Shown piece after piece: positions 1-64,000 of a stretch of DNA of 64,000 nt. Each line of letters begins with the position of its first letter. Position 1 is the stretch's first letter. The notes under the pieces are model-generated. The model was not told where the DNA came from. It did not search any database and saw only the letters and a list, made by a program, of their open reading frames with translations. This DNA comes from Squalus acanthias (taxonomy: Eukaryota). The position numbers and the translations under genes are program-made. The stretch covers positions 1,860,001 through 1,924,000 of the forward strand of contig CM059432.1 in the NCBI GenBank assembly GCA_030390025.1. Direction: 5' to 3'.

Positions 1-579
1 ACAGGGGGCAGGACTCCATCCCGGCTTTAGTCTGCTAATTGAAGTGGCTGCGGATCACCGTAATGAGGTGGACAGCGGAGGTGATCGAGGAGCGTCTGTG
101 GGCCGAGGGTGGGAGTTCGGAGAGGCAGGAAACAGGCCCGAGGCAGGAGACCTGAGGAAGACCTTTGGTCCGGCCTGTCTCCTCCACCTCTGACAGCGAA
201 TTCCAGAGCAGCCACAATAGTAATGCTTTCAATTTTAATGAATACAAACACGGCCTGAAAAAACCGAAGGGAAGTTTACCAGAGAGACACGCCATTAATA
301 ATTAAATGGTCTACGCCACAGGCACTGTTTGGGTTGGGAAAAGAGATTTTCTGAAGGATGTCTGATGCACTGTGACCTAGAAAGTTTGTATACACAATAT
401 CATTACGGGTAGATGGGCGAAGCGTGATGGAAGAGCGTGTGCCGAACAGCAAAAAATAAACGTCATTAATTAAAAACCCAGCCTCCTGTCAGCCACTGCA
501 GCAAATTGAAATGGTAGGAGTCTTTGAAAACCCATAAACATCTTATAAATATTAATCTGACGCTAGCAAAGAGATGGGG

Positions 580-1320
580 GCTCAACGTAAGCTCGAGGAA
601 CAGCACCACATCGTTCGATCAGGCACTTTACAGCCTTCTGGACTCAACATCGAGTTCAACAATTTCAAATCATAACCTCCGCCCCTATTTTTTCGGACGG
701 CCGCTGTTGATGATTCTGCCATTCCCATTGACATCTCCTCTAGACCCATCCTTTGTTCCTTTACTTGTCCCATTACAGGAAACTCTTGATTAACCGGGAC
801 CGGCGTGGTGCCGGTTTATCGAAAGTACCGGATAACGGAGAGTTATATCTACCGAGGCTATTTTTAACAAAGAAAAATAAATAAATCAAGTAATGTGCAG
901 TATACTTCCGACAGCGCCAGGAGGCCGAGTAGTGGCACTTTTCAAAAGTACCCCTACTGACTAAATCGCCGTTCGCGGACTCGGACTCAGGATCGGCAAC
1001 ATTGCCGGTTATTTGAGAGGAGTTTTCGGAGTACTCGGCGTTCGCGGAGACTCGACTGCGACTCGGCAACATTGCCGGTTATTTGAGAGGAGTTTTCGGA
1101 GGATGATTTTTGCCGGTTAAGCGAGAATTCCGGATATTTGGGTGCCGGATAAACTAAAGTTTCCTGTACCATCTCCTTTCGCCTTTGCACCATCATCCCT
1201 TTTGTTATTTAATCTCTCCTGCCTTCCACCCGATCACAGACCTTCCCTTTTGTTCTTTCCCTGCCCCCCGCACTTGCTTAAAAACCTGTTACGTCTCTAA
1301 CTTTTTCCAGTTCGGATGAG
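580..1320 (+). mobile_element. Penelope-like retroelement 3' fragment (GIY-YIG endonuclease C-terminus + pyrimidine-rich 3' region), interrupted by a MITE at 776-1166
   Basis: 580-675 translates AQRKLEEQHHIVRSGTLQPSGLNIEFNNFKS*, the typical GIY-YIG C-terminal E..I..LGTL.P.GLN motif of Penelope-like elements. Confidence 0.75.
776..1166. mobile_element. Non-autonomous Tc1/mariner-pogo (Tigger-like) DNA transposon
   Basis: TA|CAGGAAACTCTTGATTAACCGG ... CCGGATAAACTAAAGTTTCCTG|TA: about 22-bp imperfect TIRs, TA duplication, internal 39-bp direct repeat (993-1031, 1063-1101). Confidence 0.75.
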
Positions 1321-2010
1321 GCACTGGAGGAAGTGCAAAATAGATTTCTAAGGACGATACCAGAACTGAGAGGTTATAACTATCAGGAGAGACTGAACCT
1401 GGGATACCTGGGATGGCAGGAATGACGTATGAGAGAGATTGGGTCGATTGAGCTTATACTCGCTGGAGTTTAGAAGAATGAGAGGGGGTCTCATTGAAAC
1501 TTATAAAATTCTAACAGGACTGGACAGACTAGATGCAGGAAGGATGTTCCGGAGTCCAGAACCAGGGGTCACAGTCTAAGGATAAAGGGTAAGCCATTTA
1601 GGACTGAGATGAGGAGGAATTTCTTCACCCAGAGAGTGGTGAACCTGTGGAATTCTCTACCACAGAAGGCAGTAGAGGCCAAATCATTAAATATATTCAA
1701 GAAGGAGTTGGATATATTTCTTAAGGCTAAAGGGATCAAGGGATATGGGGAGAAAGCAGGGACAGGGTACTGAATTTGGATGATCAGCCATGATCTCATT
1801 AAATGGCGGAGCAGGCTAGAGGGGCCGAATGGCCTACTCCTGCTCCTATCTTCTATGTTAACAGGCTTTGGGGCTCTTTTCTCTAGAAAAGTGAAGACTG
1901 AGGGGTGACCTGATAGAGGTCTTTGAAATTATGAACGTATTTGATAGGGTAGACGTGGAGAAGATGTTTCCACTTGTGGACGAGACCAAAACTAAGGGCC
2001 ATCAATATAA
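1320..2010 (+). mobile_element. CR1 LINE 3' fragment with a second CR1 3' end nested at about 1400-1859
   Basis: RT C-terminal motifs (LRGDLIEV, MRRNFFTQRVVNLWNSLP) and a 3' tail ending ctcctatcttctatg. Confidence 0.8.
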
Positions 2011-2016
2011 AGAAAA

Positions 2017-2118
2017 TGTTCTGACGAAAGGTCATCGACCTGAAACGTTAACTCTGTTTCTCTCTCCACAGATGCTGCCCGACCTGCTGAGTATTTCCAG
2101 CATTTTCTGTTTTTATTA
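2017..2118 (+). ncRNA. Minimal type-I hammerhead ribozyme motif in a Penelope-like terminal repeat fragment
   Basis: GTT-CTGACGA-A-AGGTC(atc)GACCT-GAAA-CGTT-AAC: conserved CUGANGA/GAAA core, 5-bp stem II, palindromic AACGTT stem III, GTT/AAC stem I. Confidence 0.65.
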
Positions 2119-2154
2119 GAAGAGGTGGAGGGTGCTTCACTGATGACGGCGAGT

Positions 2155-2552
2155 TAGGGTTTCCAACCCTCCAGCATTGCCCGGGAGTCTCCGGGAATTG
2201 AAGACTAATCTCCAGGACACGGCCGCCGGCAAAAAACCCGGGAGAGAAACCGTCGGGGGGAATTTTTTTTTAAAAAAGGTGCGTTTTCTACATTTTCTTT
2301 GAACACTTCCGTTTGTTACTTATAAAAAATATTGGAAATGGGTAAAAAGAAAGGCCGCTTGACTGAGAGTGAAGAATCATCCGATTGGGTAATGGAGAGT
2401 CTGTTTGATTTCCGATTGGCCGTGGGAAGGAGGGGGCGCCGCGCCGACGGACGTGTTGGGCGGCCAATGGCGGGAGTGTGTGTGGGGGGGGGGTGGGTCA
2501 GAGGTCATGTGACGGCACCTCCAGGAATACGTCCAACCGGAGTCGGCGACTC
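2155..2552. mobile_element. hAT-like MITE (TAGGGTTGCCA-type termini), degenerate
   Basis: Starts TAGGGTTTCCAAC, ends with degenerate GTCGGCGACTC; related in reverse orientation to 19161-19497. Confidence 0.5.
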
Positions 2553-2764
2553 GCTCTTTGACGAGTGTAAAAAGGTCCATCGTCACAGGCGTGAGCGGCG
2601 GCGGTCATTTTGCGGCGGAATGTTAGAACTCCTGGCGATCGCTCGTCAGTGTGAACACATTCAACCTGCTCGCTGGATTCATGATGCTTTTTTTTTCTGT
2701 CTGGAGCTTCCTGCACTGCTGCAGAAAATTCAGCATTCCTTCGAGTTACATCGAGCATGCAGCG

Positions 2765-3262
2765 CAGGAACAGGCCATTCGGCCCAACTGCTCCGTGCCG
2801 CTGTTTCTGCTCCACACCAGCCTCCTCCCACCCCTCTTCATCTCACCCTATCACCATATCCTTCGATTCCTTTCTCCCTCATGTGTTTATCCAGCTTCCC
2901 CTTAAATGTATCTATACTATTCGCCTCAACCACTCCCTGTGGTAGCGAGTTCCACATTCTCACCACTCTCTGGGTAAAGAAGTTTCTCCTGAATTCCCCA
3001 TTGGATTTATTAGTGACTAGTCTTATATTGATGGCCCCTAGTTCTGGTCTCACCCACAAGTGGAAACATCTTCTCTACATCTACCCTATTAAACCCTTTC
3101 ATAATTTTAAAGACCTCTATCAGGTCACCTTCTCTTCTCTTTTCTAGAGAAAAGAGCCCCAGCCTGTGCAGTCTTTCCTGATAGGTATAACCTCTCAGTT
3201 CTGGTATCATCCTTGTAAATCCTATTTGTACCTTCTCCAGTGCCTCTATGTCCTTTATAATG
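2765..3262 (-). mobile_element. CR1 LINE 3' fragment
   Basis: ORFs 3010-3330 and 2838-3059 contain ERLHRLGLFSLEKRR and RRNFFTQRVVRMWNSLP. Confidence 0.85.
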
Positions 3263-3267
3263 TTGTA

Positions 3268-4085
3268 ATAGAAACACAGAAAAATAGGAGCAGGAGTCGG
3301 CCATTCGGCCCTTCGAGCCTGCTCCGCCATTCAATATGATCATGGCTGATCCTCCATCTCAATACCATATTCCCGCTCTCTCCCCATACCCCTTGATGCC
3401 TTTTGTGTCTAGAAATCTATCTATCTCCTTCTTAAATATATTCAGTGACTTGGCCTCCACAGCCTTCTGTGGTAGAGAATTCCACAGGTTCACCACCCTC
3501 TGAGTGAAGACATTTCTCCTCATCTCAGTCCTAAATGTCCTACCCTGTATCCTGAGACTGTGATCCCTCGTTCTAGAGCCCCCAGCCAGGGGAAGCATCC
3601 TCCCTGCATCCAGTCGGTCTAGCCCAGTCAGAATTTTATATGTTTCAATGAGATCCCCTCTCATTCTTCTAAACTCGACCCAATCTCTCCTCATAAGACA
3701 GTCCTGCCATCCCAGGAATCAGTCTGGTGAACCTTCGTTGCACTCCCTCTATGGCAAGTAGATCCTTTCTTAGGTAAGGAGACCAAAACTGCACACAGTA
3801 CTCCAGGTGTGGTCTCACCAGGGCCCTGTATAACTGTAGTAAGACATCCTTGCTCCTGTACTCAAATCCTCTTGCAATGAAGGCCAACATACCATTTGCC
3901 TTCCTAACTGCTTGCTGCACCTGCATGTTTGCTTTCAGTGACTGGTGCACAAGGACACCCATAGTGCACAATATGTAGACATAAGAACATAAGAACATAA
4001 GAAATAGGAGCAGGAGTAGGCCAATCGGCCCCTCGAGCCTGCTCCGCCATTCAATAAGATCATGGCTGATCTGATCCTAACCGCC
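3268..4085 (-). mobile_element. CR1 LINE 3' fragments (3268-3960, plus a short tail fragment 3980-4085)
   Basis: ORFs 3669-3998 and 3359-3694 (KANGMLAFIARG, LVRPHLEYCVQFWSP); (ATAAGAAC)n tail repeat. Confidence 0.85.
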
Positions 4086-4140
4086 AATCTACTATCTATC
4101 ACAGAACCATCTCCTGCATCTAACAGAATTGCACACACAA

Positions 4141-6075
4141 AATAGGAGCAGAATCAGGCTACACAGTCCCTGGGCCCGCTCCACTACCCACAGGGCCATG
4201 ACCGATCCGAACCTAGACTCATGTCCAAATTCCTGCCCGCTCCCCGTAACCCTTAATGCCCTTTACTTCTAGGAAACTGTCTATTTCTGTTTTAAATTTA
4301 ATTAATGTTGTAGCTTCTACAGCTTTTTGTGGCAGCATATTCCATGGACCTACCACCCTCTGAGTGAAGTAGTTCCTCCTCATCTCAGTTTTGAAAGAGC
4401 AGCCCCTTATTCTAAGACTATGTCCCCTAGTTCTCGTCTCACCCGTCATCGGGAACATCCTCCCCGCATCCACCCGATCCAACCCCTTCACAATCTTATA
4501 TGTTTCAATAAGATCGCCTCTCATTCTTCTGAACTCCAATGAGTAGAGTCCCAATCTACCCAACCTCTCCTCATATGACCACCCCCTCATCCCCGGGATT
4601 AACCGAGTGAACCTTTTTGCACTGCCTCGAGAGCAAGGATGTCTTTCCTTAAGTAAGGACACCAAAACTGTATGCAGTATTCCAGGTGCGGTCTCACCAA
4701 TACCTTGTACAACTGAAGCAATACCTCCCTATTTTTATATTCTATCCCCCTAGCAATGAAAGCCAACATTCCATTTGCCTTCTTAATCACTTGCTGCACC
4801 TGCATACTAACCTTTTGAGTTTCGTGCACCAGGACCCCCAGATCCCTTTGCACTTCAGTACTCTCCAGTTTCTTGCCATTAAGATAATAAATTGCTCTAG
4901 GATTTTTCCTGCCAAAGTGCATCACCTCACACTTTCCAGTGTTGTATTCCATCTGCCAAATCTCTGCCCACTTACTTAGCCTGTCTATGTCCCCTTGCAG
5001 GTTTTTTATGTCCTCCTCACTCACTACTTTCCCTCCCATCTTAGTATCATCTGCAAATTTTGATATGTTACACTTGGTCCCTTCCTCCAAATCGTTAATA
5101 TAGATTGTAAAGAGTTGGGGACCCAGCACTGACCCCTGTGGAACACCACTAGTTACTGATTGCCAGTCTGAGAATGAACCATTTATCCCAACTCTTTGCT
5201 TTCTGTTAGATAGCCAATCCTCTATCCATGCCAGAATATTACCCCCAATCCCGTGATTTTTTACCTTAAGCAATAATCTTTTGTGTGGCACCTTGTCAAA
5301 TGCCTTTTGGAAGTCTAAATACACTACGTCCACTGGTTCCCCTTTATCCACTCTATATGTTACTTCCTCAAAGAACTCCAGCAAATTTGTCAAACATGAC
5401 TTCCCCTTCGTAAAACCATGCTGACTTTGTCCTATTAAATTATGATTATCCAAATGTCCTGTTACTGTTTCCTTAATAATGGACTCCAAAATTTTACCTA
5501 CCACAGATGTTAGGCTAACCGGTCTATAGTTACCAGCCTTCTGTCTACTGCCCTTTTTAAATAAGGGTGTTACATTAGCAGTTTTCCAGTCTGCCGGGAC
5601 CTTAGCGGAATCCAGGGAGTTTTGAAAAATTATTACCAATGCATCTACAATCCCTACCGCCACTTCCTTCAAGACTCTAGGATGTAAGCCATCAGGTCCA
5701 GGTGATTTATCCGCCTTGAGTCCCATTATTTTACCGAGTACCACTTCCTTAGTGATTTTGATCGTGTTTAGCTCCTCTCCCCCTATAGCCCCCTGTTTGT
5801 CCAGTGTTGGGATATTCTTAGTGTCTTCTACTGTAAAGACTGATACAAAATATTCATTCAGTGTTTTTGCCATCTCCATATTTCCCACCATTAATTTCCC
5901 GGTCTCATCCTCTAAGGGACCAACATTTACTTTAGCCACCCTTTTTCTTTTTATATAACTATAAAAACTCTTACTATCTGTTTTTATATTTTTTGCTAAT
6001 TTACTTTCATAATCTATCTTCCCTTTCTTAATCAATCTTTTTGTTATTTTTTGCTGCCTTTTAAAGTTTTCTTGC
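4141..6075 (-). mobile_element. CR1 LINE, 5'-truncated, with a long ORF2 reverse transcriptase region
   Basis: ORF 4599-6140: PGPDGLHPR, NYRPVSLTS, YLDFQKAFDKVPH, GVPQGSVLGP, FADD; frameshifted continuation 4219-4665. Confidence 0.95.
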
Positions 6076-6261
6076 CAAATTTTTTGCCCCAAGTTTCCTG
6101 TGCTTTTCTCGTGCCCTCTGCTTGCTGGTGTGAGTTCCACAGGCTCAGGAAGCCATGTGCTGTCTCACTCGGGTGCCTATTCTTCATGCGCGAATGTATG
6201 GGGTGTGGGCTATTTGACTGCAGAGGGCCTCGCAGCCAAGAGCCCAATCCTGTCTTCACCC

Positions 6262-6892
6262 CTTGGCTTTATAAATAGAGGCATAGAGTAACCAAAGCAA
6301 GGAAGTTATGCTAAACCTTTGCAAATCTCTGGTTAGGCCCCAGCTGGAGTATTGTGTCCAATCCTGGGCACCGCACTTTAGTAAGGATGTCAGGGCTCCG
6401 GAGAGGGTGCAGAGGAGATTTACCAGAATGGTTCCAGGGATGAGGGACTTCAGTTATGTGGAGAGACTGAAGAAGCTGGGGTTGTTCTCCTTAGAGCAGA
6501 GAAGGTTAAGGGAAGATTTAATAGAGGTGTTCATAATTATGAAGGATTTTTGATAGAGTAGAGAGAGAGAAACTGTTTCCACTGGCAGGAGGGTCGGTAA
6601 CCAGAGGACACAGATTTAAGGTAATTGGCAAAAGAACCAGAGGGAGGAGATGAGGAGAAATATTTTTACACAGCGAGTTGTTGTGATCTGGAACGCGCTG
6701 CCTGAAAGGGCGGTGGAAGCAGATTCAATAGTAACTTTCAAAAGGGAATTGGATAAATACTTGAAACGGAAAACATTTGCAGGGCTGTGGGGAAAGAGCA
6801 GGGGGGAGTGGGACTAATTGGAGAGCTCGTTCAAAGAGCCGGCACAGGCACGATGGGCCGAATGGCCTCCTCCTGGGCTGTGCGATTCTATG
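6262..6892 (+). mobile_element. CR1 LINE 3' fragment
   Basis: ORF 6308-6553 LVRPQLEYCVQ...LEQRRLREDLIEVF; 3' tail gattctatg. Confidence 0.85.
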
Positions 6893-7111
6893 AAGCAGTG
6901 AATGGACAATGATCAATAGCAAAATACCCGGGTGTTTATTCTCCTCTCCTGAGCCCTGGGGCAGGAGAGGCTAAATTGCAGCTCTTCTCCAGCAGAGACG
7001 AGCTAACTCGGGGAGAGACGGGCGAGAGTGAGCACGTGGTGTAGTGCAGTCACCGATAAAGCTGCGAGGGGAGTCGGGGCTGGGAAATTCCCAACTGTGC
7101 ATAACAAGTCT

Positions 7112-7555
7112 TAGAATCATAGAAAGTTACAGCACAGAAGGAGGCCATTTGGCCCATCGTGTCTGTAACCGGCCGACAAAGAGCTCTCCAGCCTAATCCC
7201 ACTTTCCAGCTCTTGGTCCGTAGCCCTGCAGGTTACGGCACTTCAAGTGCACATCGAAGCACTTTTTAAATGCAATGAGGGTTTCTGCCTCTCCCACCCT
7301 TTCAGGCAGTGAGTTCCAGACCCCCACCACCCTCTGGGTGAAAAAATTTCTCCTCAACTCCCCTCTAAACCTTCTACCAATTACTTTAAATCTCTGCCCC
7401 CTGGTTATTGACCTCTCTGCTAAGGGAAATAGGTCCTTCCTATCCACTCTATCTAGGCCCCTCATAATTTTACACACCTCAATTAAATCTCCCCTCAGCC
7501 TCCTCTGTTCCAAAGGAAACAACCCCAGCCTATCCAATCTGTCCTCAGAGCTAAA
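7112..7555 (-). mobile_element. CR1 LINE 3' fragment
   Basis: ORF 7193-7600 LEQRRLRGDLIEV...RRNFFTQRVVGVWNSLP. Confidence 0.85.
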
Positions 7556-8092
7556 AAATAAACCGCAGGGACTGGAGAAAAGCATCCGAGTCAGCGTCAA
7601 CCCGCAGTATGTACGACAACAGCCTGCTGGACGTACAAGAGAGAAAAAAAAAGAGAATCTTTTTTTTTTGGAAAGCTAGAAGGTGCGAAGGCTGTGAGAC
7701 TCATTAATTCCCCTTCCAGGTTTTTTTTTGGCATCAAATTCTCGAGCTTTTCCCAACTTCGGGGTATAGCCACACCTCACATTCCCCCGGCTTCCGCTGC
7801 CAGAACCTGTTGTTGCCATCGGCGATATCTCAACCAAAGATAATTCCTTTGGCACTTTTAAATCTGTGTGTGCAACATCTGTAAAGGGAAGCTTGCTAAC
7901 TTCTCAAGCTGCTCTCAAGAGAAGTAGTGAGGGAGTTGAACAAATGGCAGCGCTAACGAGGGAAGAACGCCAGTCGGGTGCGTCAGCAAATCGTCGCAAG
8001 ATTTTTCATCTTCTAATAATGATGGGCCTCATTCCTTGTCTTTAATTCTGTGGTAGGAGCATCTTTCAACAACAACAACTTGCATTTATATC

Positions 8093-8880
8093 AAAGAAAG
8101 ACTTGTATTTCTACAGCGCCTTCCACGACCACCGGACGTCCCAAAGCGCTTTACAGCCAGTGAAGTACTTTTTGAGGTGTAGTCACTGTCGTAATTGAAA
8201 CATACAAAATTCTTACAGGGCTTGACAGGGTAGATGCAGGGAGGATGTTTCCCTTGGCTGGGGAGTCTAGAACCAGGGTTCACAGTCTCAGAATAAAGGG
8301 TCGGCCCTTTAGGACTGAGATGAGGAGAAATTTCTTCACTCAGAGGGCTGCAGAGGCTCAGTCGTTGAGATTCAAGACAGAGATCGATAGATTTTTGGAT
8401 ATTAAGGGAACCAGGGGATATGGGGATCGGGCAGAGAAGTGGAGTTGAGGTAGGAGATCAGGTTGGAATGGTGGAGCAGGTTCGAGGGGCCGAATGGCCT
8501 ATTCCTGCTCCTATTTCTTATGTTCTCATGTAATGTAGGAAACACGGCGACCCACAAACAGCAATGTACTAATGAGCAGATAGTCTGTTTTTAGTGATGT
8601 TGATTGAGGGATAAATATTGACCCAGGGCACCAGGAAAAACTCCCCTGCTCTTCTTCGAAATAGTGGCCATGAGATTGTTTACGTCCACCTGAGAGAGCA
8701 GGCGGGGCCTCGGTTTAACGTCTCATCCGAAAGACGGCCCCGCCGACAGTGCAGCACTCCCTCAGTACTGCACTGGAGTGTCAGCCTAGATTTTTGTGCT
8801 CAAGTCTCTGGAGTGGGACTCGAACCCACAATCTTCTCATGCAGAGGCGAGAGTGCTGCCCACTGAGCCACGGCCGACAC
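8093..8880 (-). mobile_element. DeuSINE (SacSINE1/AmnSINE1-like) copy interrupted by a + strand CR1 3' end (about 8196-8530)
   Basis: tRNA-like head (gtggctcagtgg...gggttcgagtccc), Deu-domain (ctttcggatgagacgttaaaccgaggcc), L2-like tail. Confidence 0.8.
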
Positions 8881-8881
8881 T

Positions 8882-9215
8882 TAGCGCCTTTAATGTAGTA
8901 AAACGTCCCAAGGGCACTTCACGGGAGCGATTATCAAATAAAATTTGACACCGAGCCACATAAAGAGATATTAGGACAGGTGACCAAAAGTTCGGTCAAA
9001 GAGGTAGGTTTTAAGGAGCGTCTTAAAGGAGGAAAGAGAGGTAGAGAGGCGGAGAGGTTTAGGGAGGGAATTCCAGAGCTTGGGGCCTCGGCAGCTGAAG
9101 GCACGGCCGCCAATGGTGGAGCGATGGAAATCGGGGATGCTCAAGAGGCCAGAATTGGAGGAGCGCAGATATCTCAAGAGGGTTGTCGGGCTGGAGGAGG
9201 TTACAGAGATAGGGA
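8882..9215 (-). mobile_element. L2 LINE 3' fragment
   Basis: ORF 8971-9246 LRSSNSGLL...GGRAFS...PKLWNSLP...SFKTLLKTYLF. Confidence 0.8.
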
Positions 9216-9349
9216 TTTCATTCAAATCAACTCTACCCTGTGGCAATTTTTACACCTTTTTGTCACATCACACAAAGACAAGCTATCTTCTTTTCCTAAT
9301 CCTGTTTTTGTGAGAAAGAGCTTCCGTACATTCAGGTCAGTTTCCGCGA

Positions 9350-12300
9350 ACAATATGTCATGGAACCAACCAGGGAACAGGCTATTTTAGATCTTGTATT
9401 GTGTAATAAGACAGGGTTAATTAGCAATCTCATAGTAAAGGATCCTCTGGGGCAGAGTGATCATAATATGATAGAATTTTACATTAGTTTTGAGAGTGAC
9501 TTGCCTAAGTCAGAAACTAGAGTCTTAGGGGAAAAAAATTCGGTTGATTAGCGCTTCCTGTTAGCGCCCTAAGAGGGCACTAACGGGGCGCAAAGCAACT
9601 AGCGCGCTGTGTGCGGCGATGTTTGCTCCGCTTGCGAAATTGACCAGACATTTTACGGCGGCGCTATCCACTACCGCCACGATCTCCTGCGCCCGCAGAT
9701 TGTGACGTCAGTCGAGCGTGCAATGCCCCGGTAGCGGCCTGGACCGGATGTTGAGTGGCGCCCCCTGCCTTTCTGCCTGCCGCTAGCAATGACAGGTAGA
9801 GGGGAACGTTTTGCAGTCGGGAAGGGACTGGGGAAGTGCTATTTAAAGGCGGCCGCTTCCTGCCTTTTTTTGTCGGTGACATTTTTGCACCACGCATTCT
9901 GAGAGAGAGAGACTTCTGGAGAGATTCAACGCTGTGTGAAGGAGTTTTGGGTACTGAGCAGCACTTTGCAGGTTCATTTTGATTTGACTTTTCTTGCATC
10001 GATTTAGAAGAGACTATGGGGGCTGCACTCTGAGCTCTTTCCCTGTTTCTCTCCATTGTTCTTTCCAGCAGAATTGATGTACAGGTCTCTCCAGGCTGAG
10101 ATTCAAGGCTGCAATGAGTAGGATGTGGATGGAGAGCAAGATCGACCCTCCCCTTTAAGAACTGGCCGGCGCCAGTGTGTCTGTGTTCCATTGCTGACTG
10201 ACATCACATGAGCTTCGCCAGCGCTCTGAGGTAGCACCTCGCTCCTCAGCGTCAGCGCCTTAAGAGAGGTGTGTAGCGCCTGATTTAGCGCTCCAATCAC
10301 CTCCAGGGGCGATAGAAGCCAAGTTTGCAGTCGGAGGCGATAATTAGCGCCAGGCGCTAAACTTTGTGCCCGGCCGATAATTGCGCCCCAAACGGGGCGA
10401 TACCGAATTTCTTCCCCTTAAACTTAAATAAAGCCAATTACATAGGTATGAGGGGCGAGTTGGCTAAGGTAGATTGGAAAAATAGATTAAAAGGTATGGC
10501 GGTAGATAAGCAGTGGCTAGCATTTAAAGAAATATTTCAATAATTCTCAACAAAAATACATTCCATTGAGAAACAAAAACTCCCCAGGAAAAGTGATCCA
10601 ACCGTGGCTAACTAAAGAAGTTAAGGATAGCATTAGATTTAAAGAAGATGCTTATAATGTTGCAAAGAATAATAGTAAGCCTGAGGATTGGGAGAGTTTC
10701 AGAAACCAGCAAAGGTTGAGCAAAAATTGATAAAAAGGGAAAAAATAGAATGAGGGAAAACTAGCAGGAAATATAAAAGCAGATTGTAAGAGTTTCTACA
10801 AGTATGTAAAAAGGAAAAGAGTAGCAAAAGTAAACGTTGGTCCCTTAGAGGCTGAGACAGGAGAAATTGTTATGGGGAATAAGGAAATGGCAGAAATGTT
10901 AAACAAATATTTTGTACCTGTCTTCACAGTAGAAGACACAAAAAGCATACCAAAAATGATGGGGAACCAAGGGACTAATGAGGGTGAGGAACTTAACGTA
11001 ATTAATATAAGTAGAGAAAAAGTACTAGAGAAACTAATGGGACTAAAAGCCAACAAATCCCCTGGACCTGACGGCCTACATCCTAGGGTTCTAAAAGAGG
11101 TGGCTGAAGAGATAGTGGATGCATTGGTTTTGATCTTCCAAAATTCCCTAGATTCTAGAATGGTTCCAGCGGATTGGAAGGTCGGAAATGTAACACCACT
11201 ATTCAAGAAAGGAGGGAGAGAGAAAACAGGGAACTACAGGCCAGTTAGCCTGACATCAGTCGTCGAGAAAATGCTGGAATCCATTGTTAAGGAAGTGGTA
11301 TCAGGGCACTTAGAAAATCATTACATGATTAGGCAGAGTCAACATGGTTTTATGAAAGGGAAATCGTGTTTGACAAATTTATTAGAGTTTTTTGAGGATG
11401 TAACTAGCAGGGTAGATAAAGGGGAACCAGTCGATGTAATATATTTGGATTTCCAAAAGGCATTCCATAAGGTGCCACATAAAAGATTATTACACAAGAT
11501 TAGGGCTCATGGGGTTGGGGGTAATATAGTAGCATGGATAGAGGATTGGTTAACGGACAGAAAACAGAGAGTAGGGATAAACGGGTCTTTTTCAGGTTGG
11601 CAGGCTGTAACTAGTGGGGTGCTGCAAGGATCAGTGTTGGGGCCTCAGCTATTTACAATCTATATTAATGACCTAGATGAAGGGACCGAGTGTAATGTAT
11701 CCAAGTTTGCTGACGATACAAAGCTAGGTGGGACAGGAAGCTGTGAGAAGAACACAAAGAGTCAGCAAAGGGATATAGATAGACTGAGTGAGTGGGCAGT
11801 AAGGTGGCAGATGGAGTATAATGTAGGGAAATGTGAGGTTATTCATTTTGGTAGGAAGAATAGAAAAACAGAATATTTTTTAAATGGTGAGAAACTTTCA
11901 AATGTTGGTGTTCAGAGAGATTTGGGTGTCCGCGTGCAAGAAACACAGAAAGCTAGCATGCAGGTACAGCAAGCAATAAGGAAGGCAAATGGCATGTTGG
12001 CCTTTATTGCAAGGGGGTTGGAGTATAAGAGTAAAGAAGTCTTGCTACAATTGTACAGGGCCTTGGTGAGACCACACCTGGAGTACTGCGCACAGTTCTG
12101 GTTTCCTTATCTAAGGAAAGATATACTTGCCTTGGAGGCGGTGCAACGAAGGTTCACTAGATTGATTCCTGGGATGAGAGGGCTGTCCTATGATGAGAGA
12201 TTGTGTAGAATGGGCCTATACTCTCTGGAGTTTAGAAGAATGAGAGATGATCTCATTGAAACATACAAGATTTTGAAGGGGATTGACGGGGCAGATGCTG

Positions 12301-12637
12301 AGAGGTTTCATCCCCTGGCTGGAGTGTCTATAAATAGGGAGCATAGTCTCAGGATAAGGGATAGGCCATTTAAGACTGAGATGAGGAGGAATTTCTTCAC
12401 TCAGAGGGTTGTGAATCTTTGGAATTCTCTGCCCCAGAGGGCTGTGGATGCTGAGTCTTTGAGTATATTCAAGGCTGAGATCGATAGATTTTTGGACTCT
12501 AGGGGAATCGAGGGATATGGAGATCGGCGGGAAAGTGGAGTTGAGGTCGATGAACTGCCATGATCTTATTGAATGGTGGAGCAGGCTCGAGGGGCTGTAT
12601 TGCCTACTGCTGCTCCTAATTCTTATGTTCTTATGTA
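9350..12637 (+). mobile_element. CR1 LINE (end of endonuclease domain to 3' tail), interrupted by a MITE at 9528-10417
   Basis: 9360: EPTREQAILDLVL...SDHNMI (APE endonuclease); ORF 10872-12563 563 aa with all RT motifs (FADD); tail ttcttatgttcttatg. Confidence 0.95.
9528..10417 (+). mobile_element. Non-autonomous PIF/Harbinger-like DNA transposon (MITE), copy 1
   Basis: TTA|GGGGAAAAAAATTCGG ... CCGAATTTCTTCCCC|TTA; 3-bp TSD; removing it restores the CR1 sequence agtc-tta-aac. Confidence 0.85.
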
Positions 12638-12704
12638 TGGCACTCCCATCATTTACCCTTTACGGAAACAACTACTACTCTCTGCAGACTGTTGCAAAAA
12701 AAGG

Positions 12705-13750
12705 TGGAGAGACTGGAGAAGCTGGGGTTGTTCTCCTTAGAGCAGAGAAGTTTAAGGGAGATTTAATCGAGGTGTTCAAAATTATGAAGGGTTTTGATAG
12801 AGTAAATAAGGAGAAGCTGTTTCCAGTGGCAGGAGGGTCGGTAACCAGAGGACACAGATTGAAGGTAATTGGCAAAAAAGAACCAGGGGGGGAGAGGAGG
12901 AGAATTGTCAAAACACAAGCCAGCGGAAGTTACTGAGTCTAAAAGTTGGTTTGGGCTGAGATTTGAGTGTCGGTCGACTAGATCAGGAGGTCAAGAAAAC
13001 AGATGATCTGGTCATTAACACGTTGCTGTGTGTGGGAGCTTGCTGTGCGCATATTGGCTGCTGCGTTTCCTACATTACGACAGTGACTACACTTCAAAAA
13101 GTACTTCATTGGCTGTAAAGCGCTTTGGGACGCCTGGTGGTCGTGAAAGGCGCTATAGAAATGCAAGTCTTTCTTTCTCGCTCTCCTACTAACTCAGACT
13201 ATGTATTAAGCATCTGTTAATTACGAATGACAAGGGCACCGCACTTTAGGAAGGATGTGAAGGCCTTAGAGAGGGTGCAGAAAAAAATTACCAGAATGGT
13301 TCCAGGGATGAGGGACTTCAGTTACGTGGATAGACTGGAGAAGCTGGGGTTGTTCTCCTTGGAGCAGAGAAGGCTAAGAGGAGATTTAATAGAGGTGTTC
13401 AAAATCATGTGGGGTCTAGACAGAGTAGATGGAGAGAAACTGTTCCCATTGGCGGAAGGGTCGAGAACCAGAGGACACAGATTTAAGGTGATTGGCAAAA
13501 GACCCAAAGGAGACATGAGGGAAAACTTCTTTACGCAGCGAGTGGTTAAGATCTGGAATGCACTGCCTGAAAGGGTGGTGGAGGCAGACTCAATCACAGC
13601 TTTCAAAAGGAAATTGGATAAATACCTGAAGTAAAAACATTTGCAGGGCTACGGGGAAAGGGCGGGGGAGTGGGACTAGCTGAGAGTCGGCACGGGCTCG
13701 AGGGGCTGAATGGCCGCCTTCCCGTGCTGTAACCATTCTATGATTCTATT
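12705..13750 (+). mobile_element. Cluster: CR1 fragment (12705-12905), DeuSINE 3' part (about 12995-13178), CR1 3' fragment (13235-13750)
   Basis: ORFs 12517-12936 and 13227-13634 carry CR1 RT C-terminal motifs; SINE tail gtaaagcgctttgggacg...aaatgcaagtctttc. Confidence 0.8.
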
Positions 13751-13956
13751 CTAATATCCTATGAAAGCTCTTTGAGTCGGTGAAAGGCGCAAACAAATGC
13801 AAGGCTTTCTCTCTTTCTTATTGGAAAATTTATGACGGCAGATGTAATGCAAGTTTTTGGACATGCAGCAAAATAGCTTTACAAAAAATTACAGAATAAT
13901 AAAAATGCGCCGAAGTAGACGGTACGCCCCCCCCCGCCCACCGGTCCAGACCATAC

Positions 13957-14088
13957 CTGTGAAGCAAACCGGACACTTGAAGGTGCCTCCCATGCCTTCG
14001 AAACTGTGCTCAATCAGGTGACACTGCAGTTTGGCCGGAGAGTCAAACGTCTGATTACAAAGCTTGCATTCGTGGTTGAGGCCTTCCT
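13957..14088 (-). CDS. ZNF521: Internal coding exon of a ZNF521/ZNF423-family multi-C2H2 zinc-finger transcription factor (C-terminal fingers), more ZNF521-like
   Basis: Minus strand: polypyrimidine tract + ...ccaccag|AG GAA GGC CTC AAC... ending ...TTC ACA G|gtatgg. 132 bp, phase 1/1. Peptide (E)[43 protein letters not shown]. As recalled, GLNH, QTF and KLQC match ZNF521 rather than ZNF423 (GINH, QMF, KLLC). Orthology not proven. Confidence 0.9.
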
Positions 14089-14484
14089 CTGGTGGAGGGA
14101 CAAAAGAGAGAGAGAGAGAAAAAAAGCACATTATTATCATTCAGGGTAATGCGTCCCTGTCAAGTCTGTCATCACTTAGTCCCACCAGGAATCCCTTCAA
14201 TTACCAGCTGAATCACAATGGCTATTTCTTTTTTTTGCCGCATGTTAGTTTCTAAAGCCCATTAAACACCTTCTCGCACGGAAATGATTAGTCCCTTCTA
14301 CATCGGAACCGCACAGATCCCCCCGCCCCACCCGGAACAGACCTCTGACAACGTCCCTCGAGGCTGCTCCTCTACCCCCGCCCCAGGTAACCCGGGGGGG
14401 CAAAATCTTCCTCGTGATTATTTCTAAATGCTTGCCTCAAGTAACCTTAAGAGTTCTGTGCACAGCTCTGGTCAACGTACTGCA

Positions 14485-14990
14485 TAAAAAGGATACAGAG
14501 GCACCGGAGAAGGGGCCAAAAAAAATGATACCAGAACTGAGAGGTTATGACTATCAGGAAAGACTGAACAGGCTGGGGATCTTTTCTCTGGAAAAGAGAA
14601 GGCTGAGGGGTGACCTGATAGAGGTCTTTAAAATTACGAAGGGGTTCGATAGGGTAGACGCAGAGAGGATGCTTCCACTTGTGGGGGAGACCAGAACTAG
14701 GGACCGTAAAGATAAGATGGTCACTAATAAATCCAATGGGGAATTCAGGAGAAACTTCTTTCCCCAGAGAGTGGTGAGAATGTGGAACTCGCTACCACAG
14801 GGAGTGGTTGAGGCGAATAGCACAGATGCATTTAAGGGAAAGCTGGATAAACACGAGGGAGAAAGGAATAGAAGGATATGCTGGTGGGGTGAGATGAAGA
14901 GGGGCGGGAGGAGGCTCGTGTGGAGCAGAAACACCGGCACGGAGCAGTTGGGCCGAATGGCCTGTTTCTGTGCTGTACACTCGCTGTAAA
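14485..14990 (+). mobile_element. CR1 LINE 3' fragment
   Basis: ORF 14414-14989 ERLNRLGIFSLEKRRLRGDLIEVF...RVVRMWNSLP. Confidence 0.85.
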
Positions 14991-15991
14991 GGATAGCGTG
15001 CAAGTGGTTTCTCAGGATTGAAACTGAGAATTTACTGGATAAAGAATACGGAACTCTTCTGCATTTAATCCTGAACTTTTATTTTGCATCATTTTAAGAG
15101 CAAGCAGCAGTCATTGCCCAAGATAAATAGCTATTTAAAATATGGTCCAGGAATTTATCATGAATTATCCAACTAACATTTCGGGTGAGCGACGGTGGTG
15201 GGGGGGTGAGAGGGGTGCGGGTGGGGGGGGGGGGGGGGGGGCGGGGGGGTGGTGCCAAAGGGGACGGAATCCCTGAATTAAAACCAACAAGAAACGGAAG
15301 GCTCTGTGTGCACGGTAAAATACCAGGCCGAGCCTGTGCCAGGTGTCCACACGTCTCTGGGAGCTCGGGGTCTGGTTTCTGCCCGGTGCTCACAAACCAG
15401 GTGGAGGCAGAGGATTAATTTTTTTTAAAACACATAGCTGTGGCCATTTTGCGATCAGACCAGGTTTTGCTTATTCGCACACAATACAATTCCAGTATAT
15501 GAGAAGTGGACTTTATCTCCTCAGTTTTCAATTCCCCCAAATGAACGGTTGTCCGCTCCCAAAGCGGGTTAGGGGTAGTCAGTGAAATCGGGAGAGACAC
15601 GAGATGAGCGCAATTCTTCAGGCAGAAGTAACATATAAAACGGATAAGAATTTCCCACAGTGACCACACTTAAACAAAACTTCATTGGCTGTGAAGCGCT
15701 TTGGGACGTCCTGAGGTCATGAAAGGCGCTGTAGAAATGCAAGTCTGTCTGTTTCTTAGAACGTACGAAGGAGAGATAATCCCAATATAATATAGTTGAA
15801 CAGTGACGGACAGGTAAAGACCCTCGGGCCCATCCCGCCTGTCCCACACAATTGCGATACCTTGTGTATCACAACATCTACACTCCCCACCCCTCCCGAA
15901 CCCATGTGATCTCCTGGGAGAGGTGAGGTAAAAACCCAAGCCAATTTGGGGAAAAAATTCTGGGAAATTCCTTTCCGACCAGTACATTAAA

Positions 15992-16640
15992 CAGAATCAC
16001 AGAATCATGGAATCCTAGCATAATACATCACAGAAGGAGGCCGGCTCTTTCGAAGAGCAATCCAGTTAGTCCCACTCCCCCCCGCTCTTTCCCCATATCC
16101 CACCATTTTTTCTCCTTCAAGTATTTATTTAAATTTTGAGAATTTATCCAATTCCCTTTTGAAGGCTGCGATTGACTCTGTTTCCTCCACCCTATCAGGC
16201 AGCACATTCCAAATCCCAACCACTCGTTGCGTAAAAAAGTTTTTCCTCATGTCGCCTCCGGTTCTTTTGCCGATCACCTTAAATCTGTGCCCTCTGGTTC
16301 TCGACCCTTCAGCCATTGGAAACAGTTTCTCTCTATCTACTCTGTCTAAACCCTTCATGATTTTAAACACCTCCATCAAATCTCCTCTTAGCCTTCTCTG
16401 CTCCAAGGAGAACAACCCCAGCTTCTCCAGTCTATCCAAGTAACTGAAGTCCCTCATCCCTGGAACCATTCTAGTTAATCTCCTCTGCACCCTCTCTAAG
16501 GCCTTCACATCCTTCCGAAAGTGCGGTGCCCAGAATTGGACACAATACTCCAGCTGGGGCCGAACCAGTGTTTATAAAGGTTTAGCCTAACTTCCTGGCT
16601 TTTGTACTCGATGCCTCTGTTTATAAAGCCAAGGATTCCA
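15992..16640 (-). mobile_element. CR1 LINE 3' fragment
   Basis: ORF 16125-16508 LERVQRR...LEQRRLRGDL...NFFTQRVVGIWN. Confidence 0.85.
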
Positions 16641-16943
16641 AGAGTAGATTAATAAAAGAACAAGAGTCTGTATAAGTTCAGACTACATTAGATATCACAT
16701 TGGATGTAGAGATGAAATTCTCCAGCACCCAATGTTTCAATGATGTCTTTAAGAGCAACTTCCTGACAGAGATATTAAAAGCTGTAATGTTAAAGTAATA
16801 TCTTAACCCAAAGCGGCCTGTCCATTGTGTTCTAGTTTGACAAAGGAGAATGCCGCAGTGTGCAACAGACACTTTAGTGGTTCAGCTAATGACCCCTATT
16901 GGTTAATAGCTAGTCGGTTAACTCCTTATTAGTTAACTCCTAC

Positions 16944-17315
16944 GGCAAGAGAGCCCCAGGTGGGCAGAGGAAATGCTTCAAGGACACCCTCAAAGCCTCC
17001 TTGAAAAAGTGCAACATCCCCACCGACACCTGGGAATCCCTGGCCCAAGACCGCACAAAGTGGAGGAGAAGCATCCGGGAAGGCGCCGAACACCTCGAGT
17101 CTCTTCGCCGGGAGCAAGCGGAAGCCAAGCGCAAACAGCGGAAGGAGCGCACGTCAACCCAAGCACCCCACCCACCCGCCCCTTCAACCACCGTCTGCCC
17201 CACCTGTGACAGAGACTGTAGGTCCCGCATTGGACTCATCAGTCACCTGAGAACTCATTTTTAATGTGGAAGCAAGTCATCCTCGGTTCCGAGGGACTGC
17301 CTAAGAAGAAGAAGG
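16944..17315 (+). mobile_element. RTE-clade LINE 3' fragment
   Basis: Near-identical to 53355-53709; encodes CPTCDRDCRSRIGLISHLRTH; (AAG)n tail; TSD AGTTAACTCCTAC (16931-16943, 17316-17328). Confidence 0.9.
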
Positions 17316-18384
17316 AGTTAACTCCTACTGTAATCCAGCTTGTGGAAAAGAAATTTAAAAATTCCCAAAAGTACCTCAAAATAAATTCTCACTAAGAATC
17401 ATAGAATAGGACAGCACAGAAGGAGGCCATTCGGCCCATCGAGTCTGTGCCGGCTCTTTCGAAGAGCCATCCAGTTAGTCCCACTCCCCGCTCTTTCTCC
17501 ATATCAGTGCAATTTTCTTTTGTCCTTTTAAGTATTTATCCAATTCCCTTCAAAGAATCTCTTCAAAGCAGGATTAAAAATGGGAACACAATAGATACAC
17601 CATTTCTCTCCGTCCGTAAACAGCCCAAAAGAACTAGGAGCCCACGGCTGAGATGTCTATCGATTATAATATGCCTGATGGCTTCACGCGGCGCTCCTGT
17701 TAATGTAGAGCATCAAAGATGATACAGAGAGCAGTTAGCGCTGATTGGCGACCTCCCTCCACTTGCATCGGTTTTATTTAAACTACTACCTTTCCAGAGA
17801 AGCTTTTTTCACACTGTGCCTTTCTCAGAATGCTATAGCAACCGCTTGCCCTGGCTTTTACAATCCAATCATCAATTACAAATTGGACAGACAACATCGT
17901 TTCACAGTCAGACTAAACAGGCTGCGTTTCAAACCTATCAAAAATTAAATCTACTCGGATTTTCTTATCAGCGCACGCCAGCTTTCTGCCAAAAAAAAAA
18001 TCTCCCCCCACCCCCCCACTGCCCCCACCCCGCCGCCCCTGTAATTATCTAATTGAAGACAAGCCAGCGGCCACTACCCTGCTCTTCACTGAAACAATCA
18101 CCTTTCGAAACACGTGTGCAACCTTTGTTCCGCTACTCAATGCGCCCGAGAAACTTATGATATTAATCAGGACAGTGACAAGTTTCGGATAAACAAATGA
18201 ATCTGCGAATGAAATGACGAGGACGAGTCAAAGATAATGCAAGGCACACAGAAATACAGCAAGGAGCTAATATAAAGAAGTGGGGAAAGGTAAAAGGGAT
18301 CGAGAATCGCACTCGTATTTGTTACAAGCTGAAAATTCGGCTACAATAACTGAGGGGGCAGAGGAGTACCTCCAGACTTGACTT

Positions 18385-18846
18385 TTTTTAATTTGTTTTA
18401 TGGGTTTGTGGGCGTCGCTGGCAAGGCCGGCATTTATTGCCCATCCCTAATTGCCCTTGAGAAGGTGGTGGTGAGCCGCCTTCTTGAACCGCTGCAGTCC
18501 GTGTGGTGAAGGTACTCCCACAGTGCTGTTAGGGAGGGAGCTCCAGGATTTTGACCCAGCGACGATGAAGGATCGGCCGATATATTTCCAAGTCAGGATG
18601 GTGTGTGACTTGGAGGGGAACTTCGAGGTGGTGGTGTTCCCATGCGCCTGCTGCCCTCTTGCGCATCCCCTGATTATAATCGCTCAACCATTGGTGGCCG
18701 TGTCTTCAGCTGCCTGGGCCCCGAGCTCTGGAATTCCCTGCCTAAACCTCTCCGCCTCTCTCTCTCTCTCTCCTTTAAGACGCTCCTTAAAACCTCCCTC
18801 TTTGACCAAGCTTTTGGTCACCTGTCCTAATATCTCCTTATGTGGC
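18385..18846. mobile_element. 3' end of a second CR1-group LINE (minus, 18385-18660) joined to an L2 3' fragment (plus, 18660-18846)
   Basis: Matches 43168-43440 and the L2 ends elsewhere in the window. Confidence 0.75.
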
Positions 18847-19160
18847 GACAACAATGGAAAGAATCATATTCATTCCTGGTCATAAATGAACTGGATCGGA
18901 AGTTAAATAGGAATACACCCTCCAGCTGCAGCCAATAATTAGCGAAGACTTCGGCCCCGGTTTTAAGGCACCAGTTGTGGGCGGGTGAGTAACGGTGCGA
19001 GTTAGAGATTCACTTGTTGCTCCAGGAACTAGGCCCGCCAGGGGGGCGGGGGGGCCTTTTAACTCCTGCTCCTCATTTAAATCCAGGCGGACATTGCTGG
19101 GAAGCGGTGGACAATCGCTCGGCTGCTCTCTGATTGGCGCAATCGCTGCGGGGGCGGGGT

Positions 19161-19497
19161 TAGGGTTGCCAACTTTGATTGGACGTACTCCTGGAGATAT
19201 CGTCACGTGACCCTCCCGCCTCCCACTGCCCCCTCGCTCCCGCCAGTGGTCGCCCGAAACGCCCAACTTCACATCACCCCCACCAATCGTAAGTCTTCAT
19301 GACCCCACATTGGATGATTCTGGGCTGTCAGTGGGACAGCCTTTTTCACCCCCGTACCCAATTTTTTGTAACTAGAAGTGTTGAATGAGAGATAAAAAAG
19401 CGCCGCAATAATCTTTCTCCCTCGTTCGCTGGAACCCTGGAGATTTGTCTTTAATTCCTGGAGACTGCAGGACGATCCTGGAGTGTTGGCAACCCTT
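19161..19497. mobile_element. hAT-like MITE (TAGGGTTGCCA termini)
   Basis: TAGGGTTGCCAAC ... GTTGGCAACCCT terminal inverted repeats; no clear TSD; partial relative at about 33186-33400. Confidence 0.65.
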
Positions 19498-19611
19498 GTG
19501 GGGCTGGGGGTGAGGGGAGGGGCGGTGGGAAACGAGGTCTAAGGTCTCCCTGTGGGACCCGGGGAAGCTCTCCAGCTAGTCCTCACCGCACGAGGAAGAT
19601 GAAAGATGACT

Positions 19612-21382
19612 TAGAATCATAGAATGGTTACAGCACAGAAGGAGGCCATTCGGCCCGTCGAGCCCGTGCCGGCTCTCTGCAAGAGCACTTCAGCTAGTCC
19701 CACTCCCCCCGCCCTTTCCCCGTAGCCCTGCAAATTTTTTTCCTTCAGGTACTTATCCAACTCCCTTTTGAAAGCCACGATTGAATCTGCCTCCACCACC
19801 CTCTCAGGCAGTGCATTCCAGATCATAACCACTCGCTGAGTAAAAAAGTTTTTCCTCAGGTCGCCTTTAGATCTTCTGCCAATCACCTTCAATCTGTGTC
19901 CTCTGGTTCTTAATCCATCTGCCAATGGGAACAGTTTCTCTCGATCTACTCTGTCCAGACCCCTCATGATTTTGAACACCTCAATCAAATCTCCTCTCAG
20001 CCTTCTCTGCTCCAAGGAGAACAACCCCAGCTTCTCCAGTCTATCCACGTAACTGAAGTCCCTCATCCCTGGAACCATTACATACATATTATATAGGATT
20101 ACACAGGATATACGGCACAGAAACAGGCCATTCGGCCCAACCAGTCCATGCCGGCGTTTATGCTCCACTCGAGCCTCCTCCCGTCTTTCCTCATCTAACT
20201 CTATCAGCGTAACCCTCGATTCCCTTCTCCCTCATATGCTTGTCTAGCCTCCCCTTAAATGCATCTATACTATTTGCTTCAACCACTCCCTGTGGTAGCG
20301 AGTTCCACATTCTCACCACTCTTTGGGTAAAGAAGTTTCTTCTGAATTCCCTATTGGATTTCTTGGTGACTATCTTATATTGATGGCCTCTAGTTATGCT
20401 CTTCCCCACAAGTGGAATCATTCTTGTAAATCTTTTCTGCACCCTCTCTAAGGCCTTCACATCCTTCCTAAAGTGCGGTGCCCAGAATTGGACACAATAC
20501 TCCAGTTGTGGCTGAACCAGTGTTTTATAAAGGTTCATCATAATTTGCTTGCTTTTGTATTCTATACCTCTATTTATGAAGCCCATGATCCCATAAGCTT
20601 TTTTAGCCGCTTTCTCAACCTGCCCTGCCACCTTCAACAATTTGTGCACATATACTCCCAGGTCTCTCTGTTTATGCACCCTCTTTAGAATTGTCACCTT
20701 TAGATTATATTGCCTCTCCTCATTCTTCCTAAAAATGTATCACTTCACACTTCTCTGCGTTAAATTTCATCTGCCACGTGTCCGCCCATTCCACCAGCCT
20801 GTCTATGTCTTCCTGAAGACTATCACTCTCCTCCTCACTGTTCACTATACTTCCAAGTTTTGTGTCATCTGCAAATTTTGAAATTGTGCCCTGTACTCCC
20901 AAGTCCAAGTCATTAATATACATCAAGAAAAGCAGTGGTCCTAGAACCGACCCCTGGGGAACACCACTGTATACCTTCCTCCAGTCCGAAAAACAACCGT
21001 TCACCACTACTCTCTGTTTCCTGTCACTTAGTCAATTTCGTATCCATACTGCCACTGTCCCTTTTATTCCATGGGCTTCAACTTTGTTAGCGAGCCTATT
21101 ATGTGGCACTTTATCAAACACCTTTTGGAAATCCATCTACACCACGTCAAGCGCATTGCCCTCATCAACCCTCTCTGTTACCTCATCAAAAAACTCGATC
21201 AAGTTAGTTAAACACGATTTGCCTTTAACAAATCTATGCTGGCTTTCCTTAATTAATCCACACTTGTCCAAGTGACTGTTAATTTTGTCCCGGATTATTG
21301 TTTCTAAAAGCTTCTCCACCACTGAGGTTAAACTGACTGGCCTGTAGTTGCTGGGTTTATCCTTACATCCTTTTTTGAACAT
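19612..21382 (-). mobile_element. CR1 LINE RT region with another CR1 3' end nested at about 20080-20415
   Basis: ORFs 21137-21385, 20729-21007 (GVPQGSVLGP, FADD) and 19617-20168; nested copy flanked by tggaaccatt/tggaatcatt. Confidence 0.9.
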
Positions 21383-21596
21383 CATTTGTCATTCTGGGAT
21401 CCTCAGACCTCGATCCCCTTTGCCCACTAGCTTGGTGCTGGAGGGAAGCTCACTGCCGCTTCCCGCTCAGACCACCTAGTCCCAACTGCAGTAGGGTGTC
21501 GACTTGCATGAGTTAAAAAGGACCCTCACCCCTCCACTCATTGTCCCCGCTTTGGGAGGCTATGCTTTCCCTTTGCTCAGGAGAGCAGGTGAAAAA

Positions 21597-22097
21597 GAAA
21601 TAAAGACTTGCATTTATATAGCGCCTTTCACCACCTCGGGACGTCTCAAAGCGCTTTACAGCCAATGAAGTACTTTTTGAAGTGGAGTCACTGTTATAAT
21701 GTAGGAAACGCGGCAACCAATTTTGCGCAAAGCAAGCTCCCACAAACAGCAATGTGATAATGACCAGATAATCTGTTTTAGTGATGTTGATTGAGGGATT
21801 AATATTGGCCAGGACACCGGGGATAATTCTCCTGCTCTTCTTCGAAATAGTGGCTGTAGGATCTTTCACGTCCACCTGAGAGAGCAGACGGGACCTCGGT
21901 TTAACGTCTCATCCGAAAGACAGCACCTCCGACAGTGCAGCGCTCCCTCAGTACTGCCCCTCCGACAGTGCAGCGCTCGCTCGGTACTGACCCTCCGACA
22001 GTGCAGCGCTCGCTCTGTACTGCACTGGGAGCGTCGGCCTAGATTACGGGCTCTGGTTTTCGGATTGGAACTCGAACCCACGACCTTCTGACTCAGG
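21597..22097 (-). mobile_element. DeuSINE copy with about 3 copies of the 33-bp internal repeat
   Basis: Full head-body-tail match to other copies; ctccgacagtgcagcgctc repeated at 21927-22020. Confidence 0.85.
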
Positions 22098-22261
22098 GAA
22101 TATCTGAACCAATCATCTCTCAGTGGCTCCAGGGCGGGTCAGTAACCTGGGTGATTTTAACTGCCCACCTACCCAGTGTACGCTGGCAATGGAGGGCTAA
22201 ATCACCCCCTTAAGTCGTGCATACTCCTGAAATCTAAAAGGAATAGAAGCAAATGTCTCAT

Positions 22262-22695
22262 TAGGCTTGTCTTCCCTTGAGTGTAGAAGATTAAGGGGTG
22301 GTCTAATCGAGGTGTTTAAGATGATTAAAGGAGTTGATAGGGTGGATAGAGAGAAACTATTTCCTCTGGTGGGTAGAGTCCAGAACAAGGGGGCATCACC
22401 TTAAAATTAGAGCCAGGCCATTCAGGGGTGATGTCAGGAAGCACTTCTTCACACAAAGGGTGGTGGAAATCTGGAACTCTCTCCCTCAAAAAGCTGTTGA
22501 GGCTGCGGGGTGGGGGGGGGGGGGGGGGGTCAATTGAAAATTTCAAAACTAAGATTGATAGAATTTTGTTAGGCAAAGGGTATTAAGGGTTACAGAACCA
22601 AGGCAGGCAGATGGAGTTAAGATACAGATCAGCCACGATCTAACTGAATTGCGGAAGAGGCTCGAGGGGCCGAATGGCCTGCTCCTGTTCCTGTG
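22262..22695 (+). mobile_element. CR1 LINE 3' fragment
   Basis: ORF 22334-22537 RKHFFTQRVVEIWNSLP. Confidence 0.8.
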
Positions 22696-23129
22696 CTCCT
22701 CACTCTGTCCTCTCTCCCTTTCAATGAAAGGTCTTCATTGGGGTTATTTTTGGAAATCATGCAGCGTGCAAAAACATTCACATACACACAAATAGTGTAA
22801 ATGTTAAACAACCCCAAAAACAGACCCTTCAGCTTGTAATAAATGGACCTTTTGACTGTGGTGCGCAGTTTATTTACACGAGTTTGCACCATCACTTAAA
22901 TGTTTGTGAATTTTTGACATTCCACAAATCTTGCATCTTGTAAAAGTAAGAAATTTTCCACCATGCTCCATTTTGAATAAATCGAGTGTCCCAAGGAGAG
23001 AAAATCACACCTGCCTTAACCGTAATCCACAGGGACTCAGTGCTTATAGACACAGAAGGTTCTGCTGATAGGGTGGGACCAAGGAGGGGGTGGGAGGAGG
23101 CTGGCGTGGAGCATAAAGACCGGCGGAGC

Positions 23130-24070
23130 GCAGCGCTCGCTCAGTACTGTCCCTCCGACAGTGCGGCGCTCCCTCAGTACTGCCCCTCCGACAGTGCGGC
23201 GCTCCCTCAGTACTGCCCCTCCGACAGTGCAGTACTCCCTCAGTACTGCCCCTCCAACAGTGCGGCGTTCCCTCAGTACTGCCCCTCCGACAGTGTGGCG
23301 CTCCCTCTGTACTGCCCCTCCGACAGTGCAGCACTCCCTCAGTACTGCCCCTCCGACAGTGCGGCGCTCCCTCAGTACTGCCCCTCCGACAGTGCAGCAC
23401 TCCCTCAGTACTGCCCCTCCGACAGTGCGGCGCTCCCTCAGTACTGCCCCTCCGACAGTGCGGCGCTCCCTCAGTACTGCCCCTCCGACAGTGCGGCGCT
23501 CCCTCAGTACTGCCCCTCCGACAGTGCGGCGCTCCCTCAGTACAGCCCTTCCGACAGTGCGGCGCTCCCTCAGTACAGCCCCTCTGACAGTGCGGCACTC
23601 CCTCAGTACTGCCCCTCCGACAGTGCAGCACTCCCTCAGTACTGCCCCTCCGACAGTGCGGCGCTCCCTCAGTACTGCCCCTCCGACAGTGCGGCGCTCC
23701 CTCAGTACTGCCCCTCCGACAGTGTGGCGCTCCCTCAGTACTGCCCCTCCGACAGTGCGGCGCTCCCTCAGTACAGCCCTTCCGACAGTGCGGCGCTCCC
23801 TCAGTACAGCCCCTCCGACAGTGCGGCACTCCCTCAGTACTGCCCCTCCGACAGTGCGGCGCTTCCTCAGTACTGCCCCTCCAACAGTGCAGCACTCCCT
23901 CAGTACTGCCCCTCCGACAGTGCGGCGCTCCCTCAGTACTGCCCCTCCGACAGTGCGGCGCTCTCTCAGTACTGCCCCTCCGACAGTGCCGCGCTCCCTC
24001 AGTACTGCCCCTCCGACAGTGCAGCACTCCCTCAGTACTGTCCCTCCGACAGTGCAGCGCTCCCTCAGCA
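23130..24070 (-). repeat. 33-bp minisatellite (about 28 copies) inside a DeuSINE 5' half (SINE head continues to about 24198)
   Basis: Unit CCTCCGACAGTGCGGCGCTCCCTCAGTACTGCC; 11-aa periodic ORFs. Confidence 0.95.
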
Positions 24071-24909
24071 CTTGCAGTGGGAGAGTCGGCCTGGATTTTT
24101 GTGCTCAAGTCTGTGGAGCAGGACTTGAACCCACGACCTTCTGACTCACGAGGCGAGAGAGAGAGAGAGAGAGTGCTGCCCCCGGAGCCACGGCTGACAA
24201 CTTCACACAGCTAGCGTTCTGACAGCCTACCTTTGTTTCTTAATGAATGAACTTTCATTTAGGAAGTGAACCGCTCTTGATGAAACAGAATGAATATTAT
24301 TTCACATCCAGTCAGCCATTCATTACACTAAAGTTTCCTAATCAAAATTTTTGGGACTGCTGAAGTGCGCAAAGTAAAATTAGCCTCGAGCCCAATATAG
24401 TAGCCTAGATGGTGCCAAACTAAAGAGATTCTCTGGACTGCCAATTTTTTAATATAAATATAATTTTTTAATGTTTTAAACTTTATTTTGGAGGTGAAAT
24501 AAAATTGTACACTGGACTGCGCTATTGATCAAGCACATCAGACTGAGTTGATACAAGCTCTCTCTCCACCTCAAAGCACTCAGGAATTCTTTAGTCTCAG
24601 ATTCTGACAGCACTAACGGTACACAGCTCTCACTGACAGAAAATACACAGAGTATATTTTGTTTTTCTTGACAGTATTAGCTGTGTAGTATTAGCCTGTC
24701 AGTTTTTAAAAAAATATAGAGACAGCATCAGGCTGTATGGCCCAGAGCGTTTACAACCCTCACCGACTTGTCACGTTACTGCAAAGCACCGAATGGGCAA
24801 AAAAAAAAGTTTCCTTCCATCAGTTGCCACAAGGCGAGTGGATGTGGGGGTTAGTTCATCAAGTCATTAACTGCTTACAGTAACTTGGTGATCGAGTACA
24901 GCAGCAACA

Positions 24910-25530
24910 AACAACAACTTGTATTTATACAGCGCCTTTAACGTAGTAAAACGTCCCAAGGCGCTTCACAGGAGCGATTATCAGACAAAATTTAACACCG
25001 AGCCACATAAGGGAGATATTAGGGCAGGTGACCAAAACCTTGGTTAAAGAGGGAGGTTTTAAGGAGCGTCTTAAAGGAGGAGAGAGAGGTGGAGAGGCGG
25101 AGAGGTTCAGGGAGGGAATTCCAGAGCTCAGGGCCCAGGCAGCTGAAGACACGGCCACCAATGGTGGAGCGATTAAAATTGTGGATGTTCAAGAGGCCAG
25201 AATTGGAGGAGCGCAGAGATCTCGGGGGGTTGTAGGGGCTGGAGGAGGTTACAGAGATAGGGAGGGGCGAGGCCATGGAGGGATTTGAAAACAAGGATGA
25301 GAATTTTAAAATCGAAGCGTTGCTTTACCAGAAGCCAATGTAGGTCAGCGAGCACAGGGGGTGATGGGCAAACGGGACTTGGTGCGAGTTAGGACATGAC
25401 CTCAAGTTTACAGAGGGTGGAATGTGGGAGACCAGCCAGGAGAGCGTTGGAATAGTCAAGTCTAGAGGTAACAGAGGCATGGATGAGGGTTTCAGCAGCA
25501 GATGAGTTGAGGCAGGGGCGGAGTCCGGCG
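24910..25530 (-). mobile_element. L2 LINE 3' fragment
   Basis: LADLHWLLVKQRFDFKILILVFKSLHGLAPPYL; (TTG)n-like tail. Confidence 0.85.
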
Positions 25531-25756
25531 ATTGACTAATTACTTTGTTAATTTCTACAGTTATGTTCACAAGTACACTGCTGAATCTCAAAGCTTATGC
25601 AGATCACAGCCCTTTCAAAGAACCGGCACTGGCACAATGGGCCGAATGGCCTCCTTCTGTGCCCTATCATTCTCTGGGATCCTTTCTGATACAAGCAGTT
25701 CCCAAGAAATTTCTTTAGACACAAGAGGGCTAGAGTCCAAACAATTCATCAATCAA

Positions 25757-26563
25757 CACTGTTGCAATGTAGGAAATGCGGCAGCCAAATTGCGCACAGC
25801 AAGCTCCCACAAACAGCAATGTGCTAATGACCAGATAATCTGTTTGAGTGATATTGATTGAGGGATAAATATTGGCCCCAGGACACCGGGGGAGAACTCC
25901 CCTGCTCTTCTTCGAAATAGTGGCCGTGGGATCTTTTTTGTCCACCTGAGAGAGCAGACGGGGCCTCGGTTTAACATCTCATCCGAAAGACGGCACCTCC
26001 GACAGTGCGGCGCTCCCTCAGTACTGCCCCTCCGACAGTGCGGCGCTCCCTCAGTACTGCCCCTCCGACAGTGCGGCACTCCCTCAGTACTGCCCCTCCG
26101 ACAGTACGGCGCTCCCTCAGTACTGCCCCTCCGACAGTACAGCACTCCCTCAGTACTGCCCCTCTGACAGTACAGCGCTCCCTCAGTACAGCGCTCCCTG
26201 AGTACTGCCCCTCTGACAGTACAGCGCTCCCTCAGTACAGCGCTCCCTGAGTACTGCCCCTCCGACAGTACAGTGCTCCCTCAGTACAGCGCTCCCTGAG
26301 TACTGCCCCTCCGACAGTGCAGCACTCCCTCAGCACTGCCCCTCCGACAGTGCAGCACTCCCTCAGCACTGCCCCTCTGACAGTGCAGCACTCCCTCAGC
26401 ACTGCCCCTCCGACAGTGCAGCACTCCCTCAGCACTGCCCCTCCGACAGTGCAGCGGAGGCTCCCTCAGTACTGCACTGGGAGTGTCAGCCTAGCTTTAT
26501 GCGCTCCAGTCTCTGGAGCGGGACTTGAACCCACGACCTGCTGACTCAGAGCCACGGTCGACA
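25757..26563 (-). mobile_element. DeuSINE with 33-bp minisatellite expansion (about 25997-26470, about 14 units including deletion variants)
   Basis: SINE body and head flank the array. Confidence 0.9.
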
Positions 26564-27069
26564 CTCTGAAGGTGCTGCATAAATGCAAGTTGTTGTTATT
26601 GTTGTTGCACTGACTCAACAAGTCAAGCGGGGGAGCTTTAACGAGGAAGGTATTGAAAATGGGCATCAGCATTAGCATTAGTGCACTGCCAGTCTGGAGA
26701 TAGGCGGATTAAGAAATACGGCAAACAGCATCAGCCTGTACCAAGGTGCTGCGTGAGTGCAATGCTGCAGTGTTATGCTTGTACTCTATTGATATTCATG
26801 ATCCGTCCACATTGTCAATACTTCGCAATTGTTCTGTACAACTCGATGGGGATTATGCCCAGAGGTGTCTAGAAAGGAATACAAATAAAGGGATATGATT
26901 TGTTTTGTTTTTTTTATTCATTTCTCATCACATCAGGCATGTGATCATTAATCTGATCTAATAATTGTGTTTCGGGAGACACAATAATCCAAGTTGAGAG
27001 ACAAAAAATATATTTGTTTTCACCGCAGAGCCGTCACAGACATGAAAAGGGATATTGCAGGATGCACTT

Positions 27070-27620
27070 GCAGGAGCAGGAGGAGGCCGTTCAGCCCCTC
27101 GAGCCTGATCCGCCATTCAATTAGATCAGGGCTGATCCGTATCTCAACTCCGTCTACCCGCCTGGGTTCCGTAACCCTTAACACCCTTACCCAACAAAAA
27201 TCTATCCATCTCGGTCTTAACATTTTAAATTGACCCCCAGCCTCAGCAGCTTTTTGGGGGAGAGAGTTCCAGATTTCCACCACCCTTTGTGTGAAGTGCT
27301 TCCTGACATCACCCCTGAACGGCCTGGCTCTAATGTTAAGGTGACGCCCCCTTGTTCTGGACTCCCCCCACCAGAGGAAATAGTTTCTCGCTCTCTACCC
27401 GATCAAATCCTTTACTCAACTTAAACACCTCGATTAGATCACCCCTCAATCTTCTACACTCGAGGGAATACAAGCCTAGTCTGTGCAACCTGTCCTCGTA
27501 ATTTAACCCTTTTAGCCCCAGTATCATTCTGGTGAATCTGCGCTGCTCCCCCTCCGAGGCCAATATATCCTTCCTGAGGTGCGGGGCCCAGAACTGAACA
27601 CAGTTACTCCAGATGGGGTC
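27070..27620 (-). mobile_element. CR1 LINE 3' fragment
   Basis: ORF 27336-27695 CVQFWAPHLRKDIL...RRLRGDLIEVF. Confidence 0.8.
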
Positions 27621-30600
27621 ATAAGAACATAAAAAACAGGAGCAGGAGTCGGCCATTCGGCTCTTCGAGCCTGCTCCGCCATTCAATGAGATCATGGCTG
27701 ATCTTCTGCCTCAACTCCATTCACCGGCCCTATCGCCATATCCCTTGATGCCTTTACTAGTCAGAAATCTATCGACTTCTGTTTTGAATATACCCAATGA
27801 CTGAGCCTCCACAACCCTCTGGGGTAGAGAATTCCAAAGATTCACCACCCTCTGTGTGAAGAAATTTCTTCTCATCTCAGTCCTGAATGGCCTACCCTTT
27901 ATCCTGAGGCTGTGGCCCCTGGTTCTAGACTCCCCAGCCAAGGGAAACATTCTCCCAGCATCCACCCTATCAAGCCCTGTAATAACTTTGTATGCTTCAA
28001 TGAGATCCCCTCTCATTCTTCTGAATTCAAGAGAATACAGGCCTCTTCTCATACGACAGTCCCGCCATCCCAGGAATCAATCTCGTGAACCTTCGTTGCA
28101 CTCCCTCTATGGCAAGTATATCCTTCCTTCGGTAAGGAGACCAAAATTGTACACAGTACTCCAGGTGTGGTATCACCAAGGCCCGATATAATTGGAGTAA
28201 GACTTCTTTACTCCTGCACTCAAATCCTCTTGTAATCAAGGCCAGCATACCATTTGCCTTCCTAATGGCTTGCTGCACCTGCACATTCACTTTCAGTGAC
28301 TCATGTACAAGGACACCCAGGTCCCGTTGAGCATCTGCATTCCCCAATCTTTCACCATTTAGGAAATACTCTGCCTTTCTGTTTTTTCTACCAAAGTGGA
28401 TAACTTCACATTTATCCACATTATATTCCATCTGCCATGTTCTCGCCCACTCACTGAGCCTGTCGAGATCCCCTTGAAGTCTCTTCACATCCTCTTCACA
28501 ACTGACACTGCCACCTAGCTTTGTGTCATCAGCAAATTTGGAAATGTTACATTTAGTACCCTCATCCAAATCATTGATATAGATTGTGAATAGCTGGTGC
28601 CCAAGGACCGATTCTTGCGGTACCTCACTAGTCACAGCCTGCCATCCTGAAAAAGACCCGTTTATCCCTACTCTTTGTTTTCTGTCTGTTAACCAATTCT
28701 CAATCCATGCTAGTATATTACCCCCAATTCCATGTGCCCTAATTTTGTTCACCAACCTCTTGTGTGGGACCTTATCGAAGGCCTTCTGAAAATCCAAATA
28801 CACCACATCTACCGGTTCCCCTTCATCTACTCCACTAGTTACATCCTCAAAGAACTCCAATGGGTTTGTCAAACAGGATTTCCCTTTCATAAATCCATGT
28901 TGACTCTGCCCAATCTTACTATTAGTTTCTAAGTGCCCAGTTATTGCATCCTTTATAATAGACTCCAGCATTTTCCCAACTACTGATGTGAGGCTAACAG
29001 GTCTGTAGTTCCCCATTTTCTCTCTCCCTCCTTTCTTAAATAGCGGGGTTACATTTGCTATCCTCCAATCTGCAGGAACCGTTCCAGAATCTATAGAATT
29101 TTGGAAGATGACAACCAATGCGTCCACTATCCCAATGGCCACCTCTTTCAAAACCCTAGGATGTAGGTCATCTGGTCCTTGGGATTTATCGACCTTTAGT
29201 CCCATTAATTTTGCTAGTTTTGTTTTTTTACTAATAATAATTTCTTTAAGTTGCTCATGCTCACCACACCCTTGGTTTTCTTGTATTTCTGGGAGGTGTT
29301 TTGTGTCTTCCTCCGTGAAGACAGAAACAAAGGTGTAAAAATTGAGTCGCGCCCCATTTGGGGCGCTAACCTCGCCGGGGCGCGACTTTTAGCGCCCCGA
29401 AAAAATTAGCGGCCCCGCGCCGGAACTTCAGTGGTTGCGCCCCAAGAGGGAAGCGGGGCGCAACTGGAAGCAGCCCGCATCCCTCTTGGGGCGCTGCGAG
29501 TGAATATCCTGGCGCTACGTGCCGCAGCGCCACGCGCTGCGGCACGTCGCGCCGCGGTATTGCAGGCCTTCCTCCCCTTCTTAAAGGGGAGGGACCCTGC
29601 GCAGCGCGAACCGGGGCCCAGCTGGGCCCCCAGGGATCGGGAGTGCCAGGCAAAAGAGCCCGGCACTCAAGAGAAGTGCCGGGCTCTTGGAGCGCAGCCG
29701 GCACTTCACGGTGGGGGGGCTTCACGGGGGCCGGGGGCAGGTGCTGGCAGGCGGCCAGCAACAAAAATGGCCGCCTGCCACCTCCGCTTTAAATATCGCC
29801 GCCCCGGCCGCACGTACGCCTCCCTGAACCCGTCGGACATAGCGTCTGGCGGTAAATCAGGGGGCGCGACTGAAGATCACGGCCGGGGCGCGAGCGGGGT
29901 GCTGCGCACGGCGATGACGTCATCGCCGGCGGCGCAGCGCCACAGGGCGCTACCGGCTGCCGCCGCCGCTAACCTCCCACTAAATTTTTCGGGAGGCGTG
30001 GGCGGCGCTGCGCCCGGGCGTTAGCTGCTTTACGCCCCATTAGCGCCCTCTTAAGGCGCTAATGGGAGGCGCAAGCAGCTGAATTTTTCCCCCAAAGTAT
30101 TTATTTAATTTCTCTGCCATTTCCTCATTGCCCATTATAAATTCTCCCGTCTCTGACTGTAAAGGACCTACATTTACCTTCGCCAGTCTTTTCCTTTTCA
30201 CATACCTATAGAAGCTTTTACAATCCATTTTTATATTTTTCACTAGTTTGTGCTCATATTCCATTTTCCCTTTCTTTATCAATTTCTTGGTCCCCCTTTG
30301 CTGATTTCTAAAAAGATCCTAATCCTCAGGCTGACCGCTTTTTCTGGCAACTTTATAAGCTTCCTCCTTTGACTTAATACTAGCTTTAATTTCTTTTGTT
30401 AGCCATGGTTGGATCACTTTTCCTTTTGGGTTTTTATGCCCTAGAGGAATATATGTTTGTTGCAAACTATGCATTATTTCCTTGAATGTTAGCCATTGTA
30501 TGTCCACCTTCATACCTTTTAGTGTAGTCTCCCAATCTACCATGGCCAACTTGTCCCTCATACCCTTGTAGTTTCCTCTGTTTAGATTGAAGACCTTAGT

Positions 30601-30958
30601 TTCAGATTGGACTACATCACTCTCAAACTTAATATAAAATTCAATCGTATTATGGTCACTTGTCCCTAAAGGCCCCTATACCACAAGATTATTGATCAGC
30701 CCTTTCTCATTACACAGTATCAGATCCAGAATAGCCTGTTCCCTGGTTGGTTCCTCCACATACTGATCCAGGAAACCATCTCACATGCATTCCAAGAATT
30801 CGTCCTCCACACCATTAGTGGTAATTTGATTTGCCCAGTCAATATGTAGATTAAAGTCCCCCATGATTACCGTATTGCCCTTGTTACATGCACTTCTAAT
30901 CTCTTGATACATTACCACTACTGTTTGGTGGCCTAGACACAACTCCCACCAATGTTTT
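27621..30958 (-). mobile_element. CR1 LINE (endonuclease region to 3' tail), interrupted by a MITE at 29332-30093
   Basis: ORFs 30319-30561, 30040-30282, 28027-29205 (RT, FADD) and 27711-28052. Confidence 0.95.
29332..30093 (-). mobile_element. Harbinger-like MITE, related GC-rich family, reverse orientation
   Basis: AAA|GGTGTAAAAATTGAG ... GCTGAATTTTTCCCCC|AAA, 3-bp TSD; its right end matches the reverse complement of the left end of 40258-41148. Confidence 0.8.
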
Positions 30959-31107
30959 CCAGAGCTTTATACAACTGCAGCATAACTTCCACCCCTTGTA
31001 TTCCTGCCCTCTTGTAATAAAGGCCAACATTCTATGAGCCTTTTAAATTATTTTTTGCACCTGTCCACCAGCTTTTAGCGAAGCTTTCGAGACCCCTGAG
31101 CCATTAT

Positions 31108-31370
31108 GGCCCCGACTTTAGCTCGAGGTGGATTCCCCGCTCGGGCCTGAGTTAAAATTACAGTCGGGCCTCAATGATGTCATCGGGCCGCAACACGCAT
31201 ATGTAAAGAAGGACCCCGTTGGCTCCGGGCGGGTGTCCTCGCCGCCTGCTAAGGGTTAAAAATCGCAGATGTCGCGATCGTGGCGGCTTTCGGACAGGTG
31301 AGAGACGGGGGCGATTTTAACTGCCCGCCCGCCAGGTTTCTGCTGAGCGAGTCGGGTTAAAATCGCCCCT
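31108..31370. mobile_element. Probable short Harbinger-like MITE
   Basis: Flanked by TAT/TAT; ends GGCCCCGACTTTAGC ... GTTAAAATCGCCCCT; internal GGGGCGATTTTAAC/GTTAAAATCGCCCC inverted repeat. Confidence 0.45.
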
Positions 31371-31799
31371 TATGTGTCCGATCGGGGGGGCGGACGGGAC
31401 CTTTGATTTTTTTTTCAATCTTTCTCCTTTGCCTAAAACTGGAGTTGTTTTCTTAAAGTGTGCTGCTTGGTGGTGTTTTGCCTCGGTCGTATTCTAATTC
31501 TTTCCCTGTCAGAGTGACTTCTATGGCAAGGAATAAATGTGAATTTTGGTCTAAGTAGAGCTGTTTTATTAAGTGTGACTTGTAAAAAGAAAACAGATCA
31601 GAGCAGCCACATGAAAGGACCTGGTCCTTAAAGGGGCCAAGTCAAATTCTGGCAGTCTTTCGTTTTGAGCTTAAAACTCCTGGTTACCACCGCTCCCACT
31701 TCTCGGGTTCCCTGCCCTCCAGGAGTGCCCTGGAGTCTCCAGAAATTAACAATTATACTTTATAAATCACTGATGAGGCCTCAGCTGGAGAACTGCATT

Positions 31800-33172
31800 C
31801 ATAAGAACACAAGAAGAACACAAGGACTAGGAGCAGGAACAGGCCACACGGCCCCCTCGCGCCTGCTCCGCCATTCAATAAGATCATGGCTGATCTTCGA
31901 CCTCTCGACTTTCCCGCCCGATCTCCATATCCCTTGATTTCAATAATCTATCTGTCTCAGCCTTGAATATACTCAACGACTCAGCATCCACAGCCCTCTG
32001 GGGCAGAGAATTCCAAAGATTCACAACCCTCTGAGTGAAGAAATTCCTCCTCATCTCAGTCCTAAATGGCCGACCCCTTATCCTGAGACTATGCCCCCTG
32101 GTTCTAGACTCTCCAGCCAGGGGGAAACAGCCTCTCAGCATCTACCCTGTCGATCCCCTCAGAATCTTCTATGTTTCAATGAGATCACTCTCATTCTTCT
32201 AAACTCCAGAGAGTATAGGCCCATTCTACTCCATCTCTCCTCATAGGACAGTCCCCTCATCCCACGGGTCAATCTATTCATTTCTGGGCAACACACTTTA
32301 GGAAGGATGTCAAGGCCTTGGAGAGGGTGCAGAGGAGATTTACAGAATGGTTCCAGGGATGAGGGACTTCAGTTATGTGGAGAGACTGGAGAAGCTGGGA
32401 TTGTTCTCCTTAGAGCAGAGAAGGTTAAGGGGAGATCTGATAGAGGTGTTCAAAATCATGAATAGTTTTGATAGAGTAAATATAGAAACATAGAAGATAG
32501 GAGCAGGAGTAGGCCATTTGGCCCCTCGAGCCTACTCCGCCATTCGATGAGATCATGGCTGATCATCCAAATTCAGTACCCTGTCCCTGCTTTCTCCCCA
32601 TATCCCTTGATACCTTTAGCCTTAAGAAATATATCTAACTCCTTCTTGAATATATTTACTGACTTGGCCTCAACTGCCTTCTGTGGTAGAGAATTCCACA
32701 GGTTCACCACTCTCTGGGTGAAGAAATTCCTCCTCATCTCAGTCCTAAATGGCTTACCCCTTATCCTTAGACTGTGACCTCTTGTTCTGGACTCACCCGC
32801 TATCGGGAACATCCTTCCTGCCTCCAGTCTGTCTAGTCCTGTTAGAATTTTATAAGTTTCAATGAAATAAGCAGAAACTGTTTCCAGTGGCAGGAGGGTT
32901 GGTAACCAGAGGACACAGATTTAAGATAATTGGCAAAAGAACCAGAGGGGAGATGAGGAAACAATTTTTTACGCAGCGAGTTGTTGTGATCTGGAACGCG
33001 CTGCCTGAAAGGGCGGTGGAAGCAGATTCAATAGTAACTTTCAAAACGGAATTGGATAAATACTGGAAGGGGAAAAATTTGCAGGGCTATGGGGGAAAGA
33101 GCAGGGGGAGTGGGACTAATTGGAGAGCTCTTTCAAAGAGCCGGCACAGGCACGATGGGCCGAATGGCCTCC
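31800..33172. mobile_element. CR1 cluster: minus fragment 31800-32277; plus fragment 32278-33172 with a nested minus CR1 3' end at 32483-32864
   Basis: ORFs 31884-32141, 32573-32812 and 32887-33189; AAATA duplication around the nested copy. Confidence 0.85.
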
Positions 33173-33436
33173 CATCATTCAATGAGTAATCTCCAGGACA
33201 CTGCTACGAGCAAACCAGGAGAAAGATCATCGGGGTGTTAACAACAAATTGAGTGCATTTTTAAATTTCCGTTTGTCTGCTGTAAAATATTGGAGAAGGA
33301 GTAAAAAAAAAGGCTGTTTAACCAGGTGGGAAGGTCGGAGGTGGGAGGTCATGTGATGAAACCTCCAGGAATATGTCCAATCAGAGTTGGCGAACCCGAC
33401 CCACTTCTGATCATGTGCCATCCTGTAGAATTCTTT

Positions 33437-33930
33437 ACAACAACAACAGCTTGTATTTATATAGCGCCTTTAACGTAGTAAAACGTCCCAAGGCGCTTCA
33501 CAGGAGCGATTATCAAACAAAATTTGACACCGAGCCACATAAGGAGATATTAGGACAGGAGACCAAAAGCTTGGTCAAAGAGGGAGGTTTTAAGGAGCGT
33601 CTTAAAGGAGGAGAGAGAGGCGGAGAGGTTTAGGGAGGGAATTCCAGAGCTTAGGGCCCAGGCAGCTGAAGGCACGGCCGCCAATGGTGGAGCGATTAAA
33701 GTCGGGGGATGCGCAAGAGGCCAGAATTGGAGGAGCGCAGAGATCTGGGAGGGGTTGTAGGGCTGGAGGAGGTTACAGAGATAGGGAGGGGGGGCGAGGC
33801 CATGGAGAGATTTGGAAACAAGGATGAGAATTTTAAAATCGAGGCGTGGCCGGACCGGGAGCCAATGTAGGTCAGCGAGCACAGGAGGGGGGCGATGGGT
33901 GAACGGGACTCGGTGTGAGTCAGGACACGG
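33437..33930 (-). mobile_element. L2 LINE 3' fragment
   Basis: ORF 33550-33882 LADLHWLPVRPRLDFKILILVSKSLHGLAP. Confidence 0.85.
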
Positions 33931-34944
33931 GGGGCAGCTGAGTACCCGAACTCTTTCGCAACCGACGGGGCGGGGGGGGGGGGGGGCCTGTGAAAAGCAG
34001 CAGCGGGGATGATACTCAGCTTAAGATTTGCCTCTGTTTTAACAAGCATGCATTGAAACGCTGGTGGAGAGTGTCGAATATCTTTCAGGGTAGGGGGAAA
34101 GGCCAGAATCAGACAGCGAAGATGCATAGGGCCCAGTAGATTTGAACATGTCTGCTAGTTCACTGGTGTTGGATGGCCTTGTTAGCGAGGTTTTCATCTG
34201 GGGGCTTGGGGGTGGCTAGCTGGCTGTCTCGAGTGGGCCAGTAACTCACAGAAAGTGACGGTTGCAAAGGCACGGACGGCCTCCCTGGTGGGCCGACTGA
34301 TTGGACAGCCTGAGGGAGGCCCCGGGAAGGCATCAGGAGGTGAACTCGCTCAACCTCGGGAGCAATAGGCTAGAACCAGACCAAGGCGCTCGCTTGATTT
34401 TTTTTTTCCCAGTGACTCCCCTGGAAGGACGCGCTGCTTATTTAACAGCACGCCGAAGCTTTCACTCAAAAAAAATAATTTCTCAGTTTGGACAGAATGG
34501 TGTTTCGGCTGCAAGGGCAGAGATAGTCATCGCACAGGCAGGCGGGTACAAAAAAAAAATTATAAATCTGCATAATTAAGCATTCAAGGTTTGCTAATGG
34601 GGATTTCACATGCGTCGTGACTGGGCAAGGACATAGTTATGGATATAGCATTAGTTATTAAACTTGCGCTGGGTTTCTGCGTCCACTGAGAACAGGCTAA
34701 TTGTAACAGAGGTCGCATGGTTTCACTGCCGTTCTGGGACAAAGGTCATTGAAGAAAAATTGCAAGCAGCTTTTAACCGTTTCTGTTCCTTTTCGAGGGA
34801 GGATATCTAGAGGAGTATTTTACTGGAGAAGTTTCCACATTTTGTTTGTGAATTTGGCTGAAATGTTGCCAAGGAGATATCGACACATTTTGTTTCTTTC
34901 GTTTTTTTTCCATTTGTGTTTTTTCAGCCACACTGTTACTTCAA

Positions 34945-35857
34945 TTCCCTCCAGGCCCTCGCCGCCCCCTCCCTCTCTCTGTAACCTCCACCAGCCCGAC
35001 AACCCCCCGAGGTCTCTGCGCTCCTCCAATTCTGGCCTCTTGCGATCCTCGATTTCCATCGCTCCACCATTGGCGGCCGTGCCTTCAGCTGCCTGGGCCC
35101 CAAACTCTGGAGTTCCCTCCCTAAACCTCTCCGTCTCTCTACCTCTCTCTCCTCCTTGGTGTCATATTTGACCCTGAAATGAGCTTCTGACCACATATCC
35201 GCAGCATAACAAAGACCGCCTACTTCCACCTCCGTAACATCGCCCGTCTCTGCCCTTGCCTCAGCTCATCCGCTGCTGAAACCCTCATCCATGCCTTTGT
35301 TACCTCTAGACTTGACTATTCCAACGCACTCCTGGCTGGCCTCCCACATTCCACCCTACGTAAACTTGAGGTCATCCAAAACTCGGCTGCCCGTGTTCTA
35401 ACTCGCACCAATTCCCGTTCGCCCATCACTCCCTGTGCACGCTGACCTACATCGGCTCCCGGTTAAGCAGCGCCTCGATTTCAAAATTCTCATCCTTGTT
35501 TTCAAATCCCTCCATGGCCTCGCCCCTCTCTATCTCTGTAATCTCCTTCAGCCCCACAACCCCCCGAGATCTCTGCACTCCTCTAATTCTGCCCACTTGA
35601 GGATCCCTGATTTTAATCGCTCCACCATTGGTGGCCGTGCCTTCAGCTGCCTGGGCCCCAAGCTCTGGAATTCCCTCCCTAAACCGCTCCGCCTCTCCGC
35701 CTCTCTCTCCTCCTTTAAGACGCTCCTTAAAACCTCCCTCATTGACCAAGCTGCCCTAATTTATCCTTATGTGGCTCAGTGTCAAATTTTGTTTGATAAT
35801 CGCTCCTGTGAAGCGCCCTGGGACGTTTTACTACGTTAAAGGTGCTATATAAATACA
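34945..35857 (+). mobile_element. L2 LINE 3' fragments (two adjacent pieces)
   Basis: ORF 35435-35839 ADLHRLPVKQRLDFKILILVFKSLHGLAP...FKTLLKT; upstream LIHAFVTSRLDYSN. Confidence 0.9.
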
Positions 35858-36167
35858 TTTTTCAGATAAAATATGTACATTAAAAAAAAATATGGTCAGT
35901 TTGTATTTTCGGTGATATTGTCACGCGCGTGTGTGCGCGCACTTTGCTCTCATGAGCTACTGAGCCGATTATTTTCACAACCTTTCCCGTCACCGACATT
36001 CACGGGAGCGGTTTAGTGAGCGTCGCTTATCTTTCTAGTTTGATCACGGAAATCGTACCGTTTGAAAGCTGAAAAGAAAATGAGTACACCAGGGATGAGA
36101 AAAGGGCTCCAGGTTGTCACGAGTTATCCGACTCAAGTCAAAACTGTTCCCGTAACATTTGAGGCAC

Positions 36168-36890
36168 ATAAGAACATAAGAATTAGGAGCAGGAGTCGGC
36201 CATTCGGCCCCTCGAGCCTGCTCCGCCATTCAATGAGATCATGGATGACCTTCGAACTCATCTCCACTTTCCCGCCCAATCTCCATATCTCTTGATTCCC
36301 CTAGAGTCCAAAAATCTATCTCAGCCTTGAATATACTCAACGACTGAGCATCCACAGCCCTCTGGGGCAGAGAATTCCAAAGATTCACAACCCTCTGAGT
36401 GAAGAAATTCCTCCTCATCTCGGTCTTAAATGGCCGACCCCTTATCCTGAGACTATGCCCCCTGGTCTCAGACACTCCAGCCAGGGGAAACAACCTCTCA
36501 GCATCTACCCTGTCAATCCCCTTCAGAATCTTATGTTTCAATGAGATCACCTCTCACTCTTCTAAACTCCAGAGAGTATAGGCCCAATCTACACAATCTC
36601 TCATCATAGGACAGCCCTCTCATCCCAGGAATCAATCTAGTGAACCTTTGTTGCACCGCCTCCAAGACAAGTATATCCTTCCACAGGTAAGGAGACCGAC
36701 AATATGCACACTATCAATGTCCCTGTTAATTTTTAAGGGGCTGCGTGCGCGGCCCATTCTCAGTTTCGCGTCTGTGTAAAATTTAACATTGGAAAAGCCG
36801 GTCCCGCGCAGCGTGCAAACGTTGCTCATTATCCAGGTGTGCTCTCACCAAAGCCTGACATAACTGCAGCAAGCCTGACTTACTCTTCTA
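36168..36890 (-). mobile_element. CR1 LINE 3' fragment (with a small insertion at about 36715-36830)
   Basis: ORF 36239-36550 RRNFFTQRVVNLWNSLP; ATAAGAAC tail. Confidence 0.8.
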
Positions 36891-37102
36891 CTCATGCACC
36901 GTGTTTCAGGAGTTCGAAGGATCTGGCAGTGCTAACGGGCTGTTGTGGGAATGTCTGAAGTTTCCATTCCGTCGGATGTTCCCTCAGGCGGCCCCAGCAG
37001 CACAGCTCCAACAGTCTCCTGCTTATTTCAGGTCACACATGGGGCTCGGGTAAACTTGTGACTGCAGCTGATTCTTTTACTCGGAGCAACACATTGCGTT
37101 AA

Positions 37103-38355
37103 GTGTCAGCCGTGGCTCAGTGGGCGGCGCCCTCGCCTCTGGGTCAGGAGGTTGTGGGTTCAAGTCTCACTCCAGAGACTGGAGCACAAAATCTCGGCTA
37201 ACACTCCCAGTGCAGTACTGAGGGAGCGCCACACTGTCAGAGGGGCAGTACTGAGGGAGCGCCGCACTGTCAGAGGGGCAGTACTGAGGGAGCGCCGCAC
37301 TGTCAGAGGGGCCGTACTGAGGGAGCGCCACACTGTCGGAGGGGCAGTACTGAGGGAGCGCCGCACTGTCGGAGGGGCAGTACTGAGGGAGCGCCACACT
37401 GTCAGAGGGGCAGTACTGAGGGAGCGCCGCACTGTCAGAGGGGCCGTACTGAGGGAGCGCCACACTGTCGGAGGGGCAGTACTGAGGGAGCGCCGCACTG
37501 TCGGAGGGGCGGTACTGAGGGAGCGCCGCACTGTCGGAGGGGCAGTACTGAGGGAGCGCCGCACTGTCGGAGGGGCGGTACTGAGGGAGCGCCGCACTGT
37601 CGGAGGGGCAGTACTGAGGGAGCGCCGCACTGTCGGAGGGGCAGTACTGAGGGAGTGCTGCACTGTCGGAGGGGCAGTACTGAGGGAGTGCTGCACTGTT
37701 GGAGGGGCAGTACTCAGGGAGCGCCGCACTGTCAGAGGGGCAGTACTCAGGGAGCGCCGCACTGTCGGAGGGGCAGTACTGAGGGAGTGCTGCACTGTCG
37801 GAGGGGCAGTACTGAGGGAGCGCCGCACTGTCGGAGGGGCAGTACTGAGGGAGTGCTGCACTGTCGGAGGGGCAGTACTGAGGGAGCGCCGCACTGTCGG
37901 AGGGGCAGTACTGAGGGAGTGCTGCACTGTCGGAGGGGCAGTACTGAGGGAGCGCCGCACTGTCGGAGGGGCAGTACTGAGGGAGCGCCGCACTGTCGGA
38001 GGGGCAGTACTGAGGGAGTGCCGCACTGTCGGAGGTGCCGACTTTCGGATGAGACATTCAACCGAGGCCCCGTCTGCTCCCTCAGGTGGACGTAAAAGAT
38101 CCCGTGGCACTATTTTGAAGAAGAGCAGGGGAGTTCTCCCCGGTGACCTGGGGCCAATATTTATCCCTCAAACAACATCACTAAAACAGATCATCTGGTC
38201 ATTATCACATTGCTGTTTGTGGGAGCTTGCTGTGCGCAAATTGTCTGCTGCGTTTCCCACATTACAACAGTGACTACCCTTCGAATGTACTTCATTGGCT
38301 GTGAAGCGCTTTGGGACGTCCTGAGGTCGTGTCAGGCGCTATAGAAATGCGAGTC
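37103..38355 (+). mobile_element. Full-length DeuSINE carrying about 25 copies of the 33-bp minisatellite (37215-38035)
   Basis: Head gtgtcagccgtggctcagtggg, array of CAGTACTGAGGGAGCGCCGCACTGTCGGAGGGG, Deu-domain, L2-like tail. Confidence 0.92.
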
Positions 38356-38916
38356 GAAAGGTTAAAGGTGCCTTGGGCCTCTGCAACTTAAAACTGTGAA
38401 GCTCCGGGTAAGGCGACGGGCCGAGGTGAATCTAAAAACAGGAGACTTACAAAGGACTGCTTTGGGCAGCTAATGGAGAAAATGAGGTTAGGCTAGGAAA
38501 TATTATTAAAACTAAAAACAAGTGCTTCTAATTATATATTTCCAGCGAACAGGTGAAAAATAAAATGGTGGGGGGTCCACTGAAAGATTCCAGCTGGTAT
38601 CAAGTGGCCAAGCGATAGGATCGTACAGCACAGGAGGAGGCCATTCGGCCCATCGTGCCTGCGCCGGCTCTTTGAAAGAGCTCTCCAATTAGTCCCGCTC
38701 CCCCCGTGCTCTTTCCCCACAGCCCTGCAAATATTCTCCTTTTCATCCTATTTATCCATTTCTCCTTTTTGAAAGTTACTATTGAATCTGCTCCCACCGC
38801 CCTTTCAGGCAGCGCGTTCCAGATCACAACAACTCGCCGCGTAAAAAATGTTCTTCCTATCTTTGGAATTCTCTGCCCCAGAGGGCTGTGGGTGCTGAGT
38901 CTTTGAGTATATTCAA

Positions 38917-39005
38917 AAGTGAGAAGTCGCACAACACCAGGTTATAGTCCAACAGTTTTATTTGAAATCACAAGCTTTCGGAGCGCTGCTCCTTCGTCAG
39001 GTGAC
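38917..39005 (-). mobile_element. Short Penelope-like hammerhead-ribozyme element inserted in a CR1 3' end (host 38858-39180, +)
   Basis: TSD GTATATTCAA (38907-38916, 39006-39015); reverse complement contains TCAC-CTGACGA-A-GGAGC(agc)GCTCC-GAAA-GCTT-GTGA. Confidence 0.75.
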
Positions 39006-39889
39006 GTATATTCAAGGCTGAGATCGATAGATTTTTGGACTCTCGGGGAATCAAGGGATATGGGGATCGGGTGGGAAAGTGGAGTTGAGGTCAATGATCA
39101 GCCATGATCTTATTAAATGGCGGAGCAGGCTCGAGGGGCCGAATGGCCGACTCCTGCTCCTAATTCTTATGTTCATATGTTCCCCCTTAATTCTTTTGCT
39201 AATTACCTTCAATCTGTGTCCTCTGGTTACCGACCCTCCTGCCCATGGAAACAGTTTCTCCTTATTTACTCCATCAAAATCCCTCATGATTTTGACCGCC
39301 TCTATTAAATCTCCCCTTAATTTGCTCTGCTCAGACAAACAGAATGGAAGGTGGAGCAGGGGGGGGGGGGGGCGGTCAGAGGGGGGAATATAACTGTAGC
39401 AGGGCTTGCTGGATGTCTCCTCATTATCGTGGCCAAGCCTGACTAAACTACCATGCGGAAATTCTCAAACCTCCTCCTTCACACCGAGCGGAAGTGTGAA
39501 CGCCCCTGGCATCATTCCCGCCAACACATTAGCTTCTCAAACCGCACTGGTAATTAGCGTGAAATCTTTCACATTCTTCTTTTGATTTTGGACTGGCATT
39601 CATGAGGCAGCTACTGTCGTTCACGCTCTGGAATCTGTTCTCAGGAGGCCAGTGGTTTTTGGGCTTGTGTGCCTGTCGCTGAGCTATAGGAATACCAGGA
39701 GTCGACTCTTCCAGGATCCAAGCCAAGAGAATAATCTGCTTTCGTTAGGCAGAATTCGCAGCACAGAAACAGGCCATTCGGCCCAACCGGTCCGTGCCGG
39801 TGTTTCTGCTCCACACGAGCCTCCTCCCGCCCCTCTTCATCTCACCCCATCAACATATCCTTCCATTCCTTTCTCCTCATGTGCTGAAA

Positions 39890-41182
39890 AGAACATAAGA
39901 AAGAGGAGCAGGAGTCGGCCATTCGGCCCCTCAAGCCCACTCCGTCATTCAATAAGATCATGGCTGATCTTCTACCTCAACTCCACCTTCTTGCAAGATC
40001 CCCGTATGCCCTCATTCCCTTAGTGTCCCAAAATCTATCGATCTCTGTCTTGAATATACTCAATGACTCAGCATCCACAGCCCTCTGGGGTAGAGAATTC
40101 CAAAGATTCACAACCCTCTGAGTGAAGACATTTCTCCTCATCTCAGTCCTAAATGACCAACCCCTTATTCTGAGACTGTAACCCCTGGTTCTAGACTCTC
40201 CAGCCAGGGGAAACATCCTCCCTGCATCTACCCTGTCAATCCACTTCAGAATCTTATGGGGGAAAAATTCAGTTGGATGCGCCTCTCGTTAGCGCCTTAA
40301 GAGGGCGCTAATAGGGCGCAAAGCAACTAGCGCCCGGGCGCGGCGATGTTTGCGCCTGCTCGCGAAATTAACTACACATTTTGTGGCGGCGCTAAATACT
40401 ACCGCCACGATCTCCTGCGCCCGCAGATCGTGACGTCAGTCGAGTGCGCAACGCCCCGGTAGCGCCCCGGAGCGGATATTAAGTGGCGCCCCCTGCCTTA
40501 CCGCCTGCCGCTAGCAACGACAGGTTGAGGGGAGCGTTTTGCAGTCAGGAAGGGACTGGGGGAGCACTATTTAAAGGCGACCGCTTCCTGCCTTTTTTTG
40601 TTGGTGACATTTTTGCACCACGCATTCTGAGAGAGAGAGAGAGACTTCTGGAGAGATTCAACGTGTGTGAAGGAGTTTTGGGTACTGAGCAGCACTTTGC
40701 AGGTTCATTTTGATTTGCCCTTCCTTGCATCTATTTAGAAGAGACTGTGGGGGCTGCACTCTGAGCTCTTTCCCTGTTTCTCTCCATTGTTCTTTCCAGC
40801 AGATTTGATGTACAGGTCTCTCCAGGCCGAGATTCAAGGCTGCAATGAGCAGGATGTGGATGGAGAGCAAGATCAACCCTCCCCTTTAAGAACTGGCCGG
40901 CGCCATTGTGTCTGTGTTCCATTGCTGACTGACATCACATGAGCTTCGCCAGCGCTCTGAGGTAGCGCCTCGCTCCTCGGCCTTTGCGCCTTAAGACAGG
41001 TGTGTAGCGCCTGATTTAGCGCTCCAATCACCTCCAGGGGCGATAAAAGCCAAGTTTGCAGTCGGAGGCGATAATTAGCGGCAGGCGCTAATCTTTGTGC
41101 CCAGCCGATAATTGCGCCCCAAATGGAGCGATACTGAATTTCTCCCCCTATATGTTTCAATGAGATCACCTCTCATTCTTCA
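39890..41182 (-). mobile_element. CR1 3' fragment split by Harbinger-like MITE copy 2
   Basis: ORF 39977-40216; the sequence resumes atgtttcaatgagatcacc after the MITE. Confidence 0.8.
40258..41148 (+). mobile_element. Harbinger-like MITE, copy 2 (891 bp)
   Basis: TAT|GGGGGAAAAATTCAGT ... ACTGAATTTCTCCCCC|TAT; colinear with 9528-10417. Confidence 0.85.
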
Positions 41183-41792
41183 TTATCTAGCCTCCCCTTG
41201 AATGCATCTACGCTATTCGCCTCAACCAGTCCCTGTGGTAGCGAGTTCCACATTCTCACAACTCTCTGGGCAAAGTTCTGGGCTCCCCCACAAGGGGCAG
41301 CATCTTCTCTTACGACGAATACATGATACTAAACTGTGAAACACAGAAGAGAGAAATTTATTGTTAAACCTTCTCGATATATAATCAGGTGAGTGTCAGA
41401 CTTTCTGTATGTAACTGTCACTTTCCTGAACTCCCAACTCTTCTTCAAAGAAGTGAGTTGTGTCAGGAATCTGACACTGAGGAGTATTTTAGACAATCAG
41501 CATAAATTTTCTTTTATCTCTCTCACACGGAGATGCTTCATCATTATACTACCACCGAAAACAAAATCATTTCACCACTAATTCCCAGCAGATCCCGGCT
41601 GTTAATTCTTGATTCAGTGGAAACGCATCCATGTCGTATCTTTTGGGTAGATGGTATCAATGCATAGTGGTTAACGGTGGGGTTCTCCCTCTAACTCCCT
41701 CTGCCTCGCCACCTCCCTCTTCTGCTTTAAGACGCTCCTTAAGACCCACCTTTTTGACCAAGCTTTTGGTCATGCTATGTCTAACTGTCTTA

Positions 41793-42537
41793 GGGGGAAA
41801 AATTCGGTTGGTTAGCGCGGCGATTTTAGCGCCGCTCGCGAAATTGACCAGTTGTTTTGCGGCGGCGCTAAACACTACCGCCACGATCTTCTGCGTCCGC
41901 AGGTCGTGACGTCAGTCGAGCGTGCAACGCCCCGGTAGCGCTCCAGACCGGATATTGAGTCGCGCCCCCTGCCTTAGCGCCTGCCGCTAAGAACGACAGG
42001 TAGAGGGGATCGTTTTCAAGTCGGGAAGGGGCTGGGGGAGCGCTATTTAAAGGCGGGCGCTTCCTGCCTTTTCTTGTCGGCAAAATTTTTGGTTTTAACG
42101 CTGTCCTAAGGAGTTTTGGCCCTCAGCACCACTTTTGAGGTTCCTAAGCGCCGAGCTCTTTCCCTGGGCCTATCCATTAGTGCTTCCAACACAATTGCTT
42201 TTGAGGTCTCTCCAGGCCGAGATTCAAGGCTGCAATGAGCAGGGAGTGGCTGGCCAGCAAGATGGCCCCTCCCCTTTAAGAACTGGACGGCGGCAGTCTG
42301 TCTGGCTTCCATGGTAATGGACATCGCCTGAGCTTCAGTAGTGTTCTGAGGTAGTGCCTCGCTCCCCGACGTTTGCGCCTTAAGAGAGGTGTGTAGCGCC
42401 TGATTTAGCGCCCAAATCACCTCCAGGGGCGATAGAGGCGAATTTTGCAGTTGGAGGCGATAATTAGCGCCGGGCGCTAAACTTTGCACCCGGCCGATAT
42501 TAGCGCCCCAAAATGGGCGATACCCAATTATTCCCCC
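41793..42537 (+). mobile_element. Harbinger-like MITE, copy 3 (745 bp, different internal deletion)
   Basis: TTA|GGGGGAAAAATTCGG ... CCCAATTATTCCCCC|TTA. Confidence 0.85.
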
Positions 42538-42624
42538 TTAGTGTCCATTCTTGTTTGATCACGCCTCTTTCAACGTTTTTCTTGCATTAAGGGCGTTATA
42601 TAAATACAAGTTGTAAAAAGAAAA

Positions 42625-43080
42625 AGAAAGACTTGCATTTCTATAGCGTCTTTCACGACCACAGGACGTCCCAAAGCACTTCACAGCCAATGAAGTACTT
42701 TTTGAAGTGTAGTCACTGCTGTAATGTAGGAAACGCAGCAGCCAATTTGCGTACAGCAAGCTCCCACAAACAGCAATGTGATAATAACCAGATAATCTGT
42801 TTTAGTGATGTTGGTTGAGGGGAAAATATTTACCAGGACACCGGGGAGAACTCCCCTGCTCTTCTTCAAAATAGTGCCATGGGATCCTTTACGTCCACCT
42901 GAGGGGGCAGACGGGGCCTCAGTTTAACGTCTCATCCCAAAGACAGCACCTCTAAGACAGTGCAGCGCTCCACTGGAGTGTTGACCTTGATTTTTGTGCT
43001 CAAGTCTCTGGAGTGGGACCTGAACCCACAACCTTCTGACTCAGAGGCGAGGGTGCTGCCCACTGAGCCACAGCTGACAC
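42625..43080 (-). mobile_element. DeuSINE copy
   Basis: Head, body and tail match the other copies. Confidence 0.85.
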
Positions 43081-43167
43081 TGGCAGTTGAGGTGTGGAAT
43101 TAGCCTACTCAGGACTGTGGACTTTATGGCATAGCTTCTGGTAGCCAAATATGTAAAAATCCAATTT

Positions 43168-45215
43168 TTTTAAATTCGTTTATGGGATGTAGGCGTTACT
43201 GGCAAGGCCGGCATTTATTGCCCATCCCTAATTGCCCTTGAGAAGGTGGTGGTGAGCTGCCTTCTTGAACCGCTGCAGTCCGTGTGGTGAAGGTACTCCC
43301 ACAGTGCTGTTAGGGAGGGAGTTCCAGGATTTTGACCCAGCGACAATGAAGGATCGGCGATATACTTCCAAGTCAGGACGGATGTGTGACTTGGAGGGGA
43401 ACTTGGAGGTGGTGGTGTTCCCATGCACCTGCTGCCCTTGTCTTCTAGGGTGGTAGAGGTCGCGGGTTTGGGAGGTGCTGCCGAAGAAGCCTTGGCGAGT
43501 TGCTGCAGTGCATCTTGTAGATGGTACACACTGCAGCCACGGTACACTGGTGGTGGAGGGAGTGAATGTTTAAGGTGGTGGATGGGCTGCCAATCAAGTG
43601 GGCTGCTTTGTCCTGGATGGTGTCGAGCTTCTTGGGTGTTGTTGGAGCTGCACTCATCCAGGCAAGTGGAGCGTATTCCATCACACTCCTTACTTGTGCT
43701 TTGTAGATGGTGGAAAGGATTTGGGGAGTCACGAGGTGAGACACTCGCCACAGAATTCATAGCCTCTGACCTGTTCTTGTTGCCACAGTATTTATGTGGC
43801 TGGTCCAGTTAAGTTTCTGGTCAATGGTGACACCCAGGATGTTGATGGTGGGGGATTCGGTGATGGTAATGCCATTGAATGTCAAGGGGCGGTGGTGAGA
43901 CTCTCTCTCGTTGAAGATAGTCATTGCCTGGCACTTGCGTGGCGCGAATGTTACCTGCCACTTATCAGCCCAAGCCTGAACGTCGTCCAGGTCTTGCTGC
44001 ATGCGGGCATGGACTGCTTCATTATCTGAGGAGTTGCGAATGGAACTGAACACTGTGCAATTATCAGCGAACATCCCCACTTCTGACCTTATGATGGAGG
44101 GAAGGTCATTGATGAAGCAGCTGAAGATGGTTGGGCCTAGGACACTGCCCTGAGGAACTCCTGAGGAGATAGATATATTTCTTAAGGCTAAAGGGATCAA
44201 GGGATATGGGGAGAAAGCAGGGACAGGGTACTGAATTTGGATGATCAGCCATGATCTCATTAAATGGCGGAGCAGGCTCGAGGGGCCGAATGGCCTACTC
44301 CTGCTCCTATCTTCTATGCTTCTATGAACTCCTGCAGCGATGTCCTGGGGCTGAGATGATTGACATCCAACAACCACAACCATCTTCCTTTGTGCTAGAT
44401 ATGACTCCAGCCAGTGGAGAGTTTTCCCCCTGATTCCCATTGACTTCAATTTTACTAGGGCTCCTTGATGCCACACTCGGTCAAATGCTGCCTTGATGTC
44501 AAGGGCAGTCACTCTCACCTCTGGAATTCAGCTCCTTTGTCCATGTTTGGACCAAGGCTGTAATGAGGTCTGGAGCCGAGTGGTCTTGGCGGAACCCAAA
44601 CTGGGCATCAGTGAGCAGGTTATTGGTGACTAAGTGCTGCTTGATAGCACTGTCGATGACACCTTCCATCACTTTGCTGATGATTGAGAGTAGACTGATG
44701 GGGCGGTAATTGGCTGGATTGGATTTGTCCTGCTTTGTGTGGACAGGACATACCTGGGCAGTTTTCCACATTGTCGGATAGATGCCAGTGTTGTAGCTGT
44801 ACTGGAACAGCTTGGCTAGAGGTGTGGCTAGTTCTGGAGCACAAGTCTTCAGCACGATAGCCGGGATGTTTTCGGGGCCCACAGCCTTTGCTGTATCCAG
44901 TGTGCTCAGCTGTTTCTTGATGTCATGTGGAGTGAATCGAATTGGCTGAAGACTGGCTACTGTGATGGTGGGGACCTCAGGAGTAGGCCGATATGGATCA
45001 TCCACTCGACACATCTGGCTGAAGATGGTTGCAAATGCTTCAGCCTTGTCTTTTGCACTCACGTGCTGGGCTCCACCATCATTGAGGATGGGGATATTCC
45101 TGGAGCCTCCTCCTCCTCCCGTTAGTTGTTTAATGGTCCACCACCATTCACGACTGGATGTGGCAGGACTGCAGAGCTTTGATCTGATCCGTTGATTGTG
45201 GCATCGCTTAGCTCG
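43168..45215 (-). mobile_element. Second CR1-group (jockey-superclade) LINE family, RT region to 3' end, with a CR1 tail inserted at 44164-44325
   Basis: ORFs 44499-45062 (NYRPISLLS, QFGFR), 43757-44518 (LDIKAAFDRVWH, GVPQGSVLGP, FADN) and 43445-43744; nested insert TSD GAACTCCTG. Confidence 0.9.
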
Positions 45216-45874
45216 TTAACATTATTAAATTCTGGACCCTCGTTTAAAACTCTCCTTAAAATCTACCTCGTTGACCAGTTCTAATATCTCCTTCTGTGGC
45301 TCGGTGTCAAATTTCATTTGATAATCGCTCCTGTGAAGTGTCTTGGGACGTTTCACTATGTTAAAGGCACTGTATAAATACAAGGTGTTGTAAATTTATC
45401 TAGAAGGGAGTAGTTCTCTAACTGAGGGAACAGTTCAGTGAGAGCACACTGAATGAAATATTGCACAGTGATGTGTGAACCCTGATCTTCTACACACACA
45501 ATGACGGGTCTTTCAGCTCTTCAGTCGAGCCACTCTTGGGAGATAGTCAGTAACTCCCAACGTCCCCACACCTGAAAAGTTACTGACTCTAGTCTGTTGA
45601 AGGCACCTAGAGGCAAAAGTCTACCAGCTCTGCTAAAGCTCATTAAATCCCCCGAAAAAATGTGTATTAAAATATCGCCACATAATTAGACCCGCACAAA
45701 AGGAGTATGTGACTATATTTGATAAGTGAGGACCAGATAAAAATTCAGCAACAGGGACCTTCCTCGAGTGTGTTGAGCTCGGAGCCCAAAGCATCAAATA
45801 GGAGAGTTGCAACAGTATACAATAGCTGGGATCTAGGGATATATTTCTCTGGAATTCCCTCCCTAAACCTCTTC

Positions 45875-46184
45875 ACACACAGCAAGCTCCCACAAACAGC
45901 AATGTGATAATGACCAGCTAGTCTGTTTTAGTGATGTGGATTGAGGGATAAGACACCGGGGAGAACTTCGAAATAGTGGCCGTGGGATCTTTTACATCCA
46001 CCTGAGAGAGCAGACGGGGCCTCGGTTTAACGTCTCATCCAAAAGACGGTACCTCTGACAGTGCAGCACTCCCTCAGCACCACACTGGGAGTGTCAGCCT
46101 AGATTTATGTGCTGGAGTGGGACTTGAACCCACAATCTTCTGACTCAGAGGCAAGTCTGCTACCCACTGAGCCAGAGCTGACAC
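45875..46184 (-). mobile_element. DeuSINE copy (internally deleted)
   Basis: Matches the SINE consensus seen in the window. Confidence 0.8.
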
Positions 46185-46334
46185 AGGCCAACTAGTCCGT
46201 GCCGGTGTTTATGCTCCACACGAGCATCCTCCCACCCCTCTTCATCTCACCCCATCAACACAGCCTTTGTTTTCATTCTGGGAATGAGAAGCCTTCTGTT
46301 GTTTCCCAGTGTCCACTGAAACCTTTAGTTGCAG

Positions 46335-47357
46335 ATTATGACGGGTTTTGGTCGAGTAAATGAGGAGAAACTGTTTCCAGTGGCAGGAGGGTCGGTAACC
46401 AGAGGACACAGATTTAAGGTAATTGGCAAAAGAACCAGAGGGGGAGAGGAGGAGAATTTTTTTTATGCAGCGAGTTGTTGAATTCTGCAATGCACAGCCT
46501 GAAAGGGCGGTGGAAGCAGATTCAATTACATAGAATATACGGCACAGAAACAGGCCATTCGGCCCAACCTGTCCATGCCGGCGTTTATGCTCTTCTCGAG
46601 CCTCCTCCCGTCTTTCCTCATCTAAATCTATCAGCGTAACCCTCGATTCCCTTCTCCCTCATATGCTTGTCCAGCCTCCCCTTAAATGCATCTATACTAT
46701 TCGCCTCAACCACTCCCTGTGGTAGCGAGTTCCACATTCACACCACTCTCTGGGTAAAGAAGTTTCTTCTGAATTCCCCCATTGGATTTCTTGGTGACTA
46801 TCTTATATTGATGGCCTCTAGTTATGCTCTTCCCCACAAGTGGAAACATTCTCTCTGTATCCACTCTATCAAAATTCTTCATAATTTTAAAGACCTCTAT
46901 TAGGTCACCCCTCAGCCTTCTTTTTTCAAGAGAAAAGAGACCCAGCCTGTTCATCCTTTCATGATAGGTATACCCTCGCATTTCTGGTATCATCCTTGTA
47001 AATCTTCTCTGCACCCTCTCCAGTGCCCCGATATCCTTTTTAGAATATAACGACCAGAACTGCACGCAGTACTCGAAGTGTGGTCTAACCAAGGTTTGGT
47101 ACAGGTTTAGCATAACTTCTCTACTTTTCAATTCTATCCCTCTAGAAATAAACCCTAGTGCTTGGTTTGCTTTTTTTATGGCCTTATTAACGTGCGTTGC
47201 TACTTTAGCAACATTGAAAAGGGAATTGGATAAATACTTGAAAAGGAAAATATTTGCAGGAATGTGGGGAAAGAGCGGGGGGAGTGGGACTAATTGGAGA
47301 GCTCTTTCAAAGAGCCGGCACAGGCACGATGGGCCGAATGGCCTCCTTCTGTGCTGC
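46335..47357. mobile_element. CR1 (+) fragment with a nested CR1 (-) 3' fragment at about 46527-47212
   Basis: ORF 46706-47407 KKANQALGFISRG...LEKRRLRGDLIEVF. Confidence 0.85.
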
Positions 47358-48375
47358 ATCCCATTAGATATTAAAAACTTACAAAAATGTTTTTTAAACA
47401 CAGCCAACGGTGGGAATAATTCAGTCTCAAATGGTTAACATAATAGTACCTCATTTTACTAAAGATAATGCAGCTGTGAACAGCAATTTCTGTTTCAAAT
47501 TTCGTGCTAAAAAGCAGAAATGACAATGCAGGGGAATAGAACAAGTTGTCTTTTTGCAATGCAGTAACAACATTAAGCACTGCTTTTACGAGCATTGAGC
47601 ATTCCCTGGGTGACAGCACTACAGTAATGCTCCAGGATAGGAATATTGGAGGGCCTCTATAGTCTTACCCTTAAGTATTCGTCTGAGAAAGGCACCCAAG
47701 TGTGTAACAAACGTAGAAGACATGGTTAAAAAAAAAAAGCACAATTTAAATAGTGAGCGACGACGCTCACGATAGGCCAGGGACAGAAACTAGGATCAGA
47801 CTGGCCGGTTTGGAGCTACGGATCAGGAAAGAAAGACTTGCATTTCTATAGCGCCTTTCACGACCACCGGACGTCCCAAAGCGCTTTACAGCCAATGAAG
47901 TACTTTTTGAAGTGTAGTCGTTGTTGTAATGTAGGAAACACGGCAGCCAATTTGTGCACAGCAAGCTGAGGAGGCCGTTCAGCTCATCGAGCTTGTTCCA
48001 CCATTCGATTAGATCATGGCTCATCTGTATCTTAGCTCCATCCACCTGCCTTGGTTCCATAACCCTATTACCCTTACCCAACAAAAATCTATCAATCTCA
48101 GTTTTGACATTTTCAATTGACACCCCCCCCCCCCCACCCCTACCCTCAACAGCTTTTTGGGGGAGAGAGTTCCAGATTTCCACTACCCACCTATCTGGTC
48201 AATATCTCAATGCTGTTTGTGGGACCTTGCTGTGCGCAAAAAGCATTTCAAGTGATGTAACTTGACTTACAGTTCAATAGTTACATATGAACGTAAGAAT
48301 TCTCTCCGTCCCATCCCATATTTTGGCAGGCGTTCATAATCCTGATCACAATGGACCAGATTTTGCTGTCAAAAT

Positions 48376-49310
48376 AACATAAGAACACAAGAACCAGGAG
48401 CAGGAGTCGGTCATTTGGCCCCTCGAGCCTGCTCGGCCATTCAATAAGATCATGGCTGATCTTCGACCTCAACTCCACTTTCCCGCCCGATCCCCATATC
48501 CCTCGATTCCCCTAGAGTCCAAAAATCTATCGATCTCAGCCTTGAATATACTCAACGACTGAGCCTCCACAGCCCTCTGGGGCAGAGAATTCCAAAGATT
48601 CACCACCCTCTGAGTGAATAAATTCCTCCTCATCTCAGTCCTAAATAGCCGACCCTTTATCCTGAGACTGTGACCCCTGGTTCTAGACTCTCCAGCCAAG
48701 GGGAAACAGCCTCTCAGCATCTACCCTGTCAATCCCCTTCAGAATCTTGTATGTTTCAATGAGATCACCTCTCATTCTTCTAAACTCCAGAGAGCATGGG
48801 CCCATTCTACTGAATCTCTCCTCATAGGACAGCCCTCTCATCCCAGGGATCAATCTAGTGAACCTTCGTTGCACCGCCTCTAAGGCAAGTATATAAGGAG
48901 ACCAAAACTGTGCACAGTACTCCAGGTGTGATCTCACCAAGGCCCTGTACAATTGTAGCAAGACTTCCTTACTCTTGTACTCCAACCCTCTTGCAATAAA
49001 GGCCAGGATGCCATTTGCCTTCCTAATTGCTTGCTGTACCTGCATGCTAACTCTCTGTGTTTCCTGTACGAGGACACCTAATTCTCTCTGAACACCAACA
49101 TTTAATAGTTTCTCACCATTTAAAAAAATATTCTGTTTTTCTATTCTTCCTACCAAAGTGAATAACCTCACATTTCCCCACATTATACTCCATCTGCCAC
49201 CTTATTGCCCACTCACTTAACCTGTCTATATCCCTTTGCAGACTCTTTGTGTCCTCCTCACAGCTTACTGTCCCACCCAGCTTTGTATCGTCAGCAAACT
49301 TGGATAAATT
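48376..49310 (-). mobile_element. CR1 LINE 3' fragment
   Basis: ORFs 48683-49183 and 48469-48720. Confidence 0.88.
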
Positions 49311-49834
49311 CTGATTTAATTGTCCAGACTATCTGTATTTGACGTTTTTTTTAAAAAGGTTAGCAAATGCGGTAGAAGTTGGATATTTTCAATATCCAGT
49401 TAGGAATCAGGATTTGGGATACACATATACCTCTAATGAGAGTGGCCAAGGCTATAATATGTGTTTGTGCCTTAATTGACTTCCATTTACCGTCACTGAG
49501 CAACAAAGGACCTAAGCAATGAATTGCTCCCAAGCTTTGGGATATAAATGTTCGTTTGGAGTTACTGAGCAATCTACATATAATTTCCACTGAAAGTGAA
49601 TACTACGTTAGCTCAAGATGATTTAAATAGGGTCATTTTTTTTTCCCGGAACATAGCCTGTTGATGCGCCACCTCCAGCTTACAATAACACTTCAGCATT
49701 CATCAGTCTGAGGAAAGGCAGGCGTTTCAATGTTTGTTAAACGCACCAGAGGAATTGGGATAAAATTGTAAGGAAAATTCATTACAGCCAACATTTAACT
49801 GGCTACGACTGCGAGAAAAATGTTCATTAAAATA

Positions 49835-50297
49835 TATCTCAGTGGGCAGCACCCTCGTCTCTGAAGGTCGTGGGTTCAAGTCCCACTCCAGAGACTTGAG
49901 CACAAAAATCTAGGCTGACACTCCCAGTGCAGTACTGAGGGAGTGCCGCACTGTCAGAGGTGCCGTCTTTCGGACGAGCCGTTAAACCGAGGCCCCGTCT
50001 GCTCCCTCAGGTGGACGTAAAAGATCCCACGGCCACTATTTCGAAGAAGAGCAGGGGAGTTATCCCCGGTGTCCTTTTGTGCCAATATTTATCCCTCAAC
50101 CAACATCACTAAAAACAGATTATCTGGTAGTTACCACATTGCTGTTTGTGGGAGCTTGCTGTGCGCAAATTGGATGCCGCATTTCCGACATTACAACAGT
50201 GACCACACTTCAGAAAAGTATTTAATTGGCTGTAAAGTGCTTTGGGACTCCCGGTGGTTGTGATAGGCGCTATAGAAATGCAATTCCTTCTTTCTTT
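49835..50297 (+). mobile_element. DeuSINE copy (single 33-bp unit, unexpanded)
   Basis: Head, Deu-domain and tail present. Confidence 0.85.
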
Positions 50298-50639
50298 TAA
50301 CACACGCAGCCTACTCTATGAAAACCAAACTGTAAGCACCAGCTGTGGTATAAACCTCACAATAAGCAAAATGCCCCATTTCACTGGGGTCCCACAGCTT
50401 GCTTTGAATATAATGGCTAAATTCCTGCACATTCTGATGCAGAACAAGTTACAGTCAGTTTGGATAGAAAGGGAATATTAATATAATACAAATTGAAAAT
50501 GTACTGACTGAGCAAAGTAGCAAAGAAAAAAAGCAATTATCAATGACTCACAGAGATATTGTCCAAAGTCTCGATCACCCACCACCCCTGTGCTCGCTGA
50601 CCCACATTGGCTCCCAGTCGGCAACATTTTGACTTTAAA

Positions 50640-51826
50640 ATTACATCGGATTACATCGGATATACGGCACAGAAACAGGCCATTCGGCCCAACCAGTCCA
50701 TGCCGGTGTTTATGCTCCACTCGAGCCTCCTCCTGTCTTTCCTCATCTAAATCTATCAGCGTAACCCTCGATTCCCTTCTCCCTCATATGTTTGTCTAGC
50801 CTCCCCTTAAATGCATCCATACTATTCGCCTCAACCACTCCCTGTGGTAGCGAGTTCCACATTCTCACCACTCTCTGGGTAAAGAAGTTTCTTCTGAATT
50901 CCCGACTGGATTTCTTGGTGACTATCTTATATTGATGGCCTCTAGTTTTGCTCTTCCCCACAAGTGGAAACACTCTCTCTGTATCCACTCTATCAAAACC
51001 TTTCATAATTTTAAAGACTATTAGGTCACCCCTCAGCCTTCTTTTTTCAAGAGAAAAGAGACCCAGCCTGTTCATCCTTTCCTGATATGTATACCCTCGC
51101 ATTTCTGGTATCATCCTTGTAAATCTTCTCTGCACCCTCTCCAGTGCCTCTATATCCTTTTTAGAATATGGCGACCAGAACTGCATGCAGTAATCCAAGT
51201 GTGGTCTAACCAAGGTTCGATACAGGTTTAGCATAACTTCACTACTTTTCAATTCTATCCCTCTAGAAATAAACCCTAGTGCTTGGTTTGCTTTTTTTAT
51301 GGCCTTGCTAACCTGTGGCGCATCTTTTAGTGATTTGTGTATTTGTACTCCGAGATCCCTTTGTTCCTCCACCCCACCTAGACTCACACCCTCCAAGTGA
51401 TAAGTGACCTCCCTATTCTTCCTACCAAAATGTAATACCTCACATTTATCTGTGTTGAACTTCATTTGAATTCTCATCCTTGTTTTCAAATCCCTCCATG
51501 GCCTCGCTCCCTCCCTATCTCTGTAACCTCCTCCTGCCCCACAACCCCCCGAGATCTCTGCGCTCCTCTAATTCTGGTCCCTTGAGCATCCCTGATTTTA
51601 ATCGCTCCACCATCAGCTGCCTGGGCCCTAAGCTCTGGAATTTCCTCCCTAAACCTCTCCGCCTCTCTTTTCTTCTTTAAGATGCTCCTTAAAACCTACC
51701 TCTTTGACCAAGTGTTTGGACACCTGTCCTAATATCTCCTGATGTGGCTTGGTGTCAAATTCTGTTCTATAATCGCTGCTGGGAGATTTTACAACGTTAA
51801 AGGCGCTATATAAATTCTAGTTGTTT
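50640..51826. mobile_element. CR1 (-) 3' fragment (50640-51467) inserted in an L2 (+) fragment (50570-50640, 51468-51826)
   Basis: ORF 50743-51489 is the CR1 RT C-terminus; L2 motifs on both sides. Confidence 0.85.
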
Positions 51827-52172
51827 TTGTATAGGATATATACTTAAGACTAAACATTTTATTGGGCATCTGTAGTCATTTTTATGATACATTAGTATGT
51901 GTCCTACAGAACTTGGAAATCTACGTTATGTCATTCAGGCTAATGTCCATAACAAAATGCTTAAAGATGCAGATCTTTAAGAAACTTTGGGGGTGAAATT
52001 CCAGGATACATAGTCCCTGGCTGGAGGAGTTAATGGAATGCTAGCCTTTATATCTAGATGGCTAGAATATAAATGGATTGGAAGTTTTGCTACAGCTACA
52101 CAAAGCCCTGGTTAGACCTGGAGCACTGTGTACAGTTCTGGGAACCGCACCTTCGAAAGGATATATTGGCCT

Positions 52173-53709
52173 CCCTGCTGTCTGCCACAGGGAACGCCAT
52201 CGCAAGAATCCTCCTCAATCGCCTTCTCCCAGTGGCTGAAGAGCTCCTCCCAGATTCGCAATGTGGATTCCGTCCACTAAGGGGCACAATGGACATGATC
52301 TTCACCGCGCGTCAACTACAAGAGAAATGCAGAGAACAGCACCAACTGCTGTACATGGTCTTCTTTGATCTCACAAAGGCCTTCGACACCGTCAACCATG
52401 AGGGATTATGGAGTGTCCTCCGCAAATTCGGCTGGCCTCAAAAGTTTGTCACCATCCTCCGCCTGCTTCACGACAACATGCAAGCCATGATCCTGACCAA
52501 CGGATCCACCACAGACCCAATTCACGTACGGTCCGGGGTCAAGCAAGGATGTGTCATTGCACCAACGCTCTTCTCGATCTTCCTGGCTGCAATGCTCCAT
52601 CTCACCCTCAGTAAGCGCCCCGCTGGAGTGGAGCTAATCTACAGAACAAACGGGAAACTGTTCAACCTCCGTCGCTTCCAGTCCAGATCCAAGGTCGTCC
52701 CATCCTCTGTCATCGAATTACAGTATGCAGACGACGCTTGCGTCTGCGTACAATCTGAGGCCGAACTCCAAACCATCGTCAACACCTTCACTGAAACGTA
52801 CGAGAGCATGGGCCTTACACTAAACATCCGTAAGACAAAGGTCCTCTACCAACCTGCCACCGCCACACAGTATTGCTCCCCGATTATTAAAATCTACGAC
52901 GAGGCCTTGGACAACGTGGACCACTTTCCATACCTCGGGAGCCTACTGTCAACAAGGGCAGACGTCAATGACAAAGTCCAACACCGCCTTCAGTGTGCCA
53001 GTGCAGCCTTCGGTCGCCTGAGGAAGAGAGTGTTTGAAGACCAGGACCTCAAACCCGGCACTAAGCTCATGGTCTACAAAGCAGTAGTGATACCCGCCCT
53101 CCTGTATGCCTCAGAGACATGGACCATGTACAGCAGGCACCTCAAAGCACTGGAGAGGTACCACCAACGCAGCCTCCACAAGATCCTGCAAATCCATTGG
53201 CAGGATAGGTGCACCAACGTCAGTGTTCTCGCTCAGGCCAACATCCCCAGCATCAAAGCTTTGACCACGCTCGATCAGCTCCGATGGACGGGTCACATTG
53301 TCCGCATGCCCGATACGAGACTCCCAAAACAAGCGCTCTACTCGGAGCTCCGACACGGCAAGAGAGCCCTAGGTGGACAGAGGAAACGCTTCAAGGACAC
53401 CCTCAAAGCCTCCTTGAAAAAGTGCAACATCCCCACTGACACCTGGGAATCCCTGGCCCAAGACCACACAAAGGAAGGCGCCGAACACCTCGAGTCTCTT
53501 CACTGGAAGCAAGCGGAAGCCAAGCGCAAACAGCGGAAGGAGCGCACGTCAACCCAAGCACCCCACCCACCCGCCCCTTCAACCACCGTCTGCCCCACCT
53601 GTGACAGAGACTGTAGGTCCCGCATTGGACTCATCAGTCACCTGAGAACTCATTTTTAGTGTGGAAGCAAGTCATCCTCGGTTCCGAGGGACTGCCTAAG
53701 ACGACGAAG
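52173..53709 (+). mobile_element. RTE-clade (BovB-like) LINE, 5'-truncated, with an open RT ORF, inserted in a CR1 fragment (52030-54212)
   Basis: ORF to 53659: SQCGFR, RQLQEKCREQ, DLTKAFDTV, GVKQGCVIAPTLF, YADD, C-terminal C2H2 finger; TSD ATATTGGCCT (52163-52172, 53710-53719). Confidence 0.95.
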
Positions 53710-54396
53710 ATATTGGCCTTGGAAGGAGTGCAGCGCAGATTCACCAGAATGTTACCCCGGCCCCAAGAGTTAGATTATGAGGAGAGATTACATAAACTAG
53801 GCTTGTATTCTGTGGAATATAGAAGGTTAAGGAGCAATTTGATTGCGTTTTTTAGGATTTGGAAAGGAATGGGTAGGGTAGAGAGAGTGAGAGAAACTTG
53901 TTCTGCTGGTGGGGGAGTCCAGGACAAGAGGACATCACCTTAAAATCAGAGCCTGGCCATTCAGGAGAGAAGTTAAGAAACACTTCTTCACGCAAAGGGT
54001 GGTAGGAGTGAGGAACTCTCACCCACAAAGAGCAGTAGATGCTGGGGCTCAATTTATAATTTTAAATCTGAGATCGATAGATGTTTGCTCGACAAGAGTT
54101 TAACGGAATATGGAGCCAAGGCGGGTGGATGGAGTTAGGATACAGATTAGCCATGATGTCACTGAATGGCGGAACAGGCTCGAGGGGCTGAATGGCCTCC
54201 TCCTGTTCCTGTGAGTGGTGGGAGTTGGGAGTCCTGGTTGCCTGTAGCCATGGATGCTCAACGCCTTGTCCCAAACCCTGGACTGAGTAACATGCTCGGG
54301 GTGAGTACTGTCAGGCCTGCAAGGGAACACCACTGGTGCCCACCTTCATCTGCCAGCAAGAAAAGCGAAGCGTCTCCTGTATAGAAGTCATTCTTC

Positions 54397-54845
54397 AGTG
54401 TCAGCCGTGGCTCAGTGGGCAGCACTCTCACCTTGGAGTCAGTAACTCATGGGTTCAGAGTCCCACTCCAGAGGATTAAGCACATAAGCTAGGCTGACAC
54501 ACCAGTGCCAGTACTGAGGGAGTGCTGCACTGTTGGAGGTGGCGTCTTTCAGATGAGACGTTAAACTGATGCCCCGTCTGCTCTCTCAGGTGGATGTAAA
54601 AGATCACATGGCCACTATTTCGAAGAAGAGCAGGGGAGTTCTCCCCGGTGTCCTGGCAAATAGTTATCCCTCAATCAACATCACTAAAACAGATTATCTG
54701 GTTGTGGGAGCTTGCTGTGCGCAAACTGGCGTGCCACGTTTCCTACATTACAACAGTGACTACACTTCAAAAAGTACTTCATTGGCTGTAAAGCGCTTTG
54801 GGACGTCCTGAGGTTGCAAAGGGTGAAATATAAATGCAAGTCTTT
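54397..54845 (+). mobile_element. DeuSINE copy
   Basis: Head, body and tail match. Confidence 0.85.
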
Positions 54846-54974
54846 TTTTTTTATAGAAAGATGAAAGTCCCCTTTCCATCTGGCAATATCTGGGGCTTTT
54901 TTCCCAACTCCCAGTGGGGCGCACCAGTGCTGCTGAACCCCCTTTATGGGCGAAATTCTCAGGAACCTCTTTTT

Positions 54975-55530
54975 TTATTCATTCACGGGATGTGGGCATC
55001 GCTGGCAAGGCCAGCATTTATTGCCCATCCCCTAGTTGCCCTTGAGAAGGTGGTGGTGAGCCGCCTTCTTGAACCGCTGCAGTCCGTGTGGTGAAGGTGC
55101 TCCCACAGTGCTGTTAGGGAGGGAGTTCCAGGATTCTGACCCAGCGACGATGAAGGAACGGACGAGATTTTCCAAGTCAGGATGGTGTGTGACTTGGAGG
55201 GGAACTTGGAGGTGGTGGTGTTCCCATGCGCCTGCTGCCCTTGTCCTTCTAGGTGGTAGAGGTCGCGGGTTTGGGAGGTGCTGCCGAAGAAGCCTTGGCG
55301 AGTTGCTGCAGTGCATCTTGTAGATGGTACACACTGTAGCCACGGTGCGCCGGTGGTGGAGGGAGTGAATGTTTAAGGTGGTGGATGGGGTGCCAATCAA
55401 ACGGTCTGTTTGGTCCTGGATGGTGTCGAGCTTCTTGAGTGTTGTTGGAGCTGCACTCATCCAGGCAAGTGGAGAGTATTCCATCACACTCCTTACTTGT
55501 GCCTTGTAGATGGTGGAAAGGTTTTGGGGA
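54975..55530 (-). mobile_element. 3' fragment of the second CR1-group LINE family
   Basis: ORF 55032-55487, similar to 43168-43730. Confidence 0.85.
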
Positions 55531-55704
55531 AGAGGTGGAACCTCTTTGAAGACCTGTCAATGGCCCTCTCCTATTGGAAAATAGCTGGAACTAAAATTTG
55601 GACAAGACGAGGGACAACCTCGCTCCACATCAGTTGCAATTTTGCCCTGTCCAAAAGTTCAGGTTGTTAATATTGAAAAACATCTCTTTATACAAGAGCT
55701 TTAC

Positions 55705-57932
55705 TAGATTGAGGAGATTTACCAGAATGGTAGCAGGGATGAGGGACTTCAGTTATTTGGAGAGACTAGAGAAGCTGGGATCGTTCTCCTTAGAGCAGAG
55801 AAGGCTATGGGGACATTTAATAGAGATGTTCAAAATTATGAAGGGTTTTGATAGAGTAAATAAGGAGAAATTGTTTCCACTGGCAGAAGGGTTGGTAACC
55901 AGAGGACACAGATTTAAGGTAATTGGCAAAAGAACCATAGGAGAGATGAAGAGAATTTTTTTTACGCAGTGAGTTGTGATCTGGAACGCGCTGCCTGAAG
56001 GGTCGGTGGAAGCAGATTCAATAGTAACTTTCAAAAGGGAATTGGATAAATACTTGAGAAGGAAAAAAATTTGCAGGGCTGTGGGGAAAGAGCAGGGGGA
56101 GCGGGACAAATTGGCTAGCTCTATCAAAGAGCCGGCACAGGCACGATGGGCATTATATTGGCCAAGAGCTATAATAAGAGCAGAGATACATCCGTCAAAT
56201 AAATGATTGTTTTTGGTTTCAAGCATGCAATAAACATTGGGCTGTCTCTCTGTTACTGTGGCGCCCTAGCTGTAGGCCCTGCATCTTGCGAGCACAGTTC
56301 GCGGTTGATATTATGGGCTACTTACTGTCGGATCATAGGAACAGGAGGAGGCCATTCAGCCCCTCGAGCCTGTTCTGCCATTCAATTAGATCATGGCTGA
56401 TCCATACCTCAACTTCATTTACCCACCTTGGTTCCGTAACCCTTAATACCCTTACCCAACAAAAATCTATTAATCTCGGGTTTGAAATTTTCAATTGACC
56501 CCCCAGCCTCAACAGCTGTTTGGGGGGAGAGAGTTCCAGATTTCCACTACCCTTTGTGTGAAGAAGTGCTTCCTGTCATCACCCCTGAACAGCGTGGCTC
56601 TAATTTTAAGGTTCTGCCCCCTTGTCCTGGACTGAGGAAATAGTTTTGCTCTATCTACCCTATCAACTCCTTTAATCATCTTAATGATCTTAAACACCTC
56701 AGTTCGATCACCCCTAATCTTCTATACTCGAGGGAATACAAGCCTAGTCTACCCCAGAGGGCTGTGGAGGCTCAGTCATTGGGTATATTCAAGACAGAAG
56801 TCGATAGATTTCTGACTAGTGAAGGACATCAAGGGATATGGCGATAGGGCCGGTGAATGGAGTGGAGGCAGAAGATCAGTCATGATCTCATTGAATGGCG
56901 GCGCAGGCTCGAAGGGCCGAATGGCCGACTCCTGCTCCTATTTCTTATGTTCTTATGCAACCTGTCCTCATAATTTAACCCTTTTATCCCCGGTATCATT
57001 CTGGTGAATCTGCGCTGCACCCCCTCCAAGGCCGATATCTCCTTCCCGAGGTGCGGGGCCCAGAACTGAGCACAGTTACTCCGGATGGGGTCTGAGCAGA
57101 GCTGTAACTGCAGTGCAGTCTACACTCTCCCTCCCTCTTCCACGCTGTGGTGGAACGGAAGAACGATCCTCCCTGCCCGCTCTCCGCAAAGACTAATTTG
57201 CCACCCAAACATCTGCAAAGTCAGAGGACGTGTGGGTCACTTTATTGGTAGTTCACTTCCGTTAGCATCGAACTCCCCAAATGCTAGTTGCTTTTTTTTT
57301 AAAAATAGAGAAGCAGATGGTTCCCCTGCCCAGAACCATCACTACATGTGATCAACCACATTTAATAAATGGATGCTAACACAGTCAAACTGGTTTGATT
57401 TGTTCAAGGCCGAGGGGTGACCTAATAGATGTCTTATGAAGGGGTTCGATAGGGTAGACGAAGAGAAGATGTTTCCAGTTTTTGGGGGAGTCCAAAACTA
57501 GGGGCCATAAATACACGATAGTCACTAATAATTCCAGCCCATTGAGTCGCTAAAGGCACAATGGGCTGGCTGACCTCCTTCTGTGCTGTACCATTGTGGA
57601 TACAGAGAGAATGTTTCCACTTGTGGGGAAGAGCATAACTAGAGGCCATCAATATAAGATAGTCACCAAGAAATCAGATAGGCAATTCGGAAGAAACTTC
57701 TTTACCCAGAGAGTGGTGAGAATGTGGAACTCGCTCCCACAGGGAGTGGTTGAGGCGAATAGTATAGATGCATTTAAGGGGAAGCTAGATAAGCACATGA
57801 GGGAGAAAGGAATAGAAGGATATGCTGATAGGGTGAGATGGAGTAGGGTGGGAGGAGACTCGAGTGGGGCATAAACACCGCCACAGACCAGTTGGGCCGA
57901 ATGGCCTGTTTCCGTGCTATAAAATTCCATGT
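55705..57932. mobile_element. Cluster of CR1 3' fragments (55705-56150 +; 56333-57112 - with nested 56750-56957 +; 57411-57530 +; 57596-57932 +)
   Basis: CR1 RT C-terminal motifs in ORFs 55598-55972, 56509-56697 and 57596-57874. Confidence 0.8.
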
Positions 57933-58087
57933 AAAACTCACCTTATTAGACACTGAATACAATTCAGAAATACTCCTGTCCTAGATCTGTGCACATTTTC
58001 CAGTAGTGAATCTACCAGAAATGGCTATGGATTATCTCAATCACCTAAAATATAGTTTGTGGAGTTTATAATATAGTTTACAATATA

Positions 58088-58522
58088 GTGTCGGCTGTGG
58101 CTCAGTGGGTAGCACTCTCTCCTCTGAGTCAGAAGGTTGTGGGTTCATGTCCCGCTCCAGGGACTTGAGTACAAAAATCCAGGCTGACACTCCCAGTGCA
58201 GTGCCGAGGGAAATGCTGCACTGTCGGAGGTGCCGTCTTTCGGATGAGACATTAAACCGAGGCCCCGTCTGCCCTCTCAAGTGGATGTAAAAGATCCCAC
58301 GGTGCTATTCTGAAGAAGAGCAGCAGGCAGTCCCTGGCCAATATTTAGCCCTTAATCAACATCACTAAAACAGATTATCTGGTCATTATCACATTGCTGA
58401 TTGTGGGAGCTTGCTGTGCGCAAATTGGCTGCTGCGTTTCAAAAATTACTTCATTAGTTGTAAAGCGCTTTGGGACGTCCTGAGGTCATGAAAGATGCTG
58501 TAGAAATGCAAGTCTTTCTTTC
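58088..58522 (+). mobile_element. DeuSINE copy
   Basis: Head, body and tail match. Confidence 0.85.
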
Positions 58523-58547
58523 CTATAAAGCCCCCTCCTCTTGTCAT

Positions 58548-58990
58548 TCACATAGAATGGTTACAGCACGGAAGGAGGCCATTCGGCCCGTCGAGCCCGT
58601 GCCGGCTCTCTGCAAGAACACTTCAGCCAGTCCCACTCCCCCGCCCTTTCCCCGTAGCCCTGCCAATTTTTTTCCTTCAGGTACTTATCCAACTCCCTTC
58701 TGAAAGCCACAATTGAGTCTGCCTCCACCACCCTTTCAGGCAGCGCATTCCAGATCATAACCACTCGCTGCGTAAAAAAGTTTTTCCTCATGTCGCCTTT
58801 GGTTCTTTTGCCAATCACCTTAAATCTGTATCCTCTGGTTCTCGACCCTTCCGCCAATGGGAACAGTTTCTCTCTATCTACTCTGTCCAGACCCCTCATG
58901 ATTTTGAACACCTCCATCAAATCTCCTCTCAACCTGCTCTGCTCCAAGGAGAACAACCCCAGCTTCTCCAGTCTATCCACGTAACTGAAG
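58548..58990 (-). mobile_element. CR1 LINE 3' fragment
   Basis: ORF 58561-58980. Confidence 0.88.
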
Positions 58991-59754
58991 TGTGAAACTG
59001 AAGATTCTGACTCTTTCTAGCCATTCTTCACAACTTAGTCCTCTGGCACTTAGAGCCAAGCTCACCACCCTTGTTGCACTGTCTGTAAATGTTTCCCGAA
59101 TGCCTTGGCGACCAGAACTGAACACATTGCTCAAGGTGGTGGCCATACCACAAAACTGCAGAGTTGCAGCTAGACAGCCTCAGACTTGTATTCTCCTGAT
59201 AGGACAATATAGCTCAGCATTCTGTAAGCTTTATTGATTAGCACTCCGCAATGACTTGACACGCTAAATGTACTGCCATGCACAGATCTTTTCTGCTCTC
59301 TCCTCCAGCTGGTTCAGCACCAATCACTGAGTAATTGCTCCGCCCCATTCTTTCTCCCAATGTGTGATACTTGGAACTGATTTGCATTGAAGGTTTTCTG
59401 GGTCCTTTATACTGCAGCTTGGGTCTAGACGCTTGTAATAGTTCATTTTCAGCGCCAGAGAGGTTGATTGGCAGTCACTAACACTTATCACGTCGTTAAA
59501 AGGGGTACTTACGCTTTTGATGAGGAGACTTAACTTCTTGCGGCAAGTATAGTTCGTAGCTATCGGGCGAATACGGCGGCTCCACGCCACTCGATGGTGA
59601 GCCAGACAGCGAGACGCCGTTTTTCCCAAAGCTCGGACAGCGACCTTTGGATTTCTGCATTTAACCGCGCATCTCTGCCCCTCGTCTAAAGCTGCTGTAC
59701 CGTTTGCGCATAAATAACGGCGAGCGCCATTCGCCTCACCTCATTGAAACATAC

Positions 59755-60739
59755 AAGATTCTGAGGGGGATTGAAGATTCTGAGGGGATTGAAGATTCTG
59801 AGGGGGATTGAAGAGTCTGAGGGGGATTAAAGATTCTGAGGGGGAGTGAAGATTCTGAGGGGGAGTGAAGAGTCTGAGGGGGATTGAAGATTCTGAGGGG
59901 ATTGAAGATTCTGAGGGGGATTGAAGAGTCTGAGGGAGATTGAAGATTCTGAGGGGGATTGAAGATTCTGAGGGAGATTGAAGATTCTGAGGGGGATTGA
60001 AGATTCTGAGGGGGATTGAAGATTCTGAGGGGGATTGAAGAGTCTGAGGGGGATTGAAGATTCTGAGGGGGATTGAAGATTCTGAGGGGGATTGAAGAGT
60101 CTGAGGGGGATTGAAGAGTCTGAGGGGGATTGAAGATTCTGAGGGGATTGAAGATTCTGAGGGGAGTGAAGATTCTGAGGGGGATTGAAGATTCTGAGGG
60201 GGATTGAAGATTCTGAGGGGGAGTGAAGATTCTGAGGGGGATTGAAGATTCTGAGGGGGAGTGAAGATTCTGAGGGGGATTGAAGATTCTGAGGGGGAGT
60301 GAAGATTCTGAGGGGGATTGAAGATTCTGAGGGGGATTGAAGAGTCTGAGGGGGATTGAAGAGTCTGAGGGGGATTGAAGATTCTGAGGGGGATTGAAGA
60401 GTCTGAGGGGGATTGAAGATTCTGAGGGGGATTGAAGATTCTGAGGGGGATTGAAGATTCTGAGGAGGATTGAAGATTCTGAGGAGGATTGAAGATTCTG
60501 AGGGGGATTGAAGATTCTGAGGGGGAGTGAAGAGTCTGAGGGGGATTGAAAATTCTGAGGAGGATTAAAGATTCTGAGGGGGATTGAAGATTCTGAGGGG
60601 GATTGAAGATTTTGAGGGGGAGTGAAGAGTCTGAGGGGGATTGAAGATTCTGAGGGGGAGTGAAGATTCTGAGGGGGAGTGAAGAGTCTGAGGGGGATTG
60701 AAGAGTCTGAGGGGGATTGAAGAGTCTGAGGGGGATTGA
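59755..60739 (+). repeat. 19-bp minisatellite (about 52 copies) expanded inside a CR1 3' fragment (59736-61700)
   Basis: Unit AAGATTCTGAGGGGGATTG, lying between ...gaaacatac and ...acagggtagatgctgagagg of CR1. Confidence 0.95.
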
Positions 60740-60839
60740 CAGGGTAGATGCTGAGAGGTTGTTTCCACTGGCTGGAGAGTCTAGAACTAGGGGGCATAGT
60801 CTCAGGATAAGTGGTCGGCCATTTAAGACCGAGATGAGG

Positions 60840-61443
60840 TATTGAGTACAAAAGTAGAGAAGTTATGCTGAACCTTTATAAAGCGCTGGTTAGGCCACAA
60901 CTGGAGTATTGCGTCCAGTTCTGGTCACCACACTTTTGGAAGGATGTGAAGGCCCTTGAGAGGGTGCAGAGGAGATTTACCAGAATGGTTCCGGGGATGG
61001 GGGATCTGAGCTGCAAGGACAGGTTGGAGAAGCTGGATTTGTTTTCATTAGAGCAAAGGATGTTGAGGGGTGATTTGATAGAGGTGTACAAGATTATGAC
61101 GGGTTTGGATAGGCTAGATGGGGAAAGGCTGTCCCCACTTGTTAATGGTAGGACTAGGGGACACAGATTTAAGGTTTTGGGCAAGAGATACAGGGGGGAT
61201 GTGAGGAAAAACTTTTTTACGCAGCGAGTGGTGAGGACCTGGAACTCGCTGCCGACGGAAGTGGTGGAAGTGGAGACACTCAATGTTTTCAAGGGGAGAC
61301 TGGATAGGCACTTGAGGGAAATAAACTTGCAGGGCTACGGGGATAGAGCGGGGGAATGGGACTGACTGGATTGCTCGACACAGAGCCGGCACGGACTCGA
61401 TGTGCCAAATGGCCTCCTTCTGTGCCGTTATGACTCTACGACT
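60840..61443 (+). mobile_element. CR1 3' fragment nested in another CR1
   Basis: ORF 60865-61365; TSD ATGAGG (60834-60839, 61444-61449). Confidence 0.88.
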
Positions 61444-62169
61444 ATGAGGAGGAATTTCTTCACTCAGAGGGTTGTGAACCTTTGGAATTCTCTATCCCAG
61501 AGGGCTGTGAATGCTGAGTCATTGAGTATATTCAAAGCTGAGATAGATAGATTTTTGGACTCTAGGGGAATCAAGGGATATGGAGATCAGGCGGGAAAGT
61601 GAAATTGAGGTTGATGATCAGCCATGATCTTATTGATTGGCGGAGCAGGCTCGAGGGGCCGTATGGCCGACTCCTGCTCCCAATTCTTATTTTCTTATAT
61701 TAATTTGACAGCAAAATCTGGCCCATTGTGATCAGGATTATGAACGCCTGCCAAAATGTGGGATGGGACGGAGAGAATTTCTCCTCCCGATCTTTAAACA
61801 AAAGTAGTACAGTACCGGCTGCAATTTTCAAGTTGGTTCCACGACTTATTTGCCCCATAGATTATATCAATTCACACGCGTGAAGCCAAGTGTCATTAGC
61901 AAGACCGTCGGGGCAATACATCACCTCTATCGCTCTCAAATTCAGCCAGTGTTACTGCTCTAGTGAAAGCAGCCACGCGCGAGAGTAGAGGCCACTCAAA
62001 ATGCCATTGCTAATTCCGCGCAGAAAGACAAATTCACAATTACAGAAAGTAAATAGATGAAGCAAAATAATGCACGATGGGATTGGCCATTAACGAGTGG
62101 ACTAGATCGCGTCCTGTAACAGTGCTTGAAGACAAAAATCCCGAGCGAGGGAAATTTAAAAAAAAATTA

Positions 62170-62507
62170 GGGCAGATAGAGAGAAACTATTTCCTCTGGT
62201 GGGGGGAGTCCAGAACAAAGGGGGCAGAACCTTAAAATTAGAGCCAGGCCATTCAGGGGTGATGTCAGGAAGCACTTCTTCACACAAAGGGTAGTGGAAA
62301 TCTGGAACTCTGGCCCACAAAAAGCTGTTGAGGCTGGGGGTCAACTGAAAATGTCAAAACTGAGATCGATAGATTTTTGTTGGGTAAGGGTATTAAGGGT
62401 TACGGAACCAAGGCGGGTAGATGGAGCTAAGATACAGGTCAGCCATGATCTCATTGAATGGCGGAACAGGCTCGAGGGGCTGAATGGCCTCCTCCTGCTC
62501 CTATGTT
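62170..62507 (+). mobile_element. CR1 LINE 3' fragment
   Basis: Same family as 22262-22695. Confidence 0.8.
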
Positions 62508-62867
62508 CCGACCCTCTTTGAAATTGAATCACTAAGGAGCAATGCTCTGAATGTGAACAGAACTATCCCATGCAAGAAATAAACCCGATTACAACGTATG
62601 GATAGAAGTCCTTAATTTCCTTCAATTCCTGAGAAGGGAAGTCGATAATATTCTAATCTACTTTCAGATCCCAAACAGTCTAATCTATTTTATTTATAGT
62701 TCAACTGACACACTGGTCAATTCGTCCTTTTTTTTAAAAGATCAATTTGAGAATCTAAATCATTCTATAAACGTTATGACCATTTTCTGGAGAATAAAGC
62801 CAAGGTTTAGTGACCATTTGCAGTAACTTGGCCAGACAATCACACACACAAAATAGAGGCTGGAACC

Positions 62868-63768
62868 TCTTTCGGATGAGACGTTAAACCGAGGCCCCGT
62901 CTGCCCTCTCAGGTGGACGCAAAAGATCCCACGGCCACTATTTCGAAGAAGAGCAGGGGGAGTTCTCCCCGGTGTCCTGGCCAATATTTATCCCGAAACC
63001 ACTGTCACGAAAATAAGATTATCTGGTCACTGTCTCAATGCTGTTTGTGGGAGCTTGCTGAGTGCAATTTGGCTGCCACGTTTCCGACATTAGAGCATAA
63101 GAATTAGGAGCAGGAGTCGGCCACACGGCCCCTCGAGCCTGCTCCGCCATTCAATAAGATCATGGCTGATCTTCGACCTCAACTCCACTTTCCTGCACAT
63201 ACCCCTTGATTCCCTTAGTAACCAAAAATCTATCGATCTCTGTCTTGAATATACTCGGTTATAGTCCAACAGCTTTATTTGAAATCACAAGCTTTCGGAG
63301 CGCTGCTCCTTCACCTGACGAAGGAGCAGCGCTCCGAAAGCTTGTGATTTCAAATAAAGCTGTTGGACTATAACCTGGTGTTGTGCGACTTCTCACATTT
63401 GTCCACCCCAGTCCAACACCGGCATCTCCACATCTTGAATATACTCAACGACTGAGCCTCCACAGCCCTCTGGGGCAGAGAATTCCAAAGATTCACCACC
63501 CTCTGAGTGAAGAAATTTCTCCTCATCTCAGTCTTAAATGGCCGACCCCTTATCCTGAGACTGTGACCCCTGGTTCTAGACTCCCCAGCCAGGGGAAACA
63601 TCCTCCCTGCATCTACCCTGTCAAGCCCTCTCAGAATTTTGTATGTTTCAATGAGAGTTTCAATTACAACAGCGATTACACCTCAAAACTAAAATACTTC
63701 ATTGGCTGTAAAAGCCCTTTGGGACGTCCTGAGGTGGTGAAAGGCGCTATAGAAAGGCAAGTTCCTTC
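62868..63768. mobile_element. DeuSINE (+) split by a CR1 (-) 3' fragment (about 63095-63655), which is itself split by a hammerhead element
   Basis: SINE body 62868-63090 resumes attacaacagcgattacac at about 63663; ORF 63368-63601. Confidence 0.8.
63257..63432 (+). mobile_element. Penelope-like hammerhead-ribozyme element with a 5' inverted duplication
   Basis: 14-bp TSD TCTTGAATATACTC (63243-63256, 63433-63446); HHR core CTGACGA 63315-63321 ... GAAA 63336-63339; perfect 56-bp inverted repeat. Confidence 0.8.
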
Positions 63769-64000
63769 TGTTTATATCCTGATTATAATCCTTTGCCCAG
63801 CGAGCTCTCACTACACCCAGTTAATGTAAAGCAAATCTCTCTCTCCACGCCGATGCTTGTGACACATGCGAGCGTGCATTGAAAGCTTTATCTTGCAATA
63901 GGCGGAGGCACATTGCTCCGACTGCTATCAGCAGTCTGCTTCTTCTGTCAGCTGATAGCGAGAAGTTAAAGTGGGTCTTTCCAAACGATTTGACTGCATT

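What the first reader, a model, noticed from the sequence alone, without database searches (positions are those of the whole stretch)
38907..63446. A tiny hammerhead-ribozyme retroelement inserted twice at the same site in CR1 LINE 3' ends
Seen: two copies of one short non-coding element (38917-39005, 89 bp; 63257-63432, 176 bp). Both sit in the CR1 3' motif GAGTATATTCAAG with the ribozyme strand antisense to the CR1. They have different ends and different TSDs (10 bp GTATATTCAA vs 14 bp TCTTGAATATACTC), which argues for independent insertions rather than one duplicated chimera. Known: minimal type-I hammerheads occur in Penelope-like element terminal repeats, and their GIY-YIG endonucleases can show sequence preference. 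Inference: a non-autonomous ribozyme-bearing element that preferentially targets another retrotransposon, a possible site-specific hyperparasite. n=2 only.
Basis: partly seen in the sequence, partly recalled or inferred. Interest (0 to 1): 0.72.

Follow-up and report, generated by a model that had tools for sequence, protein, structure and literature searches.

The report
Penelope stubs at a CR1 hotspot
Two cut-off ends of a very common ribozyme-bearing jumping gene sit at the same 14-letter, nearly mirror-symmetric spot of another jumping gene; that spot is a real hotspot but takes only roughly 1 in 100 of these ends, so it is likely a favoured cut sequence rather than the target of a specialised parasite.

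Summary
Both inserts, their duplications and the hammerhead motif are real. The two insertions are independent and share one first junction, after the near-palindrome TTGAGTATATTCAA in the last codons of a CR1-like ORF2. They are not a stand-alone mini-element.

Public contigs give a rough genome-wide picture. In organism A, 9 of 10 listed element-to-host junction contigs hit this site within a 97-bp host stretch. Yet only about 0.6-0.8% of element-end depth runs into it (tail-less junction only; about 0.1% in organism L), and the listed tail-less loose ends are diverse AT-rich DNA. That is about 100-fold or more above uniform and above AT-richness alone (at most 15-fold), but a 5-letter motif could explain it. 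An amplified chimera is refuted.

Verdict: a real, non-exclusive hotspot; 'site-specific hyperparasite' is not supported. No autonomous partner was found. This scan noted the same pattern several times on other DNA of this genome.

The parts
38917..39004 (-). Copy 1: pseudo-LTR stub of a Penelope-like element, without tail; 3' junction shares 3 letters (38914-38916) with the target; 39005 is a 1-nt filler
38968..39004 (-). Minimal type-I hammerhead motif, copy 1 (4-bp stem I, core at 39000-38994, extra A, 5-bp stem II, GAAA, palindromic AGCT, U at position 17)
   Evidence: descriptor from PMC4209133
38907..38916 (+). Copy 1 target-site duplication, left copy (10 bp); right copy 39006-39015
38903..38916 (+). 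Target 14-mer TTGAGTATATTCAA, 12 of 14 positions palindromic; first junction after its last base
38859..39180 (+). Host 1: short 3' fragment of a CR1-like LINE (ORF2 end, 3' hairpin, 8-mer repeat), interrupted by copy 1
63257..63312 (-). Copy 2: inverted 5' arm (duplicate of 63320-63375; lacks the CUGANGA core); junction shares 2-4 letters with the direct part
63311..63400 (+). Copy 2: direct pseudo-LTR stub with intact minimal hammerhead motif (core 63315-63321, predicted cut after 63343)
63401..63434 (+). Copy 2: 34-nt A/C-rich tail (74% A+C), present at one end only; other copies continue with ATG
63243..63256 (+). Copy 2 target-site duplication (14 bp, or 12 bp if 63433-63434 count as element); other copy 63433-63446
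63435..63448 (-). Target 14-mer TTGAGTATATTCAA of host 2
63087..63656 (-). Host 2: 3' fragment of a CR1-like LINE, interrupted by copy 2

Best explanation
The two inserts are independent, 5'-truncated terminal stubs of a high-copy Penelope-like retroelement, and they share one site because the element's endonuclease likely favours a short AT-rich, probably symmetric DNA sequence that the abundant CR1-like LINE carries in its last codons. Steps: (1) Inferred: the protein of a full-length family member nicks the host sense strand after TTGAGTATATTCAA. (2) Shown by the junctions, mechanism inferred: copying starts inside the RNA at one of two places about 35 nt apart, the pLTR end (copy 1, with 3 letters of primer-template match) or the tail end (copy 2). 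(3) Inferred: the other strand is nicked 10-14 nt away. In copy 1 it is joined to the truncated cDNA; in copy 2 it primes a second cDNA, and the two meet at a 2-4 letter match to give the inverted arm. (4) Shown, roughly: the site takes about 1% of element ends, so it is a hotspot and most copies land elsewhere. The hammerhead likely rides along and does not set the ends.
For: Layout matches published EN+ PLE insertions: inverted 5'-truncated pLTR, one-sided 30-40 bp tail, variable TSD. The long end lies 89-97 nt after the hammerhead cut site in an A/C-rich stretch; in PAc the cut is 26 nt and the RT start 111-118 nt into the ORF, i.e. 85-92 nt apart. PAc cuts and extends both strands and is predicted to be a dimer. 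Other copies continue beyond both ends (loose ends behind 63434; behind 39004). Hotspot: 9 of 10 listed element-to-host joint contigs in organism A at the site, in several element variants. Not exclusive: flank/element depth 0.57-0.82% in A and 0.08-0.11% in L; 72, 46 and 20 contigs with long, diverse loose ends before 38915, and 84 and 111 behind 63434. Enrichment about 96-128 fold against the window's own site density; AT-richness alone allows at most 15-fold, a TTCAA pentamer up to about 520-fold (246 of 128000). The site ranks first by palindrome score then AT content among 1879 14-mers of the longest sense host copy (tied at 12/14 with 2 others) and first in 5 of 5 shorter host stretches.
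Against: No RT or GIY-YIG ORF could be linked to these ends, so the enzyme is assumed. The symmetric part is post hoc: in the 97-bp stretch laid, the site is also the most AT-rich 14-mer, and 22 of 488 14-mers in the host 3' 500 bp are as AT-rich. Neither duplication equals the 14-bp palindrome exactly (10 bp; 12 bp or an offset 14 bp). Both window copies face the same way, and the calls could not see the opposite orientation. In two other long host copies the site is not top-ranked because they carry variant sites. Depth ratios from fragmented contigs are not copy numbers and may understate the site's share several-fold; tail-type junctions at the site were not measured. Organisms K and L show 0 listed joints at the site.
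Confidence: 0.72

Rival explanations
1. A subfamily of this element is a dedicated, site-specific parasite of the CR1-like LINE, hidden among many dispersed copies of its relatives.
For: 9 of 10 listed host joints in organism A at one site; site use about 6-8 times higher in A than in L; 2 of 2 copies in the window; earlier scan notes report similar pairs (unchecked).
Against: Joints at the site come from several element variants (table 5c), and the window copies differ at 2 of 91 positions, both common variants. About 99% of end depth does not use the tail-less junction at this site. L's lower figure may reflect its changed end sequence (table 3). A 0.7-2% fill rate already predicts about 1-12 such windows among 1163.
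Confidence: 0.1
2. There is no real recognition motif: AT-rich nicking plus 3-letter primer-template pairing, and neutral survival inside a repeat, make the hotspot.
For: PAc prefers AT-rich DNA and ATT in vitro; the site is the most AT-rich 14-mer of the stretch laid; copy 1 and the deepest joint (63398 to 63435) have a 3-letter match; loose-end consensus agreement is only about 0.4.
Against: AT-richness caps at 15-fold and ATT at about 50-fold against about 100-fold or more; copy 2 uses the same site from the tail end without that 3-letter match; many tail-less ends lack the match (loose ends before 38915).
Confidence: 0.12
3. The inserts are copies of a short non-autonomous element or retrozyme with its own defined ends, moved in trans.
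For: Both copies begin just upstream of the hammerhead; no ORF found; non-autonomous PLE-derived retrozymes are reported in a chondrichthyan genome.
Against: The two copies have different ends, one is rearranged, neither is tandem, and other copies continue on both sides.
Confidence: 0.08
4. One old insertion was amplified together with its CR1 host or by segmental duplication.
For: Several joints share the same 3' register, one with depth about ten times single-copy level.
Against: Different ends and duplications; hosts 90.2% alike versus inserts 97.8% (Fisher p = 0.03); filled hosts form one group in 0% of 200 bootstrap trees; copy 1's 5' junction has 2.6-3.8% of the 3' junction's depth in A.
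Confidence: 0.03

Closest known systems
PAc, Poseidon-type PLE of Anolis carolinensis (Frangieh et al. 2024, PMC11167929; parts 1-2 of 4 of the text read; supplements not seen)
   Same: Hammerhead in the pLTR; two internal RT start sites that define a 30-40 nt tail; distal start about 85-92 nt after the ribozyme cut in A/C-rich RNA; both strands cut and extended; AT-rich target.
   Different: No reading frame is open through the pLTR here; PAc's reported preference is only ATT/AT-rich, with no symmetric motif or hotspot in another element; copy 1 has a 3-letter primer-template match, whereas PAc starts without homology.
EN+ PLE insertion layout (Craig et al. 2021, PMC8557442; Arkhipova et al. 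2013, PMC3846280; passages read)
   Same: Strong 5' truncation, adjacent inverted truncated pLTR, tail at one end only, variable TSD (8-10 bp in Adineta), occasional insertion into other retroelements.
   Different: Described target biases are microsatellites (Neptune, Naiad, Chlamys), simple AT-rich DNA, or one 28S rDNA site (EN-minus PLE-X); none is a single coding position of a LINE. Clade (Neptune or Poseidon) not determined here.
Minimal hammerheads of metazoan PLEs (Cervera and de la Pena 2014, PMC4209133; parts 1-2 of 4 read)
   Same: Short stem I, extra base between 9 and 10.1, G10.1-C11.1 pair, palindromic 15.2-16.2; most copies dispersed as single motifs of truncated PLEs.
   Different: Stem II is 5 bp; the window copies have U at position 17, while about 29% of depth in organism A has C. 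Activity untested.
Nested-TE hotspots (Levy et al. 2010, PMC2836564; abstract and section 13 read)
   Same: Most TE families insert at sharp positions within other TEs without being specialised on them.
   Different: Human Alu, L1, LTR and hAT elements; no PLE in the parts read.
Target-specific retroelements (Tx1-type, R2, PLE-X; Tx1's targeting of other transposons is recalled; PLE-X)
   Same: Repeated use of one position in a multicopy sequence.
   Different: Those place most copies at the target (recalled); here about 1% of ends do.

Membership tests
EN+ Penelope-like element | pLTR with minimal type-I hammerhead | tested here: met
   against the descriptor
EN+ Penelope-like element | Inverted 5'-truncated pLTR and one-sided 30-40 bp tail | tested here: met
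   copy 2: 56-bp inverted arm, 34-nt tail (definition)
EN+ Penelope-like element | Variable-length TSD | tested here: met
   10 bp and 12 or 14 bp
EN+ Penelope-like element | Single ORF with telomerase-like RT and GIY-YIG EN linked to this pLTR | tested here: inconclusive
   no such ORF was recognised among the window's 47 ORFs (only 3 were scanned); two peptide searches from the stubs found nothing; collection scans empty; no genome held
EN+ Penelope-like element | Clade by RT phylogeny (Neptune, Poseidon, other) | not testable with these tools
   no RT sequence of the family obtained
Hammerhead ribozyme | Self-cleavage | not testable with these tools
   core intact by sequence; the fold forms only in the isolated 51-mer (z = -1.7), not in the whole stubs; Rfam 0 hits
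Non-LTR retrozyme | Tandem units each with a hammerhead | tested here: not met
   single or inverted copies only in the window (definition)
Target-specific retroelement | Most copies at one target site | tested here: not met
   about 0.6-0.8% (A) and 0.1% (L) of end depth, tail-less junction; diverse flanks otherwise
CR1 LINE (host) | RT-encoding ORF2 followed by 3' hairpin and 8-bp microsatellite | tested here: met
   PF00078 E 1e-29 in paralogue 10752-12560; hairpin forms though z only -1.0 to -1.3; 8-mer repeat at the end, one letter different from the avian octamer
CR1 LINE (host) | Placement in the CR1 clade by RT phylogeny | not tested
   no reference sequences at hand; the labels CR1, HER1 and shark are recalled or come from earlier scan notes

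The most novel reading that the evidence does not exclude
A young subfamily of this Penelope-like element in organism A's lineage has become a site-selective parasite of CR1. A dimer of its protein reads the symmetric 14-mer, cuts both strands, primes from both ends and disrupts the end of CR1's ORF2, while older relatives account for the dispersed majority. The milder form, a symmetric in-vivo target code without CR1 specialisation, is more likely (about 0.4).
Probability: 0.1. Interest if true: 0.65.

Novelty: new variant of a known kind. Interest (0 to 1): 0.33.

Why it matters
How Penelope-like elements choose and cut their target is barely known: the one full-length protein studied in vitro shows only an AT-rich/ATT preference. 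A hotspot of about 100-fold or more at a near-palindrome, in a family with on the order of 10,000 copies, makes the target code and the two-cut, two-primer model testable from an assembly alone. The element type, its layout and nested hotspots in general are already described, and the hyperparasite reading fails, so the value is mechanistic and modest. I found no paper describing a PLE hotspot in CR1 (searches; open-access library only, supplements not read).

Tried and rejected
Whole-genome test: no genome held, so no target logo could be built. Rfam: 0 hits. Exact-pattern scans for more copies: 0 in metagenome contigs, genome contigs and viral contigs. Partner protein: two searches with short frames over the stubs scored nothing at E 10 or below (2 and 56 candidates); weak evidence. 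Earlier findings by sequence: none. Loose-end consensus strings (agreement about 0.4) show a few junction-near letters that resemble the site, but they mix tail variants with flanks, so I did not count them as evidence. Binomial p-values for the joints overstate the case because X1 and X6 are one species and may share loci. Of 22 listed runs 4 were laid and 3 of these again. The tables showed 15 of 17 joints and 24 of 866 loose-end rows, and 18 of 225 loose-end rows. Hammerhead cleavage as the source of the ends was rejected: no end of either copy maps to the predicted cut (63343, 38972).
Full report
Observation. Both inserts are at the stated coordinates. Copy 1 (38917-39005) lies between two copies of GTATATTCAA. 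Copy 2 (63257-63432) lies between two copies of a 14-mer. Their shared 91 bp are 97.8% identical, and the window holds no other member of the family. The hammerhead core pattern matches twice against 0.03 expected. It fits the minimal hammerhead of metazoan Penelope-like elements (PLEs): short stem I, extra base after position 9, G10.1-C11.1, palindromic AGCT. Rfam has no hit, and the fold appears only in the isolated motif, so activity is not shown.

In copy 2, 63257-63312 is an inverted duplicate of 63320-63375, and 63401-63434 is a 34-nt A/C-rich extension absent from copy 1. An inverted truncated pLTR plus a one-sided 30-40 bp tail is the published layout of endonuclease-bearing PLE insertions (PMC8557442 and PMC3846280, passages). 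In the Anolis element PAc the tail is the stretch between two internal RT start sites, and the distal start lies 85-92 nt after the ribozyme cut (PMC11167929). Here the long end lies 89-97 nt after the predicted cut.

Extent of the family. The stretch is held by 22 listed runs from 12 studies, 20 of them with at least half of its words. In the runs laid, other copies continue past both ends: behind 63434 the loose ends begin with ATG, and behind 39004 they share a continuation in all three runs. The inserts are thus terminal stubs of a longer, high-copy element; depth suggests on the order of 10,000 copies, which is my rough inference. No ORF could be linked, so autonomy and clade stay open.

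Host. The host is an RT-encoding LINE that ends in a hairpin and an 8-mer repeat, the 3' structure described for CR1 (PMC8665684, passages). The labels CR1 clade and shark are recalled or come from earlier notes. The site is in the last ORF2 codons. Because two letters of the 14-bp duplication also belong to the element, both first junctions can be placed after the same base, the end of TTGAGTATATTCAA. This 14-mer is palindromic at 12 of 14 positions. It ranks first by symmetry then AT content among 1879 14-mers of the longest sense copy (two others tie at 12/14) and in 5 of 5 shorter host stretches, but not in two other long copies that carry variant sites. The window has 8 exact copies, 2 filled.

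Independence. The hosts are 90.2% alike, each is closer to empty copies, and they form one group in 0% of 200 bootstrap trees. The inserts are less diverged than their hosts (p = 0.03). Copy 1's 5' junction carries 2.6-3.8% of the depth of the 3' junction in organism A. One amplified chimera is rejected.

Is the site preferred? No genome was held, so I used contigs of public runs. On 63314-63530, 15 of 17 joints were listed. Ten contigs in organism A join element to host: 7 go directly to 63435, 2 go to 63504 (with a variant of the site as the intervening letters where these were shown, X6), and 1 goes elsewhere. Organisms K and L have none at the site; one contig in L joins 3 nt outside a second near-palindrome. 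X1 and X6 are one species and may be the window's source, so they are not independent of it or of each other.

Is it exclusive? On 38899-39017, depth in the host flank relative to matched element-edge bins is 0.67 and 0.82% (X6), 0.57 and 0.59% (X1), and 0.11 and 0.08% (X17). The listed loose ends at the 3' junctions are long and diverse: 72, 46 and 20 contigs before 38915, and 84 and 111 behind 63434, agreement 0.37-0.41. These ratios are rough. Contig depth is not copy number, less fragmented junctions are undercounted, and tail-type junctions at the site are not included. Even a several-fold correction leaves most ends elsewhere. Against the window's own high site density the enrichment is about 96-128 fold. 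AT-richness allows at most 15-fold, ATT about 50-fold and a TTCAA pentamer about 520-fold. A motif is therefore needed, but the numbers do not require the palindrome. With 0.7-2% of host sites filled, 2 of 8 has P of about 0.001-0.01, or about 1-12 windows among the 1163 with notes in this genome. The window is an expected tail case.

Mechanism. Most likely a PLE protein nicks after the 14-mer and starts copying inside its RNA, at the pLTR end (copy 1, 3-letter primer-template match) or at the tail end (copy 2). It nicks the other strand 10-14 nt away and either joins there (copy 1) or primes a second cDNA that meets the first at a 2-4 letter match (copy 2). The junctions are shown; the enzyme and the order of steps are inferred from PAc, which cuts and extends both strands and is predicted to dimerise. 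Symmetric reading fits a dimer and the double-ended copy, but it is post hoc. In the stretch laid the site is also the most AT-rich 14-mer, neither duplication equals the palindrome exactly, and the opposite orientation could not be seen. No end maps to the ribozyme cut, in line with PAc, where ribozyme mutants still insert.

Comparison and novelty. The element type, layout and ribozyme are known. Sharp hotspots of one TE inside another are common in the human genome without specialisation (PMC2836564, abstract and section 13). Described PLE biases are AT-rich DNA, microsatellites and one 28S site. Seven searches showed no paper on a PLE hotspot in CR1 or a symmetric PLE target; subscription papers, Repbase and supplements were not seen. 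Earlier notes of this scan report the same pattern on other DNA of this genome and suggested the symmetric-site idea; I tested it here as described and count the notes as leads only. Verdict: real, independent insertions at a real but non-exclusive hotspot; new variant of a known kind; interest 0.33.

Noticed in passing
window about 2010-2117, + strand (core 2021-2027): A third minimal hammerhead motif of a different sequence family follows a truncated LINE fragment; it is not at the hotspot and has no clear duplication. Probably a stub of a second PLE family.
   Followed up: partly
window 38972 and 63343: Both copies have U at hammerhead position 17; about 29% of depth in organism A has C there, and none in organism L.
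   Followed up: partly
window 63509-63522 (paralogues 27858, 8324): A second near-palindrome in the host ORF2 (14 of 14 at 27858); one organism L contig of depth 415 joins the element 3 nt outside it, in the opposite orientation.
   Followed up: partly
one search run list: The 123-bp stub is held with 67-100% of its words by runs labelled as 13 different organisms, so the family is nearly unchanged across many species.
   Followed up: no
window about 22980-24210, 25750-26280, 37060-38270 and 59740-60875: Long tandem arrays that give open frames on both strands; they look like satellite-type repeats.
   Followed up: no
window 52073-53659, - strand 43215-45215: Further RT-bearing LINE fragments: a 528-codon frame with PF00078 and an interrupted second one, of other families than the host.
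   Followed up: no
window 63390-63417: A pyrimidine-rich run followed by AG just upstream of the ATG that follows the tail in other copies; could be a 3' splice site, as introns are known in PLE pLTRs. Untested.
   Followed up: no
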